Positions 1 through 62,006 are shown, counted from the whole stretch's first letter. The stretch is DNA of 62,006 bases, filler included, from Coriobacteriales bacterium (GCA_031263105.1; 5 parts of 5 records of this genome joined end to end with filler, not necessarily neighbours in it); one strand, 5' to 3'. Program-made: numbers and translations. The notes: generated by a model from the letters alone, not told the origin.

Positions 1-221
1 GGCGCCGCGACGGACGACATGGCCGTATCTCGTTCCCATGGTGTTGCTCCCTACGCCCGCTTATGACCCTTTTTACTGCATTCACTGCACCCGCATGCTG
101 GCCGCAAGGCGGCCCAGTCGCGTCTAGGATACCACTATACTCCGCCACCCGCAATGACCGATTGCGCTCCACCACACGCCGTTCGCCCGTCTGTTCGCCC
201 GTTCGCCCGTTCGCCCGACCG

Positions 222-488
222 GTTACACGTCACACCCCCACCGTCATCCCGGGCCCCCACCGTCATCCCGGGCCCCCACTGTCATTCCGAGCCTGCCGAG
301 GAATCCTCGGCCGCGCCAGCGGTCGACCGCAGGCCGAAGGGCCCTGCGACCTGACGTTGGACACTGCGTGTCCAAAGATTCCTCGGCGGGGCTCGGAATG
401 ACAGTGGGGGCCCGGGATGACCGTGGGGGCCCGGGCTGACGGTGGGGGCTCGGGATGGCAGTGGGGGCTCGGGATGGCAGTGGGGGTG
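222..488. repeat. GTTAC-family palindromic element with tandem ~19-bp end units
   Basis: GTTACACGTCACACCCCCAC left end, core CTGTCATTCCGAGC...GCTCGGAATGACAG, repeated CCCCCACYGTCATCCCGGG units; right GTAAC end is lost. Confidence 0.9.
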
Positions 489-500
489 TAGAAGAAAAAC

Positions 501-1514
501 GTGTATGCGCCAAGGCGTAGAAAGTTGCATAGCAGTTGGAGTAACGAGCGCTTCGACGTGATCGCATCAGGCTCGCTGCTCGGCATCAACTACGGGGAGG
601 TCTCGTCCTTTCCCGTCGGCTATACCGACCAGATCGATATGTTCTCCCTCGATTTCGAGGAGTTCTGCTGGGCGAACGGCATGTCGAAGGACGCGCTGGC
701 GGATGTCTTGGCCCGCCTGGCAAAACATCAGCAGATTCCCGCAGCGACCCACGAGTACCTGCTCAAGCTCTATCGGGAGCACATCGTCACCGGCGGCATG
801 CCGGCGGTGCTCGCGTCGTTTGTGGAAGACCACGACTTCGGCGAGGTGCTGCGCATCCAGAAGGCGATAGTCAGCGACTACCTGGACGACATCGCCAAAT
901 ACGCCAAGGGCGCAGAAAAGGCGAAGGCGCGCGCCTGCTTCCTGTCCGTGCCGCGCCAACTGGCGAAAGACCACAAGAAGTTCCAGTACAGCGTTGTGGA
1001 GAAAGGCGGCAGCTCGCGCAAGTTCGCAGGAAGCCTCATGTGGCTCTACGATGCAGGCATGATCGACTTCTGCCACAGGCTCAAGCTCCCCGCGCTGCCC
1101 TTCGAGGGCAATGTCGACGCATCGGCGTTCAAGGTCTATATGGCAGACACCGGGCTGTTGGTGTCGATGCTCAACGAAGGCTCTGCGGTCGATGTCATCG
1201 ACGGCAACCTCGGCATCTACAAGGGCGCGATCTACGAGAACATCGTGGCGGAGGCACTGCGCAAGGCAGGGAGGAGGCTCTACTACTTCGAGTACCGGAG
1301 CCAGATCGAGATGGATTTCTTCGTCCGCTACAGACGCAAGGCGACCGCCGTGGAAGTCAAGTCCGCCGACAACAAGAAGTCCAAGTCGGCAAAGGCCATA
1401 CTGGAGAACTACGGGGTCGAACAGCTCGTGAGGCTCTCGACAAGGAATCTGGGAGAGGTCGGCCCGATCCTCACCCTGCCCCTCTACCTCGCAGCCTTCA
1501 TCGACCGCTGGTAG
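501..1514 (+). pseudogene. 5'-truncated AAA_14/DUF4143 ATP-binding protein
   Basis: Has ASGSLLG, SFPVG, LDFEEF, TGGMP, KVYMADTGLL, GAIYEN and EMDF..AVEVKS motifs. The N-terminal Walker A/B region is absent and the ORF begins right after a repeat element. Confidence 0.75.
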
Positions 1515-1704
1515 CGCGAGGGCAGCCGGGCTCTTCCCGGCCTGCAGGGAAGCGCAGGGTGACGGTCAGGCCGCAGCCTTGCCCGGAGGGCGCTTGCCCG
1601 GAGGCCGCTGTCATCTCGAGTGCGAGATCGCCTGCCATGCGCTGTGCGAGGTACAGACCCATCCCGGTGTTGGTGCCGCCGATGCCTGAGTGGCGAGAGA
1701 CGGC

Positions 1705-1896
1705 CTATCCAGCTGCGAACTCCCTGAGTTGCTGCTGTTGCTTCTTGAGTTTTCTCGCCTCTTTCTCGTGCATATGCTGTAGCTGGGACATGGCCAGCAA
1801 GCGGTCTTCAATGTCAGCCTCTTTGCTGACCGGCACAAGCGGACCGCCATAGCTGCCGGCCTCGAAATCCTTGGCCATCTGTTCGTAGTCCTTCAT
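1705..1896 (-). CDS. Small putative antitoxin
   Basis: 63 aa, ATGA overlap with the upstream toxin-like ORF. Confidence 0.5.
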   Translation of the reverse strand: MKDYEQMAKDFEAGSYGGPLVPVSKEADIEDRLLAMSQLQHMHEKEARKLKKQQQQLREFAAG

Positions 1897-2138
1897 CGCT
1901 TCCTCTTCTCGCTTACGCGATTGGCCGCATTGCGAACTCTCATTGCGTGGAACACGACCCGTTCGACATGGTCATAGGCCACCTCGACCACGTTCCCCTT
2001 GCTGTCGAAACCATACCTGAGCCTGTTGTCTGTTCCCTCTACATCCTTCGAGTCAAATGAGTTGTATATGACGCCCAGTATGTCCGCCTCCGCGATTCCA
2101 TGCCTGAAAGCGCTGTCAAGAAGCCTGAACTCATTCAC
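1893..2138 (-). CDS. Putative small toxin (BrnT/RelE-like fold family)
   Basis: SAFRHGIAEADIL...GFDSKGNVVEV...VFHAM pattern; GGAGG RBS upstream. Confidence 0.6.
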   Translation of the reverse strand: MNEFRLLDSAFRHGIAEADILGVIYNSFDSKDVEGTDNRLRYGFDSKGNVVEVAYDHVERVVFHAMRVRNAANRVSEKRKR

Positions 2139-2232
2139 ATGGGCCTCCTTTGAATGGCACGTCTCATAGTAGCACAGGAGGGGGGCAGCGACACAGGAGC
2201 AGTCACCCAGCCGCTCCTTGCTATCGGTCCCA

Positions 2233-2371
2233 TTGTTCAGACCCTACTGTCATCCGAGCCTGCCGAGGGATTCTCGGTCGCCCCAGCGGTCGACTGCGGC
2301 CAGAACTCGGCTGCTTCGCAGCCGAAGATTCCTCGCGGGGCTCGGAATGACAGTGGGGGCGCGAACACAAC
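2233..2371. repeat. GTTAC-family palindromic element (degenerate)
   Basis: CTGTCATCCGAGC...GATTCCTCGCGGGGCTCGGAATGACAGTGGGG. Confidence 0.85.
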
Positions 2372-2391
2372 GTCCCCTCCGCCTCGTTGCC

Positions 2392-3492
2392 CTACGGCCG
2401 TGTCCTCAGATACTCGGCCATGAACGGCACCGTGAGGTTCAGCTCGCCGCGCTGCTCGGAGGCGACGACTCCCGATTCCAGAAGCCTCCTCCGATATACC
2501 TGTGTATAGGCCTGTGACTCGCCTATACGTTCTTGGATGTCGCTGATACGACTGGGGCCGTCATCCTGCGCCATCGCTTCGAGGAAGCGGATGTCGGCGG
2601 CAGACAGCGGGTTCAGCACTGCCTTGTAGACGTTGTCCGCCATGTCCTGTCTGGAGACTTCGGCTGCGTTGGCCACTATAGCTCGTGTTATGTTGTCGTC
2701 ATCACCCAGATACTCAAGGATATAGTAGCCGACGAGCTGGAGCAGGTAGGGATAACCGCGCGTCGCAGCCACCGCGTCGTCGAGAGCCTCTTGATCGATT
2801 TCCTTGTTCAAGGACTTGAACGTCTTGGCAAAATGCAACCGGACACTGGTGTCTGAAAGCATGTCCAGCCGAGTCTTTCGTGCCCGATTGAGAAACGTCA
2901 GTATCTTATCGTTGAGAACAGACGATATCGAGTGCGACAGCCCCGCCATGGCGATGACGATGTTCCTGCCTTCTCCGACCAAGTGCTGATAGCTGGTAGC
3001 CAGCTCGCGCATCCTCATGGTATCAGGTTGCACCTCATCCACGAGAACCAGCACTCCTTTACCGTGTTTTTCCAGCTCCTCGCAAAGCATCGAGAGCTTG
3101 ATTCTGAACCCAAAGGTCTTGTCGGTGACCTCGTTGAACGTCAGGCCTATCGAGAAGCCGAGGGCACCCGCCGTAAATCCCTGAACAAGAGGTTTTCTTT
3201 CTGGTATAAACGGGGTTCCCTTGCGCTGGACGCCTTGAAGTATGTCATCGAGCATCTGGTCGTTGTCCACGGCGCTTGCGACGATAAAACCCCTGCGCTC
3301 GGCAAGCTCGGCGAACTCCAGCAAAAGCGCCGTCTTTCCCATGCCACGCTGTCCGATAATCAACATGGCTCGATCAGGATGTCCAGGGACGCTTTCCAGC
3401 CCTTTGAGGAATCCTTCCAGCACTGCGTCACGACCGATAATCTTATAGGGCTTATTGCCAAAGGTTGGCAGAAACGGAGGTTTTGCGACCAT
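2392..3492 (-). CDS. AAA/STAND-like ATP-binding protein with C-terminal winged helix
   Basis: Walker A GQRGMGKT, Walker B VLVDEVQ, GYPY motif, C-terminal HTH-like segment. Confidence 0.85.
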   Translation of the reverse strand: MVAKPPFLPTFGNKPYKIIGRDAVLEGFLKGLESVPGHPDRAMLIIGQRGMGKTALLLEFAELAERRGFIVASAVDNDQMLDDILQGVQRKGTPFIPERKPLVQGFTAGALGFSIGLTFNEVTDKTFGFRIKLSMLCEELEKHGKGVLVLVDEVQPDTMRMRELATSYQHLVGEGRNIVIAMAGLSHSISSVLNDKILTFLNRARKTRLDMLSDTSVRLHFAKTFKSLNKEIDQEALDDAVAATRGYPYLLQLVGYYILEYLGDDDNITRAIVANAAEVSRQDMADNVYKAVLNPLSAADIRFLEAMAQDDGPSRISDIQERIGESQAYTQVYRRRLLESGVVASEQRGELNLTVPFMAEYLRTRP

Positions 3493-3510
3493 GCTGACTC
3501 CTTTTTATAT

Positions 3511-3550
3511 TTTTTATTATCTTTTGTTATCCTTTGTTATCCTTTGTTAT
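3511..3550 (-). promoter_or_regulatory. Four 10-bp tandem repeats upstream of the ATPase gene (candidate operator)
   Basis: TTTTTATTAT CTTTTGTTAT CCTTTGTTAT CCTTTGTTAT. Confidence 0.5.
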
Positions 3551-3615
3551 TCTAGCAGGAGATCCGTCAGCGGGTCAAACGGACGTGGGACAGGCAGGGG
3601 ACCGGTAAGGCACCT

Positions 3616-3849
3616 GTCACTATTCACATTCTCACTGTCGTCCCGAGCCCGTCGAGGGATCTTCGGCTGCGAAGCAGCCGACCGCAGGTCGGAGGATCAT
3701 TCTCACTGTCATCCCGAGCCCGTCGAGGGATCTTCGGCTGCGAAGCAGCCGACCGCAGGTCGGAGGATCCCTCTAGGCGCAGTCGACCGCTTGCGCGGTC
3801 GAAGATCCCTCGACGGGCTCGGGATGACAGTGAGAATGTGACGCGTATC
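3616..3849. repeat. GTTAC-family element with a duplicated left arm
   Basis: CATTCTCACTGTCRTCCCGAGC...GGAGGATC occurs twice, then the mirror arm GCTCGGGATGACAGTGAGAATGTGA. Confidence 0.9.
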
Positions 3850-3879
3850 ATAGAAAGCGCCAGACAGTGTGAGATCCCG

Positions 3880-6330
3880 TCAGTCGACGCGCTCGTATTC
3901 GAGGGAGTCGATGGCCTGCCTGACGCTGCGGGCCACGGTCAGCGCGTAGAGGCCGAGGATGGCGGAGACGACCAGTATGGCCGCCAGAACGGAGGACGGC
4001 GTGACGGCAAGGTCGCCTATGGTCGCGCCGAGGGCCTGGACGCCTACGCTGCCGCAGACGCAGGCCAGCACCAAGGGGATGAGGAAGTAGGCGGCGACCT
4101 GCACGCGCACGGAGGTGTTGAGGCTTGCACGCCTTGCCCCGAGCACCGTCAGGGTCAGGTAGCGCCTCAGCGTCGCCTGCGCCTGGGTGAGGAACTGTAT
4201 CGCCAGCACCGTGCAGGAGATGAGCAGAAACAGGAGGGCCATGTAGATGAACGAGTAGGAGCCGGCGACCACGTAGAACAGCGTGCGCCCGAAGTTCTGC
4301 AGGTAGTTCTCGAAGTGCAGGTCGGCGGCAGAGAGACGCTCGCTCGCCTGCTGGATGGCCGGCATGAGGCCCTGCTCCTTCTGCGTCGCCTCCGGTATGC
4401 GGAAGTTCCAATAGGTGGTGGTGCTCGTTGCGGAGGCAAGCTCGTCAAAGAGCTCGTCGGGGACGATCAGTGCGGTGGTGATGGTGATCGAGCGGTCGGC
4501 GACCAGGTTCTCCGATGAAGGCGTGGCGACAAGGGACAGCGGCTTGCCGTCGATCTGCAACGCCGCCTCGCCGCCGCTTTGCGCCCGGGCTATCAGGGCG
4601 TCGAGGACGGCACCGGCGTCGGGGGAGGCGAAGTCGACGGTGGCGGCGGCGCGAGCGGCGGCGGCAGGGCTGGCGCTGCCGTCCGCGCCCGCAGCGCCGT
4701 CCGCTGCCGTAGCGCCCACGCCCGCAGCGTCCGCGCCGCCGCCTTCCGTCCTATACCCCGTGTTGACATAGAGCGCCGCCTGCGCATCACCCAGATCGAG
4801 AGGGGACCTGCCGGCCGTCTCAAGGACACGATTGTATGCGGAGACCGGGATGAGGTAGGAGAAGCCGTAATTGAAGGAGCTGTCAAATGTCAGGTACATA
4901 TGCTCCAGCATCGAAGTGTCTCCGTCTGTGGAATAGCCCTCGCCTTCCCGGTGGTAGTCGTCGATGCCCTGCCCCGCAAGGGCCTCGACCATCGACGCGC
5001 GCAGCCGCGACCAGTCAAGGCCGTGCTCGCCGTCATGCAGGCTGCCGATGCGGAGCGCATTGAGGTCGGCCACATACGAAGTCATGTCCTGTGCCGTGAG
5101 GGCCTCCTCGATTCGCGCATTCTGCGCGTCCGTGTCGGCGACTATGAGGCTGTCGGGCACCGCCTCGTCTGGGTTTTCCTGCATCCAGGCGGACACGTCC
5201 GGGTTCGGCGCCTCATCGGCAACGACCGTGAAATGGTAGACCTTGTCGCCCCCGTTCAACCCGCCCTGGGCGCCCCCGATGACGGACGTGCCCGCAGCGG
5301 CGCAGATGATCATCAGGGTCATCAGCACGGCGGCGGCCGTCACCGCAGCGGAGCGGTTGGCGATGCCCTCCTGCAGCTGGCGGAGGTTGAAGAGGGTCAG
5401 CCCCCTGCTGCTGTGCTGCGAGCGCAGGGCGAGCAGGGAGAGGAGGCGCGTGGCCCCCTTGACGCACAGGAAGATGCCGGCGATGCAGAGCGCCAGCGCC
5501 AGCGCCGTTCTCCCCAGGCTCAAAGTCGAAAAGTCCCGAGGGACGACCACGGCGGCGGCGACAAGCGAAGCGACGCCCGCCACGAGCGCGGCGATGTTCG
5601 AGCGCCCCGTCCCGGCTTTCTGGCGTATCTCCGGCTGACCTTGCAGCAGCGTGAACAGCTCGCACCGGAACAGCCGCCTCCCGTGCACCAGCAGCGCGAG
5701 CGCCTGAACCGCCGCAAAGCCCAGGGCGGTCCAGCCATAGGCCTCCAGCGATATGCTCAGGTGATGGCCGATGATGCCCTGTCCGATGAGCCGCGAGGTG
5801 ACCAGGCTGAGGAGCTCGCCAAGGATGCTGCCCAGCGCCAGTCCGGCGACCAGCGCCAGTCCGCCTGACACGAGGCCCTCGGCGAGCAGCTGCAGGACGG
5901 CCCGGCGCTTGCTCATGCCGAACATCAGGTAGACGCCGAACTCCCGGCTGCGGCGCGCCAGCTGATGGCCGTTGGCAAAGAGCACGAGGAAGAACAGCAC
6001 CCCCAGCGCCAGGCCGTAGACGACGGGCATCAAGGCGAGCAGCTTGTCGATGGCGTCGCTCTCGAAGTCGCGCAAGAAGATGACGAGGTCTTGATGCGAG
6101 AGCGAGAATATCAGGTAGAACGAGGCGATGGAGACGACGAGGGTGACGAAGTAGACGAGGTTCTCGCGGCGCGTGCGCTGCGCGTTGCGCCAGACGAGCC
6201 GCCTGAACAGGCCGGTGGGCGACGGGCCCTTGCGCGACGGGCCCTGCGGTGCGCCCTGATGTGGGTCCTTGCGCGGCGACCCTTGTGGCGACCCCTGTGG
6301 CGACCCCCGCAACGAGCCCTCAGAGGACAT
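3880..6330 (-). CDS. FtsX-like ABC transporter permease (BceB-like)
   Basis: Multiple TM segments, RRSREFGVYLMFGM and LTVLGA motifs, large extracellular loop. Confidence 0.9.
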   Translation of the reverse strand: MSSEGSLRGSPQGSPQGSPRKDPHQGAPQGPSRKGPSPTGLFRRLVWRNAQRTRRENLVYFVTLVVSIASFYLIFSLSHQDLVIFLRDFESDAIDKLLALMPVVYGLALGVLFFLVLFANGHQLARRSREFGVYLMFGMSKRRAVLQLLAEGLVSGGLALVAGLALGSILGELLSLVTSRLIGQGIIGHHLSISLEAYGWTALGFAAVQALALLVHGRRLFRCELFTLLQGQPEIRQKAGTGRSNIAALVAGVASLVAAAVVVPRDFSTLSLGRTALALALCIAGIFLCVKGATRLLSLLALRSQHSSRGLTLFNLRQLQEGIANRSAAVTAAAVLMTLMIICAAAGTSVIGGAQGGLNGGDKVYHFTVVADEAPNPDVSAWMQENPDEAVPDSLIVADTDAQNARIEEALTAQDMTSYVADLNALRIGSLHDGEHGLDWSRLRASMVEALAGQGIDDYHREGEGYSTDGDTSMLEHMYLTFDSSFNYGFSYLIPVSAYNRVLETAGRSPLDLGDAQAALYVNTGYRTEGGGADAAGVGATAADGAAGADGSASPAAAARAAATVDFASPDAGAVLDALIARAQSGGEAALQIDGKPLSLVATPSSENLVADRSITITTALIVPDELFDELASATSTTTYWNFRIPEATQKEQGLMPAIQQASERLSAADLHFENYLQNFGRTLFYVVAGSYSFIYMALLFLLISCTVLAIQFLTQAQATLRRYLTLTVLGARRASLNTSVRVQVAAYFLIPLVLACVCGSVGVQALGATIGDLAVTPSSVLAAILVVSAILGLYALTVARSVRQAIDSLEYERVD

Positions 6331-7183
6331 TGGCGCTTCCCCCGTTCAGATGGGTCATGACCGCGAGGATGCGCTGGTAGTAGTCGGCCCGCTCCTCTCC
6401 CGGCGCCTGGCGGCGCAGCTCGTGGAAGATGACGCCGTCCTGGATAAAGAGGATGCGCGAGCAGAAGCTGGCGGCATTGGCGTCGTGGGTGACCAGCAGG
6501 ATGGTGGTGCGCTCCTGCTCGTTGAGCAGGGCGAGCTTCTCCATGAGCGTGCGCGCCGAGCGCGTGTCGAGCGCGCCGGTCGGCTCGTCGGTCAGCACGA
6601 TGTCGGGTCTGCCGATCAGTGCCCGTGCGGCGGCCACACGCTGCTTTTGTCCGCCCGACATCTGCGCCGGGAACTTCTCCAGCACGTCCTCGATCTCGAA
6701 GAAGGCCGCCAGCTCGCTCAGGCGGGAGCTGATGACCGTGGCCTGCTCGTTGTGGATGGCCAGCGGCAGGATGATGTTCTCGCTGCCCGTGAGGCTGTCC
6801 AGAAGCTCGTAGCCCTGGAACAGGTAGCCGATGCGGCTCCCGCGATAGTCCGAAAGCTGTGCGTTGGAGAACGCGCTGATGTCGGTGCCCTGGAGCAGCA
6901 CCGTTCCGCTGGTGGGCCTCAGGGTGGTCGCGACGCAGTTGAGCAGCGTGGTCTTGCCCGAGCCGCTCGCGCCCATGATGCCGAGGAACTCGCCGCCGTA
7001 GCAGTCGAACGAGACGCCGCGCAGCGCCTCGGTCGCGCCGTCCCCGCCACCGAACGCCTTGCGCAGGTCGCGCACCTCCAACAGTTTCTGTGCGGGGCTT
7101 GCGGGGCTTGCGGGGCTTGCGGGGCTGGCGGGGCTGGCGGGGTTGGCTGGGCTTGCTGGGCTTGCGGGGTCGGCCATGCTCAT
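6320..7183 (-). CDS. ABC transporter ATP-binding protein (BceA/LolD-like)
   Basis: GASGSGKTT, MSGGQKQR, DEPTGALD; AGGAGG RBS before ATG 7183; N-terminal (PAS)n repeat. Confidence 0.92.
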   Translation of the reverse strand: MSMADPASPASPANPASPASPASPASPASPAQKLLEVRDLRKAFGGGDGATEALRGVSFDCYGGEFLGIMGASGSGKTTLLNCVATTLRPTSGTVLLQGTDISAFSNAQLSDYRGSRIGYLFQGYELLDSLTGSENIILPLAIHNEQATVISSRLSELAAFFEIEDVLEKFPAQMSGGQKQRVAAARALIGRPDIVLTDEPTGALDTRSARTLMEKLALLNEQERTTILLVTHDANAASFCSRILFIQDGVIFHELRRQAPGEERADYYQRILAVMTHLNGGSANVL

Positions 7184-7313
7184 GCGTGCCGCCTCCTTAG
7201 GGTCCGACGTGTGCTGACAGACGTGTGCTGACAGTGTTGACAGGGGCCTACGGCCTGCCAAAGGCCTGCCGACGACCCGACACAAGCCTACCTCACCTGC
7301 GCCCCAAGCGCCA

Positions 7314-7330
7314 CTTACGGTTGTTGTAAG
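7314..7330. promoter_or_regulatory. Possible BceR-like response-regulator box
   Basis: Inverted repeat CTTAC-N7-GTAAG upstream of the Bce-like operon; spacing is 1 nt longer than the usual BceR box. Confidence 0.35.
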
Positions 7331-7352
7331 ATACGCCCGCCTCCCGCTCCCC

Positions 7353-7673
7353 GTAACTGGTCACACCCTCCACGGACACCCCCACTGCCACCCCGGCCCC
7401 CCCCAGAGCCCCCCGCCCCCCCCCGCCGAAAGCCGCCCGCCGCCGCAGGCCCCGCCGCGGGCGCGGGACGACGCACCGGCCGGGGGCCGCCGTGGATTCT
7501 TTGGCCCCGCCGGGTCCAACGGCAGGTCGGAGGGCCCTTCGACCTGCGGTCGACCGCTGGCGCGGTCGAGGATTCCTCGACAGGCTCGGAATGACAGTGG
7601 GGGCTCGGAATGACAGTGGGGGGCCGGGGTGGCAGTGGGGGGCCGGGGTGGCAGTGGGGGTGTGAACTGTAAC
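7353..7673. mobile_element. GTTAC-family MITE-like element, 8-bp TSD CGCTCCCC
   Basis: CGCTCCCC at 7345-7352 and 7674-7681; left half degraded or low quality. Confidence 0.8.
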
Positions 7674-7862
7674 CGCTCCCCTGTCTCAGACGCGCTTATC
7701 CCTCCCCCTGCGGCTTCCTGTGCGGCTCTCCTTGTAATCCCCTGGTCTATGCAGTATGTTAAAGGGGTGCATTCGTCGATTATGCTTCAAATGCACGCAC
7801 GACAGACATGAGGCGACAGGCTCGGGCAGCGGGCCCGTCGCAAGAGCAAGGCATACGGTTTT

Positions 7863-10007
7863 TTGGGCAGCACCGCACCACATCAAAGGGACCCGCAGGA
7901 CGATTCGCGGGTCATGCGCCTCATCTATGGCATCCTGCACCATCGAAAGGCGGTCATCCTCGGATTCGCCTTGTTCACCGCGCTGTGCGTCGCATGCATG
8001 CCGCTGGTGCACGTGAACTTCGACCTCACGAGCTATCTTCCCAAGGAGACACGCTCCACCGAGTCATTGAACCTGATGAGAGAGGCGTATGGGACAGGGA
8101 TTCCCAATGCCCGCCTCTACGCCGAGGGCCTCCCGTTGCCGGAGGCGTCAAAGCTTGCCGACGACCTCCGCAGAATCGACGGCGTCAAAGACGTCCTCTG
8201 GCTTGGGAGCCAAGCCGACGTCCTCCAGCCGTTGGAGATGCTCGATCAGGGCACCGTCGCATCCTGGATGAGCGACAAGGGCTTCCTTTACCGGCTCACC
8301 ATCGACAGCGGCAAGGCGGCAGGCGCGCTTGTCGAGGCGCGTGCAGCGGCGCTCGCCCACAACGCGACCGGCGTTGCCCTGTCCGGCGAGGCGGTCAACA
8401 GTGACAGCGCCCAGAAGAGCGCCTCGGCGGAGGTCGCCTACATCCTGCTCATGGCCCTTGTCATCATCGTCGTCATCGTCTCGCTCACGTCCGCGTCATG
8501 GTTCGAGTGGGTGGTCTTCCTCCTCGTCCTTGCCATGGCGATCGCGATGAACATGGGAACGAACATCTTCAAAGGGGAGATATCCTTCATCACCCAGATC
8601 TGCGCCGCAGTGCTCCAGCTTGCGGTGTCGATGGATTACGCCGTCGTCATGCTCCATACCTTCCGGCGCAACCAGCAACGATACCCTGAAGACCCCGTGA
8701 GAGCCATGGCCCACGCCATGCGTCAGGGCTTCTCCGTGGTGCTCTCGTCCGCTGCGGTCACCTTCTTCGGCTTCCTCTCGCTTTGCATCATGTCGTTCCT
8801 CATCGGTGCCGACATGGGCATCGTGCTTGCCAAGGGGATATTCTTCAGCTTCGTCAGCGTGATGTTCCTCATGCCCTGCATCATCCTCGCCTGCCTGAAG
8901 CCCCTGCAGCGCTTCGAGCACCGAAGCCTCCTTCCCTCGTTCGAGCGCTTCGGCGCCTGGTGCACACGGCTGATGATCCCCCTGTCGGTCATCATCTGCA
9001 TCGTCGTCGTGCCCGCCTACCTTGCGCAGCACCGGATCGACTTCACCTATGGGGCATCGGGGATGGTCGAGGCACAGAGCGAGACGGGGCGCGAGGCGAC
9101 GGCGATAGACGATGCCTTCGAGCCCTCGGCGACGTGGGTCATGCTCGTGCCGGAAGGGAGATGGGCCCAAGAGAAGGCCCTGATACAGGAGCTGGAGTCG
9201 TTACCGAAGGTCAAGGGCGTCACCTCCTATGCGAACACCGTCAGCGAACTGATCCCGCCCGAGATGGTTCCAGAATCGCAGCGCTCCCAGCTCATCTCCA
9301 AAGGCTACTCGCGCATCATCATCCAAACCGTCCTCGATCCCAACAGCAAAGCCGACTATGGCATGGTCGAGGAGGTCTTGCGGCTCGGGGAGGCCCATTA
9401 CGGCGACGAGAGCCACCTCGCAGGGGCACAGGTCTCGGAGCACGACCTGAAGGTGACGACCCAGGCCGACTCGGGACGGGTCAGGCTCTTCTCCCTGCTC
9501 GCCATCGCATTCGTCCTCATGATCACGTTCAGGAGCCTGTCGATTCCCCTGATCGTGCTGATTCCTATCGAGATAGCGATCTGGATAAACATGGCGGTGC
9601 CCTATTTCGCCGGACAAAGCCTCAACTACATCGGATACCTGGTCATCGACGCGGTCCAACTCGGAGCCTCGGTGGACTACGCCATCATCTTCACTCGCGA
9701 ATATCTCGAGCAAAGACGTGCGCGGCCTCCCTTGCAAGCGGCCAGGGCCGCCGTCTCGCGAGCGGCCATCATGATCATCACGTCAGCGCTCATACTGACG
9801 GTCGCAGGCCTGTCGATCTTCTTCATCGCCTCCAACACCCTCATCTCCGAGATAGGAATGCTCGTCGGCCGAGGCGCCTTCATCTCGATGCTGATGATGT
9901 TCACGCTGCTGCCGCTGCTCTTCGTCCTCTGCGATTGGATTGTCAGGCACACGTCTTTAGGAGCCGGGTTCTTCGAAAAGAAGAAACAGGGAGATGTGAC
10001 TGTGTAA
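7863..10007 (+). CDS. MMPL/RND family transporter
   Basis: Two repeats of TM + soluble domain; LQLAVSMDYAV and VQLGASVDYAI motifs; start uncertain (7863 or 7914). Confidence 0.9.
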   Translation: MGSTAPHQRDPQDDSRVMRLIYGILHHRKAVILGFALFTALCVACMPLVHVNFDLTSYLPKETRSTESLNLMREAYGTGIPNARLYAEGLPLPEASKLADDLRRIDGVKDVLWLGSQADVLQPLEMLDQGTVASWMSDKGFLYRLTIDSGKAAGALVEARAAALAHNATGVALSGEAVNSDSAQKSASAEVAYILLMALVIIVVIVSLTSASWFEWVVFLLVLAMAIAMNMGTNIFKGEISFITQICAAVLQLAVSMDYAVVMLHTFRRNQQRYPEDPVRAMAHAMRQGFSVVLSSAAVTFFGFLSLCIMSFLIGADMGIVLAKGIFFSFVSVMFLMPCIILACLKPLQRFEHRSLLPSFERFGAWCTRLMIPLSVIICIVVVPAYLAQHRIDFTYGASGMVEAQSETGREATAIDDAFEPSATWVMLVPEGRWAQEKALIQELESLPKVKGVTSYANTVSELIPPEMVPESQRSQLISKGYSRIIIQTVLDPNSKADYGMVEEVLRLGEAHYGDESHLAGAQVSEHDLKVTTQADSGRVRLFSLLAIAFVLMITFRSLSIPLIVLIPIEIAIWINMAVPYFAGQSLNYIGYLVIDAVQLGASVDYAIIFTREYLEQRRARPPLQAARAAVSRAAIMIITSALILTVAGLSIFFIASNTLISEIGMLVGRGAFISMLMMFTLLPLLFVLCDWIVRHTSLGAGFFEKKKQGDVTV

Positions 10008-10054
10008 CGCAGTCTGTGACGCAGCCTCCTGACGGTTCTCTCCGCTGTCGCGGC

Positions 10055-10489
10055 TCACAGGACCTGAAGGGTGACGCCGAGCGCTGCAAGCACGAGACAG
10101 AGCGGGGTGTATATCCGGGTGTCCCTGCGGGCAAAGGATGTGCCTTTGATCTTTTTGGTGAGGCCCGCATAACGAAACTCGCCGACCGCACGGACGAGCA
10201 GGACCGCCGCGACGCCCCATACGCCGACATAGGGCACCCAGTCTGGAACACCGGTGACCAGAATGCCGACGCGCATGAGGTAGATAAGCGCAGGCAGCGC
10301 AAACATGAGGGCAGCGGCAAAACAGGCAACGGCTCCGGGCTTAAAGAGCAGCGTGCCGTCAGGCTGCTGCGGCAAGAGGCTGTCGCCTCCCCATGTGAAG
10401 CCTAGGCCCCAGGCGACATGCAGAGCCGCCAAGGCAATGAAGGCCGCCGAAAGGAGCAGAGCGATCAGCATCGGTATCGTGAAGGACAT
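10055..10489 (-). CDS. DUF3995-like membrane protein
   Basis: LHVAWGLG, RAVGEFRYAG, FARRDTRIYTPLCL motifs; RBS GAGGAGG. Confidence 0.75.
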   Translation of the reverse strand: MSFTIPMLIALLLSAAFIALAALHVAWGLGFTWGGDSLLPQQPDGTLLFKPGAVACFAAALMFALPALIYLMRVGILVTGVPDWVPYVGVWGVAAVLLVRAVGEFRYAGLTKKIKGTSFARRDTRIYTPLCLVLAALGVTLQVL

Positions 10490-10619
10490 GTCCCCCTCCT
10501 CACAAGGAAAACTGAAAGGCTCTTTTTCTCTTCGATGCACATGATGCAGCCCGCCCCCAAGGCCCAGCCGGAATGTTCTTCATACTATCACAGCAGGGAG
10601 TCCTGCGTCATGTCTGCCG

Positions 10620-11714
10620 TCACTCCTTCCCGTAGTAGGCGTCTCTTCGGGCTGCCGCCTTGGCAACCTGCGCTGCGACGCCCTTGCTGGGAGGCTCGAA
10701 GAAGTCGAGTTCGGCCTTGCGGCCCGGCCCCAGAGGGCTGCGCCAGGTGCCGACCACCCTGCCGTTCACGAGTATCGTCGGGCGGAAGATGCCGTTTTTT
10801 GTGAAGACCTTGCCCGCATGGGCGGCAGGGACGGCTGCGCTGCGGTCGCGGTAGGCGATGATGTACTCGTCGAATGCCGGCAGCAGGTGCGCCTGCCGCG
10901 TCCCCGCCCTGCCGCCTGCGCCCTGTCCGCCTGCGGCCTTGTAAGAGGTGCGGCCTCCGGCACCGAAGCCCTCGAACTCGTCGCCAAGCGCCGAGAATCC
11001 CTTGGCGGCCTCCCCCGCCGACAGCCCGGACCACCAGGAAAAGTCCTGCACCGTAGCCGGGCCATGCCCTCGCAGGTAGACACGCGCAAGGCGGCAGACC
11101 GACTCGCCGAAAGGCAGGTCGTCCGTCCGGGGCGCGCGCTCGTCGAGCAGGGCGTAGGTGTGCGTGCTGCCGAGCGGGACGCCGCTTGCGATGAGCGCGT
11201 CCGTCTCCGCACGCATGAGAAAGAGGTAGAGGCGGTAGTCGCCCGTGCCGATGCCCTCGGCCTCGAGGAGGCCGGCTATCTGACGCCCCGTGAGGTGGTT
11301 CCCCCCTCCGAGCGCCTCGGCGACGAGCCCCTGCACCCTGACGTGGTCAGCCTCGTCGATGCCGCGCCTCTTGTCGGAGGCGCGCAGGGCGGACCGTATC
11401 CTCCCTGCGGAGACGGCGAGCATCCGGCGGATGTCCTCGCGGGCCACCAAGTGCCACGTGGGGCGCAGGACATGGGTGCGCAGGATCTCTCCCTTGGCCA
11501 GCGCCTCGGCGACCTGACGCTCGGTGCTGCCGGGCAGCCGGATGCCGACGGCCCACCTGGCCATGCCCGCGTCCTGCGCCTGCACCGCACCAAGGCGGGC
11601 CACGACCTCGGCAGGCGTCGCCGGGCAAGCCCCCGTCAGCCCGTGAGAGACCAGCCTTTGTGACCGGATGTCGGAGTGCGTGCGTGTGGGTTCGCCCGTC
11701 GCCGTCGTGAGCAT
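10620..11714 (-). CDS. AlkZ/YcaQ (HTH_42) family DNA glycosylase
   Basis: VQAQD, LRTHVLRPTWH, HGPATVQDFSWWSGL, LLPAFDEY, GRVVGTW; an in-frame ATG with a strong RBS also exists at 11909. Confidence 0.88.
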   Translation of the reverse strand: MLTTATGEPTRTHSDIRSQRLVSHGLTGACPATPAEVVARLGAVQAQDAGMARWAVGIRLPGSTERQVAEALAKGEILRTHVLRPTWHLVAREDIRRMLAVSAGRIRSALRASDKRRGIDEADHVRVQGLVAEALGGGNHLTGRQIAGLLEAEGIGTGDYRLYLFLMRAETDALIASGVPLGSTHTYALLDERAPRTDDLPFGESVCRLARVYLRGHGPATVQDFSWWSGLSAGEAAKGFSALGDEFEGFGAGGRTSYKAAGGQGAGGRAGTRQAHLLPAFDEYIIAYRDRSAAVPAAHAGKVFTKNGIFRPTILVNGRVVGTWRSPLGPGRKAELDFFEPPSKGVAAQVAKAAARRDAYYGKE

Positions 11715-11979
11715 ATTTTCTGTATGGGGCAATCTTTGTCCAGGATGCGGCGGAACCGCCGCCGCGTGACGTGATATTTGAGCCGTCCCTCCACAGCTCT
11801 TCAATTCCGTGAAGTCCTCGAGTGTCAGGGTGCCCGCTTTCGTCTTATCTACGGGTTTATGAACAGGGTCAGTCACAAGCGTTACTTGAGGAAGAAGGTG
11901 TTCGCTCATCTATTTCCCCTTTCCGTTTGCACCATATACGCACACATCTGCCAATCCCCAACGATAAAATGTATGGTCG

Positions 11980-13370
11980 TCACGCATCTTCTCCAGTTGT
12001 CCTGTTTAATACGTAATAGGCAAAGCGGTTGTCTCCCATTTTCACAAGCACCCCCTCTTCTGCCATCTGACGAAGTGTCGCCCTTGCCCATCTGTTACTA
12101 AGCCCTAAGTATTGGGCCATTTCAGGTGCGGTTGCCTTTTGATTCGCATCAAGATACGCGACGATGGCGCCTTTCCTGTCAGCAACTGCCGCTTGACTGC
12201 CGCTTGACTGCCGCTTGGCGCAGCCACTTGTGAATCCATAGCAGCTTCGCCATATATGTTCGGACGGTAGAAAATGACGGAAAAGCCGAGCTTGCCGAGT
12301 TCAAAGCCGTAGCGTACTCCCGCTCCCTCGCACTCTATCGCGATTTTGCGCAACCCTGTGCCAAAGCTCTCGATATCCTTGGAGTAATACATGATTTGTG
12401 CGAGCTGTGGGTTCCTGCGGATAGATTTGCCTACACCGTCAATGAAGTCCTGCGGCATGAGCCCCTCCGGGAAGGTGCCGGGGTTGTATATCTCGATGCG
12501 GTTGGAGTAGATGGCTATCTCGTTGGTCTGTGGCACCTGCCAGTCTTTGTGCGCGTAGCTGTTCAAAAGGGCTTCGCGCACAGCTTCAATAGGCACCTCG
12601 GGAACCTCCGTGCGTTGTGGTGCACCATCGCGCACCACACGCCAGCGGATGTTTTTCCGGATGTACAACTCCCCGGCATCCACCAAGTCGATGATGGCGC
12701 CTTTCTTTCGGTCGATGTCGATGAAGGTGTGCTTTACGTCCGTGGCGAAAATTGCCATCTGTATCTCGGCGATGCCCTTCTTGCCAAACATGGCGATGGC
12801 CGTGTTATTCGGATTGCCGTCGTCAAGAAGTTCCAATCTGTTCAAAATATCTTCGCGATCCGTGAACCTATACTCGAGACGACCACTATCGTTAGCCTTC
12901 TTCATATACGAACGCAACGTATTGGTGTTTACATCCTCGATCGTCTTTCCTGATGGCGCAGTATCCCATGTGGATAACTGCCCCTGCTTCCTTTTGAAGA
13001 ACCTCTCAAGCTCCGCTGGGGAAAGTTGCTTGCTCTCGTCGGCTACACGTATATAGGCACGTCCGTGGGCGAAATACGGCGGCTCCATACCTTCGAATTG
13101 AACGCGGATACAGTCCTTATAGTCAATGTTCACCTTCTCAACCGTCGGGTATATCTGAGGCTTGATGTTCTCCGTAAGTGCGCGACCGACATCTCGCAGC
13201 GATGACACCGAGACCGTCTGTCCTTTGACGGTACCGTCGTTCTTGATACCGAAGTAAAGTTCGCCGCGCCCATGCTTGTTCAGGATGGCGGCGACATCAA
13301 CAACCGCATCCTTCGCCTCCGCAGTTGTCTTTTTGAACTCAAGCGTTTCGGATTCTTGTCCGAATATCAT
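11980..13370 (-). CDS. Schlafen/AlbA_2 + HATPase_c_4 protein with a frameshifted C-terminal winged helix
   Basis: ESETLEFKK, GELYFGIKNDG, AVREALLNSYAHKDW, RNPQLA, IESFGTG. The ORF stops at 12105, but an HTH-like frame continues from 12183 to TGA at 11980. Confidence 0.85.
12185..12217. repeat. 11-bp tandem repeat x3 (ACTGCCGCTTG)
   Basis: Three exact copies at 12185, 12196 and 12207. Confidence 0.95.
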
Positions 13371-13708
13371 TCAAACTATCCTCCTCGAATAGTAGTGCCT
13401 CTTGTGCCGGTATTGTTCAAGTGTTTCCATCAGACGCAGATTTTCGTGTGTCCATTCCATTTGCCTCTCAATTGATACGTATGCCGACCCCTCTCCCTTG
13501 CAGCTCATTATCGCAGAAAAGCCGCGCGTCGCGCATCTCATCGCAGATGCGCTCGGCGCGCGCTCGGCACGCGCTCGGCGCAAACGAACGAAAGAGCGGC
13601 TTCGTCTCGATTTTCTTTACCGAGGCACATTCTGCCTGCCCTTCAGTGCACGCCGTGTTCTAATGTTCATGTGCTTGAACCGTTCGACTCAAAAGGAGCG
13701 CGAAGACC

Positions 13709-14068
13709 GTGGAGAACGCAACCCTCATAAAAAGCCAGTTTCATGCGTGCCGCCGCCTGCTTGTCGCGCTCGGAGACGAGACGCGTCAACTCATCATTGC
13801 CGTGCTTGCTGAGACCGAGTGCGAAGGCATGCGCGTCGGCGACATTGCCGAGCAGACGCACCTCTCTCGTCCCGCCGTCTCGCACCATCTTAAGATCCTG
13901 CTTGACGCCGAGGTGGTCGGATTGACGAAACAGGCGACCAAGCACTTTTACTACCTCGCCCTCGGGGGCGAGTGGCAGTCGCTTGTCGAGCTGCTGCACA
14001 ACATTCAGAGGCTCAAGGAGCGATGTCTTTGCCCGCATGAGGGGGCCGACAGAGCAGTGAGGCCTTAG
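13709..14068 (+). CDS. ArsR/SmtB family transcriptional regulator
   Basis: ALGDETRQLI, LSRPAVSHHLKIL; AGGAG RBS. Confidence 0.9.
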   Translation: MENATLIKSQFHACRRLLVALGDETRQLIIAVLAETECEGMRVGDIAEQTHLSRPAVSHHLKILLDAEVVGLTKQATKHFYYLALGGEWQSLVELLHNIQRLKERCLCPHEGADRAVRP

Positions 14069-14093
14069 CCAAAGAAGCAGGAGGAACCCGAAG

Positions 14094-14780
14094 ATGACAC
14101 TCTACGAGACGATATTCGCCCGGCGCAGCGTGCGCCAGTACGACGAGGCGCTGCCTGATGCTGCGGCGCTTCCTGAGATTCAAGGGTACCTCGACAACGT
14201 AGGGCAGCTGCCGGGGCAGTCTGCGAGATTCGAGATCGTAGGCAGAGACAGGCTCAAGGGCGGCTTTGCGCCCTATGCGATTCTGGCGTATGCCGCAGAA
14301 AGCGAGGCGGCCTGCGTGAACATCGGCTACACGCTTCAGGGCATCGACCTGTGGCTCCAAAGCCAGGGCCTTGGGAGCGTGTGGTGCGGCATGGCGACAC
14401 CGCTCGAGAAGAGCCCCGAGTATCGCATCCTGCTCGGCTTCGGGCAGACGAGCGTGCCGCCCCGCAAGGGCGAGGACGACTTCAAGCGGAAAGACGTCTC
14501 AGAGATCAGCAATGAGGACAACGCGGTTGCCCGTGCGGCGAGGCTCGCGCCGTCGGCTGTGAATCTTCAGCCTTGGCTCCTGACCTTCTCGGACAGGCAG
14601 GTCGAGGCGAAGGTGAACGTGCGCGGCATCGGCAGGGTGCTTCCGGGCAGGCTGTGGCTGTTCGACATGGGCATCGTCCTCAAGCATATCGAGCTGACGC
14701 TCACACACGAAGGCAAGGTCGTGAAAGAGCTTGCAATCAACGGAAGCGGCAAAAGCCTGTCGGTTTCAGCACGCTATTGA
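14094..14780 (+). CDS. Nitroreductase family protein
   Basis: IFARRSVRQY, GLGSVWCG, LAPSAVNLQPW. Confidence 0.9.
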   Translation: MTLYETIFARRSVRQYDEALPDAAALPEIQGYLDNVGQLPGQSARFEIVGRDRLKGGFAPYAILAYAAESEAACVNIGYTLQGIDLWLQSQGLGSVWCGMATPLEKSPEYRILLGFGQTSVPPRKGEDDFKRKDVSEISNEDNAVARAARLAPSAVNLQPWLLTFSDRQVEAKVNVRGIGRVLPGRLWLFDMGIVLKHIELTLTHEGKVVKELAINGSGKSLSVSARY

Positions 14781-14861
14781 AGATAACAGAATCGACGAGT
14801 GGCTGATTTGTGCCGTGATGAACCATGCAGGTGGAATACTTGTAGAACTCAAGTAGGTCAT

Positions 14862-15299
14862 CTATCCCTCACAGAGCTTCATCTCTTTTTCCGTTTGCGC
14901 CATGAAGTCCGCTGGAGATACGGCAGGTACGGGCGACTGGCTGAAATCGCGCTCATTGCGGGTGATAATATATTCCGCTTTTTCGCGTCGCGCCGTTGCC
15001 GCAAGTATGGAGTCCTCAAAATCGACGACACCGAGCGTAAGCGCCGTAGTGACATCGGATGCAGTCGTGTCGCAGGCGTGAATAAGCTGGAGGAGCGCAG
15101 CGATTGCGTCTCGTGCTGCCACGGGGCTTTTTCCGCCCTTGCGGATGATGTAATATGCGTCGGCGATGCTTCCCGCAGAGGTGAACGCATCCAGCTTGCC
15201 TTCTGCTGCAAGTTTGACGACAGCGTATGAGGAGTCAAAGAATGCCTCGCGTCGCTCAAGCACGTCAACGATAACGTTCGTATCTATGAGGACCCTCAT
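14862..15299 (-). CDS. PIN-domain toxin (VapC-like)
   Basis: VLIDTNV, DFEDS, IITRNERDF. Confidence 0.9.
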   Translation of the reverse strand: MRVLIDTNVIVDVLERREAFFDSSYAVVKLAAEGKLDAFTSAGSIADAYYIIRKGGKSPVAARDAIAALLQLIHACDTTASDVTTALTLGVVDFEDSILAATARREKAEYIITRNERDFSQSPVPAVSPADFMAQTEKEMKLCEG

Positions 15300-15514
15300 T
15301 TGTCGGCCAGCCGTTCGGCCCGTGCTTCCTCGGCTGACAGATTAACGCCATCGGCAATCCCGACGAGACTGTCAAGCAAGGCAACCTTGTCTCTTGCAGG
15401 ATTTGATATTTTGGCGATGATTTTGCCTTTACGGCTGACAAAGATGTCCTCATCGCTGGCGGTATCGAGGTACCGGCCAATGTTTGTTTTTAATTCGGTT
15501 GCCGTTATAAGCAC
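15296..15514 (-). CDS. Phd/YefM family antitoxin
   Basis: ITATELKTNIGRYLD...IFVSRKGKIIAKI; overlaps the PIN gene start. Confidence 0.88.
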   Translation of the reverse strand: MLITATELKTNIGRYLDTASDEDIFVSRKGKIIAKISNPARDKVALLDSLVGIADGVNLSAEEARAERLADK

Positions 15515-15611
15515 AGTGAGCCCTCCTCTATCCGAACAAAAATATCATACTATAACCGCACGGTTTATACAACATCTAATAGCATAGTTTGAATCGGAAA
15601 ACAGGGCAAGG

Positions 15612-15836
15612 GTTACACGTCACCCCCTACTGTCATTCCGAGCGCAGCGAAGCGAAGCCGAGGAATCTTTGGGTTCGAGCGCCCGGAAAACGCACCGCGT
15701 TTTCAGCAAGAACGAGCCGACAGGCCCACGGAACACCTCAGCGCCCAACAGGCCAATCGACTGCCTTGCAGCCAAAGATTCCTCACGCTCGGGCTTTGCC
15801 CTCGGTTCGGAATGACAGTAGGGTGTGACGAGTAAC
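15612..15836. mobile_element. GTTAC-family element, degenerate 8-bp TSD
   Basis: GTTAC...GTAAC ends; flanks GGGCAAGG / GGGTAAAG (6 of 8 match). Confidence 0.8.
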
Positions 15837-15893
15837 GGGTAAAGGCCACAGACGTCATTATTCTACAGCCTTGACTTTCATAGTTCCCGCCCT

Positions 15894-17102
15894 CTATTCG
15901 CTTGCTTTGAAATTGTAGACAGAGGTGACCCTTGAGGTGATATCGACGGTTGGGGCTATATGGCTTACGATAGACTCCATGCCCTTGTAGGCCATGGGGG
16001 ATTCGTCGATGGTTCCCTCTGTGACACTTGTGGTGAAGACGCCCTTCATCTGCTCACGGTACTTCTCCATCGACAGAGTGCCGAAAGCCGCCTTGCGGCT
16101 CATGATGCGACCGGCACCGTGCGGCGCGGAGCAGTTCCAGTCGTCGTTGCCCTTTCCGACGCAGATCAAACTGCCGTCGCGCATGTTGATAGGTATCAAA
16201 AGCCGCTCTCCGGCCTTTGCGGAAACCGCGCCCTTGCGGAGTATCATAGAGTCGGTATCGATGTAGTTGTGGGTTGTGGTGAATTCGTCAACCCGTGTAA
16301 GCCCCATCTCACGCAGGATGACCTCGGTCATTGCTTGGCGATTCAAGGCAGCAAAACTCTGGATGATTTTCATGTCGTGGACATAGTCATCGAACAGGCT
16401 GCCGGAAACGTAAGCCAGATCCTTGGGTATCGTCACCCCGTACACACCTTCGCTCTTTAGCCGCTTTACGGTAGATTGAATCTCACGTTCCCGCCCCTCC
16501 GCCTTTAGCTGTGCGATGACTTTGTCAAGTTGCGCTTTGGAGTTGCCGCTCAGTTGTTTGTATGCCTCATCTTGATAGTACTCCGCCACCTCCAAACCGA
16601 CGTGACGACTGCCGGAATGAACCACGACAAACAGAATTCCGTTGTCCGCGCGGTCGACTTCGATGAAGTGGTTGCCGCCACCAAGCGTACCGATGCTATG
16701 GCGCGCACGATCCAGATGAACGCTTTTTGCGCAACGAAGCGCGGAAAGGTCGATCTTGTCATTCAGGACGTGGTAGTCCTCCCGAATCTCACGGCCCGCC
16801 GGAATGCTTGAACGGATAACAGCGTCAAGTTGCTCATAGTCGATATCGCGCTCGGCAATTTCGACCGTCTCCATGCCGCAGCCAATATCGACACCGACCA
16901 TACCGGGAACAACCTTGTCTTTGATGGTCATCGTCGTGCCGATGGTGCAGCCTTTCCCTGCATGGACATCCGGCATGATGCGTATTGTGCTGTCAGCGAA
17001 CTCAGGCTGCTCGCAAACAATGCGAATCTGCTCTGCGGCTGTATCCTCCAATTCGTCGCAGTAGCACAGGGCGGAGTTGAACGCGCCTTTGACCTCCATC
17101 AT
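15894..17102 (-). CDS. rtcB: RtcB family RNA ligase
   Basis: MPDVHAG, VGVDIGCGM, GTLGGGNHFIE, HSGSR, HNY, RKGA, SAPHGAGR, DESPMAYK. Confidence 0.95.
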   Translation of the reverse strand: MMEVKGAFNSALCYCDELEDTAAEQIRIVCEQPEFADSTIRIMPDVHAGKGCTIGTTMTIKDKVVPGMVGVDIGCGMETVEIAERDIDYEQLDAVIRSSIPAGREIREDYHVLNDKIDLSALRCAKSVHLDRARHSIGTLGGGNHFIEVDRADNGILFVVVHSGSRHVGLEVAEYYQDEAYKQLSGNSKAQLDKVIAQLKAEGREREIQSTVKRLKSEGVYGVTIPKDLAYVSGSLFDDYVHDMKIIQSFAALNRQAMTEVILREMGLTRVDEFTTTHNYIDTDSMILRKGAVSAKAGERLLIPINMRDGSLICVGKGNDDWNCSAPHGAGRIMSRKAAFGTLSMEKYREQMKGVFTTSVTEGTIDESPMAYKGMESIVSHIAPTVDITSRVTSVYNFKASE

Positions 17103-17206
17103 TGCCAGCCAACCTCTCATTGTCTTTCAGTGCCGCCGGTTATCTGTTCTCTTTTTGTGCAACCTGCGTTACACCCAATGACTCTCGGATCGCTTGGGCC
17201 TGGGCC

Positions 17207-17539
17207 TCATCCGTGCTCCACCCGCCATTTCACCATATCCGCAACAAGCGACAGGTCGATAGGTCTCCCAATCGGAAACTGCACTGCGCCTTTACTGGTT
17301 CTATACGCAGCAAGCTTATCCGCAAAGACGCCTACCGGCTCTCCTCCGGGATAGAACCCGATGTGCTTTTTGAATACGCCGAAGCCACACAGGAAGGTCT
17401 TGCCGAGATAGAAGCAGGGCATCCCGTAAGAGCGTCGCTCCGTGACGGCGGGCACGGCAGCGCGGATCACTTCGGCGAGCTCCTGCAAGCAGGGTCGGAC
17501 TTCCGCAGCTTGGGATGCGATGTACTCCTCGGTAGTCAT
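17207..17539 (-). CDS. DUF1801/YdhG-like protein
   Basis: SYGMPCF, KKHIGFYP, TSKGAVQFP. Confidence 0.85.
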   Translation of the reverse strand: MTTEEYIASQAAEVRPCLQELAEVIRAAVPAVTERRSYGMPCFYLGKTFLCGFGVFKKHIGFYPGGEPVGVFADKLAAYRTSKGAVQFPIGRPIDLSLVADMVKWRVEHG

Positions 17540-17614
17540 AGCGCCAGCTTAACAGCCCGCCTTCGTCCTGTCCACGGTGCCGCTCGCCGCGACGAAGCGC
17601 AGGGGCGCAAGCAG

Positions 17615-17802
17615 GGTGCTGCTCACACCCCCACTGTCATCCCGAGCCTGCCGAGGGATCCTCGGCTGCGAAGCAGCCGACCACGAGCAGAGGGGCCTCG
17701 CGGCTGCGGTTGGTCGCTCACGCTTCGCGACCAAGGATTCCTCGGCGGAGTTTATCCTGAGCGCAGAGAAGGACCTTCGCTGCGCTCGGAATGACAGTGG
17801 AG
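17615..17802. repeat. GTTAC-family palindromic element
   Basis: TCACACCCCCACTGTCATCCCGAGC...GCTCGGAATGACAGTGG. Confidence 0.85.
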
Positions 17803-17961
17803 TCTGCAATTGTAGACTTATTTTACAGCTCTTACGTTCATACTATCGGGGCATCGCAGCATCGCATATCGTAGACACGGAACTGTCCCCTACTTACACT
17901 AACACAAGCGGGCCTGCAGGGCATACGTGCAGGTTGGTTGGTGTCTCAGATGGGGCTACAG

Positions 17962-18122
17962 GTTACTGGTCACACTGTCATTCCGAGCCGAGGGCGAAGC
18001 CCGAGCGTGAGGAATCTTTGGCTGCGAAGCAGACAACAAGCCCGGTTGGGCGCTGATGCGCCCAAAGATTCCTCGGCTTCGCTTTGCTACGCTCGGAATG
18101 ACAGTGGGGTCTGACCAGTAAC
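17962..18122. mobile_element. GTTAC-family MITE-like element, 8-bp TSD GGCTACAG
   Basis: GTTACTGGTCA...TGACCAGTAAC; GGCTACAG at 17954-17961 and 18123-18130. Confidence 0.9.
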
Positions 18123-18124
18123 GG

Positions 18125-18142
18125 CTACAGAGAAACTACAGA
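18125..18142 (+). promoter_or_regulatory. VanRB-type binding site (2 heptads)
   Basis: CTACAGA-GAAA-CTACAGA upstream of vanR. Confidence 0.8.
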
Positions 18143-18176
18143 TTGCCCCTGTATGGTTTCACCCGGAGGAATGAGT

Positions 18177-18845
18177 ATGGATATAAGAATTCTGCTTGTT
18201 GAGGACGATGAGCATATCTGCAATGCGGTGAGGGCCTTTCTATTGGAGGCAGGTTATCAGGTGGACGCCTGCCTGGACGGCGACGAGGCGCACATCAAGT
18301 TTTATGAAAACACCTATCAGCTTGTCATCCTTGACATCCTGCTGCCCAAAATGAGCGGTTACGAACTCCTGAAAGAGTTTCGCACATCAAGCGATGCTCC
18401 CGTTCTGATGATGACCGCGCTCGCCGACGACGCGAACCAAATCAGGGCGTTTGACGCGGAGGCAGACGATTACGTCACCAAGCCATTCAAAATGCGGATT
18501 CTGCTCAAACGCGTGGAGGCCTTGCTCCGTCGAAGCGGAGCCTTGGCGAAAGAAGTCCGCTGCGGCAGGCTGACGGTTCTTCCTGAGGATTTCAGGGCGT
18601 TTTTTGACGACTCGGAGCTGCTGCTGACACTCAAGGAATTCGAGATACTCACCCTTTTGACTCAAAACGCCAACATGACGTTGACCCACGAAACCATTCT
18701 TTATCGCGTATGGGGCTATGACTATGACGGTGACGGAAGAGGCAGCGTGCACACCCACATAAAGAATCTGCGGGCAAAGCTGCCCGTAAATATCATAAGA
18801 ACGGTGCGCGGCGTGGGCTACCGATTGGAGGCTTGCGAGGCATGA
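18177..18845 (+). CDS. vanR: OmpR-family response regulator, VanR-B-like
   Basis: IRILLVEDD.HICN.VRAFL, KFYENTYQLVILDI, NQIRAFDAEADDYVTKPFKM match VanRB as I recall it; GGAGGA RBS. Confidence 0.85.
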   Translation: MDIRILLVEDDEHICNAVRAFLLEAGYQVDACLDGDEAHIKFYENTYQLVILDILLPKMSGYELLKEFRTSSDAPVLMMTALADDANQIRAFDAEADDYVTKPFKMRILLKRVEALLRRSGALAKEVRCGRLTVLPEDFRAFFDDSELLLTLKEFEILTLLTQNANMTLTHETILYRVWGYDYDGDGRGSVHTHIKNLRAKLPVNIIRTVRGVGYRLEACEA

Positions 18846-20209
18846 ACCGAAACGGGCTGTTCTTCAAGACGTTCCTCTACACGGCGGTTTTCGCGATTCT
18901 GCTTGTCAGCGTGACAGCGTTCCTGTTCTCCGCGCAAATCGTATCCTATTACAGAATGCAGAACACCGACCACGTCACCCGAAGCTATCAGCGTATCGTG
19001 ACAGGCGCACAAGACGGCGTTGGCCTCATTGAGTCTGCAAAGCGTTTCTATGAGAAGAACCAGTCCCTTCCGTTCATCATACTGGACAAGGACGGCACTG
19101 CCGTGTACGCCACACCCGGCTTCGACTGGCCTGGAATCAATGATGACCCTCCGCCGAATATCAGCCCCGATACGGACACCAGCAGTTTGGTGCCGGGCGA
19201 TGGCGTTACTGCCCTTCCGCTTACAGTATATTCCGATAACGAATATGAAATCATTGTGCCGGGAGGGGACTTTGCTGACTACTATGACGGCCTGACCCTG
19301 CGGGTGGTTGTTGCAGTGCTTGCGATTCTTGGCACCGCCCTGCTGTGCGCGTTCGTTTTCGCACGGCAGATAACGAAGCCCATCAAAACGCTTGCAGACG
19401 TGACGGGCAAAATGGCCAATCTCGAAGAGGTGTCGCTGCCGCCCAAACGGGCAGACGAACTGGGGGGCTTAACCGAGGACGTCCATTCGCTCTACGTCAA
19501 GCTGAAAGACGAAATTCTGCGGACACGAGAGTTGGAGGAAGCGCAACGGCATTTCTTTTTGGCGGCGTCCCACGAGCTGAAAACACCTGTCGCTGCCACA
19601 ACCGCGCTGCTGGAGGGGATGCTCGAAAACGTGGGTGAGTACAAAGACCATCCCCTGTACCTGCGCGAGTGTCTGAAACTGATGGACGCGCAGAGCGATC
19701 TGGTTTCCGAGATACTGGAGATTGTGGCATTGCGTGACGGGGAGATCGTACCTGTCCCCGAAAAGCTGGACATCGCACATACGGTAGGCGATGTGCTGTC
19801 TGACATCCAAGCATTGGCCGATGCAAACGGGCGGCGGCTTGTTGTGAAGATCCCTGATGGGCACGTCTGCCTTGCCGATGCCAACATGCTTAAGAAAGCC
19901 CTTTCCAACGTCATAGTGAACGCGGTGCAGAACACCGCATCAGGGAGCGAGATTCGGATAGGGAGCGAAGCGTCGGAAAGCCACTGTCGTCTCTGCATCC
20001 TGAATACCGGGGCAAGGATCGACGAGGCGGTCTTGCCGATGCTGTTTGACCCGTTCTATCGCGTCGATAAGGCGCGAAGCAGAAAAAGCGGGGGCAGCGG
20101 CCTGGGGCTGACAATCGTAAAAAGGACACTGGATGCCATGGGCTTTGACTTCGCCTTGGAAAACGCCCCAGACGGCGTTCTGTTTTGGGTGGACGTGCCC
20201 AAAGGATGA
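18842..20209 (+). CDS. vanS: Sensor histidine kinase, VanS-B-like
   Basis: Two TMs, HAMP, ASHELKTP.AAT..LLEGMLEN.G.YKDH..YLREC, ARSRKSG.SGLGL; ATGA overlap with vanR. Confidence 0.85.
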   Translation: MNRNGLFFKTFLYTAVFAILLVSVTAFLFSAQIVSYYRMQNTDHVTRSYQRIVTGAQDGVGLIESAKRFYEKNQSLPFIILDKDGTAVYATPGFDWPGINDDPPPNISPDTDTSSLVPGDGVTALPLTVYSDNEYEIIVPGGDFADYYDGLTLRVVVAVLAILGTALLCAFVFARQITKPIKTLADVTGKMANLEEVSLPPKRADELGGLTEDVHSLYVKLKDEILRTRELEEAQRHFFLAASHELKTPVAATTALLEGMLENVGEYKDHPLYLRECLKLMDAQSDLVSEILEIVALRDGEIVPVPEKLDIAHTVGDVLSDIQALADANGRRLVVKIPDGHVCLADANMLKKALSNVIVNAVQNTASGSEIRIGSEASESHCRLCILNTGARIDEAVLPMLFDPFYRVDKARSRKSGGSGLGLTIVKRTLDAMGFDFALENAPDGVLFWVDVPKG

Positions 20210-20222
20210 GGGAGGCACGGCC

Positions 20223-20750
20223 TTGAGGACGGATAAGCAAGAAACGTTGACGCTCGCCTTGCTCGCAGTCTACCTGCTGCTGCTGACGGCGGTTGTTCTT
20301 TTCAAGCTCCCGTTTTACTCACCTGCGGCGGACGAGCGGGCAGTCAACCTGATTCCGCTGATGGGCTCGTTTGACGAGCACGGAGCTCTTGTCGTGTGGG
20401 AGATAGCGTACAACATACTCCTGTTCGTGCCGCTCGGCATCTATATCTGCATGTTGAGAAGCGACTGGCCGCTGCTGAAAAGGGTCATCCCGATCGTCGG
20501 GCTGACCGTGACCTTCGAGGTCGTCCAGTTCGTTTTTGCGCTTGGCATAAGCGACATAACCGACGTCCTCGACAACACGCTCGGAGGAATAATCGGCATC
20601 GGAATCTACACCCTGCTGTCGCGGCTTTTCAGGGACAGGACTGCGAGGATTGCCAACGTGTCTGCTGTCATAGTGACGGTCTGCGTGACAGCACGTTTCG
20701 CCCAACTTTACTATCTCAGCCACTTTGTCATGATGCAACCTGGCATCTGA
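20223..20750 (+). CDS. vanZ: VanZ family membrane protein
   Basis: VNLIP, NILLFVPLGIY, FEVVQF, SDITDVLDNTLGG; TTG start after GGAGG. Confidence 0.88.
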   Translation: MRTDKQETLTLALLAVYLLLLTAVVLFKLPFYSPAADERAVNLIPLMGSFDEHGALVVWEIAYNILLFVPLGIYICMLRSDWPLLKRVIPIVGLTVTFEVVQFVFALGISDITDVLDNTLGGIIGIGIYTLLSRLFRDRTARIANVSAVIVTVCVTARFAQLYYLSHFVMMQPGI

Positions 20751-20771
20751 TATACGCCGCGCTGCCTCGCA

Positions 20772-20956
20772 TTTACGGTTAACACCCCCCCCCCCCCCCC
20801 CCCTGTCATTCCGAGCGCAGCGAAGCGGAGCCGAGGAATCTTTGGTCGCGAAGCGACCAACTGCGGCCAGGGGGCGCTTCGACCTGCGGTCGGCTGCTTC
20901 GCAGCCGAAGATTCCTCGGCGGGGCTCGGAATGACAGTGGGGGTGTGAACAGCAAC
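20772..20956. mobile_element. GTTAC-family MITE-like element, 8-bp TSD GCCTCGCA
   Basis: GCCTCGCA at 20764-20771 and 20957-20964; variant ends TTTAC/GCAAC. Confidence 0.85.
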
Positions 20957-21001
20957 GCCTCGCATCGACCGACACGATGCTTTTGTGCTCGTCATCTGGT
21001 G

Positions 21002-21041
21002 CCACAGGAAAACTACAGCTTGACTACAGGGCAGGCACAGA
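21002..21041 (+). promoter_or_regulatory. VanRB-type binding site (4 heptads, 11-bp period)
   Basis: CCACAGG, CTACAGC, CTACAGG and GCACAGA at 21002, 21013, 21024 and 21035. Confidence 0.8.
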
Positions 21042-21100
21042 TTGGCTCGAAATAATGATACCCACGGTAAGCGTGACGGCTATTTCTTGGGAGGACTTGC

Positions 21101-21901
21101 ATGAGCCGGAAACCATCGAGGCGGGTACAGCAATCCAGACGCATGCTTTTTGCTAAAGCGATAGTGCTGGCTTTATGCGTAACGGCGTTTTTGGTGGCGC
21201 TTTCGTATCTGTGGGGAAAAGGCTTAAAGACCGACGGTCACGCCACTTTGGACTCCGCGCCACAGCAAGCTATCGAGTCGGCAACCGACAGTCCGCCGAG
21301 CAGAGAGCCTCCCGCTCAGCAACGCACGGACAACGGTCGGACTGACGACGAGATGACAGCAGTCACGGCGGAAATCCTGCTCGTGAACGCCGCCAATCCC
21401 TTGCCGGACAACTTTTACCCGGAAAGCCTCGTGAATCTCTATGGACAGGGAGATCGGCACTTCCAGTTGGCGGCATCCGATATTGAGGTCTGTGAGGTTG
21501 TTTTTGAGTCTATGGGTGCACTGTTTGCAGCGGCACAGCGAGACGGCGTAGACGGCTTCGTCATCACCAGCGGTTATCGAACACGGGATGAACAACAGGC
21601 GCTCTATGACTCGACAACCGACGGTACTGCCGCCAAACCCGGCGAGAGCGAACATGAGACCGGGCTTGCCTTTGACGTCGGCGTGATGGACAACGAGCAT
21701 TTTGAGATGACGCCGCAGTACGAGTGGCTTTCCGCCCATTGCGCAGAGTATGGGTTCATCATCCGCTACCCACAGGGCGCAGAGCGTTTGACAGGCTTCC
21801 CGTATGAGCCATGGCATTATCGCTATGTCGGCGAAGAGCACGCAACGATCATCATGAGCAGGGGAATCACTCTGGAACAATACTGCGAAGAACTACGGTA
21901 G
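21101..21901 (+). CDS. vanY: M15B D,D-carboxypeptidase, VanY-like
   Basis: N-terminal TM anchor, SGYRT, SEHETGLAFD (SxHxxGxAxD), YGFIIRYP, EPWHYRYVG. Confidence 0.88.
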   Translation: MSRKPSRRVQQSRRMLFAKAIVLALCVTAFLVALSYLWGKGLKTDGHATLDSAPQQAIESATDSPPSREPPAQQRTDNGRTDDEMTAVTAEILLVNAANPLPDNFYPESLVNLYGQGDRHFQLAASDIEVCEVVFESMGALFAAAQRDGVDGFVITSGYRTRDEQQALYDSTTDGTAAKPGESEHETGLAFDVGVMDNEHFEMTPQYEWLSAHCAEYGFIIRYPQGAERLTGFPYEPWHYRYVGEEHATIIMSRGITLEQYCEELR

Positions 21902-22071
21902 GGGCATAGTCGAAGCCGGAATCAAGCTCTATGCGACATACCGTTCGAGTAACATCATCGTCGCGTTTCATGACGGCACGATCAGACTGTCGCTGCCCGC
22001 AAGCGAGCAGGCCACACTGCAAAACTACAAAGCCGCAGCCTAACGACCCGGTCTTCCTCATAGAGACGAAA

Positions 22072-22133
22072 TGGCGGAGGAGGAGGGATTCGAACCCTCG
22101 AGGCGCTTTTGACGCCTATACGATTTCCAAGCG
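22072..22133 (-). pseudogene. 3' fragment of tRNA-Ser(GGA); probable att site
   Basis: Minus strand shows anticodon loop TTGGAAA, a long variable arm, GGTTCGAATCC and CCGCCA; no D-arm or 5' acceptor strand. Confidence 0.8.
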
Positions 22134-22280
22134 ATTCCCCGACACTTTTTTGCCGTTTTTCGTCTTATAACTTCTTATAAGTCCTCAGATGAAAAAGATA
22201 GAATCGCTGGTAAATCAATGCTTCTCTCATATCCGCTCATAAGCCGACCATAACTTCTTACAACATCTTTTTTGAAAGTA

Positions 22281-22403
22281 GGGCACCAATTCGGGCACCA
22301 TTTTACTGAATGAACACGATTTCTTGCCGTATATTTCGGCAATTCGTGCAATTTCAGCAGATTTCATGCCGATTCGTCTGTATTCGGCACCAATTTGGGC
22401 ACC
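22281..22403. promoter_or_regulatory. Paired direct repeats, candidate integrase arm-type sites
   Basis: GGGCACCAATTCGGGCACCA and GGCACCAATTTGGGCACCA next to the tRNA fragment. Confidence 0.5.
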
Positions 22404-22446
22404 ACACTTTCATCCGTATTATATCTCACCATCAGGAGGTAAACCA

Positions 22447-22875
22447 ATGCTAAATTGCCCTATATCCCACGGCATCGTCAATCCCTCGGGAAAAGTCAAT
22501 AAAGACAAGATCAACCTTGTCTCGGGAGCCGTTACGCCTCCGTTCGCGGAGATGGTCTGGCTGTCATCCGGCGGCGATGCGGAGACCATAAACAGACTGA
22601 CAAGCATTCTCGTATCTATGAATACCCCAAATGAGCGGGAGGCTCTGTTCCGTCTCATTCAGATGCTCTATGGTCTGCTCGGCTTGAAGCTGTCAAAGGA
22701 AGCCTCACTTATGGCAGGAAGCGATGAAGCGCTCGAATACTTCGCGCACTCGTTCATCATCGACTTCGGAGAAGTCATGCACGAATACTTCGCCGAAAGC
22801 ACTCAGAAAAAGGAGCGTCTTTTGCCACCGTTTCACAAGGGCGATGCTACACCTGTCATGTCGAAGTACAATTAA
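22447..22875 (+). CDS. Hypothetical protein
   Basis: AGGAGGT RBS, 142 aa with normal composition, no recognised motif. Confidence 0.65.
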   Translation: MLNCPISHGIVNPSGKVNKDKINLVSGAVTPPFAEMVWLSSGGDAETINRLTSILVSMNTPNEREALFRLIQMLYGLLGLKLSKEASLMAGSDEALEYFAHSFIIDFGEVMHEYFAESTQKKERLLPPFHKGDATPVMSKYN

Positions 22876-23421
22876 GTCAGTCTAAGTGCCTAAGGAGACG
22901 CTGATTTAATCGCCTCTGTTTGCCTTGCCCATCGCTGAAACAGGCGATTCCAGGTCTTTTTGTGCCGCCCCGCCGGCCTTGGCTCTCATCGGCTCCTGTA
23001 AGGCCCTTATCCGGGCGAGGCGAAGGAGCTTTTATATGCGCTCAACACGGCAAACATCGACAGCTACGCCTATTCCCACCCGGACGCGCAGATGCGCGAG
23101 AGCAGCCCGTTCGCGTTTTGCCGAAGGCTTGACGCGCGCAACAGGCCATACCGGACGGAGGTTCAGCTGCACAAGTCGCTTTGCGCGCTTTTGCGTGGCA
23201 TCGACCGTGATGTTGTCACCGCTGTTCAGCGCGAGGCCATATCACGCGTCCGCTGCCTTGCTCGCGGCATAGAGTATCGCTTCTTCAAGACCTACGGGTT
23301 GGAGATAGACGATACGCGCACGGTCTATCCCCTGTGCGCATGGAACCTCGTGCCAAAAGACGACGAGCCTTCGGTGTGCCTTATGAGGGATTGGGCGCTT
23401 CTGCCTTCGGCGTAGCGGACG

Positions 23422-23589
23422 CTATTCAGAGAAGATGTTTCGGACGGTTAGAGTGCCTTCGATGACCTGCCCGTCGGTCATGTCCTCTGAAAGAAGGTAT
23501 GCGCACTCATTCTCAAGCGCAGAGGCGACCATGAGTGAATCGTAGTACGAATAACCGTACTTGCCATGAACGAAAAGGGCTTTCCTGAC
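23422..23589 (-). CDS. PIN/VapC toxin, C-terminal part (cut by gap)
   Basis: Manual translation YSYYDSLMVASALENECAYLLSEDMTDGQVIEG...IFSE*. Confidence 0.8.
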   Translation of the reverse strand, partial: VRKALFVHGKYGYSYYDSLMVASALENECAYLLSEDMTDGQVIEGTLTVRNIFSE

Positions 23590-23689
23590 NNNNNNNNNNN
23601 NNNNNNNNNNNNNNNNNNNNNNNNNNNNNNNNNTTAATTAATTAANNNNNNNNNNNNNNNNNNNNNNNNNNNNNNNNNNNNNNNNNNNN
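23590..23689. other. Artificial contig linker
   Basis: N-run, TTAATTAATTAA, N-run (100 nt). Confidence 0.98.
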
Positions 23690-23860
23690 GACAGAACAGT
23701 ACCGTCCCCACTGTCACACCCACCGTCACACGCGGGCTGTGACAGAACGGTACCGTCCCCACCGTCACACGCGGGCTGTGACAGAACGGTACCGTCCCCA
23801 CCGTCACACGCGGGCTGTGACAGAACGGTACCGTCCCCACCGTCACAGTCCCCACTGTCA
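23690..23860. repeat. 39-bp tandem REP-like hairpin repeat
   Basis: GACAGAACGGTACCGTCCCCACCGTCACACGCGGGCTGT at 23741 and 23780, partial at 23819, variant at 23690. Confidence 0.9.
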
Positions 23861-23861
23861 C

Positions 23862-24194
23862 CCCGCGATCGCGGACTACCTCGACGAGCGTCGGGGTCAC
23901 ATCTGTGCGCTGTTCGCGGAGGTCTGGGAGGGTTGCACGGCCGACGAGGGCATCGAGCTTCTCGGCCAGATGGCGGCGCGCCTCGGCCCGGAGGCGGCCA
24001 GGGACATCCTGGCGCAGCAGCTTCGGGAGTACCGGCACGCCCTGCACGAGCGCACCGAGGAATGCGCAAGGCTCGAAGGCGATGTCCGTGAGGCGCGCCT
24101 CCAGCTGCAGGAGGTCCTCGACTCCCGTTCCTTCAAGGCAGGCAACGCCCTGATGGCGTTCCCGCGTGCGATACGGAGGCTGTTCGGCCGGTAG
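23862..24194 (+). pseudogene. C-terminal fragment of a polysaccharide-biosynthesis-type protein
   Basis: Coiled coil ending LDSRSFKAGNALMAFPRAIRRLF, like the tails of the neighbouring GTs; the 5' part is occupied by repeats and the gap. Confidence 0.55.
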
Positions 24195-24208
24195 CGCCCC
24201 GCATAGCA

Positions 24209-24368
24209 GTTGCTGTTCACACCCCACTGTCATTCCGAGCCTGCCGAGGAATCCTCGACCGCGCAAGCGGTCGACCGCAGGTCGAAGGGGCCCCCGACCT
24301 GCCGTTGGACACTGCGTGTCCAAGGATCCCTCGGCAGGCTCGGAATGACAGTGGGTGCGAACAGTAAC
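24209..24368. mobile_element. GTTAC-family element flanked by an ~18-bp imperfect direct repeat
   Basis: GTTGC...GTAAC; flanks GTAGCGCCCCGCATAGC / GTAGCGCCCCGCACAGC. Confidence 0.8.
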
Positions 24369-24510
24369 GCGTAGCGCCCCGCACAGCGCCCCGCAAGAGG
24401 CAACACAAGGCGGCGTCCCGCCCGTTGATGGTAGAATAGAGGCTTGCAAGAGCGTGCGGCACGAGGTCGGCCGTCACTTCCTGCGGTTATGAGAGGAGAC
24501 CTCCGCGTAT

Positions 24511-26517
24511 ATGAGTGTGCGCTTCACAGGGCGTAGTGTGCTTCTTGTGTTCTGGGACATCGCAGCGACCTACTTCGCCTTCATCTTCGCGAGCGTCGCC
24601 ACGCAACAGACGGAAGGACTGTTCGACAACACTGACTTCCTGTTCCTGTTCGGCCTCCTCGCGGTCATAAACGTCGCCACGCTGCTCACCTTCCGCCTCT
24701 ACAACAACCTCTGGGAGTATGCAGGCACCAGCGAGATGCTCCAGATGGTCTACGCCACCGCCCTCGCGGTGTTTCTGGGTGCGCTCATCCACTATATCGC
24801 CGGCGTCCGTCTCCCCATACGCGTCTATCTGGTGGCGTGGGTGGTGTTCCTGTTCTGTGCAGGGGGCATACGCTTCCTGTTCCGCTACCTCTATCAGGGG
24901 AGGAGGAAGGCGCAGCGGCGCCCGCCGATCGGGGCACGGCCTCGGACGCTCGTCGTGGGGGCGGGGGAGACCGGCTCGCTCACCATCAAGCGCATGGTCG
25001 GCGGGGACTACGCCATGCAGGGGCTGCCGATCGTCGCGGTCGACGACGACCCCCAGAAGATCGGCCAGCGCATCAACGACATCAAGGTGGCAGGCAGCAC
25101 GGCGGACATCCTCGACCTCGTGAGGCGCTTTCAGATAGAGCAGATCGTCGTCGCCATCCCCAGTGCGACGGCAGCGGAGCGCCAGCGCATCTACGGCACC
25201 TGCATCCAGACCAACTGCCATCTGCTCACGCTGCCGAACGTGCGCGACCTGCGCATGGACGAGCTCGACGACGTGCGTCTGCGCGAGGTGGAGCTGACCG
25301 ACCTGCTCTCACGCGAGGAGGTCGTGTTCAACACGCGCATGGCGAGCGGCTACCTCGCCGGGAAGTGCGTCCTTATCACCGGCGGCGGCGGCTCCATAGG
25401 CTCCGAGCTCGCCCGGCAGGTCTGCACCGTTGCGCCTCGGCAGCTGGTCGTCTTCGACATCTACGAGAACACCGCCTACGAGCTCGAGCAGGAGCTCATG
25501 CGGCGCTATGACGACATAGACATCCGCGTGCAGATCGGCTCCGTCTGCGACCAGCGGTGCCTGGACCAGGTGTTCGCCACCTACCGGCCCGACGTGGTGT
25601 TCCATGCGGCCGCGCACAAGCACGTCCCGCTCATGGAGGCCAACCCGCGCGAGGCCGTGCTCAACAACGTCCTCGGGACGCTCGGCGTCGTGCAGGCGGC
25701 GGACCGGTACGGGGCAGGGCACTTCATCTTCATCTCGACCGACAAGGCGGTCAACCCCACCAGCGTCATGGGGGCGACGAAGCGCATGGGCGAGCTGATC
25801 GTGCAGTACTATGCGGCACGCTCGCAGACCTGCTTCACGGCGGTGCGCTTCGGCAACGTGCTGGGCTCGCACGGCAGCGCGATACCGTTCTTCAAGCGGC
25901 AGATAGCCGAGGGGGGCCCGGTGACCATCACGCACCCCGACATCACCCGCTACTTCATGACCATCCCCGAGAGCGCACGGCTGGTGATCCAGGCGGGCGG
26001 CATGGCGCGCGGCGGCGAGATATTCATCCTCGACATGGGCGAGCCCGTCCGTATCGAGGACCTTGCCCGCAAGCTCATACGCCTGAGCGGGCTTACCCCG
26101 GGGGTCGATATCGAGATACGCTACGTCGGCCTGCGCCCGGGCGAGAAGCTGTACGAGGAGCTGCTGATGGAGTCCGAGGCGACCAGCATGACGCAGGTGA
26201 AGGGCGTCATGGTGTCGTCCGGCGTGCCGCTCTCCCAAGAGGCGGTCGCGCAAAGGGTCGAGGCCCTGCGTGCCGCCTTGGACGGTGACGACGCAGGTAT
26301 CCGTGCGGCCTTGGAGGCACAGGTCCCCGACTATCGCCCCGCCCCGCCCCTGGGGAGCGCCCCAGGCGCCCCGCCCGCCCCGCCCGCCCCCGCCCCGCTC
26401 CCCGGCGATTCGGTCGGCAGCTCCGCCCCGCCCCTGGGGAGCGCCCCAGGCGCCCCAGGCGCCCCGCCCGCCCCGCCCGCCCCCGCCCCGCCCGCTCCGG
26501 ACGGCGGCGCGCAATGA
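24511..26517 (+). CDS. CapD/PglF-type nucleoside-diphosphate sugar dehydratase
   Basis: N-terminal TMs, ITGGGGSIGSEL, FHAAAHKHVP, STDKAVNPTSVMGATK, VRFGNVLGS, GLRPGEKLYEEL. Confidence 0.95.
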   Translation: MSVRFTGRSVLLVFWDIAATYFAFIFASVATQQTEGLFDNTDFLFLFGLLAVINVATLLTFRLYNNLWEYAGTSEMLQMVYATALAVFLGALIHYIAGVRLPIRVYLVAWVVFLFCAGGIRFLFRYLYQGRRKAQRRPPIGARPRTLVVGAGETGSLTIKRMVGGDYAMQGLPIVAVDDDPQKIGQRINDIKVAGSTADILDLVRRFQIEQIVVAIPSATAAERQRIYGTCIQTNCHLLTLPNVRDLRMDELDDVRLREVELTDLLSREEVVFNTRMASGYLAGKCVLITGGGGSIGSELARQVCTVAPRQLVVFDIYENTAYELEQELMRRYDDIDIRVQIGSVCDQRCLDQVFATYRPDVVFHAAAHKHVPLMEANPREAVLNNVLGTLGVVQAADRYGAGHFIFISTDKAVNPTSVMGATKRMGELIVQYYAARSQTCFTAVRFGNVLGSHGSAIPFFKRQIAEGGPVTITHPDITRYFMTIPESARLVIQAGGMARGGEIFILDMGEPVRIEDLARKLIRLSGLTPGVDIEIRYVGLRPGEKLYEELLMESEATSMTQVKGVMVSSGVPLSQEAVAQRVEALRAALDGDDAGIRAALEAQVPDYRPAPPLGSAPGAPPAPPAPAPLPGDSVGSSAPPLGSAPGAPGAPPAPPAPAPPAPDGGAQ

Positions 26518-27293
26518 CCGCTCTTCGTCTCCCTAACCTGAGGAAGGACAGCTTCATCCTCACCTCCCTCGTTTCGAGGGACTTCAAGCTCAAGTACCGG
26601 CGCAGCGTGCTCGGAATCGTGTGGAGCGTGCTGAACCCCTTGTTGCAGATGGTCGTGCTCTCGGCGATATTCTCGTTCATCTTCCGCTTCGACATCGAGA
26701 ACTTCCCCCTCTACCTCATCCTGGGCCAGATACTGTTCAACTTCATGTCCACCTCCACCTCGACGGGGGTGGTGTCCATCATCGAGTCGGCCCCCCTCAT
26801 CAAGAAGATACGGGTCAACAAGTTCATCTTCCCTTTGGAGAAGGTGCTCTTCGAGCTCGTGAACTTCGCCCTATCGCTCATTGCGGTGCTACTCGTCATG
26901 ATATATTTCCAGGTGATGCCGACGGCCAACGTCCTGCTCCTGCCGCTGCTGCTGGTCTATATGCTGCTGTTCTGCTCGGGGCTTGCGCTCCTGCTCGCGG
27001 CCTTGGCGGTGTTCTTCCGCGACATCATCTACCTCTGGGGCGTGGTGACGCTCACGTGGATGTATGCGACGCCGCTGTTCTACCCCATCAGCGCACTGGC
27101 AGACTGGATGCAGCAGATCATGCAGTTCAACCCCATGTACCACTACGTGACCTACTTCCGGGAGATTGCTCTCTGGGGCACGACCCCCGGCCTGCTTGAG
27201 AACCTGCTGTGCCTGGGGATGGCCCTGCTCACCTTCGCGGTCGGCTTCCTGGTCTTCCGCAAGAGCCAAAAGAAGTTCATCCTCTATGTGTAA
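26514..27293 (+). CDS. wzm: ABC-2 polysaccharide export permease
   Basis: RDFKLKYRRSVLGIVWSVLNPL, VFFRD, YATPLFYP, NPMYH. Confidence 0.92.
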   Translation: MTALRLPNLRKDSFILTSLVSRDFKLKYRRSVLGIVWSVLNPLLQMVVLSAIFSFIFRFDIENFPLYLILGQILFNFMSTSTSTGVVSIIESAPLIKKIRVNKFIFPLEKVLFELVNFALSLIAVLLVMIYFQVMPTANVLLLPLLLVYMLLFCSGLALLLAALAVFFRDIIYLWGVVTLTWMYATPLFYPISALADWMQQIMQFNPMYHYVTYFREIALWGTTPGLLENLLCLGMALLTFAVGFLVFRKSQKKFILYV

Positions 27294-27370
27294 GATCCTT
27301 CGGCTGCGGGGCTTCGCCCCGGAGTTTACCCTGAGCGCAGCCGAAGGGCTCAGGATGACAGTGGGGTGCG
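27294..27370. repeat. Half copy of the palindromic element between wzm and wzt
   Basis: GATCCTTCGG...CTCAGGATGACAGTGGGGTG. Confidence 0.75.
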
Positions 27371-27395
27371 AGTTGCGACTGTGTAAGGAATACGG

Positions 27396-28208
27396 ATGCC
27401 GGATATGAGGAGGAATGTGGACAAGGGCGTGGCCGTCAGGGAGCCGACGAGCGATCAGCGCATCCCCCAGGACGGATATGCCGTGCGCCTTGAGCAGGTG
27501 GGCATGTCGTTCAACATGGCGAGCGAGCAGCTTCACAGCCTCAAGGAGTACTTCATCAAGCTCGTCCGCCGGGAGCTGTTCTTCAAGGAGTTCGTCGCGC
27601 TCGAAGGCATCTCGCTTGACGTGAAAAAGGGCGACGTGTACGGGATCGTGGGCACCAACGGCTCGGGGAAGTCCACCCTGCTCAAGATCATCGCCGGCGT
27701 GCTGGAGCCGACAAGGGGCAGGTGTCTGGTCGAGGGCAACATCGCCCCCCTCATCGAGCTGGGGGCCGGCTTCGACTTCGAGCTGACCGCCCGGGAGAAC
27801 ATCTATCTCAACGGGGCCCTGCTCGGCTACAGCAAGGCCTTCATCACCGAGTGCTTCGACGAGATAGTCGCGTTCGCCGAGATGCAGAGCTTCCTCGAAC
27901 TTCCTATGAAGAACTACTCGTCCGGCATGGTGGCGCGCCTCGCGTTCGCCATCGCGACCATCATCGTGCCTGACATCCTCATCGTCGACGAGACCCTTGC
28001 GGTGGGCGACATCTTCTTCCGCGAGAAGTGCGAGAAGAAGATACGCAGCCTCATAGACGAGCATCGAACGACGGTCCTGTTCGTCTCCCACAGCATAGAC
28101 GAGGTCGAGCGCATCTGTAAGAACGCGATTTGGATCGAGAAGGGCCGGATGATGATGAATTCGACGACGGACGAGGTCTGCGCAGCCTACAAAGGAAGCG
28201 CCAAATGA
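27396..28208 (+). CDS. wzt: Polysaccharide ABC exporter ATP-binding protein
   Basis: GTNGSGKSTL, YSSGMVARLAF, DETLAVGD, VSHS; start approximate. Confidence 0.92.
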   Translation: MPDMRRNVDKGVAVREPTSDQRIPQDGYAVRLEQVGMSFNMASEQLHSLKEYFIKLVRRELFFKEFVALEGISLDVKKGDVYGIVGTNGSGKSTLLKIIAGVLEPTRGRCLVEGNIAPLIELGAGFDFELTARENIYLNGALLGYSKAFITECFDEIVAFAEMQSFLELPMKNYSSGMVARLAFAIATIIVPDILIVDETLAVGDIFFREKCEKKIRSLIDEHRTTVLFVSHSIDEVERICKNAIWIEKGRMMMNSTTDEVCAAYKGSAK

Positions 28209-30460
28209 GCGCATCGAGAACCAGCGCGGCGGCGCCTGCGGCACCCGTAGGGGGCGGCGTCCCCGATGCCCCGTCGACCGGGACAGCGGCACCCGTAGGG
28301 GGCGGCGTCCCCGACGCCCCGTCCCTCAGCGCAGCGACGGCCGCAGCCCCCCTCGTCTCCGTCATCGTCCCCACATACAACAACGAGCGCTTCCTTGCGC
28401 AGTGCCTGGACAGCGCAAAGGCCCAGACCCTGCGCGACATCGAGGTGATCTGCGTCAACGACGGGTCGACCGACGGCTCCCTTGCGATCATGCAGGACTT
28501 TGCGGCGCGCGACGGGCGCTTCCGCATCATCGACAAGGCGAACGGCGGCTATGGGCACTCCATGAACCAGGGGCTTGCGGCGGCCACAGGGACCTACGTC
28601 GCGATCCTTGAGTCCGACGACCTGATAGAGCCGGCCATGCTCGCGGAGCTTTCTTCCTGTGCGGAGAAGAACGGGCTCGATTTCGTCAAGGCCGACTTCA
28701 GGCCCTTCCATGGCACGGAGGCCTCGCTGCGGATGGGGTACACGCGCATCACGGACGACGCGTCGCTGTACGACCGCGTCATCGACCCTGGGCGCGAGCC
28801 TGCGGCCTTCGATGCCGACATGGTCACGTGGACGGGCATCTACCGACGCTCGTTCCTCGACGCCCATGCGATCCGCTATAACGAGAGCCCGGGCGCCGCG
28901 TATCAGGACAACGGCTTCTGGTTCCAGACCTTCGCGTTCGCAACGAAGGTCATGTTCGTCCCCCGCGCCTACTACCTCTACCGGCAGGACAACCCCAACT
29001 CGTCGATAAACAGCACGCAGAAGGTGTTCTGCATGTGCGAGGAGCATGCGTTCATGCACGCGTTCCTTGAGCGGCATCCCGAGCTCGATGCGCGCCTGTA
29101 CCGCATATGGTCGAAGAAGATGTACCACAACTATAGGTTCACCTACGACCGGATAGCGCCCGAGTACCGTGAGGCCTTCCTCCGGCGTTTCGCCGACGAC
29201 TTCCTCTGCGCCTTTCGGCAAGGCGAGCTCGACAAGGACGACTTCGAGGAGGAGGAGTGGCTGCGGCTGAACGACATCATGGACGACCCCGTGCTCTCCT
29301 ATCGGAAGTACGAGGACATCGTCACCGATCCCACGGACCGCCTCGTCGAGGCCCATTGCCTGCGCCAGAGGCAAAGGGAGACGGACGCCCTCAGGGCCGA
29401 GCTTCAGGCGTACCGGGAGTCGGGCATCCTCAGATGCGCGGGCGCGCTCAAACGGGTCAACGACTACCGGAGGGACTACGGCACCGTGCAGCTCCTCCGC
29501 CGCGTCCTGTTCAAGACCCCTGCCCTTGGAGCGCCGCGCTCCTCTCGGGCATCCGGCGCACGTGCCCCGTTCCGTACCGCAGCACGGCTCCTTGCGCCTC
29601 CTGCACCCGCCCTCGCCTATGCGGACGGCCATGCCGCCCTTGACAGCGAGGAGTCCCTTCTGTGCTGGTACCGACGTAAGACGGGGGGTTCGCTCGACCT
29701 GAGGGACCCACGAACCTTGGAGGAGAAGGCCCAGGCCCACAAGCTCGCCGCAGCCTCCAGGTTCCGCGAGCTATGGGGCAGCCTTGAGCGGGTCCAGGGC
29801 TACGCGAAGGAACACGTCGATGCCTGCTTCCTCGATACGCACCTCGCCTTCTTCGACTCCTTCGAGGGCCTTGAGAACCACCTCTTCGAGCGTCAGCCCA
29901 CGTCGTTTCGCCTGCGCCTCAACGCGAAGACACCGTGGGAGTTCCAGGTGTTCGAGTACGAGGGGCTCGACATGGAGCCCTTGCGTGCTCTCTGTCGCGA
30001 GCTTGTGCACAGCAACCTCGCCTTTGTCGCAGGGGAGAACGTCGTCTCGGGCGACGAGGCGCATAGGCTGGTCATGGATCCCTTGCCGGGGACCGCAGGG
30101 GAGGGCGTCCGCCTGAGCGTCTGTTGCGTTCAGGGCGAGGCCCGCCTCGTCGTCCGCACGCCCTTGCCCCATGCCGACGAGGCTGCGGAGACGGGATATT
30201 TCCACGTCGACGGGCGACCGTTCGCCTGTTCACAGATGTCTGACAAAAGCGCCGCCCTCTCCCTGCCGCGTGGTATGGTCGAGTCAGCCATGCGGGTCTC
30301 CCACGAGTTCCCCCTCGTGTTCGCCGTGTTCGAGGGGACCGAGGAGGCCGTGACCCTGCAAGACCTCAACCTCGGCCTCTCGGAGGGGCTGATAGGAGAT
30401 CTCGACAAGGAGGTCCTTGAGCATCTTGGCCGCGGACTCAAGGGTGCCTCCGATTGCTAG
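28205..30460 (+). CDS. GT2 glycosyltransferase with a C-terminal degenerate TupA-like ATP-grasp region
   Basis: VSVIVPTYN, VNDGSTD, ESDD; later LDLRDPRTLEEKAQAHKL; ATGA overlap with wzt. Confidence 0.85.
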   Translation: MSASRTSAAAPAAPVGGGVPDAPSTGTAAPVGGGVPDAPSLSAATAAAPLVSVIVPTYNNERFLAQCLDSAKAQTLRDIEVICVNDGSTDGSLAIMQDFAARDGRFRIIDKANGGYGHSMNQGLAAATGTYVAILESDDLIEPAMLAELSSCAEKNGLDFVKADFRPFHGTEASLRMGYTRITDDASLYDRVIDPGREPAAFDADMVTWTGIYRRSFLDAHAIRYNESPGAAYQDNGFWFQTFAFATKVMFVPRAYYLYRQDNPNSSINSTQKVFCMCEEHAFMHAFLERHPELDARLYRIWSKKMYHNYRFTYDRIAPEYREAFLRRFADDFLCAFRQGELDKDDFEEEEWLRLNDIMDDPVLSYRKYEDIVTDPTDRLVEAHCLRQRQRETDALRAELQAYRESGILRCAGALKRVNDYRRDYGTVQLLRRVLFKTPALGAPRSSRASGARAPFRTAARLLAPPAPALAYADGHAALDSEESLLCWYRRKTGGSLDLRDPRTLEEKAQAHKLAAASRFRELWGSLERVQGYAKEHVDACFLDTHLAFFDSFEGLENHLFERQPTSFRLRLNAKTPWEFQVFEYEGLDMEPLRALCRELVHSNLAFVAGENVVSGDEAHRLVMDPLPGTAGEGVRLSVCCVQGEARLVVRTPLPHADEAAETGYFHVDGRPFACSQMSDKSAALSLPRGMVESAMRVSHEFPLVFAVFEGTEEAVTLQDLNLGLSEGLIGDLDKEVLEHLGRGLKGASDC
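28238..28323 (+). repeat. Two 38-bp GTAG-type REP-like repeats inside the GT2 5' end
   Basis: GCGGCACCCGTAGGGGGCGGCGTCCCCGAYGCCCCGTC at 28238 and 28286 (48-bp period, in frame). Confidence 0.85.
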
Positions 30461-30472
30461 TTAGGAACCACC

Positions 30473-31564
30473 ATGTCCTCTGTTTCCATCGTCCTGCCGG
30501 TCTATAATGCGGAGCCCTTCCTGGACTCGTGCATGCAAAGGCTCGTCTCTCAGGACTTCGCCGATTTCGAGCTCATCGCGATAAACGACGGCTCGACCGA
30601 CGGCTCGCTCTCCCTGCTGCACACCTGGCGCGACAGGGACCCCCGGATCCAGGTGAGAGACCAAGAGAACCGAGGGTCGGGAATCACGCGGAACGTGGGG
30701 CTGGATGCGGCGACGGGCAGCCATGTCGTCTTCCTCGACCCCGACGACGTCTATCATCGCTCGTACCTCTCCCAACTGCATGCGGCCGCCTGCAAGGCAG
30801 ATGCCGACGTCACGGTCTGCGCATCGACCCTCAGCGACCATCAAAGCGGCGCGGTGACCAGGGAGGACTGGACCCTGCGCCAGGAGTTGGTGCCCAATGC
30901 CCCGGCATTCTCCGGGCGCGACATCGCCGACGACCTGTTCCGGCTCACCATCGGCTGGCCTTGGGACAAGATGTTCAAGCGTTCGTTCCTCGATGCGCAC
31001 GGCCTCAGATACCCCGATCTGAGGAACTCCGAGGACGGCGTCTTCGTGTATCCTGCGCTCTGCCTCGCCGAACGGATCGCGGTGGTCGGCACCCCGCTTG
31101 TCCAGCACGTCATGAACCGGGAGGGCTCGCTCTCCAACTCCAGGAAGGACTTCGCCCTCTGCTTCTTCGACGCCCTGCGCGCGGTGCGCGACAAGCTGAA
31201 GGCCTGCGGGGTGTACGAGGTCTTCGAAAAGGGCTTCCTCGGCTGGGTGCTCGACTTCAGCCTCTGGAACCTGGAGACCGCCCACCTGGACGACCAGCAG
31301 CGGATATACGACTTTCTGAAGACCGAGGGCTTTGCGGAGATGGGTGTCTTCTCAAAGCCGTGCGACTACTATGCCGTCGCATACGACTATCGCCGGGCCG
31401 AAGCCCTGATGACGTACCACTTCCCCGAGTGCCTCATCATCGCGCGGCTCGAAGAGCAGCTGCGGGTCCTTGAGCACTCCAAGGCCTACCGCCTTGCCCT
31501 CGCCCTCGCAAGGCCCCGCCGCGCCCTCGCGGACCGCCGCCGCCAAGCCACGCCGATGGACTGA
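30473..31564 (+). CDS. GT2 glycosyltransferase
   Basis: VSIVLPVYN, INDGSTD, FLDPDD, WDKMFKR, SED. Confidence 0.92.
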   Translation: MSSVSIVLPVYNAEPFLDSCMQRLVSQDFADFELIAINDGSTDGSLSLLHTWRDRDPRIQVRDQENRGSGITRNVGLDAATGSHVVFLDPDDVYHRSYLSQLHAAACKADADVTVCASTLSDHQSGAVTREDWTLRQELVPNAPAFSGRDIADDLFRLTIGWPWDKMFKRSFLDAHGLRYPDLRNSEDGVFVYPALCLAERIAVVGTPLVQHVMNREGSLSNSRKDFALCFFDALRAVRDKLKACGVYEVFEKGFLGWVLDFSLWNLETAHLDDQQRIYDFLKTEGFAEMGVFSKPCDYYAVAYDYRRAEALMTYHFPECLIIARLEEQLRVLEHSKAYRLALALARPRRALADRRRQATPMD

Positions 31565-31658
31565 GGCTCTCCCATTGATTCATCTGGGATGATTTTTTGT
31601 ATGGCAAATGTCATACATTTTGCTATACTATACCGAAACGCTGAAAGGAGAACGAAAG

Positions 31659-31952
31659 ATGGCGAAGACGGCGGTCATCAATGTTCGAATCGAGCCTGAG
31701 ATAAAGGCTCAGGCTGAGAACCTGTATAGGAGCATGGGTGTCTCGCTTTCGGATGCGGTCAACATGTTTCTCTATAAGTCCATTGACTTCCGTGGACTCC
31801 CGTTTGACTTGTGTCGTGAGATACCTAATGAGGAGACTCTCGCCGCGATGAGGGAGGCAGAGGATATCGCGAGCGGGAAGATTGAGTCGAAGTCCTATTC
31901 GTCTTTCACGGACATGCTCAACGACGCGCTTGCCGACGATGTTGAGGAATAG
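31659..31952 (+). CDS. RelB/DinJ family antitoxin
   Basis: INVRIEPEIKAQAE...GLPFDL...PNEETLAAM. Confidence 0.9.
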   Translation: MAKTAVINVRIEPEIKAQAENLYRSMGVSLSDAVNMFLYKSIDFRGLPFDLCREIPNEETLAAMREAEDIASGKIESKSYSSFTDMLNDALADDVEE

Positions 31953-31955
31953 CTC

Positions 31956-32234
31956 GTGCTGGAGTTGAAGCAGACCTCGCAATTCAAAAAGGATTTACAT
32001 AGAATGGCGAGGCGTGGCGCGAACATGGGACTTCTCGACGAGGTGATTCAATTGCTGAGGAGAAACGAGCCACTTCCTGCAAAATACGCGGATCATCCTT
32101 TGACCGGAAACTGGGCAGGGTATCGGGACTGCCACATTCAACCCGATTGGCTGCTGGTCTACAGAACTGACAGCAAGGCGCTTATTTTGACTGCCACGCG
32201 TACTGGCACACACAGCGAGTTGTTCAAAAGATAG
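31956..32234 (+). CDS. yafQ: YafQ family mRNA interferase toxin
   Basis: FKKDL, DHPLTGNW, RDCHIQPDWLLVY, RTGTHSELF. Confidence 0.92.
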   Translation: MLELKQTSQFKKDLHRMARRGANMGLLDEVIQLLRRNEPLPAKYADHPLTGNWAGYRDCHIQPDWLLVYRTDSKALILTATRTGTHSELFKR

Positions 32235-32237
32235 GGT

Positions 32238-32456
32238 CTACTTCTTGGCCTTGCGGCGGTTGTAGACCACTATGCCTACGAATATGCCGATTCCGGCAAT
32301 CGAGCAGGCGACACCCTCTCTGAGCCAGGGGGTGAGATATTTGAGTTCGATATCGTAGTCGCCGGCTTCCAGAATCAGGCCCGTATAGGCCGTATTGGTT
32401 CTGAGCGTCTCGACCTCCTCACCGTTCACGTAGGCTGTCCAGATATGCCACAGGAG
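32238..32456 (-). pseudogene. C-terminal remnant of a YfhO-family membrane protein
   Basis: WTAYVNGEEV...AGDYDIELKY.TP.LREG plus a final TM; abuts a repeat element. Confidence 0.7.
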
Positions 32457-32677
32457 GTTACACGTCACACCCCCACTGTCATCCCGAGCCCCACTGTCAC
32501 CCCGAGCCCCACTGTCACCCCGAGCCCCCACTGTCATTCCGAGCCCCACTGTCACCCCGAGCCCCACTGTCACCCCGAGCCCCACTGTCACCCCGAGCCC
32601 CACTGGCAGTCCGAGCCGGGCGAGGCCTCTGCGACCGCGGCGGCGGGCGACCCCCCGTCGACCGGGGCCCTGAGCTG
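32457..32677. repeat. GTTAC-family element with about 8 tandem 18-19-bp end units (cut by gap)
   Basis: GTTACACGTCACACCCC followed by (CCCCACTGTCAYYCCGAG)n. Confidence 0.9.
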
Positions 32678-32777
32678 NNNNNNNNNNNNNNNNNNNNNNN
32701 NNNNNNNNNNNNNNNNNNNNNTTAATTAATTAANNNNNNNNNNNNNNNNNNNNNNNNNNNNNNNNNNNNNNNNNNNN
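32678..32777. other. Artificial contig linker
   Basis: N-run, TTAATTAATTAA, N-run. Confidence 0.98.
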
Positions 32778-32899
32778 GGGCGCAGGCCAGACAAGGCCAT
32801 TTCCTCGCTTTCGTCTCGTGGAAGCGAGGAAATGGTCTACAGGCAAGGGTTTTCGAGGGGTTTATATAGTCTCACTCATTGGGAAAGTTCTATTTATTA

Positions 32900-33198
32900 G
32901 AAAAGCAGTGCAGGCGTTCGGTGTCGGCAACGTAAGGTCCGCACTACTGGTCGGCCTCGAAGCGGAGCATGAGACCATAGAGGGTGTAAAGATGCTGCTG
33001 GGCGAAGGCTGCCTGCCCATGCTGAGTCCCTTCATACCGGATGTCGGCACAGATTTGTCTCAGTACAAACAACCAGAACCAGAGCTACAGCTTTCAATCC
33101 TTTATCATGCAGCTGAACTGACCAAAGAAGCAGGCCATTCTCTTGCGCCATCGTGCAAGCCCTGTACTCACAACACGCTTTCTCTGGAGACATGCTGA
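32900..33198 (+). pseudogene. C-terminal fragment of a radical SAM protein
   Basis: FGVGNVRSALLVGLE...PMLSPFIP..GT.L...CKPC; no CxxxCxxC region upstream. Confidence 0.55.
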
Positions 33199-33256
33199 CT
33201 CGTGCAGTCGCTAAAGATGTAAATACGAAACACGAACCGAAAGCCTCCCTTTGGGC

Positions 33257-33301
33257 TTACTCATTTGTAAGTTACTCATTTATAAGTTATAATTCTATAA
33301 G
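33257..33301 (+). promoter_or_regulatory. Three 15-bp tandem quasi-palindromes upstream of the ATPase gene
   Basis: TTACTCATTTGTAAG TTACTCATTTATAAG TTATAATTCTATAAG. Confidence 0.55.
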
Positions 33302-33360
33302 CCGATGGGCAGATCGTCCATCGATGCTGTCGTTAGGAACAAGAGTCTGAAGGAGATGCC

Positions 33361-34497
33361 GTGCAAAGCGCACCGTTCGTTTTTGGCAGAATGGCCGAAG
33401 GTGAGAACTTTACCGATCGCGAGCAGGAACGCGCACGGCTCAGTCAAAACTTCCTCTCGCTGACGAACACGATGCTTGTCTCTCCGAGGCGTTGGGGGAA
33501 GTCGTCACTGGTCAAACGGACCTTGCAGGACATCACTGCCAAAGACAGGAGAACCAAGACATGCAGCATCGACCTGTTCAATGTTCGCAACGAGGCGGAG
33601 TTCTATGAACAGCTTGTGACCTCGGTGGTCAAAGCAACTTCTGGGAAATGGGAGGAATGGCTTGCCGCCGCCAAGGAGTTTTTGGCGCATCTTCGCCCGC
33701 AGCTGTCGTTCAGCGGCGACATGCACGAGGAGATAACCTTCGATGTGGAGTGGGAGAAGGCCGCCAAAAAGCCTGACGACCTTTTGGATTTGGCGGAAAG
33801 AATCGCGAAGGCAAAAGACTGTCGGCTGATAGTGTGCATCGACGAGTTCCAGAGTATAGGCGGCTTCAAGGATTCGTTGGCCTTCCAAAGGAAGCTGCGT
33901 GCGCATTGGCAGAACCACCAGCACGTCTGCTACTGTCTTTATGGCAGCAAGCGGCACATGCTGTTGGAGATATTCACGGATCCGTCCATGCCGTTTTACC
34001 GCTTCGGCGACATCATGCTGCTCGACAAGATCGCCAACGCCGATTGGGGGACGTTCATCGTTGAGCGCTTTGCGAAGACGGGCAAGCGCATTGCCGTGCG
34101 ACAGGCGGAGCGCCTGGCGGACTTCGTCGACAACCATCCGTACTACGTGCAACAGCTGGCCCAGCTTGCCTGGCTGAGGACCACCGACGAATGCGACGGT
34201 GAAACCATAGGCGCGGCTATGCAGGGGCTGACGGATCAGCTCGGCCTGCTGTTCTCCGGCAGCGTCGAGTCCCTGACGGAACGTCAGATGAGGTTCCTCA
34301 AGGCCGTCTTGGACGGAGTGGAGCTCCTTAGTTCTGCCGAAACGCTGGGCAGATACAAGTTGGGGACGTCCGCAAACGTGGTTCGCATCAAGGAGGCGCT
34401 TCGGGAAAAGGAGGTTATCGACATTTCCGATGGCAAAGTGGAGATACTGGATCCCGTATTCAAGCATTGGCTGACCTGCGAGTACTTTGTCAGATAA
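33361..34497 (+). CDS. ATPase_2/STAND-like ATP-binding protein
   Basis: FTDRE, SPRRWGKSSL, CIDEFQ, HPYYVQQL, DPVFKHWL. Confidence 0.88.
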   Translation: MQSAPFVFGRMAEGENFTDREQERARLSQNFLSLTNTMLVSPRRWGKSSLVKRTLQDITAKDRRTKTCSIDLFNVRNEAEFYEQLVTSVVKATSGKWEEWLAAAKEFLAHLRPQLSFSGDMHEEITFDVEWEKAAKKPDDLLDLAERIAKAKDCRLIVCIDEFQSIGGFKDSLAFQRKLRAHWQNHQHVCYCLYGSKRHMLLEIFTDPSMPFYRFGDIMLLDKIANADWGTFIVERFAKTGKRIAVRQAERLADFVDNHPYYVQQLAQLAWLRTTDECDGETIGAAMQGLTDQLGLLFSGSVESLTERQMRFLKAVLDGVELLSSAETLGRYKLGTSANVVRIKEALREKEVIDISDGKVEILDPVFKHWLTCEYFVR

Positions 34498-34503
34498 CGG
34501 GGC

Positions 34504-34677
34504 GTTATGAGTTCACACCCCCACTGTCATTCCGAGCTCCGCCGAGGAATCTTTGGACACGCAGTGTCCAACGGCAGGTCGGGGGGCCCTTCGACCTGCG
34601 GTCGACCGCGTGCGCGGTCGAAGATCCCTCGACAGGCTCGGGATGACAGTGGGGTGTGAACACATATTGTCAGTAAC
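34504..34677. repeat. GTTAC-family palindromic element
   Basis: TTCACACCCCCACTGTCATTCCGAGC...GCTCGGGATGACAGTGGGGTGTGAA...GTAAC. Confidence 0.9.
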
Positions 34678-34785
34678 GGCAGGTAGAGCCCAGGCAGTAT
34701 ATGTGATGGGTCTCATGCGGTGATGGTACAAGATGGTACAATAAGCTGTTAGGTAAACACAGGCACGTGAGTCAACGGGGGCTAC

Positions 34786-37785
34786 ATGAAGCTGCGAAGA
34801 CCCAAGGGGCACGGACATACGCAGGAACCAAGGAAGCATCTCAGGCTGGTGCTGGCCCTTCTTCTCGCTGCGCTGCTTGTGGTGCCGCAGACGGCGGGCT
34901 ATGCGGCGGACGAGGCTTCGCAGTCCCAGGGGCAGGCGCAAGCGCAGGCGCAGGAGGCCCTGTCTGCCGAGGCAACAGCTGACGCTGCCGCACAGGAGGA
35001 GGGCGGCTTTGCCACGCTCGCCGACGCCGCGCTCGCCGACGCGGCCGACGAGCTGCCTGACGACCCTGCCTCCTACGTCGAGGGCGAGGTCATCGTCGTG
35101 CTGGCGGGGGAGGCCCCCGAGGCCGCCGAGACGGCCGCCGTCGAGGAGTCCGTGGCGGAGCTCTCCGGGCAGGGCACCGAGGCGGTGGCCGTGGAGGTGA
35201 TCTCCGAGGGGCCCGCCCCCGATGCTGCCCCCGCCCCCGCTACCGGCACTGCCCCCGCCCCCGCCACCGGCACTGCCTCCGACGGCGCCTCCTCCGACGG
35301 CCCCACGGTGCTCGTCGAGCTTCCTGCGGACGTCCCGGTCGAGGACGCCCTCCTGCAGCTTGCCAACGACGAGAGCGTCGCCTTCGTGCAGCCGAACTAC
35401 GTCTACACCCTCGTCGACGGCCCCTCCGACGCAGGGGCCGCCCTTGTCCCCAATGCCACCGTCACTCCCGCCACCGGGGCCGACACCGGCGACCTCGCGC
35501 CGTTTACCACGACGATCAACGACCCCTATGCCCAGCCTACGGGCACTTGGAGCTATGGCTGGTGGCTGCAGAACGTCAAGGCCTTCGACGCCTGGGACCT
35601 CAAGAAGGTCGAAGGCACCGTCACCGTCGCCATCATCGACACCGGCGTCCATCTGGCCCATGACGACCTCAAGGACAACATCCTCACCAGTCTCGCGTGG
35701 GACGCGGTGAGCGGGCAACCGCTTGCATCCGTGGGAGGGACGGGGGACGTGGACGGTCACGGGACGCACGTCGCGGGCATCGCCGCAGCGCGGGCGAACA
35801 ACGGCAAGCTCGTCGCCGGCGTCTCGTACAACGCGAACATACTGCCCATCAAGGTGTTCTCCGCCGATGCGCAGGGGAACATAAAGGGCGAGACGGCCGA
35901 CGTCGTGAAGGCCTACGACTATATCATGGAGCGCAACAAGGACTCCGCCGCCAATGTCCGCATCGTCAATCTGAGCATCGGCGGCCCCGTGAAGAACACG
36001 GCGCTCCACAACAAGATCATCGCAGCGAGGAGTGCGGGCATACTCACCGTTGCCGCCGCAGGCAACAGCAGCACGGATGCCGCCCTGTACCCTGCCGACT
36101 ATCCCGAGGTCATCTCCGTGGTGGCTGTGGACAGGAACAACCAGCGGGCATCTTTCAGCAACTACGGCAGCAACAAGGACCTTGCCGCGCCAGGCACCGA
36201 GGTGACGGGCAGGTCGGGCATCTTGAGCACCTATAGCGATAGGGCGAATCCCGGCGACAACACCGCCTTCGACTCCCAGCAGGGCACTTCGATGGCCGCT
36301 CCCATCGTCTCGGGGACCGCAGCCCTCCTGTTTGCGGAGAACCCCGCCCTCACCCCCAAAGAGGTTCAGCAGATTCTCTGCAGCACCGCCACCGACCTGG
36401 GGACCTTCGGCAAGGACAGCTATTACGGCTACGGCCTTGTGAACGCAAAGGCGGCGCTCGACAGCCTGCAGCCGGACTACACGCCCTTCACCGTGACGCT
36501 CAATGCCAACGGGGGCAGCGTTTATCCTGCCGCCGTCTCGAAGGACAGGGATGCGCCCCTTGGCGCCCTTCCCGAGCCCACCCGCACGGGCTTCCACTTC
36601 GAGGGATGGTATACCGCGCCATCGAACGGCACGAAGGCGACGACCGCCACGAAGCTGACGGGGGACGCCAGCTATTATGCGCATTGGGAGATCGACACCT
36701 ATACCGTGCGCTTCGATGCCAATGGCGGCACAGTGTCGCTGGCGAGCTTCAAGCGGACCTATCAGGCCGCCCTCGGCAAGCTCCCTACCCCTCGGAAGAC
36801 AGGTTTTATCTTTGAGGGTTGGTATACGGGCAAGGTCAAGGGCACGAGGGTCGGGGCCACCACAAAAGCCACCAAGGACATCACCTACTATGCCCACTGG
36901 ATAACCGACTTCAACAGGGTCGTCGTCACCATAGCAAGCGCCAAGAACAACGGTCGCGTCCTCGACATAAAGGGCGCCTCGACCGCACGTGCCGCCCTTC
37001 TCCAGCTGAACCCGAAGAACACCACGCCTTCTCAGAGCTTCCGCCTGGAGAGGGTCAAGGGCACCACCACCTATGTCATCAGGAACATCAACTCCAACAA
37101 GGTCCTGGGCATCTCGGGGGGCAAGGCGACCAACAGGGCGGTGATCCGGCAATACAGCGCCAACAATTCCAGGGCCCAGCGCTGGAGGCTCGTCCCTGCC
37201 GCCAACAACAGCTACAGCATCGTGTCGGTGCTCAACGAGGACATGGCTCTGGGCCTCACGGCCGGTTCTGCCGCAAAAGGGACGACGATACGGCTTTTCA
37301 AGGCAACTGGCAGCGTCAACCAGCGCTTCGTTCTGAACAAGGTGGAGGCCCCCTTGGCGAACGGCATCTATACCATCACGTCGTCCGTCAAGCCGGGCAA
37401 GGCCCTGAGCCTTGCGGGGGGATCGACGAAGAACGGCACCGCGCTCCAGCTCGCTGCTCCGAACAAGGGCGCAGCCCAGAAGTTCAAGCTCACGTATGAC
37501 CGTGCCACAGGCTACTACACCATCGTCAACGTCAGGTCCGGGAAGGCCTTGGACGTGGCGGGTGCCGGCAAGAAGAACGGAACCAAGGTGCAGGTCTACA
37601 CCTCGAACAGGACCGTTGCCCAGAAGTGGACGATCGTGAAGACCAAGTCCGGCTACACCCTCTACTCTGCCTGCAGCGGCCTCGTGCTCGACATCGCAGG
37701 GAAGGCCTCGGCGAACGGTGCCAAGGCCCAGACCCGCACTGCCAAGGGGACGGCTGCACAGGTATGGATGATCCGCAAGGCGTAG
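34786..37785 (+). CDS. Secreted S8 subtilisin-like protease with InlB B-type repeats and ricin-type lectin domains
   Basis: Signal peptide; IIDTG / HGTHVAG / GTSMAAP triad; two ANGG...PTRTGF.FEGWY...YAHW repeats; QRW/QKW/QVW beta-trefoil motifs. Confidence 0.92.
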   Translation: MKLRRPKGHGHTQEPRKHLRLVLALLLAALLVVPQTAGYAADEASQSQGQAQAQAQEALSAEATADAAAQEEGGFATLADAALADAADELPDDPASYVEGEVIVVLAGEAPEAAETAAVEESVAELSGQGTEAVAVEVISEGPAPDAAPAPATGTAPAPATGTASDGASSDGPTVLVELPADVPVEDALLQLANDESVAFVQPNYVYTLVDGPSDAGAALVPNATVTPATGADTGDLAPFTTTINDPYAQPTGTWSYGWWLQNVKAFDAWDLKKVEGTVTVAIIDTGVHLAHDDLKDNILTSLAWDAVSGQPLASVGGTGDVDGHGTHVAGIAAARANNGKLVAGVSYNANILPIKVFSADAQGNIKGETADVVKAYDYIMERNKDSAANVRIVNLSIGGPVKNTALHNKIIAARSAGILTVAAAGNSSTDAALYPADYPEVISVVAVDRNNQRASFSNYGSNKDLAAPGTEVTGRSGILSTYSDRANPGDNTAFDSQQGTSMAAPIVSGTAALLFAENPALTPKEVQQILCSTATDLGTFGKDSYYGYGLVNAKAALDSLQPDYTPFTVTLNANGGSVYPAAVSKDRDAPLGALPEPTRTGFHFEGWYTAPSNGTKATTATKLTGDASYYAHWEIDTYTVRFDANGGTVSLASFKRTYQAALGKLPTPRKTGFIFEGWYTGKVKGTRVGATTKATKDITYYAHWITDFNRVVVTIASAKNNGRVLDIKGASTARAALLQLNPKNTTPSQSFRLERVKGTTTYVIRNINSNKVLGISGGKATNRAVIRQYSANNSRAQRWRLVPAANNSYSIVSVLNEDMALGLTAGSAAKGTTIRLFKATGSVNQRFVLNKVEAPLANGIYTITSSVKPGKALSLAGGSTKNGTALQLAAPNKGAAQKFKLTYDRATGYYTIVNVRSGKALDVAGAGKKNGTKVQVYTSNRTVAQKWTIVKTKSGYTLYSACSGLVLDIAGKASANGAKAQTRTAKGTAAQVWMIRKA

Positions 37786-38038
37786 GTTGCTGCGTACACC
37801 CTCACTGTCATTTCGAGCCCCGCCGAGGAATCTTTGGACACGCAGTGTCCAACGGCAGGCCAGGGGGCCCTTCGACCTGCGGTCGACCGCTGGCGCGGTC
37901 GAGGATTCCTCGACAGGCTCGGAATGACAGTGGGGCTCGGAATGACAGTGGGGCTCGGAATGACAGTGGGGCTCGGAATGACAGTGGGGCTCGGAATGAC
38001 AGTGGGGCTCGGAATGACAGTGGGGTGTGAACGGTAAC
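37786..38038. repeat. GTTAC-family element with six exact 18-bp end units
   Basis: (GCTCGGAATGACAGTGGG)x6 at 37917-38024, ending GTGTGAACGGTAAC. Confidence 0.92.
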
Positions 38039-38180
38039 GGCTCGGGTGCGATGCGGTGCTGCGGCGCATATGTCGCATCGCAAGGCGGGTGATTCTGTGG
38101 TATCCTCAAAACCTGTGATCGCTGCAGGTGGGGCGTGTCCAGGTTTCGTTATGCAGACGACAGTCCGCTAGGAGGTCAAT

Positions 38181-38765
38181 ATGGGTAGACTGGGTTCCTT
38201 CCTTCTCGGTGGCGCCATTGGGGCGGGCGTTGCGCTGCTCTTTGCGCCGCGTGCCGGCGAGGAGACGCGCGCGTTGATCGCGGAGAAGGCAGACGAGTAT
38301 TGGGGCAAAGGGCAGACGTGGTACGACCAAGGCAGGTCCCGTGTCCAAGAGAGTGTCGCCGGCGTGCCGTCCACGGTCGCAAGGACAGGTGACGATCTGC
38401 GGGAGAAGATCGAGAATGCCCGCACCCTGATTGCCGAGCAGGTTGCCAAGAACGCAGCCGCTGCCCGCGATGCGATCAATGACAAGGTGCCCGTTGCGGC
38501 CGAGAAGATCAACCAGGCCGCCGATGTCGTCCGGGGCCGTATCGACACGGCAGCGTCCAAGATCAAGGACCGGGCGACGGCTGCTGCCGACAAGGACGGC
38601 GTGACGCCTTCTGCCCCGGCTGCTGCCGATAAGATCGAGCCTTCCGCTCCCGCAGCCACCGCTGCGCCCGACCCGTCCGGCGCCCCCGCTGCTCCGTCCG
38701 ATTCTGCCGCTGCCCCCGAGGCATCCGCCTCTGACGCTGCGGCCCCTGACGCAGCAAAAGGCTGA
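38181..38765 (+). CDS. YtxH domain protein
   Basis: FLLGGAIGAGVALLFAPRAGEETR. Confidence 0.88.
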   Translation: MGRLGSFLLGGAIGAGVALLFAPRAGEETRALIAEKADEYWGKGQTWYDQGRSRVQESVAGVPSTVARTGDDLREKIENARTLIAEQVAKNAAAARDAINDKVPVAAEKINQAADVVRGRIDTAASKIKDRATAAADKDGVTPSAPAAADKIEPSAPAATAAPDPSGAPAAPSDSAAAPEASASDAAAPDAAKG

Positions 38766-38776
38766 CCTACGGCACC

Positions 38777-39514
38777 ATGCGCAGCACGGGAGACTTCCGC
38801 AACGTTCGCGTGACCGGCGGAAGGAACGGGACGCGCCGGATCGGCAAGGTCCTGCGTGCGGTCTTTCGCCCGGACACCTATACCTTGGCGGGCTATCTTG
38901 TCGCACGGCCCGACCTGCTCTTCATGTTCAAGCGCAAGGACCGCTTCCTGGCTTGGGACGCCTTCCGGGTCGTCGACGGGAGGGTGGTCGCGACCATCGA
39001 CCGCGACTCTTGGGACGAGCCTGCCTGCAAGCGCCTCGGCATCGACTGGGACACGTGCCTCATCCTCGAAGGGATGCCGCTCGTCACGAGCGACGGCGAC
39101 AAGGTAGGGAACATCGATGCCGTCGAGTACGACGAACGTTCCGGCAGGCTTGTCGCGCTGCGGGTCGGTGACGGCATGGCGGCAAAGGCGCTCATCGGCA
39201 CCTCAAAGGTTCCTGCGGACCTTGTCGTCGGGTATCGTGACGGCACGATGGTGGCCGAGCGTGCGGCATCCGGCATCGCAAGCGAGGGCGGCCTTGCCGC
39301 GAAGGCAGGCGAACAGACCGCCGTGGCGACCCAGGCGATCAAGGAGAAGACGGACCGTGCCCGCAAGGCTGCCAGCAAGATGGGCAAGAAGGCCGGCGCT
39401 GCCGCCGACAAGGCGCTCGACACCGGCTCACGCGCCCTTGGCAAGCAGCTGGGCCGGACCCGGGGCATGTTCAAGGGCTTCAGGGACGAATACCGCAAGG
39501 GCAGGGGGAAGTAG
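38777..39514 (+). CDS. PRC-barrel domain protein
   Basis: Two RIGKV/KVGNI PRC-like repeats, GMPLVTSDG. Confidence 0.8.
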   Translation: MRSTGDFRNVRVTGGRNGTRRIGKVLRAVFRPDTYTLAGYLVARPDLLFMFKRKDRFLAWDAFRVVDGRVVATIDRDSWDEPACKRLGIDWDTCLILEGMPLVTSDGDKVGNIDAVEYDERSGRLVALRVGDGMAAKALIGTSKVPADLVVGYRDGTMVAERAASGIASEGGLAAKAGEQTAVATQAIKEKTDRARKAASKMGKKAGAAADKALDTGSRALGKQLGRTRGMFKGFRDEYRKGRGK

Positions 39515-39580
39515 CAGGGGCTGCGGCAGGGGCGGTCGGCGTGCGTCTGGGGATGCGGGACGGAGGCAGCCCCAAGGCGT

Positions 39581-39817
39581 TCAGCCCTTCTCCTCCTTGT
39601 TCTTGTCTGCGCCTGCGCCCGACTTCTGCTTTGCTGCCTGCTTCTTCGCCTTTGCCTTGGCGGCCGCCTTGGTTCCTCTGCGGTTGCGGTCGGGATACAG
39701 CTTGCGCGTCTTGCGTTCCGACATGAGCGCGATGAGGGTGAACAGGACGACGAGTCCGCCGATCATTGCGGCGAGGCCCAGCGGCGTCGAGATCAGCCAG
39801 TCGATGAAGGTGCCCAT
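39581..39817 (-). CDS. Small membrane protein
   Basis: Single TM followed by a basic tail; GGAG RBS. Confidence 0.6.
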   Translation of the reverse strand: MGTFIDWLISTPLGLAAMIGGLVVLFTLIALMSERKTRKLYPDRNRRGTKAAAKAKAKKQAAKQKSGAGADKNKEEKG

Positions 39818-39872
39818 AGGTGCTCCAAAACTCGGGTGCGTCCTTCCATTATACTATTCGATACGGTTTTAG

Positions 39873-41267
<1,395 letters not shown>

Positions 41268-41331
41268 GCGGAAAGCCCGCAGGTCCGCTTTTCCGCATGC
41301 AGGTGCAGGGGGGCATTCAGGAGGGCCGCCC

Positions 41332-42682
41332 ATGCAGATAACCCCGCAGGAGGTCTCCGAGACGCTGGCGATGGTCGCCCAGCAGAACCTCGACATTCGC
41401 ACCGTCACGCTCGGCCTGAACATCCGCGACTGCGGCCATGAGGACGTGGGGATTTGCGCGTCGCGCGTCTACGAGCGCCTTGTGAGCGCGGCCGAGCGCC
41501 TCGTTCCCACGGCCGAGCAGCTTGCGCGGGACTACGGCATCCCCATCGCGAACAAGCGCATCTCCGTCACGCCGATCGCGGAGGTCTGTGCGCGCACTGC
41601 GGCACGCGACCTTGTGCCCGTCGCCGCTGCGCTCGATGCGGCCGCCGCCGAGGTGGGCGTCGATTTCGTCGGCGGCTTCTCGGCGCTCGTCCAGAAGGGG
41701 ACAAATTCGGGCGACGTGCGGCTGATAGCCTCCATTCCCGAGGCACTTGCCACGACCGAGCGCGTCTGCTCGAGCGTCAATGTGGCCTCGACCCGTGCAG
41801 GCATCAACATGGACGCGGTGCTCATGATGGCTCGGACCATCCTTGCGACCGCGCAGCGCACGGCCGAAAGGGACGCGGTCGGCTGCGCAAAGCTTGTCGT
41901 GTTCGCCAACGCGGTCGAGGACAATCCCTTTATGGCAGGGGCCTTTCATGGCAGCGGCGAGGCGGACGCAGTGATCAACGTCGGCGTGTCCGGGCCGGGC
42001 GTGGTGCGTGCGGTGCTTGCCGACCTTGCCGACGATGCGGACATCACCCAGGTCGCCGAGGCGATAAAGGCGACGACCTTCAAGATAACGCGCGTCGGTG
42101 AGCTTATCGCGCGCGAGGCGTCCCGGCGTCTCGGCGTGCAGATGGGCATCCTCGACCTGTCGCTGGCACCCACACCCGCTGCGGGAGACTCGGTTGCGCA
42201 GATACTGGAGGCCATCGGCATCGGCACCTGCGGGGGCCCGGGCACCACGGCGGCGCTCGCCCTGCTCAACGATGCCGTCAAGAAGGGCGGTGTCATGGCG
42301 TCGTCTTCCGTGGGAGGCCTGTCCGGCGCCTTTATCCCCGTCAGCGAGGATGCCGGGATGATAGCCGCCGCCGAGCAAGGTGCCTTGAGCATCGAGAAGC
42401 TCGAGGCCATGACGAGCGTCTGCTCGGTCGGCCTCGACATGATAGCCGTGCCGGGCGACGTCGACGTAGAGACCGTCGTCGGCATCATCGCCGACGAGAT
42501 GGCGATAGGCGTCATCAACAACAAGACCACCGCCGTGCGCCTCATCCCCGCCATCGGCAAGACGGCTGGCGAGCGCCTCGAGTTCGGCGGCCTGCTCGGC
42601 TCGGCCCCCGTCATGGAGGTCAACCGCCACGCCGGCACCGTCTTCGCCCACCGAGGCGGCCGCTTCCCCGCCCCCCTCAACA
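41332..42682 (+). CDS. UPF0210/DUF711 (PFL-like) protein, last codons lost in gap
   Basis: [51 protein letters not shown]. Confidence 0.92.
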
Positions 42683-42782
42683 NNNNNNNNNNNNNNNNNN
42701 NNNNNNNNNNNNNNNNNNNNNNNNNNTTAATTAATTAANNNNNNNNNNNNNNNNNNNNNNNNNNNNNNNNNNNNNNNNNNNN
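42683..42782. other. Artificial contig linker
   Basis: N-run, TTAATTAATTAA, N-run. Confidence 0.98.
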
Positions 42783-42915
42783 GCGTTTTCCGGGCGCTCG
42801 GGTCCCGTGGGCCTGTCGGCCCGTCCTCGCTGAAAACGCGGTGCGTTTTCCGGGCGCTCGGACCCAAGGATTCCTCGGCGGGGCTCGGAATGACAGTGGG
42901 GGCGTGAACTGTAAC
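42783..42915. repeat. Right part of a GTTAC-family element
   Basis: GATTCCTCGGCGGGGCTCGGAATGACAGTGGGGGCGTGAACTGTAAC; cargo is the reverse complement of that in the 15612 copy. Confidence 0.88.
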
Positions 42916-43017
42916 GTTCCCATGGGCGTTCCCATAGCCGCCTGTGCAACAGTGGAAAAACCCCGGAGGTTTCGCTAGACTGTCATAGGCACGAGAGTCC
43001 GTTGTCTCTTCGGGCCT

Positions 43018-43092
43018 GCTGGTATGGCGCAATGGCAGCGCAACGGTTTTGTAAACCGTAGGTTGTGGGTTCGACTCCCTCTACCAGCTCCA
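43018..43092 (+). tRNA. tRNA-Thr(TGT)
   Basis: Acceptor GCTGGTA/TACCAGC, D stem GCGC/GCGC, anticodon ACGGT-TTTGTAA-ACCGT, GGTTCGACTCC, encoded CCA; one T-stem mismatch. Confidence 0.93.
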
Positions 43093-43131
43093 GGAAGCAA
43101 CGATGGGGACGAGGTCGCCCGTCGTGACGAG

Positions 43132-43171
43132 AAAGCCCGTTTAACCGGCAACGAGCCGGATAAACGGGTTT
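43132..43171 (+). terminator. Hairpin/terminator downstream of tRNA-Thr
   Basis: AAAGCCCGTTTAACCGGC-AACGA-GCCGGATAAACGGGTTTT. Confidence 0.6.
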
Positions 43172-43186
43172 TCTGCATTTTCCCCC

Positions 43187-43221
43187 TTGACAGCTACAAT
43201 ATTATACGGTATATAATATTG
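43187..43221 (+). promoter_or_regulatory. Sigma70-type promoter with an overlapping PadR-like operator
   Basis: TTGACA at 43187, TATAAT at 43212; palindrome CAATATTATA-N5-TATAATATTG. Confidence 0.7.
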
Positions 43222-43267
43222 CATCCGAAATGAGGAATGGCTGACGTATGGATGGGAGGTGGTCCGT

Positions 43268-43579
43268 TTGGGGTTTCCGATAACAGCGAATCTGCTGGAT
43301 GCCTGTGTCCTCTCCATGCTTGCGCAGGGCGACACCTATGGCTATGAGCTCACCCAGAGGCTTCGCGAGGATCTGCACGTCTCGGAGTCCACGCTGTATC
43401 CGGTTCTGCGGCGGCTTCAGGGAGGCACGTTCCTGCGAACCTACGACGTCCCACATCAGGGACGCAACCGAAGGTACTATGCGATCACCGAGAACGGCAA
43501 CTCCCAGCTCGATGGCTTCCGCAAGGACTGGAGCGAGTTCCGCAACCGGATCGATGGCTTCTTGAGGAGTGGCGCATGA
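43268..43579 (+). CDS. PadR family transcriptional regulator
   Basis: DTYGYEL, SESTLYPVLRRL, GRNRRYYAIT. Confidence 0.92.
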   Translation: MGFPITANLLDACVLSMLAQGDTYGYELTQRLREDLHVSESTLYPVLRRLQGGTFLRTYDVPHQGRNRRYYAITENGNSQLDGFRKDWSEFRNRIDGFLRSGA

Positions 43580-44442
43580 TGGACAGAGCGACCTATCTGG
43601 CACGGCTTGAGCAGGAGCTGGGCGGGCTTGCCACGTTCGACCGCCAGAACATACTCGCCTATTACAACGAGTTCCTGCAGGACGCCGAGGCCGAGGGGAA
43701 GGCGGACGTGGCCCTGCTGCTCGGAAGCCCCCACGTCCTTGCCGCGCAGATAAAGGCCGACATCGCCATGGGCGGCTTCGAGGGCATAGGGGCGCAAGGC
43801 GGCTTTGCGACGGCGCCTGTGGGGCCGATGGGGATGACCTCGCCCCCGCCTGCGGCGACTGCGCCCTCGGCACCGACAGGGACGCCGTCAGGCCCGCCCC
43901 CGCCCCCGCCTGTGACGGCGATACCTGCGGCGGCAGCGGCCTCGGCGGGAGCGGGCGGGGCGCCGCCTTGGACGGGCGGCCCGGCAGCGGCAGCCGCCGC
44001 GCAGCCGCCCTATGCGCAGGTGCCCTACGGCACGACAGGCGGCGCGCCTCCAAAGGAGAGGCGCGGCTCCGGGATGCATGCGGTCTGGATCGTGGTGCTG
44101 GCCATCCTGGCGCTCCCCATCGGCCTGCCCGTCCTGATCGCGGTCGTCGCCGTGATAGTCTCCGTGCTCGTCACCTTGGTCGCCCTGCTGGCATCCTTCG
44201 CGGCGGTGGTGTTCTCCCTGCTGGTCGCCGGCGTCCTCGCGGCGATTGCCGGTGTCCTCCTCCTGTTCTCGAATTCTGCCGTCGGCCTGTTCTACATCGG
44301 CTCCGGGCTGGTGATTCTGGGCCTCGGCGTCCTCGCCGGCATGGGGCTGTGGCATCTGGGAAGGCTCTGCGTCAAAGGCGTCGCACGGCTTTTCAACGGC
44401 ATCCGCAGGAAACTGACGAAACGGGAAAGGGGCGCACAATGA
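43576..44442 (+). CDS. DUF1700/HAAS-domain membrane protein
   Basis: YLARLEQEL...YYNE...LGSP, Pro/Ala linker, several TMs. Confidence 0.85.
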   Translation: MMDRATYLARLEQELGGLATFDRQNILAYYNEFLQDAEAEGKADVALLLGSPHVLAAQIKADIAMGGFEGIGAQGGFATAPVGPMGMTSPPPAATAPSAPTGTPSGPPPPPPVTAIPAAAAASAGAGGAPPWTGGPAAAAAAQPPYAQVPYGTTGGAPPKERRGSGMHAVWIVVLAILALPIGLPVLIAVVAVIVSVLVTLVALLASFAAVVFSLLVAGVLAAIAGVLLLFSNSAVGLFYIGSGLVILGLGVLAGMGLWHLGRLCVKGVARLFNGIRRKLTKRERGAQ

Positions 44443-45374
44443 GCAAGGCGACCAGGAACCTGCTGCTTGTCGCGGGGGCCCTCATCCTCATAGGCGCCAT
44501 CCTCGGCGGCACGGGCTATTGGATGGGCGGCATGAAGGCGGTGCGTCTGACGGGAGGGGGGCCGGTCGTCATCGACTCCGCGTCCGGTTTCCTGAATGCC
44601 GTGGATCGGCAGTGGGAAGACCTCGACGGCCTTGACATCGACGTCGACCTGCTCGAGCTCAGTATGGTGGAAGGCGATGCCTTCTCGCTCACGGGCAGCT
44701 ACGACCCCGGCCTGACGGACTTCGACATCTCGGAGGAGAAGGGCGTGCTCGTCATCCGCAGCACCGACCGGCACACCCCGTGGTGGGGCTTCGGGCAATG
44801 GGGCTTCGGCCTGCCATTCGGAGGCATATACGAGCCGAAGATGGTGTTCACCTATCCCAAGGGCACACGCTTCGAAGACGTGTCCGTCAAAAGCAGCCTC
44901 GGCAGCTTCCACATGGAAGGGCTGAGGGCGGAACGGCTCGCGGTCGCGCTCGATTTGGGGAACCTCACCGGTCAGGACATCGCCGTCGAGGCCTTTGATG
45001 CCCGCATGTCCTTGGGGAACTGCGAGCTTGATAGGCTGGAGGTCGCCAAGGGGGCGGAGATACATATGGATGGCGGCAACCTCAGACTCGACGATGCGGC
45101 GATTGCAGGCCTCTCATCCACGAGCAACCTTGGGAACTTCGACTTCTCAGGCGTCCTGAGCGGCACGGCGGACATCGCGATGGACCTTGGTGCGCTCGAC
45201 ATGGCTCTCGGCATCCCTGAGAACCGCATAGCGTATTCCATCGAATGCGACCTTGGCAGCAGCACGCTGAACGGGCGGCACCTCGGTTCCTCTGCGCACA
45301 GCAACGTCGCGTCGCCGGAGCTGACGCTCGAGGTCCGCACGAACCTCGGCAGCGTGGAGATCAGGGCGGACTGA
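44439..45374 (+). CDS. DUF4097 beta-strand repeat protein
   Basis: N-terminal TM and repeated (S/D)LG(N/S) strands; usual PadR-DUF1700-DUF4097 order. Confidence 0.82.
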   Translation: MSKATRNLLLVAGALILIGAILGGTGYWMGGMKAVRLTGGGPVVIDSASGFLNAVDRQWEDLDGLDIDVDLLELSMVEGDAFSLTGSYDPGLTDFDISEEKGVLVIRSTDRHTPWWGFGQWGFGLPFGGIYEPKMVFTYPKGTRFEDVSVKSSLGSFHMEGLRAERLAVALDLGNLTGQDIAVEAFDARMSLGNCELDRLEVAKGAEIHMDGGNLRLDDAAIAGLSSTSNLGNFDFSGVLSGTADIAMDLGALDMALGIPENRIAYSIECDLGSSTLNGRHLGSSAHSNVASPELTLEVRTNLGSVEIRAD

Positions 45375-45409
45375 GGCCGCCGCCGGACGCCCCTGTTGCC
45401 CCGTCTCGC

Positions 45410-46339
45410 CTATGCGGGCAGGCGCCTTGTGTCCGGGCGAGTGCCGAGCCGGGCCGTGCCGAGCCGGGCGGCCTCGGTGGGGGTCGTGGTCTGCGGGCGG
45501 AGGTTGCGCAGCTGGGGCGGTATCTGTTCGCAGAGGTTGCCCCAGAAACGCTTGGGCATGAAGTTGCGCTGGCAGACGGGGTTGCGCCGCTCCTCTCTCG
45601 CTATCGTGTCGTAGAAGGTCTGCCACAGCGCCTGGAACCCGTCCTGCGCCCGGGAGGGGGGCGGCTCCTGCACGTCCCGTGCGTCGACGAGCCACCACCG
45701 CTCGGTGTCGAAGACTCCGGACAGGCCGTGCCGCGCGTCGTATATCATGAACGGCTGCACGTTGAAGCGTGCCGCGAAATGCCCCATGATGAGCGGCACC
45801 ACGCTCGCCTGCGGTTCGATGCGCGAGAAGTAGACGCCGTTTTCCAGCTGGGCGAAGCGCACGAACTGCAGCATGTAGTGCGCCTCCTTGGCGACCTTGC
45901 CGAGCAGCTCCTCGAAGGAGGCGACCGCAGGGTTCGCCAGATGGGAGCAGGCCCTCCTTCCCTTTCGCATCGTGTAGAGCAGGTAGCGCACGATCACGCC
46001 CCCTTTGCGCCCGTCGTCGGAGAGGAAGACCCGTTTGAGGTTCTCGTAGGTGCGCTCCCCGAGCGTGCCTGAGACCCCGTTCCTCACGCGCTCGGCCTTT
46101 GCGACATCGGTGAGGATGGGGATGTAGGAGCACATGAGGCTCTGTTGGAGGCCGTCCTCCTGCGCGATCTCGAGCGGCACCTCCTTGCGGCGGAAGGCCT
46201 CGAAGACGGCCGTCAGCATCCCTTCGAGCGTGCCGTCGTAGAGGTAGACGGGCTGCGCGTCGCCCAGCAGTGCGCTGGGGACGTTGGCGCTGGGGACGCC
46301 TGCGGCGGTGCCTGCGGGAGCGCTCACGACGGGGCTCAT
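45410..46339 (-). CDS. TIGR03915/DUF4130 putative DNA repair protein
   Basis: YLYDGTLEG.LTAVFEAF, FVRF, HFAARF, FQALWQTFY...RRNP.CQRNFMPKRFW; ATGA overlap. Confidence 0.88.
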   Translation of the reverse strand: MSPVVSAPAGTAAGVPSANVPSALLGDAQPVYLYDGTLEGMLTAVFEAFRRKEVPLEIAQEDGLQQSLMCSYIPILTDVAKAERVRNGVSGTLGERTYENLKRVFLSDDGRKGGVIVRYLLYTMRKGRRACSHLANPAVASFEELLGKVAKEAHYMLQFVRFAQLENGVYFSRIEPQASVVPLIMGHFAARFNVQPFMIYDARHGLSGVFDTERWWLVDARDVQEPPPSRAQDGFQALWQTFYDTIAREERRNPVCQRNFMPKRFWGNLCEQIPPQLRNLRPQTTTPTEAARLGTARLGTRPDTRRLPA

Positions 46340-47715
46340 GCGGACGCTCCCGCAAGCGCCCGTGTCTGCCCCGGCACCGCAGCCGGCGGCGGCAACGGCG
46401 GCATTGGAAGCGCCGCCCCCGCCGTTCTCGCCATCCCCGCCCCTGCAGCCCCCGGACCCTCGTCGAACAGCGAGAGCTGGCCCTCGTACACGCCCTTGAA
46501 GCGGCGTCCCTTCGCCTGACGGGTGAGCTCGTGGTAGATGGAAAGGGGGTCGAACAGCACACCGTCGGCGAACTTCCCCTTGCAGGTGATGAAGTACTTT
46601 GCGCGCTTGAGGGTGATGTTCAGCCTCTTGAGGTCGTCGAAGCGCAGGGGGCGCTCCCGTCGTGCGCACACGATGCGCTTTGCGCCGCGCACGCCTATCC
46701 CGGGGATGCGCAGGAGCATCTCGTAGGGCACCCGGTTCACCTCGGCGGGGAACTGGTCGATGTGGTTGAGCGCCCAGTTGCACTTCGGGTCGATGAGCAG
46801 GTCGAGGAAGGGATGCCCGTCGTCGATTATCTCCTCCACATCGAAGCCGTAGAAGCGCATGAGCCAGTCCGCTTGGTACAGCCGGTGCTCGCGCAGGAGC
46901 GGGACCTCGCTCGTCGAGGGGAGCAGGGGGTTGCTGTTTATGGGGATGTAGGCGCTGAAGAACACGCGCTGGAGCTCGAGGCGGCGGTACAGGCTCGCCG
47001 AGAGCCTGAGTATGTGGTAGTCGCTTTCCGGCGAGGCCCCTATGATCATCTGTGTACTCTGCCCTGCGGGGGCGAAGCGTGTGCGCCGCACGGTGGACAG
47101 GCGCCTGTCCTGGTAGTTCGCCTTGATGCCGTCGCGCACGAAGGCCATCGGCCCCAAGGCGGACTCCCCGGCCTTCTCGGGCGCAAGCAGCTTGAGGCTC
47201 TTCTCGGAGGGGAACTCGATGTTGAGGCTCACGCGGTCGACGAGCACGCCGAGCCGGACAAGCAGCTCCTCGGAGGTGCCGGGGATCGCCTTGGCGTGGA
47301 TGTAGCCTCGGAACCCGTGCTCCTCGCGCAGGATGTGCAGGGCCTCGCACATCCGCTCGGTCGTGTAGTCGGGGTCCTTGAGGATGCCCGAGGAGAGGAA
47401 CAGCCCTTCGATATAGTTGCGGCGGTAGAAGCCGATGGTCAGGTCGGCGAGCTCGCGGGCGGAGAAGGTCGCGCGCGGGATGTCGTTGGAGCGCCGGTTC
47501 ACGCAGTAGGCGCAGTCGTAGCTGCAGACGTTCGAGAGCAGGACCTTGAGGAGGGTCACGCAGCGCCCGTCCGCAGAGAAGCTGTGGCAGATGCCCGCCG
47601 AGGTGGCGGAGCCCAGCTGCCCTTTGACCGCCTGCCGGTTCACCCCGCAGCTCGTGCAGGCGACGTCGTACTTCGCGGCATCGGCCAGTATCGTCAGCTT
47701 GTCCAAGAGCTCCAT
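46336..47715 (-). CDS. TIGR03916 putative DNA modification/repair radical SAM protein
   Basis: KLTILADAAKYDVAC, CSYDCAYC, YRRNYIEGLFLSSG, FAPAGQSTQM, REHRLYQADWL, HhH LLRIPGIG. Confidence 0.93.
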   Translation of the reverse strand: MELLDKLTILADAAKYDVACTSCGVNRQAVKGQLGSATSAGICHSFSADGRCVTLLKVLLSNVCSYDCAYCVNRRSNDIPRATFSARELADLTIGFYRRNYIEGLFLSSGILKDPDYTTERMCEALHILREEHGFRGYIHAKAIPGTSEELLVRLGVLVDRVSLNIEFPSEKSLKLLAPEKAGESALGPMAFVRDGIKANYQDRRLSTVRRTRFAPAGQSTQMIIGASPESDYHILRLSASLYRRLELQRVFFSAYIPINSNPLLPSTSEVPLLREHRLYQADWLMRFYGFDVEEIIDDGHPFLDLLIDPKCNWALNHIDQFPAEVNRVPYEMLLRIPGIGVRGAKRIVCARRERPLRFDDLKRLNITLKRAKYFITCKGKFADGVLFDPLSIYHELTRQAKGRRFKGVYEGQLSLFDEGPGAAGAGMARTAGAALPMPPLPPPAAVPGQTRALAGASA

Positions 47716-47737
47716 GGGCCCACAGCCTCTCAAAGGG

Positions 47738-47776
47738 GAACATCTGTTCGACCCATGGTACCCGAACAGATGTTCG
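47738..47776. promoter_or_regulatory. Two LexA/SOS boxes (GAAC-N4-GTTC)
   Basis: GAACATCTGTTC at 47738 and CGAACAGATGTTCG at 47763. Confidence 0.82.
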
Positions 47777-47821
47777 TTGTCAACAGGTCGCGCTGCAGTC
47801 AGCGCTCCGTAATGTGTTTCC

Positions 47822-48050
47822 GTTACTGTGCACACCCCCACTGTCATCCCGAGCCTGCCGAGGGATCTTTGGCCGCGCCAGCGGCCGACCGCAGGTCGAA
47901 GGGCCCCCTGGCCTGCCGTTGGACACTGCGTGTCCAAAGATTCCTCGGCGGAGCTCGGAATGACAGTGAGGGCTCGGGATGACAGTGAGGGCTCGGGATG
48001 ACAGTGGGGTGTGAACAGTAACGTAGGGTGTGACGTGTGTGACGTGTAAC
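47822..48050. mobile_element. GTTAC-family element with an exact 15-bp flanking duplication
   Basis: CCGTAATGTGTTTCC at 47807-47821 and 48051-48065; two GTAAC right ends in tandem. Confidence 0.88.
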
Positions 48051-48171
48051 CCGTAATGTGTTTCCCTTCTCCTGTGCTTTTGATACACTGGACACGGCGC
48101 ATCAAAGATGCGACCGTATCGCTGCTGTGTGCCCAGAGGACGGCACGCAAGAAGGATTGAAAGGATCGGGT

Positions 48172-49359
48172 ATGAAGAAGATAGTCGTTTTGCTCGCCGC
48201 GCTTGTATGCGCACTGGCCCTGTTCGGGTGCTCCTCGGGCGGAGGGGACAAGCCCCCGGCCAACGACACGCCGCCGGCGGCCGACAACACGCCGGCAACC
48301 ACGGAGACGGACACGACTCCGGCGACAGAGGGCGAAGGCCTGAAGATCGCCATCGTCACCAGCCCTTCCGGGGTCGATGACGGCTCGTTCAACCAGGACA
48401 ACTACAACGGCGTCCAGGCGTTCATCTCCGCAAACCCCAGCGCGACGGTGGTTCCCATACGTGAGCAGGACACCGCCAACGCCGTCCCCGCCGTCGAGGC
48501 GATAGTCGCCGACTACGACGTCATCGTGACGCCGGGCTTCCAGTTCGCGGCCATCTATGACCTCGCCACTGCCAACCCGGACAAGAAGTTCATCCTCGTG
48601 GACGCCTTCCCTGCGGATGCCGAGGGCAACGAGGTCTCCGCCGAGAACATCTACGCCATGCAGTTCGCCGAGCAGGAGAGCGGCTTCTTCGCCGGCATCG
48701 CGGCCGCCATGCAGACCACGAGCGGCAAGGTCGCCTCGGTCCATGGCATCGCCTATCCCTCCAACGTCAACTACCAGTTCGGCTTCGCCAGCGGCGTCAA
48801 CTACGCCAACAAGAACCTCGGCACCAGCGCCGAGGTCGTCGAGCTGCCCAGCTATGCGGGCACCGACGTGACGGACGCCCCCATCGGCGGCAACTACGTG
48901 GGCGACTTCAGCGACGAGGCGGGCGGCAAGGTCGTGGGCGAGAGCCTGCTCGCCGAGGGCGTCGACATCATCTTCGTGGCGGCCGGCGCCTCCGGCAACG
49001 GCGTGTTCACCGCCGTCAAGGAGAAGGGCGACGCCTTCGTCATCGGCTGCGACGTCGACCAGTACGACGACGGCGCCAACGGCAGCGCGAACATCGTGCT
49101 GACGAGCGGGCTCAAGGTCATGGCCCCCAACGTCGCCAAGCAGCTCGAGGCCGTCGCGGACGGCAGCTTCACGGGCGCCAACGAGACCCTCACCGCCTCG
49201 ACCGACTCCACAGGCTACGTCAAGGACACGGGCCGCCACCAGCTGACCGACGAGACGCTTGCGGCGCTCGACGAGGCCTACGCGAAGGTGAAGGCCGGCG
49301 ACATCGTCCCCGCCTCGAACTTCAACGACTCGACCCCGGCCGACTTCAAGGGCCTGTAG
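48172..49359 (+). CDS. BMP/PnrA family ABC substrate-binding lipoprotein
   Basis: Lipobox LFGC, DDGSFNQ, FAEQESGF.AG, GVDIIF.AAG, IGCDVDQ. Confidence 0.9.
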   Translation: MKKIVVLLAALVCALALFGCSSGGGDKPPANDTPPAADNTPATTETDTTPATEGEGLKIAIVTSPSGVDDGSFNQDNYNGVQAFISANPSATVVPIREQDTANAVPAVEAIVADYDVIVTPGFQFAAIYDLATANPDKKFILVDAFPADAEGNEVSAENIYAMQFAEQESGFFAGIAAAMQTTSGKVASVHGIAYPSNVNYQFGFASGVNYANKNLGTSAEVVELPSYAGTDVTDAPIGGNYVGDFSDEAGGKVVGESLLAEGVDIIFVAAGASGNGVFTAVKEKGDAFVIGCDVDQYDDGANGSANIVLTSGLKVMAPNVAKQLEAVADGSFTGANETLTASTDSTGYVKDTGRHQLTDETLAALDEAYAKVKAGDIVPASNFNDSTPADFKGL

Positions 49360-49360
49360 G

Positions 49361-49529
49361 CTAGGGACGCACCGATTTATTCATTGCGCACCATCTGGCG
49401 GCCAATTTGCCTCTGCCCTGCGTTGGAGGCACCGGGCATTACGTCAAGTAGTGCCCGGTGCCTCCGCCTTGGTCAGAGGCAAGACGACTCGCCATCTGGC
49501 GCACAAGCAATTAATCGGCACTTCCCCAG
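49361..49529. repeat. CTAG-ended long-hairpin element
   Basis: CTAGGGACGCACCGAT...ATCGGCACTTCCCCAG; central GGCATTACGTCAAGTAGTGCC. Confidence 0.75.
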
Positions 49530-49605
49530 GGACCACGCACGACCACGCACGACCACGACCGGCCCGTTGGATGATTTCTGGCGGGCCGGCCGTCTTTGCG
49601 GCGGA

Positions 49606-49771
49606 AGGGAGACGATGATCAATGCTTGTATGCCAGATTCCGAGTCGTCTTGCCCCGTCCCCGTTTGGGCGGGCGGGGGCACTACTTGCGGTAATGCCGC
49701 CGCTCGCACGGGCGGGGACGGGGCAAACCGGTCGGAAGACGGCGTGCAATGATTAATCATCGCTTCCCTAG
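49606..49771. repeat. CTAG-ended long-hairpin element (homologous to 61527)
   Basis: GGGAGACGATGATCAA...ATCATCGCTTCCCTAG; central GGCACTACTTGCGGTAATGCC. Confidence 0.85.
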
Positions 49772-49797
49772 GCGATAAAACCGACCATCAGGCGCTC

Positions 49798-50949
49798 CTA
49801 TGCGCTCAGAAGTTTCTCCGCCTGATTGGCGATAAACGCCTCTAGCTTCTCGTAGCGCCATTCGGACAGGTTGTGGATGGGATGGCGCTCGAAGGTGAAG
49901 CCTGACAGCCGCTCGATCTGTCGGCGCTGTTCGTCACCCAGGCACGGTTTCACGAAATCGATGTACGATTCGTAGGTGGCAGGGCGATGGTCGAGCAGGT
50001 AGCGATCGAGATCGTCCCAATCCTCTCCATGGGCATAGACAAAGAGGCTGATCCCCTGGTCGAACAAAGGCGCAGTATCGACAAAGCTGTTGTCACGCCC
50101 GACCAGCAGGCCGAAGTTGCCAAAATGCCTGTCCTGATTGGCTATCACGCCGTCAAAGGCCAGCATCGAGACCAACTGTTGATAATAGCTCTCCCCCAAC
50201 GTCCGGTAATACGCCAAAACGGCTCTCATGCCCCCGGAGCGCACCAAGGAACCGGCGTTGACGAACGCGATGTCTTTGGACGTGAACAGCTCACAGACGC
50301 TGCAAAGCCGGTTCTTCCACATCTCGAACCGGTACTCAACCGCTCGAAGGCCCATCCGCTCGGCCACCTGAGACGCGAGGTGCTCGGAATAGGGCTCGAA
50401 CCCGGCATTGACAAATCCTTCGGTCCCGGTCTTATAGAGACAGATCCGCCCTTCGATGCGTCGCCAGGCTTTCGCCAACATGCCACCGGTCGTGTATTCA
50501 GGTGAAGACCCCAGAGAGCGCGAGTCTGAGACTGATCCCTCCCCCGTAAACGCCATCAACGCCACGATGTCGCTGAAATCGTTGTCGTAGAGGTTGATGT
50601 CGTCGAAGCGCAGCGGGGCGCCGTTCTCCTCGTTCCAGATCCAAAAGGCATCATTGAGCGACAGGCCGAAGCTGACATCGAGTATCCCGACCTTGTCCCG
50701 TTCGTCCAGATGCATCTTCGCCAGGAAGCTGATGATGTTCGCGCGGTTCTTCGGGAGGGTGCGCCGTGCAAGCCAGGCAGTAAGACCGGCGTCGGTCGGC
50801 TCCATGTTCACGGGCAACGCGAATGCAGCCGCTGGCAGCAGCTCGACAATCCTGGCGACAAACCGGCGCGGCTCATCCATGTCCTCCAGGTCGTGCCACA
50901 TCTCAAAGCGGCAGACGGCATCGTCGTATCTCATCAGCACATAACCCAT
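49798..50949 (-). CDS. HipA-like (HipA_C domain) kinase
   Basis: SPEYTTGGMLAKAW, LYK, PYSE, NQDRHFGNFG, APLFDQG; ATG 50949 follows TATACT by 6 nt; alternative start 50985. Confidence 0.82.
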   Translation of the reverse strand: MGYVLMRYDDAVCRFEMWHDLEDMDEPRRFVARIVELLPAAAFALPVNMEPTDAGLTAWLARRTLPKNRANIISFLAKMHLDERDKVGILDVSFGLSLNDAFWIWNEENGAPLRFDDINLYDNDFSDIVALMAFTGEGSVSDSRSLGSSPEYTTGGMLAKAWRRIEGRICLYKTGTEGFVNAGFEPYSEHLASQVAERMGLRAVEYRFEMWKNRLCSVCELFTSKDIAFVNAGSLVRSGGMRAVLAYYRTLGESYYQQLVSMLAFDGVIANQDRHFGNFGLLVGRDNSFVDTAPLFDQGISLFVYAHGEDWDDLDRYLLDHRPATYESYIDFVKPCLGDEQRRQIERLSGFTFERHPIHNLSEWRYEKLEAFIANQAEKLLSA

Positions 50950-50981
50950 GCTCAAAGTATACACGATAGCCCGAGACGGAT

Positions 50982-52052
50982 TCATGAGGCAGCAAATTCA
51001 TCCAAGGCCTGCAGGCTGTGCTCTGCGTCGAGGTGGCCGGCGAACGATGTCTGGCGGGGGGCGTTCTGGTTCGGGTCGGGGTTGACGTCGAAAAGGGGCG
51101 AGAGGCGCCATCCGCCCTTCTCGTAGAGGAAGCCGTGGTTGCGGAGGTGGTCGTCGGTGTTGTTGATCTCGATGGTGTAGCGGATGCGCCGCAGCAGCTC
51201 GGCCACGTCCTCTTTCGGCCTTGAGCCGTGCCGGGCGATGAAGTCGATGATGTCCAGGTAATCGCGCTGCTCCCCGTCCACCGCACCGAGTGCCGTCATG
51301 GCGCTGATGTAGGGCACGCGCACATAGGGCACGCGCTCGCCGCCTCCCTTGGGGTAGCGCCTGTCGAAGCGCCGGATCAGCAGGACGTTCGAGCCGCCGA
51401 CGCTGACCAGCTCGCAGTCCGGCACGTCCATCTGTCGCCTGCCAGCCTCGACGAGGGCCCGGTGCTCCGCCGCGATGACGTCGGCCGCGTCGCTTCGATG
51501 GGGGAACTTGGCCAGGAAGAGATGCCCGCCCTTATCCACGACCGCCTTGGGCCGAGCGCCCCCCAACGAGCCTGAGCCCGCCTCGAGCAGATAGCGGATC
51601 GCCTCATCGTTGTTGCGCGGGCTGTCGATTGCCCGGGTGGCGTCCAAAAGCTCTGGCAGGGCGACCAGCTTGGGCACGCTGGTGTCCGGGTACTGGAACG
51701 CGCCACCCTGCTCGGCCTTGAGGCGCAGGGCGCCCTGACGAGTCAGGTCGCTGGTGTTGAGCAGGTAGTCCAGGTTGTCGAGCCGTCGGCCCGGATAGCG
51801 CCTGTTTATGAGGTTGCGTCCCCACCTGTCCGGCGTGGAGTCCATGAGGCTGCCAGGGAGCTCATGGGCCACCGGCCAGTTGCCCGCCTGGAGCGGAAGC
51901 TCGGGGTCGAGGGGGTATGACGATCGCTCGGCGAGGTAGCCCTGGTCGTAGGCAAAGGTCGTCGCCAGACGCCCCTTGCGTCGGTTGACGTATGCCTGCC
52001 CGACAAAGCGGGGGTCGTCCTCTTTGCCCGTGTAGGCGTAGACGGTGGTCAT
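50982..52052 (-). CDS. hipA: HipA family toxin kinase
   Basis: DSTPDRWGR, GSLGGARPKA, LAKFP, RRFDR, NTDDHLRNHGF, LSPLFDVNP. Confidence 0.9.
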   Translation of the reverse strand: MTTVYAYTGKEDDPRFVGQAYVNRRKGRLATTFAYDQGYLAERSSYPLDPELPLQAGNWPVAHELPGSLMDSTPDRWGRNLINRRYPGRRLDNLDYLLNTSDLTRQGALRLKAEQGGAFQYPDTSVPKLVALPELLDATRAIDSPRNNDEAIRYLLEAGSGSLGGARPKAVVDKGGHLFLAKFPHRSDAADVIAAEHRALVEAGRRQMDVPDCELVSVGGSNVLLIRRFDRRYPKGGGERVPYVRVPYISAMTALGAVDGEQRDYLDIIDFIARHGSRPKEDVAELLRRIRYTIEINNTDDHLRNHGFLYEKGGWRLSPLFDVNPDPNQNAPRQTSFAGHLDAEHSLQALDEFAAS

Positions 52053-52339
52053 TGGCGGATCCGTTTCGGCAGGATCTGGTCGGCCCGGGCACGGCCGAGG
52101 TCGGACTCGTAGGGATCCGTGGCGGTTGCGACCTTCTCCAACAATCCGAGCGCACGCAGCACCGCCAGGAACTTCGACAACGAGACGCCCTGACAGCCGT
52201 TCTCGATCTTCGAGTACGTGACTGAGGAGATGTCGGCGCGCTGGGCAACCTGCTCGGCCCTGAGCCCCAGAAGCTTACGCCAAGTCCTGATGTTCTCGCC
52301 CAGCTGCGTGGCCGCAGCTGCTACATCGTCATTTAACAT
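52049..52339 (-). CDS. XRE-family HTH antitoxin (HipB-like)
   Basis: LGENIRTWRK...VAQRADIS..TYSKIENG; ATGA overlap with hipA. Confidence 0.88.
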   Translation of the reverse strand: MLNDDVAAAATQLGENIRTWRKLLGLRAEQVAQRADISSVTYSKIENGCQGVSLSKFLAVLRALGLLEKVATATDPYESDLGRARADQILPKRIRQ

Positions 52340-52442
52340 ACGTAATCCTTAAGCTATGCGGCTTTAACATTGATGATTATATAAGTAAATTGCACTCAAC
52401 TCAAGTCGACACGTAGGGCTTGCCGTCAGTTTGACGCACAAT

Positions 52443-52469
52443 GTTACTGACGGTATGTGCTCACACCCC
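52443..52469. repeat. Left end of a GTTAC-family element (cut by gap)
   Basis: GTTACTGACGGTATGTGCTCACACCCC mirrors the right end of the 34504 copy. Confidence 0.7.
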
Positions 52470-52569
52470 NNNNNNNNNNNNNNNNNNNNNNNNNNNNNNN
52501 NNNNNNNNNNNNNTTAATTAATTAANNNNNNNNNNNNNNNNNNNNNNNNNNNNNNNNNNNNNNNNNNNN
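52470..52569. other. Artificial contig linker
   Basis: N-run, TTAATTAATTAA, N-run. Confidence 0.98.
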
Positions 52570-53709
52570 GGTGAAGGCGCCGACCTTCTCCCGCCCTCCC
52601 TTGACGCCGAAGGAGACGACGCCGCAGGTCCCTTTGGGCATGTAGCGCTGGGCGAGCCCGTGGTAGGGGTCGCCGGGCAGACCGGGGAAGCGCACCCAGG
52701 AGACCTGGCTGTGCTGCGCGAGGAAGGCCGCGACCTGCTGGGCGCTGGCGCAGTGCCGCGCCATGCGCACCGCCAGCGACTCCAGGTGGGAGTTCAGGTA
52801 GAAGGAGTTGGCCGGCGAGGGGACGGAGCCGAGGTCGCGCATGAGCTGGACGGTGGCCTTGGTGATGTAGGCCGCCGCCCCGAAGCGCTCGGTGTAGACG
52901 ACGCCGTGGTAGCTCTCGTCCGGCGTGGTCAGGCCGGGGTACTTCTCGGCGTGGGCCTGCCAGTCGAAGCGGCCGCTGTCGACGATGGCGCCGCCGACGG
53001 AGGTGGCGTGCCCGTCCATGTATTTGGTCGTGGAGTGCACCACGATGTGCGCTCCGAGCTCGAAGGGCCGGCAGTTCACGGGCGTGGGGAAGGTGTTGTC
53101 CACTATCAGCGGCACGCCGTGGCGGTCAGCGGCGGGGGCGAACGTGTCGAAGTCCAGGACGATCAGCGCGGGGTTGGCGATGCTCTCGGCGAACAGGGCC
53201 CTGGTGTTGGGCCGAAACGCCGCGTCCAGCTCCTCGGGCGGGCAGTCCGGGTGCACGAAGCTGCACTCGATGCCCATGCGCCTCATGGTCACGGCGAGAA
53301 GGTTGTAGGTGCCCCCGTAGAGGGCGCTCGAGGCGACGATGTGGTCGCCCGCCCCGCAGATGTTGAACAGCGAGAAGAAGCTGGCGGCCTGGCCCGAGGA
53401 GGTCAGCATGGCGGCCGCCCCGCCCTCCATCTCGCATATCTTGGCCGCCACCTGGTCGTTCGTGGGGTTCTGCAGGCGCGTGTAGAAGTAGCCGGACGCC
53501 TCGAGGTCGAAGAGCGCGCCCATCTCGGCCGAGCTCGCGTACTTGAACGTCGTGCTCTGGACGATGGGAGGGGTGCGCGGCTCGCCGTTCTTGGGCTGGT
53601 AGCCGCCCTGCACACAGGTGGTGCCGATGCTGCGGGCCGGGGCCTCTTGGGCCTCCTCGGCTCCTTGGGCATCTTGGGCATCCGAGGTCTTCTGGGTCTC
53701 TTGGGTCAT
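52570..53709 (-). CDS. metY: O-acetylhomoserine aminocarboxypropyltransferase (3' end in gap)
   Basis: YTRLQNPT, SSGQAA, LYGGT, IVDNT, HSTTKY (PLP lysine). Confidence 0.9.
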
Positions 53710-53749
53710 GGGCGGGTCTTCTCCGTTTCTGGGTTGGGTGCTTCACATT

Positions 53750-54082
53750 CTAAAAGAAGTGCTTCAGGTAGGTGGTCACCGTGCCGAGCGTGGGCTCGTC
53801 CAATGCTCCGACGATGTGTGCCAGATCGACGTTTCGCGCATGAAGGTCAAAGGCCTGAAGCTGTTCTGTCATGACAAAGCCTTCTGCGCCTGCACTCTCC
53901 GGCAAAGGAACATGCAGGGGGAAGCCGCTGTCGACGCTGGTGACAGGACAGACGAGCGTCAGTGAGGTCCGATCGTTATAGGTGTTGTTGCTGACTATCA
54001 CCGCCGGACGACGCCCTGCGGGCTCATGTCCGAGAGAGGGGTCGAAGCTCAGCATGACGACGTCCCCCTGCGAGAAAATCAC
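53750..54082 (-). CDS. PemK/MazF family toxin
   Basis: FDPSLGHEPAGRRPAVIVS, VCPVTS, EQL. Confidence 0.92.
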   Translation of the reverse strand: MIFSQGDVVMLSFDPSLGHEPAGRRPAVIVSNNTYNDRTSLTLVCPVTSVDSGFPLHVPLPESAGAEGFVMTEQLQAFDLHARNVDLAHIVGALDEPTLGTVTTYLKHFF

Positions 54083-54339
54083 AGCCAGACCTCCTTGCCG
54101 ACAGGCTTGCCCCAGTCGAGCAGCTCTGGCCGGTAGTCTCCCCCATAACCCTCGAACAGGCCCTCAAGGCAGAAGGGCGCGTCTATCTTCCTGACAAGCA
54201 GGCCGGTCCCTCCCTCCGTTTCAGCAACCTCGACATCGACATGGTCGCCCGCGCTCAGGCCAAGACGCAGACAGCTCTCCTTTGGTATCCGAATGCCCAG
54301 TGCGTTCCCCCACTGGGCAACCGCGACGTCATGACTCAT
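54079..54339 (-). CDS. AbrB/MazE family antitoxin
   Basis: QWGNALGIRIPK, DWGKPVGKEVW. Confidence 0.92.
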   Translation of the reverse strand: MSHDVAVAQWGNALGIRIPKESCLRLGLSAGDHVDVEVAETEGGTGLLVRKIDAPFCLEGLFEGYGGDYRPELLDWGKPVGKEVWL

Positions 54340-54407
54340 GGGATCTCCTTCCACAGACTACGCTTGTATATCAAAAGTATATCATCCGTAGCTCTGAAGG
54401 GGAACCC

Positions 54408-55178
54408 TCAAACGACAGATCTTCTGAACAGGGCCACTGACGCCGCCACGCAGGCTGCGGCTCCTGTCGCCGCAACGAGGCTCGGCACGAGCAGGTCGGC
54501 GGCTTCCTTTGCCCCTGCCATCACCAGCACGGGGTCTCCGGCGAGGTTCAGGGGGCTCCAGAACATGAGGTTGGGAAAGACTCCGAGAATCCCCAATACC
54601 ACAATGACTGCTCCGGGGACAATCAGACCGCCGAAACTGCCCCGGAACATGACCGAGGAAGGCAGGATAAGGGACAGGAGGAACATGCCGAGCAGCCAGA
54701 GTGCGCCTATCCCCAGCAGAAGATGGGGCACGTCCTCGCCGGGGAAAAGCCAGAGCGTGTAAGCGGCGCTCGTGGCGGCGGAAACGAGCATGCCGAGTGT
54801 CCACAGGCCGCTCATGGCGATGAACTTTACGATAACGACGCCGCTGCGCCCGAGGCCCTTGGTCAAGGGCAGGACGAGCGTCCCCTTTCCCTTCTCCCCC
54901 GAGAGCAGCGAGCCGCACAGCAGCAGAGCGGCCAGGATGCCCATTTGCCCGACGTTTTTGAAATACTGCATCCAGGCATCAAGGGCGGTTGGCTGAGAGA
55001 GGCCCATGCCAGCAGCAATGTCCCCCGCGCCCGCAAGCTTCAAAATCTCAGGCATATAGTATACAAGCGGCGCATTCATCAATCCCAGAAGGGCAAAGAC
55101 CAGCAGGGTGATGAGCACGCGCTGCGAGCGGACGAGGTACATGACCTCCTCGGAGAGAAAAGCCAGAAAACCGTTCAT
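54408..55178 (-). CDS. ABC-2 type permease
   Basis: Six TMs, EKGKGTL.L.LTKGL.R...KF. Confidence 0.88.
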   Translation of the reverse strand: MNGFLAFLSEEVMYLVRSQRVLITLLVFALLGLMNAPLVYYMPEILKLAGAGDIAAGMGLSQPTALDAWMQYFKNVGQMGILAALLLCGSLLSGEKGKGTLVLPLTKGLGRSGVVIVKFIAMSGLWTLGMLVSAATSAAYTLWLFPGEDVPHLLLGIGALWLLGMFLLSLILPSSVMFRGSFGGLIVPGAVIVVLGILGVFPNLMFWSPLNLAGDPVLVMAGAKEAADLLVPSLVAATGAAACVAASVALFRRSVV

Positions 55179-56122
55179 GCGACTACCTCCTCAGAGGGCT
55201 CCAGAACTGCCCGATACAGATTCTCAAGCGTGGGCTCCTGGACCTGATAGCGGAGCACGGTACAGGGACTGCCCGCCAGCTCGGCAAGCAGCAGCCTGCC
55301 GTCCGCCTCCAGCGACCCGACACCGACATGGATGAGCCGTTCCTGCCATTGCACGCTGCGGACAAAGGGCAGTTCCCGCAGCCTGTCGACGGTTTGGGGA
55401 GCGGCGCCCTGCGCCGCCTCGCTCAGTTCGACGACAATGACATCGCTGCGATGCGCGCTCTTGATGGTGTCGAGGTTGCCTTCGAGCGCTATCGAGCCAT
55501 TGTCCAGAACCCCGACGTAATCACAGATTCTCTCGACATCGGCCAGAATATGGGTGGAGAACAGTATGGTCGTCCGCTCGCGCACCATCGAGAGGATGTT
55601 GAGCAGCTCCGCCCTGCCCACCGGGTCCAAGGCGCTCGTCGGCTCGTCGCAGATGAGGAGGATGGGGTCATGAATCAGCGCCTGCGCGATGCCGAGGCGC
55701 TGCTTCATGCCACGCGAGTATCCTTTCAAGCGACGCTTCTCGCTTCCCTTCAAACCGACGAGCACTATCAGCTCGTTCGCCTTGCGGAGAATGTCGGTCG
55801 GGTTCATGCCCGCGATTCTCCCGCAGAAGGTCAGGTACTCCATCGCATTCATAAAGCCGTAGAACTCCGGCACATCCGGCAAGAACCCTACCAGCCGGTT
55901 GGTCGCCGTCTCGCCAAAGTCAACGCGCTTCCCCTGCACATGGACACATCCCTGGTCGGCCTTCAGCAGCCCGACGACTATCTTCATGGTCGTCGTCTTG
56001 CCGCTGCCGTTCTTGCCGATGAAGCCGAAGATGCTCCCCTCGTTGACCTCGAACGAGAGGTCCTTAAGCACCGAGAGGTCACCAAAACTTTTTGACACCG
56101 ATTCGAGAGTCAAACAGGTCAA
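55175..56122 (-). CDS. ABC transporter ATP-binding protein
   Basis: GKNGSGKTT, YSRGMKQR, CDEPTSALD, STH. Confidence 0.93.
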   Translation of the reverse strand: MTCLTLESVSKSFGDLSVLKDLSFEVNEGSIFGFIGKNGSGKTTTMKIVVGLLKADQGCVHVQGKRVDFGETATNRLVGFLPDVPEFYGFMNAMEYLTFCGRIAGMNPTDILRKANELIVLVGLKGSEKRRLKGYSRGMKQRLGIAQALIHDPILLICDEPTSALDPVGRAELLNILSMVRERTTILFSTHILADVERICDYVGVLDNGSIALEGNLDTIKSAHRSDVIVVELSEAAQGAAPQTVDRLRELPFVRSVQWQERLIHVGVGSLEADGRLLLAELAGSPCTVLRYQVQEPTLENLYRAVLEPSEEVVA

Positions 56123-56149
56123 TTCCTTCTCCTTTCATCAGTGAAAATT

Positions 56150-56387
56150 GTTGCTGCGCGCAACTCCTACTGTCCACAACTCCTACTGTCATTCCGAGCG
56201 GAGCGCAGCGGAGCCGAGGAATCTTTGGGTTCGAGCGCCCGGAGAACAGTCCGGCGGACTGTTCTCAGCGAGAACGGGCCGACAGGCCCACGGAACGCGT
56301 AAGCGCCCAGCCGGACCAGTTGGGCGCTTACGCGCCCAAAGATTCCTCGGCTGCGCGCCCTGCATGGGCGCTCCGCTCGGAATGACA
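56150..56387. repeat. GTTAC-family element inside the ABC operon
   Basis: CTGTCATTCCGAGC...GCTCGGAATGACA with cargo like the 15612 copy. Confidence 0.85.
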
Positions 56388-56402
56388 TACTGTTGAGTAC
56401 TA

Positions 56403-56636
56403 CTACTCCTCCGCGCGGCCGAGCACGAAGTAGAGGATGGGGCCGATGATGTTTACCAGAAGCACCACGACCACCCAGAGTATCCGCGTCCCCACCTTGT
56501 AGCTTGTGTGCCGGAATATGCTCACCAACGCGCTTACCAGAAGGACGATCTGGATAAGCGCCAGCGGCACGAGCACGGGCAGCACCGATACCAATAGGTC
56601 GTAAAGCGGGGCGGGATTTGAGCCAATCGACTCCAT
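56403..56636 (-). CDS. PLDc_N-type small membrane protein
   Basis: Two TMs, W.VVV....IIGPILYFVLGR. Confidence 0.85.
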   Translation of the reverse strand: MESIGSNPAPLYDLLVSVLPVLVPLALIQIVLLVSALVSIFRHTSYKVGTRILWVVVVLLVNIIGPILYFVLGRAEE

Positions 56637-56785
56637 AGCAACACTCCTTCATACATTTGACTCTGACAATACCTCCCCGCGTTCGCCAATTCATTCGTCG
56701 CGCTCGCAGGCTCGCCGCTCCTTCGACCGTCCACTGGACGGTCGAACCTTTCTCTTGAGACTTCCAACGAGACTTCAAGCCACCG

Positions 56786-58109
56786 TCATGCGGGCAGAAC
56801 GAGAGACACCGCCACGAACGCCGCGACGCTCAGTGCGACGAATGCCCCTATGAGGACCCACGCGGCGGGGCGACCGAAGTTGCAGGTGTAACCGATGCCG
56901 AAGCGCTTCTCGACAAAGAGCGCCGGATCCACCGGGTTGACGTAGAACTGGCCGAGCTTCCAATAGCGGTCGTCGTCGACATTGACGTTGACCGGGGGCG
57001 ACGCAGCGCCCGATGTGGGCCCATCGCGCAGACGGCTCCCGCCCTGCCCTACCCTGAACATGAGAACTGCCAGAAAAACAAAAATCCCTACTTGCAGTGA
57101 GTTGATACTTGCAAGCACTCTACCAGCAGATTTAGCTTTCTACCCCCTAAAAAGTGACCATTTTGGGTAATGAATTGTCGAGCTTTAGGTACCCAAAAGA
57201 ACTCGACCTGCGTAAACACAGTTTATTGACTGTAAATATCAACTCATTGCAAGTAGGGATTTCAAAAACAAACACGAGCACGAGCAGCCCCAGTGAGGGG
57301 CCAAGAACAAGCCACATCTGCCCCACGGCCAGAAGCGACATCACCAGCAAGGCGCCGAACATGAGCTCAAGCGCAACGCCCATACCGATCAGAAAACCGC
57401 TGAGCAGGCGTCTGAACCGCACATCCTGCAGGCGTGACGTGAGCGGATTTGTCGCATCTATCTGGCGTTTCGTCTTGCGGATAACAAGGTAGACAAAGGC
57501 GAAGAGGGCTGCCATTGCAGCCTGTGCGCCAACAGGCAGCAGTACCGGCACGGGGCCCTTGTCGGCAAAGCCATCGGCGATGCCCTCGAGGTTGAAGTGG
57601 ATGGGCACGACAGCGGGCACCTGCGGCCATATGAGCCAGACCGCGCCGAGCGTGAGCAGCATGACCAGCGGAAACAGCAGGAGCCACGCCGGTGAGACGA
57701 CGTCGCACGCAGGCGGGGCGGTGTCGGCCAGGATGACCCCGGTCTTATCCACAGGAACCACATCCCAGCCGCGCTCGACCTTGATGCGCTTCATCGTAAA
57801 ATGCTTGGGCAGGTAGAGAGCAAACGAGACGAGCAGGTAGATGAACACCGCAGCCATATAGATGAAAAACGGCGCCATGGCATCAAGGGGATACGCGAGG
57901 CCGAGCCAGGCGCTGAGTGCCACGAGCAGCGCACCGACCGCGAGCAGCTGGTTGCGATAGGACGCGCGCAGACGCATGAGCTGCGGGTCACGGCTGTGCT
58001 GCGCGGGCAGGGTGACGCCGAACAGCTCGGTGCGACGGGTGACATAGGGGATGAAGGCAAAGCAGGTGATGAGCAGGAGGTCAACGATGAGCAGGATGGC
58101 AAGCAACAT
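56786..58109 (-). pseudogene. DUF1648/DUF5808 membrane protein gene split by a MITE
   Basis: VPIHFN..G.ADG in the 5' part and DDRYWKLG.FY.NP.DP.LFVEKRFGIGYT.NFG in the 3' part; removing 57074-57263 restores a single frame. Confidence 0.88.
57081..57263. mobile_element. AT-rich MITE with 33-bp imperfect TIRs and a 7-bp TSD
   Basis: TIRs at 57081-57113 and 57231-57263 (29 of 33 match); AAAAACA at 57074-57080 and 57264-57270. Confidence 0.9.
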
Positions 58110-58113
58110 GATC

Positions 58114-58503
58114 CTATCCTTTTCGGGTTGCGGCCTCGCCTGCGGCAATGGCCTGCCTGACGGTCGTTTGGAACAGCTTTGAATCGATGCCCTGACTTCG
58201 TGCCTCGATGACGAGGCGGACGAGCGCGGCCCTGAGCCCTTCGAGGTAGCTGGCGGTATACGTGGGCGGCGCGATGACGCGGGCCCCGCTGCGCCCGTTG
58301 ATGCGCAGGTAGCCCTCCTCGGCGAGCACGCGGTAGGCCTTGTTCACGGTATGCAGGTTGATACCGAGGTCGACGGCGAGCTGCCGCACCGAGGGGAGCC
58401 TGTCGCCCTCGACGAGCTCGCCGCACACGAGCGCATCCACTATCTGGTTGCGTATCTGCGTGTAGAGCGGGACGTCGCTGGCAGGCTCTATGGCGAGAAA
58501 CAC
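58114..58503 (-). CDS. GntR (YtrA subfamily) regulator
   Basis: PLYTQI, LPSVRQLA.DLGINLHTVNKAY; GTG start with GGAGG RBS. Confidence 0.92.
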   Translation of the reverse strand: MFLAIEPASDVPLYTQIRNQIVDALVCGELVEGDRLPSVRQLAVDLGINLHTVNKAYRVLAEEGYLRINGRSGARVIAPPTYTASYLEGLRAALVRLVIEARSQGIDSKLFQTTVRQAIAAGEAATRKG

Positions 58504-58554
58504 GGAAGGCCTCCTTTGCCGTCGCTGGCACTGCCTCCACAGCGTGAGGACTTT

Positions 58555-58575
58555 TGTTATATACATACTATAACA
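58555..58575. promoter_or_regulatory. YtrA-type operator
   Basis: TGTTATA-N7-TATAACA upstream of gntR. Confidence 0.75.
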
Positions 58576-58600
58576 GATTATGGACCCTTGCAAGGACACG

Positions 58601-58763
58601 GTTACACGTCACACCCCCACTGTCATTCCGAGCTCCGCCGAGGAATCTTTGGACACGCAGTGTCCAACGGCAGGTCAGGGGCCCTTCGGCCTGCGGTCGA
58701 CCGCTGGCGCGGTCGAGGATTCCTCGGCAGGCTCGGAATGACAGGGGGGGTGTGACGTGTAAC
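58601..58763. mobile_element. GTTAC-family MITE-like element, 8-bp TSD AGGACACG (cleanest copy)
   Basis: GTTACACGTCACACCCCC...GGGGGTGTGACGTGTAAC; AGGACACG at 58593-58600 and 58764-58771. Confidence 0.93.
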
Positions 58764-58867
58764 AGGACACGTTTTGTCCTATGCGCGCTGTGCCCGTGCG
58801 GTCGATTTGTTACTATGGAACCCTCTTGGACATAGAACAGGACGAGGCAAGGCTGAAGGGACCGACG

Positions 58868-60253
58868 ATGACAGAACAGGGAACGAGGCAGGGCAGGTTC
58901 TTCTACGGATGGTGGATCGTGGCGGGGGGCTTCCTCATCATGGCCACCTGCTACACCATCTTCGTCAACTGCATACCGCTGTTCCAGGCGCATATCGTCG
59001 AGGACCTGGGCATCACCATGGGTGCCTTCAACACGGGCGTGTCGCTCTGCACCGTGGTGGCCATCTTCGCCAGCCTTGCCTTCGGCGCACTCGTGGACAA
59101 GGTCAGCGCGCGCGTCCTCGGCGGCGTCACCGTCATCACCACCTCGGTCGTTCTGGTGCTGTTCTCCTTCATCACGGAGATATGGCAGCTCTACGCCCTC
59201 TGCGTCGTCGCCGGCATGGTGGTGGTGGCCGGCACCCGGCTTCTGGCCAGCGTGCTGACCGCCAACTGGTTCACCCTGAAGCGGGGGCTGGCGGTCTCGA
59301 TCGCGCTCTCCGGCTCCGGCTTCGGCGGCGTGCTGCTCTCCCCTCTTACCAGCACCATCATCGTGAACTGGGGCTGGCGTCCGGCCTTTCTGGTGCTTGC
59401 GACCATCGCCGCCTGTGCCGCCCTTCCCATCGCGCTGGTGGCCTTCCGCAACCGTCCTGCCGACAAGGGCCTCGTCCCCTACGGCTCCGGTGAGACGGAG
59501 AAGGTCAGGCCCGACCGCTCGCCGGACGTCCCCGTCACCGTGTCCGTCGGCTGGAAGGTGCTGCGAACGAACAGCGGCTTCTGGCTCCTGATCCTCGGGT
59601 TCGTCGCCATGGGCATCGTCAACGGGGCCGTCATCACCAATTCCGTCTCCAATATGACCAGCGTCACCCTGAACGGCCACGAGGTCGTCACCGGCGGGCA
59701 CGATGCCATCTGGGCCGGGTATGTCTGGTCGCTGTACCTGGGCGTGGTCATCGTGGCAAAGATCGCGCTCGGTGCCATCTACGACCGCTTCGGCCTGCGC
59801 TTCGGCACCGTCGTCGGCACCGTTGCCTGCGCCGTCGCCGCCGTCGCGCTCTGCTTTCCGCAAAGCGACGTCGCGCCCCTCGTGGCCGCCGTGGCCTTCG
59901 GCTTCGGCACCTGCATGGGCACGGTCTCGCCTCCGGTCATGGTGGTGAAGGAGTACGGGAAGAAGGACCTCGGCCTGGTCACCGGCATCGTCACGGCCTT
60001 CGAGCTGTTCGGCGCGGCCGTGGGGGCGGTGGTCTCCGGCGTGTTCTTCGACGCCTTCCTCTCCTTCGTGCCCGCCTGGATAATGGCCCTGGCGGCGAGC
60101 CTCGTCATGGGCGTGACCCTGCTGGCCTCCGTCCCGGCCGCCCGCAACCTGGTGGACAGGCGCATCGCCGCCGGCGCCCCTCAGCTGGACGCCGAGGGCT
60201 TCGAGGTCGCCCCTGTCGAGAACGCGCCTATCGAGATCGTGCCTGGCGCCTAG
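58868..60253 (+). CDS. MFS transporter
   Basis: FFYGWWIV, GALVDK, NWFTLKRGLA, GAIYDRFG; about 12 TMs. Confidence 0.92.
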   Translation: MTEQGTRQGRFFYGWWIVAGGFLIMATCYTIFVNCIPLFQAHIVEDLGITMGAFNTGVSLCTVVAIFASLAFGALVDKVSARVLGGVTVITTSVVLVLFSFITEIWQLYALCVVAGMVVVAGTRLLASVLTANWFTLKRGLAVSIALSGSGFGGVLLSPLTSTIIVNWGWRPAFLVLATIAACAALPIALVAFRNRPADKGLVPYGSGETEKVRPDRSPDVPVTVSVGWKVLRTNSGFWLLILGFVAMGIVNGAVITNSVSNMTSVTLNGHEVVTGGHDAIWAGYVWSLYLGVVIVAKIALGAIYDRFGLRFGTVVGTVACAVAAVALCFPQSDVAPLVAAVAFGFGTCMGTVSPPVMVVKEYGKKDLGLVTGIVTAFELFGAAVGAVVSGVFFDAFLSFVPAWIMALAASLVMGVTLLASVPAARNLVDRRIAAGAPQLDAEGFEVAPVENAPIEIVPGA

Positions 60254-60384
60254 AAGTGCCGATGTATCCCGTCATTGCGAGCGAAGCGAAGCAATCCAGT
60301 CGGAGACCCGCAGGCCACGGATGGATTGCTTCGTCGCTTCGCTCCTCGCAATGACAGAAAGGGGATTAATCGGCACTTCTCTAG
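60250..60384. mobile_element. CTAG-ended element carrying a CGTC-type REP
   Basis: CTAGAAGTGCCGAT...ATCGGCACTTCTCTAG around CGTCATTGCGAGC...CTCGCAATGACA. Confidence 0.82.
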
Positions 60385-61499
60385 CCGACCGTTACGAGGT
60401 CATAGCTACGGGTGCCGATGCCGAGCTCCTCGGCGTGGACGAGCGAGACGACCCAGTCCGAGGAAGGGTTGATGGCATGCAGGTGGTCCGTCCCCTCTCC
60501 GTCGGAAGGGGCGGCGGCGTACTTCTCCGACAGGGCGCTGCCGGCGATGACCGGTTGCGCGTTGATGGCGTCCGCCACCGCCTGGTCCAGCGCAACGGGG
60601 TCCGACGACGCGAACATGCCCACGTTGGGCACCACGGGGGAATCGTTGCCGGCGAAGCAGTCGCACTGCGGGGTGACGTCTATGGCGACCGCCACATGCA
60701 GGCTCTGCGTGTTCCGCACGACGGCGGCCGCGTACTCGGCAATCTTCATGTGCATGTCCTCCCAGTTGCGGTTCCAGGCAGGATTGACCGCCTTCTGGGG
60801 ACAATAGCTGATGCAGTGGCCGCAGCCCACGCAGTTGCCGTTGATGAGGGCCTTGTGCCCAGCGATGTCGATGGCGGCATGGGCGCAGCTCTTCAGGCAT
60901 TTGCGGCAGCCGGTGCACTTCTCGGCGATGACGCTGGGCATGCCCTTCGAGTGCATGACCATCTTGCCTGCGCGTGAGCCGCAGCCCATGCCGAGGTTCT
61001 TGAGGGTGCCGCCGAAGGCCGCCGAGGCGCAGCCCTTGGCATGGGTGAGCGAGACGAGGACGTCGGCATCGAGGACGGTGCGGCCGATGCGCGCCTCCTG
61101 GACGTATGTGCCGTCCGGCACGGGGACCACCACCTCGTCGTCCCCGCGCAGCCCGTCGGCTATGACGACCTCGCAGCCGCAGGAGTCGTGGTTGAACCCG
61201 TTGAGCCGTGCGCATTCCAAGTGGTCGATAAGGTCGTTGCGCATGCCGATGTACAGGGTGCTGCAGTCGGTGACGAAGGGCTTGCCGGAAAGCCGCCTCA
61301 CCTCCTGGGCGATCGTCCGTGTGTAGGCGGGTCTGAGGAACGACACGTTGCCCTGCTCGCCGAAATGCGTCTTGATGGCGACGTACTTGCCCGAAAGGTC
61401 CATCCCCTCCAGGCCCGCCGCCGCCAGAAGCCTCCGCAGCTTCGCAGGCACGCTGTCGTCCGACGCCACCCGCATCGTCGTGAAGTACACCTGGGCCAT
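60381..61499 (-). CDS. DUF362 Fe-S protein with a 2x[4Fe-4S] ferredoxin insert
   Basis: VAIKTHFGE, GGTLKNLGMGC, CTGCRKC...C, CVGCGHC...CP, SSDPVALD. Confidence 0.9.
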   Translation of the reverse strand: MAQVYFTTMRVASDDSVPAKLRRLLAAAGLEGMDLSGKYVAIKTHFGEQGNVSFLRPAYTRTIAQEVRRLSGKPFVTDCSTLYIGMRNDLIDHLECARLNGFNHDSCGCEVVIADGLRGDDEVVVPVPDGTYVQEARIGRTVLDADVLVSLTHAKGCASAAFGGTLKNLGMGCGSRAGKMVMHSKGMPSVIAEKCTGCRKCLKSCAHAAIDIAGHKALINGNCVGCGHCISYCPQKAVNPAWNRNWEDMHMKIAEYAAAVVRNTQSLHVAVAIDVTPQCDCFAGNDSPVVPNVGMFASSDPVALDQAVADAINAQPVIAGSALSEKYAAAPSDGEGTDHLHAINPSSDWVVSLVHAEELGIGTRSYDLVTVG

Positions 61500-61526
61500 G
61501 CTCTCCTCCTTCACGCTAGCGCCTCC

Positions 61527-61694
61527 CTAGGGAGACGATGATCAAGCATTGTACACCGAATTCCGAGTCGATTTGCCCCGTCCCTGTTCGGGCGGGCGGC
61601 GGCACTACTCGCGGTAATGCCACCGTTCGCACGGGCGGGGACGGGGCAAATCGACCGGAAGGCGGTGTACAATGCTTGATCATCGTCTCCCTAG
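61527..61694. mobile_element. CTAG-ended MITE-like hairpin with a perfect 32-bp terminal inverted repeat
   Basis: CTAGGGAGACGATGATCAAGCATTGTACACCG ... CGGTGTACAATGCTTGATCATCGTCTCCCTAG. Confidence 0.9.
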
Positions 61695-61789
61695 GGGCAT
61701 GGGCCGGCTCCCCTGTCCGCATGGGCCGACCCTCTCTCCGCATGAGCCTCACACTCGGACATTATACCCGTTGCACGTGCCCTGCACAG

Positions 61790-62006
61790 GTTACATTCCG
61801 CACTCCCACTGTCCACCCCGGGCCCCGACCCCCCACCGCCACCCCGGGCCACCACCGCCACCCCGGGCCTGTCGAGGAATCCTTGATCGCGAAGCGACCA
61901 ACGGCAGGTCGGGGGGCCCTTCGACCTGCGGTCGACCGCGGGGGCGGGCGAGGGTTACGCGGCCGGCGCGGAATGACAGTGGGGGCCCGGGGGGGGGGGG
62001 GGGGGC
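61790..62006. repeat. GTTAC-family element (degraded, at window end)
   Basis: GTTAC..., CTGTCGAGGAATC, CCTTCGACCTGCGGTCGACC, GGAATGACAGTGGGGG. Confidence 0.75.

Follow-up and report, generated by a model that had tools for sequence, protein, structure and literature searches.

A gene-less, high-copy MITE family with IS66-like tips and a recurring promoter offset in a termite-gut Coriobacteriales bacterium

Described systems that resemble the repeat family

Classical MITEs, such as Correia/NEMIS of Neisseria, RUP of pneumococcus, Nezha, and Chunjie, are short, gene-less, high-copy elements with inverted tips, target duplications, and strong fold-back, and are mobilized in trans. The repeat family considered here has these structural traits and probably the same mode of mobilization; it differs from classical MITEs in being very dense (3.6% of the genome) and in combining a mosaic interior with subterminal tandem units of variable number and a fixed promoter offset. 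REP/REPIN sequences are GC-rich extragenic palindromes that occur as inverted pairs in high copy and are associated with RAYT transposases; target duplications are not expected for them, and they are not known to have DDE-type tips or 8-bp duplications. The present family shares with REP/REPIN the inverted GC-rich palindromes and the high copy number but is unlike them in having both DDE-type tips and 8-bp duplications.

Within the IS66 family, ISDge4 of Deinococcus geothermalis belongs to the ISBst12 group and has GTAACTGCTCAGCA tips and an 8-bp repeat, according to the portion of its description consulted (PMC12898284). The MITEs have the same duplication length and similar tips of the GT(A/T)AC-TG-(C/T)TCA type (GTAACTGCTCAGCA for ISDge4 versus GTTACTGTTCACAC for the MITEs), and their putative partner elements, like those of the ISBst12 group, encode a single large DDE_Tnp_IS66 transposase. 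Among plasmid-borne proteins, the best relatives of the partner enzyme bear IS66-family annotations, but the enzyme is just 24-27% identical to them and falls below the NCBIfam IS66 cut-off. No description of promoter-linked insertion for IS66 elements was found in the literature searched; in the same portion of its description, ISDge4 was caught inside a coding gene, though under selection for gene loss (PMC12898284).

In the literature searched, as far as the consulted sections extend, insertion at a constant distance from promoters is described only for the Mutator-like TnGBS, ISLre2, and ISKra4, at 13-17 bp. The TnGBS conjugative elements, ISLre2, and ISKra4 are alike to the present family in using DDE chemistry, in inserting at a fixed distance upstream of σA/σ70 promoters, and in inserting in both orientations where the inverted repeats are near-identical, according to those sections (PMC3942029). 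They differ in that their transposase family is unrelated and their insertions lie ~22-25 bp closer to the promoter than the MITEs. Membership of the present family in this type was considered and rejected: the partner is IS66-like, and the distance to the -35 box is 38-39 nt and not 13-17 bp.

Copies, anatomy, and target duplications

The window analyzed, a stretch of 62,006 nucleotides including filler, consists of five contigs from a 2.9-Mb MAG (86% complete) of a termite-gut bacterium, joined by N/TTAATTAATTAA linkers at 23590-23689, 32678-32777, 42683-42782, and 52470-52569; because of these joins, the span 222-62006 is not continuous chromosome. The window contains 19 matches to the outer terminus GTTACNNNTCACACCCC (≤2 mismatches), whereas 100 dinucleotide shuffles averaged 0.32 and never exceeded 2; genome-wide the count is 545. 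For the inner arm CTGTCATYCCGAGC, also with ≤2 mismatches, there are 54 matches in the window, with 1.24 expected. About 18 copies or fragments were counted in the window, close to the figure of about 19 in the initial annotation. MITE-like DNA in the MAG comprises 553 merged loci and 104,570 bp (3.6%), and 184 of the 500 contig ends lie within it. Complete copies (n=130) are 109-542 bp in length, too short for a transposase, and are up to 93-97% identical to one another; no copy contains a gene. The repeats are a real MITE family, gene-less and high-copy.

The terminal inverted repeats are ~17-24 nt long, GTTAC-NGK-TCACACCCC(C)ACTG, and are accompanied by a subterminal tandem unit of 18-19 bp (CACTGTCATYCCGAGCCCC) present 1 to 10 times per element; the interior holds two inverted arms and small GC-rich hairpins arranged as a mosaic. 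The element boundary is sharp: at the ends of the 73 copies with ≤1 duplication mismatch, conservation begins exactly at the G of GTTAC and extends 17-24 nt. The three-layer design with interchangeable hairpin modules, as first proposed from the window, is real: among the 130 complete copies, 55 have the module combination A+B+E, and 24 other combinations were seen. Growth and shrinkage of the tandem units would most likely occur via replication slippage or aberrant end processing.

The initial annotation listed four copies with exact 8-bp duplications and one with a 6/8 match, all of which were confirmed (coordinates here carry no strand). The exact duplications flank a 321-bp MITE at 7353..7673 (CGCTCCCC; 4-5 right-arm tandem units; TANNNT 62 nt outside the left tip), a 161-bp MITE at 17962..18122 (GGCTACAG; left tip without the CCCC run), a 185-bp MITE at 20772..20956 (GCCTCGCA; TAAAGT 61 nt outside the left tip), and a canonical 163-bp MITE at 58601..58763 (AGGACACG), which has perfect 17-nt tips and an RNA fold consisting of a single long stem with three small hairpins (-126.5 kcal/mol, z -15.5). 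The 6/8 duplication GGGCAAGG/GGGTAAAG flanks a 225-bp MITE at 15612..15836 with a module D interior and TATGAT 62 nt outside its left tip; a second 6/8 duplication (GCATAGCA/GCGTAGCG) was found at the 160-bp MITE at 24209..24368, which has TAGAAT 63 nt outside its right tip.

The remaining copies in the window are variously truncated or decayed. The copy at 222..487 has an intact left tip (222-238), three tandem units in the left arm and five in the right, and a right tip truncated after GGGGGTGT. Mutated tips (CCATTGTTCAGACCC...) enclose modules B and C in the decayed copy at 2233..2387, and the decayed copy at 3616..3849 has four mismatches per tip, an internal 71-bp tandem duplication, and TAGAAT 61 nt outside its left tip. 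The left tip is degenerate (GGTGCTGCTCACACCCC) and the right tip decayed at 17615..17812; only a right end remains at 27290..27379, its tip with three mismatches; and the left end at 32457..32677, which has eight tandem 18-19-bp units, continues into a contig break. Both tips of the 163-bp copy at 34505..34667, which is without a duplication, are mutated in their first five bases. Six identical 18-bp units form part of the right arm of the 253-bp copy at 37786..38038, with TATCCT 62 nt outside the right tip. The right part of a copy at 42783..42915 begins at a contig break and has TAGACT 60 nt outside its tip, followed by a tRNA gene (43018-43089). The 201-bp MITE at 47822..48022 has TANNNT 61 nt out on both sides, and the remnant of another right end lies directly after it (48023-48050), which suggests two insertions at one site. 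A variant copy at 56150..56400 has the inner arms and module D/F cargo without GTTAC tips, and a partial copy with diverged tandem units is found at the window end (61800..62006). An additional palindrome at ~60252-60380 is a member of a different family.

Genome-wide, an exact 8-bp duplication flanks 54 of 127 complete copies, far above chance, and all 54 octamers differ from one another. Duplications with ≤1 mismatch are present in 71/127 copies, compared with 0/128 in a control shifted by 20 bp, and 46/127 copies have octamers with ≥3 mismatches. Flanking repeats of other lengths were absent at k=4-7, 9, 11, and 12, with at most one at any other length in the range 4-12. The copy at C15:8449-8610, with CAGAGCTG on both sides, is nested in another repeat whose uninterrupted paralogues in C145 and C232 have CAGAGCTG or CAGAGCCG once. 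The empty sites anticipated at the outset were found in one paralogous case (C15 versus C145/C232) but not as alleles: the public runs, in which contigs break at MITEs, contained no clean case.

Candidate IS66-like partner elements and the promoter offset

Two other bacterial genera of the same family have low-copy MITEs, with the tips kept and interiors that are wholly different. Other gut genomes and metagenomes contain 2.2-2.5-kb elements that carry these 11-17-nt tips, are flanked by 8-bp duplications, and encode a divergent single-ORF IS66-family (ISBst12-like) transposase, in agreement with the IS66 lead of the initial annotation. At locus L102 an exact 17-nt MITE tip adjoins a 565-aa protein that passes the Pfam cut-offs for PF03050 DDE_Tnp_IS66 (39.9 bits, cut-off 23.1) and DUF6444 and falls below that of the NCBIfam IS66 equivalog NF033517 (112.6 bits, cut-off 180); a broken homologue of this protein adjoins another tip. 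A long coiled-coil stretch is present in the N-terminal region of the partner enzyme, and a small ORF lies upstream; for L102, the locus scanned, this 137-aa ORF has no match to an IS66 accessory family in Pfam or NCBIfam. The ISBst12-group layout is one without tnpA/tnpB accessory genes. A 558-aa homologue from a MITE-rich Lachnospiraceae MAG lies inside a 2.25-kb element with GTTACTGTTCA ends, and many elements of ~2.24 kb have GTTACTGTTCA. Of the full-length elements, L210 matches best in its tips, which are 16-17 nt long, MITE-like, and placed around a transposase homologue; no duplication flanks it, and no promoter lies at the offset. Among the genome-contig loci scanned, mostly from gut Firmicutes and Coriobacteriia MAGs, 17 have a short tip pair and an exact 8-bp duplication; a tip pair 1.8-3.2 kb apart is present at 45 of 80 metagenome loci, 11 of these 45 with an exact 8-bp duplication.

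Searches of the MAG itself (86% complete) with PF03050 and with a two-protein profile found no IS66-type transposase. Four relatives gave none that was convincing (the sole match is a 23.5-bit fragment), and among 401 genomes sampled from the class weak transposase matches occur in 3 only. The transposase bounded by such ends that was originally envisaged thus exists in other taxa, and none was found in the MAG. For this reason we infer mobilization in this organism from what the MITEs have in common with elements of other taxa, namely the tips, the length of the duplication, and the target offset; the original proposal of mobilization in trans gains support from 8-bp duplications far above chance and from tips common to IS66-family elements.

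With promoters called by motif only, a -10-like hexamer lies 60-63 nt beyond the tip on at least one side of 67 of 121 complete copies, versus 4-10/121 in seven control windows; 54/121 copies have no such hexamer at the offset. Of 377 flanks, 103 have a TANNNT that begins 60-63 nt out, compared with ~1-9 per single offset elsewhere. TTGAC, spaced by 17 bp, and an extended -10 G are conserved in the aligned flanks, and nothing else is. Among foreign MITE flanks, 36/129 have a near-consensus TATAAT at 61-63, and TANNNT is found at 61-63 in 25/67 flanks of full-length insertion sequences (ISs); in all three groups, the copies of the MAG, the foreign MITEs, and the full-length ISs, the start of the -35 box peaks 38-39 nt from the tip. 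The orientation count at the promoter offset is 21:14. A check for downstream ORFs was non-discriminating (93/97 versus 230/262). The excess at this offset in the MITEs, together with the same offset in foreign MITEs and full-length elements, points toward promoter-measured insertion. The initial annotation mentions neither this offset nor the differing interiors of tip-bearing relatives in other genera.

Proposed movement and alternative explanations

The best explanation, to which we assign a probability of roughly 0.8, is that these are gene-less MITEs with a mosaic interior, moved in trans by an IS66-like DDE transposase and inserted at a fixed offset from promoters. The mover of these particular copies would be a trans-acting DDE enzyme of the divergent, single-large-ORF branch of IS66 (ISBst12-like). 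Staggered cuts made 8 bp apart by such a transposase would produce the 8-bp duplication. The tips alone appear to be needed for movement, because unrelated interiors accompany the same tips in other genera and phyla. Placement is not random: in either orientation, the tip is usually found 38-39 nt upstream of the -35 box of a σ70-type promoter and 61-62 nt upstream of its -10; the transposase complex most likely measures from the promoter and may read bound RNA polymerase or the shape of the DNA just upstream of it.

A partner of the Mutator-like TnGBS/ISLre2/ISKra4 kind has the attraction that, in the literature searched, no other prokaryotic DDE elements are described as inserting at a constant distance upstream of σA promoters, and that the ISKra4 group combines promoter-linked insertion with both orientations and near-symmetric inverted repeats, in the sections consulted (PMC3942029). 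According to the same sections, however, the distance of those elements to the -35 is 13-17 bp (PMC3942029), compared with 38-39 nt here; ISLre2-family repeats are 9 bp in the part of the source consulted (PMC8024623), whereas those of the MITEs are strictly 8 bp; the MITE tips adjoin IS66-family genes; and the ISKra4 and IS256 models have no match in the MAG. The ISLre2 model had no match even in control genomes and is hence uninformative for the MAG. A Mutator-like partner is already disfavored and extremely improbable. It is also very unlikely that the arms are an independent REP/REPIN system that a tyrosine transposase of the RAYT type moves or maintains and that was captured, as the initial annotation had suggested, between DDE ends. 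The inner arms are indeed short palindromes rich in GC, one of four Y1_Tnp matches in the genome is RAYT-like, and 189 of 571 inner-arm clusters have no tip (≤3 mismatches) within 120 bp. Yet 55 of these 189 touch contig ends, and among the 40 tipless clusters listed many are single chance matches in genes or have indel-bearing tips, so that the tipless arms are in part decayed tips, contig-end fragments, or chance matches. Among the Y1_Tnp matches of the MAG, no RAYT gene flanked by inverted CTGTCATYCCGAGC arms was found: the RAYT-like gene (C191) and the fourth match (C165) have no arm motif within ~1.5 kb, and the two IS200-like genes have themselves landed in MITE arms. Relatives in other genera carry the tips without these arms, which makes the arms the cargo of one lineage; the proposed REP capture was not borne out.

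The promoter distance could instead reflect survival, if insertion were random and only copies just upstream of promoters were tolerated or useful, for example as read-through insulators. The very stable palindrome (-126.5 kcal/mol) could block read-through, in a compact genome an insertion does least harm in the intergenic DNA upstream of promoters, and 54/121 copies are off the offset. Harmlessness, however, predicts a broad intergenic spread, whereas the observed peak is 2-3 nt wide and >10x background; the offset recurs in unrelated hosts of very different base composition and in full-length ISs, and there is no conservation between the duplication and the -35 box. We regard selection of this kind as unlikely. 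More plausible, though still doubtful, is a fossil swarm, extinct in this genome, whose transposase was lost rather than left unassembled: the partner gene was found neither in the MAG nor in relatives, and many copies have decayed tips or duplications (octamers with ≥3 mismatches in 46/127). Against this, 54/127 duplications are still perfect and identity between copies reaches 93-97%; moreover, with the MAG 86% complete and 184/500 contig ends in MITE DNA, the bin would probably lack a multicopy IS.

It is reasonably probable that a widespread single-ORF IS66-family branch of gut Firmicutes and Coriobacteriia selects its target by measuring from the σ70 promoter. The tip would come to lie 38-39 nt upstream of the -35, at ~-73 to -66 from the start site and just beyond the UP-element position. 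This behavior would have arisen independently of the Mutator-like TnGBS/ISLre2/ISKra4, and the termite-gut MITE offspring would then have colonized a large share of promoters. The ruler could be the N-terminal coiled coil, or contact with RNA polymerase or with DNA wrapped upstream.

The location of MITEs at 184/500 contig ends makes the family a main cause of the MAG not assembling. Transposase site choice is generally weak or sequence-based; a ruler set by the promoter would let an element multiply without breaking genes and would place a strong palindrome beside many promoters. If an IS66-like enzyme does measure from the promoter, it would be a second, unrelated solution besides that of the TnGBS-type elements, and such measuring could explain the high densities reached by IS66-type MITEs.

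Structure and mobility of the family

The window is not one stretch of chromosome, because four runs of N with the linker TTAATTAATTAA (23590-23689, 32678-32777, 42683-42782, and 52470-52569) join five contigs. The first of these is C131 of the source genome, a Coriobacteriales MAG (2,905,931 bases in 250 contigs, 64.5% G+C, completeness 86%, contamination 6.5%). With up to two mismatches allowed, there are 19 outer termini GTTACNNNTCACACCCC in the window (mean 0.32 and maximum 2 in shuffles); the inner arm CTGTCATYCCGAGC is present 54 times versus 1.24 expected. Reading the copies bears out the layered design proposed in the initial annotation, with a further element, one or more 18-19-bp units, between the tip and the CTGTCATYCCGAGC...GAGGRATC arms that enclose small hairpins. 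About 18 copies or fragments were counted where about 19 had been described; the four exact octamer duplications quoted there and the 6/8 case are all present, and a second 6/8 duplication lies at 24209/24368. An Rfam gathering search of the window returned one tRNA and nothing else.

Across the MAG there are 545 tips (171 exact, 216 with one mismatch, and 158 with two), forming 138 adjacent plus/minus pairs, of which 130 span no more than 1000 bp (109-542 bp). When the k bases outside each element end were compared for k = 2 to 12, exact flanking repeats were found at k = 8 in 54 of 127 copies, at k = 10 in one, and at k = 4-7, 9, 11, and 12 in none. Octamers differ by one mismatch in a further 17 copies and by two in 10, followed by a chance-like tail; in a control shifted 20 bp outwards, 0 of 128 pairs had fewer than two mismatches, so the earlier concern that duplications might be no commoner than chance does not hold. 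The 54 exact octamers are all different, with little sequence preference, and conservation starts exactly at the G of GTTAC. Reconstructed empty sites blasted against the MAG gave one clean case: the element at C15:8449-8610, with CAGAGCTG on both sides, is nested in a different repeat of ~165 bp, and the C145 and C232 copies of this repeat lack the insertion and have a single octamer (C15:8330-8680, C145:18915-19078, and C232:3-125; ends GGAA(T/C)TGTAAAGTAATAAA...TTACTTTACAG). Duplication, boundary, and this paralogous empty site together identify the family as a true transposable element. No allelic empty site was found in public-run contigs; the only public run with a good match to the stretch (share 0.91) comes from a study labelled termite gut metagenome, where contigs end at MITEs and the joints listed all connect different copies. 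Eight longer tip pairs in the MAG (1.3-16.8 kb apart) were rejected as larger elements because their octamers do not match.

MITE-like DNA covers 104,570 bp (3.6% of the assembly) in 553 merged loci and lies at 184 of 500 MAG contig ends. Runs of GCCCC/GCCCCGCCC repeats occur at window 26336-26505 and at many MAG contig ends, where long homopolymer G or C runs are also seen; both probably arose in assembly, at breaks caused by repeats. Other repeats in the window include a second palindromic family at 60252-60380 (tips AGAAGTGCCGAT...ATCGGCACTTCT, core CCGTCATTGCGAGCGAAGCGAAGCAATCC), with similar cores on at least C79, C91, C137, C184, and C221, and a tandem repeat at a contig start (23719-23847) of at least three exact 39-bp units, CCCACCGTCACACGCGGGCTGTGACAGAACGGTACCGTC, which contain the tip-like GGTACCGTCCCCACCGTCACAC.

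As RNA, a canonical 163-nt copy is predicted to fold into one long stem of tips and arms with three small hairpins (-126.5 kcal/mol versus -63.9 +/- 4.0 for shuffles, z -15.5). Hairpins A (GGACAC-GCA-GTGTCC), B (CGGTCGACCG), and E (CAGGTCG...CGACCTG) are combined in 55 of 130 complete copies, and the remainder show 24 other combinations, in which hairpins C, D, F, and G also take part, so that the interior is a genuine mosaic. The 18-19-bp unit is present once in 200 of 260 arms and two to ten times in 53, and its number may differ between the two arms of one copy. At some other ends the tandem repeats follow a different register: there are units of 21-25 nt that are each nearly a whole tip, and units of 32 nt in which 24 nt of tip are joined to 8 extra bases, as in the arrays at C14:18231-18354 and C250:5000-5189. 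The 8 extra bases equal the target duplication in length. These two arrays would fit repeated insertion at a single site set by a promoter, with later deletion; for tandem units in general, slippage, repeated hits at one site with deletion, and aberrant end joining are all possible origins.

The proposal that the inner arms are a captured, independent REP system is not supported: of 571 arm clusters, 382 lie no more than 120 bp from a tip. Among the remaining 189, 55 are located at contig ends, and those listed include chance matches within genes and tips disrupted by small insertions or deletions. Four Y1-transposase matches were found in the MAG; a RAYT-like Y1 gene has no arm motifs nearby, and two matches are IS200-like genes (146 and 159 aa) inserted in a MITE arm just after CTGTCATT, at C197:3555-4200 (L230:1340-2010) and on C168 (L229:1400-2030). 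Both have the left junction ...CCCCACTGTCATTG|CCATAAAGAAACCACAGGC; this IS200 relative seems to find its short target in the MITE arm.

IS66-like elements with the same tips

Models for DDE_Tnp_IS66, Transposase_mut, and ISKra4 have zero matches in the MAG, and the ISLre2 model has none there but none in any control genome either. No IS66-like partner gene was found in the 86%-complete MAG or its near relatives. The three DDE_Tnp_1 (IS5-type) genes and the IS110- and IS630-like ORFs of the MAG were rejected as partners, being without these tips. Solitary tips on C105 and C35 were likewise rejected as IS ends, since the nearby ORFs are host genes only (glycosyltransferase paralogues, and small and membrane genes, respectively). 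Most unpaired tips in two relatives' genomes (G009 and G040) belong to short MITEs whose second tip is weaker, and one is a chance match in a gene; a profile fragment in the former (contig C51, 23.5 bits) has a translation unlike a transposase and was not counted. Among 401 genomes of the class there are three distant IS66-like genes, one of which (locus L142) has GTAACCGTTCAG ends and no clean duplication.

Tip matches with up to one mismatch, counted in 34 genomes of the family, number 387 in the studied MAG, 12 and 15 in two other genera, and 0-4 in the rest; the low-copy relatives in the two genera are MITEs of 145-240 bp with the same tips, 8-bp duplications, and unrelated interiors. Scanning one genome per species for exact matches turned up at least 107 stretches carrying the tip. 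Among the matches listed, most come from MAGs titled Lachnospiraceae, Christensenellaceae, Clostridiales, Peptococcaceae, Coriobacteriaceae, and Eggerthellaceae, some scattered single tips look like chance, 17 loci are short tip pairs with exact 8-bp duplications, and the tip adjoins a transposase gene in two genomes. In one of these (L102) a 565-aa protein passes PF03050 (39.9 bits, cut-off 23.1) and DUF6444 and scores 112.6 bits with the NCBIfam IS66 model, below its 180-bit cut-off; the other (L069) holds a broken homologue. A 558-aa homologue (38% identical) in a MITE-rich Lachnospiraceae genome lies in an element of 2.25 kb that has GTTACTGTTCA at each end. A metagenome scan queried with two transposase proteins, from which 80 loci were kept, gave 45 with a tip pair 1.8-3.2 kb apart, 11 of them with an exact 8-bp duplication (10 different sites); the 2535-bp element at L210 has tips GTTACTGTTCACACCCT / GTTACTGTTCACACCCC, the same as the MITE's own. 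The nearest annotated plasmid relatives are the 'IS66 family transposase' of Clostridium, Deinococcus, Geobacillus, and cyanobacteria (24-27% identity). ISDge4, of the ISBst12 group, is described in the excerpted text of PMC12898284 with tips GTGACTACTCAGCA / GTAACTGCTCAGCA, close to GTTACTGTTCACAC of the MITE, and like it has an 8-bp direct repeat.

A small coiled-coil ORF lies just upstream of the transposase gene at L102:1970-2383 (137 aa, no family match except weak ZapB) and L146:3188-3361 (57 aa).

Tips and duplications around IS66-like genes elsewhere support the IS66 lead of the initial annotation and, judged from sequence, mark the predicted partner as a divergent member of the IS66 family with a single large ORF. 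We infer that such an enzyme acted in the MAG itself. The family is a real, very abundant MITE of IS66 (ISBst12-like) descent.

Fixed distance to predicted promoters

When 377 flanks were read outwards from each tip with up to one mismatch, the hexamer TANNNT started at offsets of 60, 61, 62, and 63 nt from the tip in 11, 35, 37, and 20 flanks, respectively; other offsets have about 1-9 flanks each, and on the opposite strand the increase is slight. In an alignment of 100 positive flanks on the hexamer, T-T-G-A/C-C appears with a spacing of 17 bp and a G stands two bases ahead of the hexamer; together these read as an ordinary promoter of sigma-70 type with an extended -10. No further conservation is seen between this predicted promoter and the duplication, so the promoter would be the host's and not the element's. 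The hexamer is found on at least one side of 67 of 121 complete copies and on both sides of four, versus 4-10 of 121 in seven control windows; the other 54 of 121 do not have it at this distance. The internal orientation of the element is not fixed (21:14). Of the 68 MAG flanks scored when both boxes were demanded, 42 have a -35 box beginning 37-40 nt from the tip (peak 38-39). A test for ORFs downstream of the predicted promoters gave no discrimination in this GC-rich MAG.

One window copy ends at 42915, with a TAGACT hexamer 60 nt downstream and then a tRNA gene (43018-43089), an example of a predicted stable-RNA promoter serving as landing mark.

The same offset recurs in other hosts: near-consensus TATAAT starts at 61-63 in 36 of 129 distinct flanks of foreign MITEs, and TANNNT at 61-63 in 25 of 67 distinct flanks of full-length IS66-like elements, these 25 including most copies with perfect duplications; the -35 box peaks at 38-39 in both sets alike. 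A narrow peak common to autonomous elements and to hosts of very different base composition makes selection alone hard to invoke, and the shared offset, measured to promoters predicted from motifs, suggests a property of the transposition complex itself.

The one published parallel found for promoter-linked landing is that of the Mutator-like TnGBS, ISLre2, and ISKra4 elements, which insert 13-17 bp upstream of the -35 box; the excerpted account of these promoter-targeting elements (PMC3942029) makes no mention of IS66. The literature searched, including excerpts of PMC8024623 and PMC4232325, yielded nothing on these elements and no published account of promoter-measured landing for the IS66 transposase family; the IS or the MITE may have a name and entry in ISfinder. 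The MITE family is ordinary in kind, and what sets it apart is its density, its repeat-built ends, and a landing site that appears to be measured from promoters.
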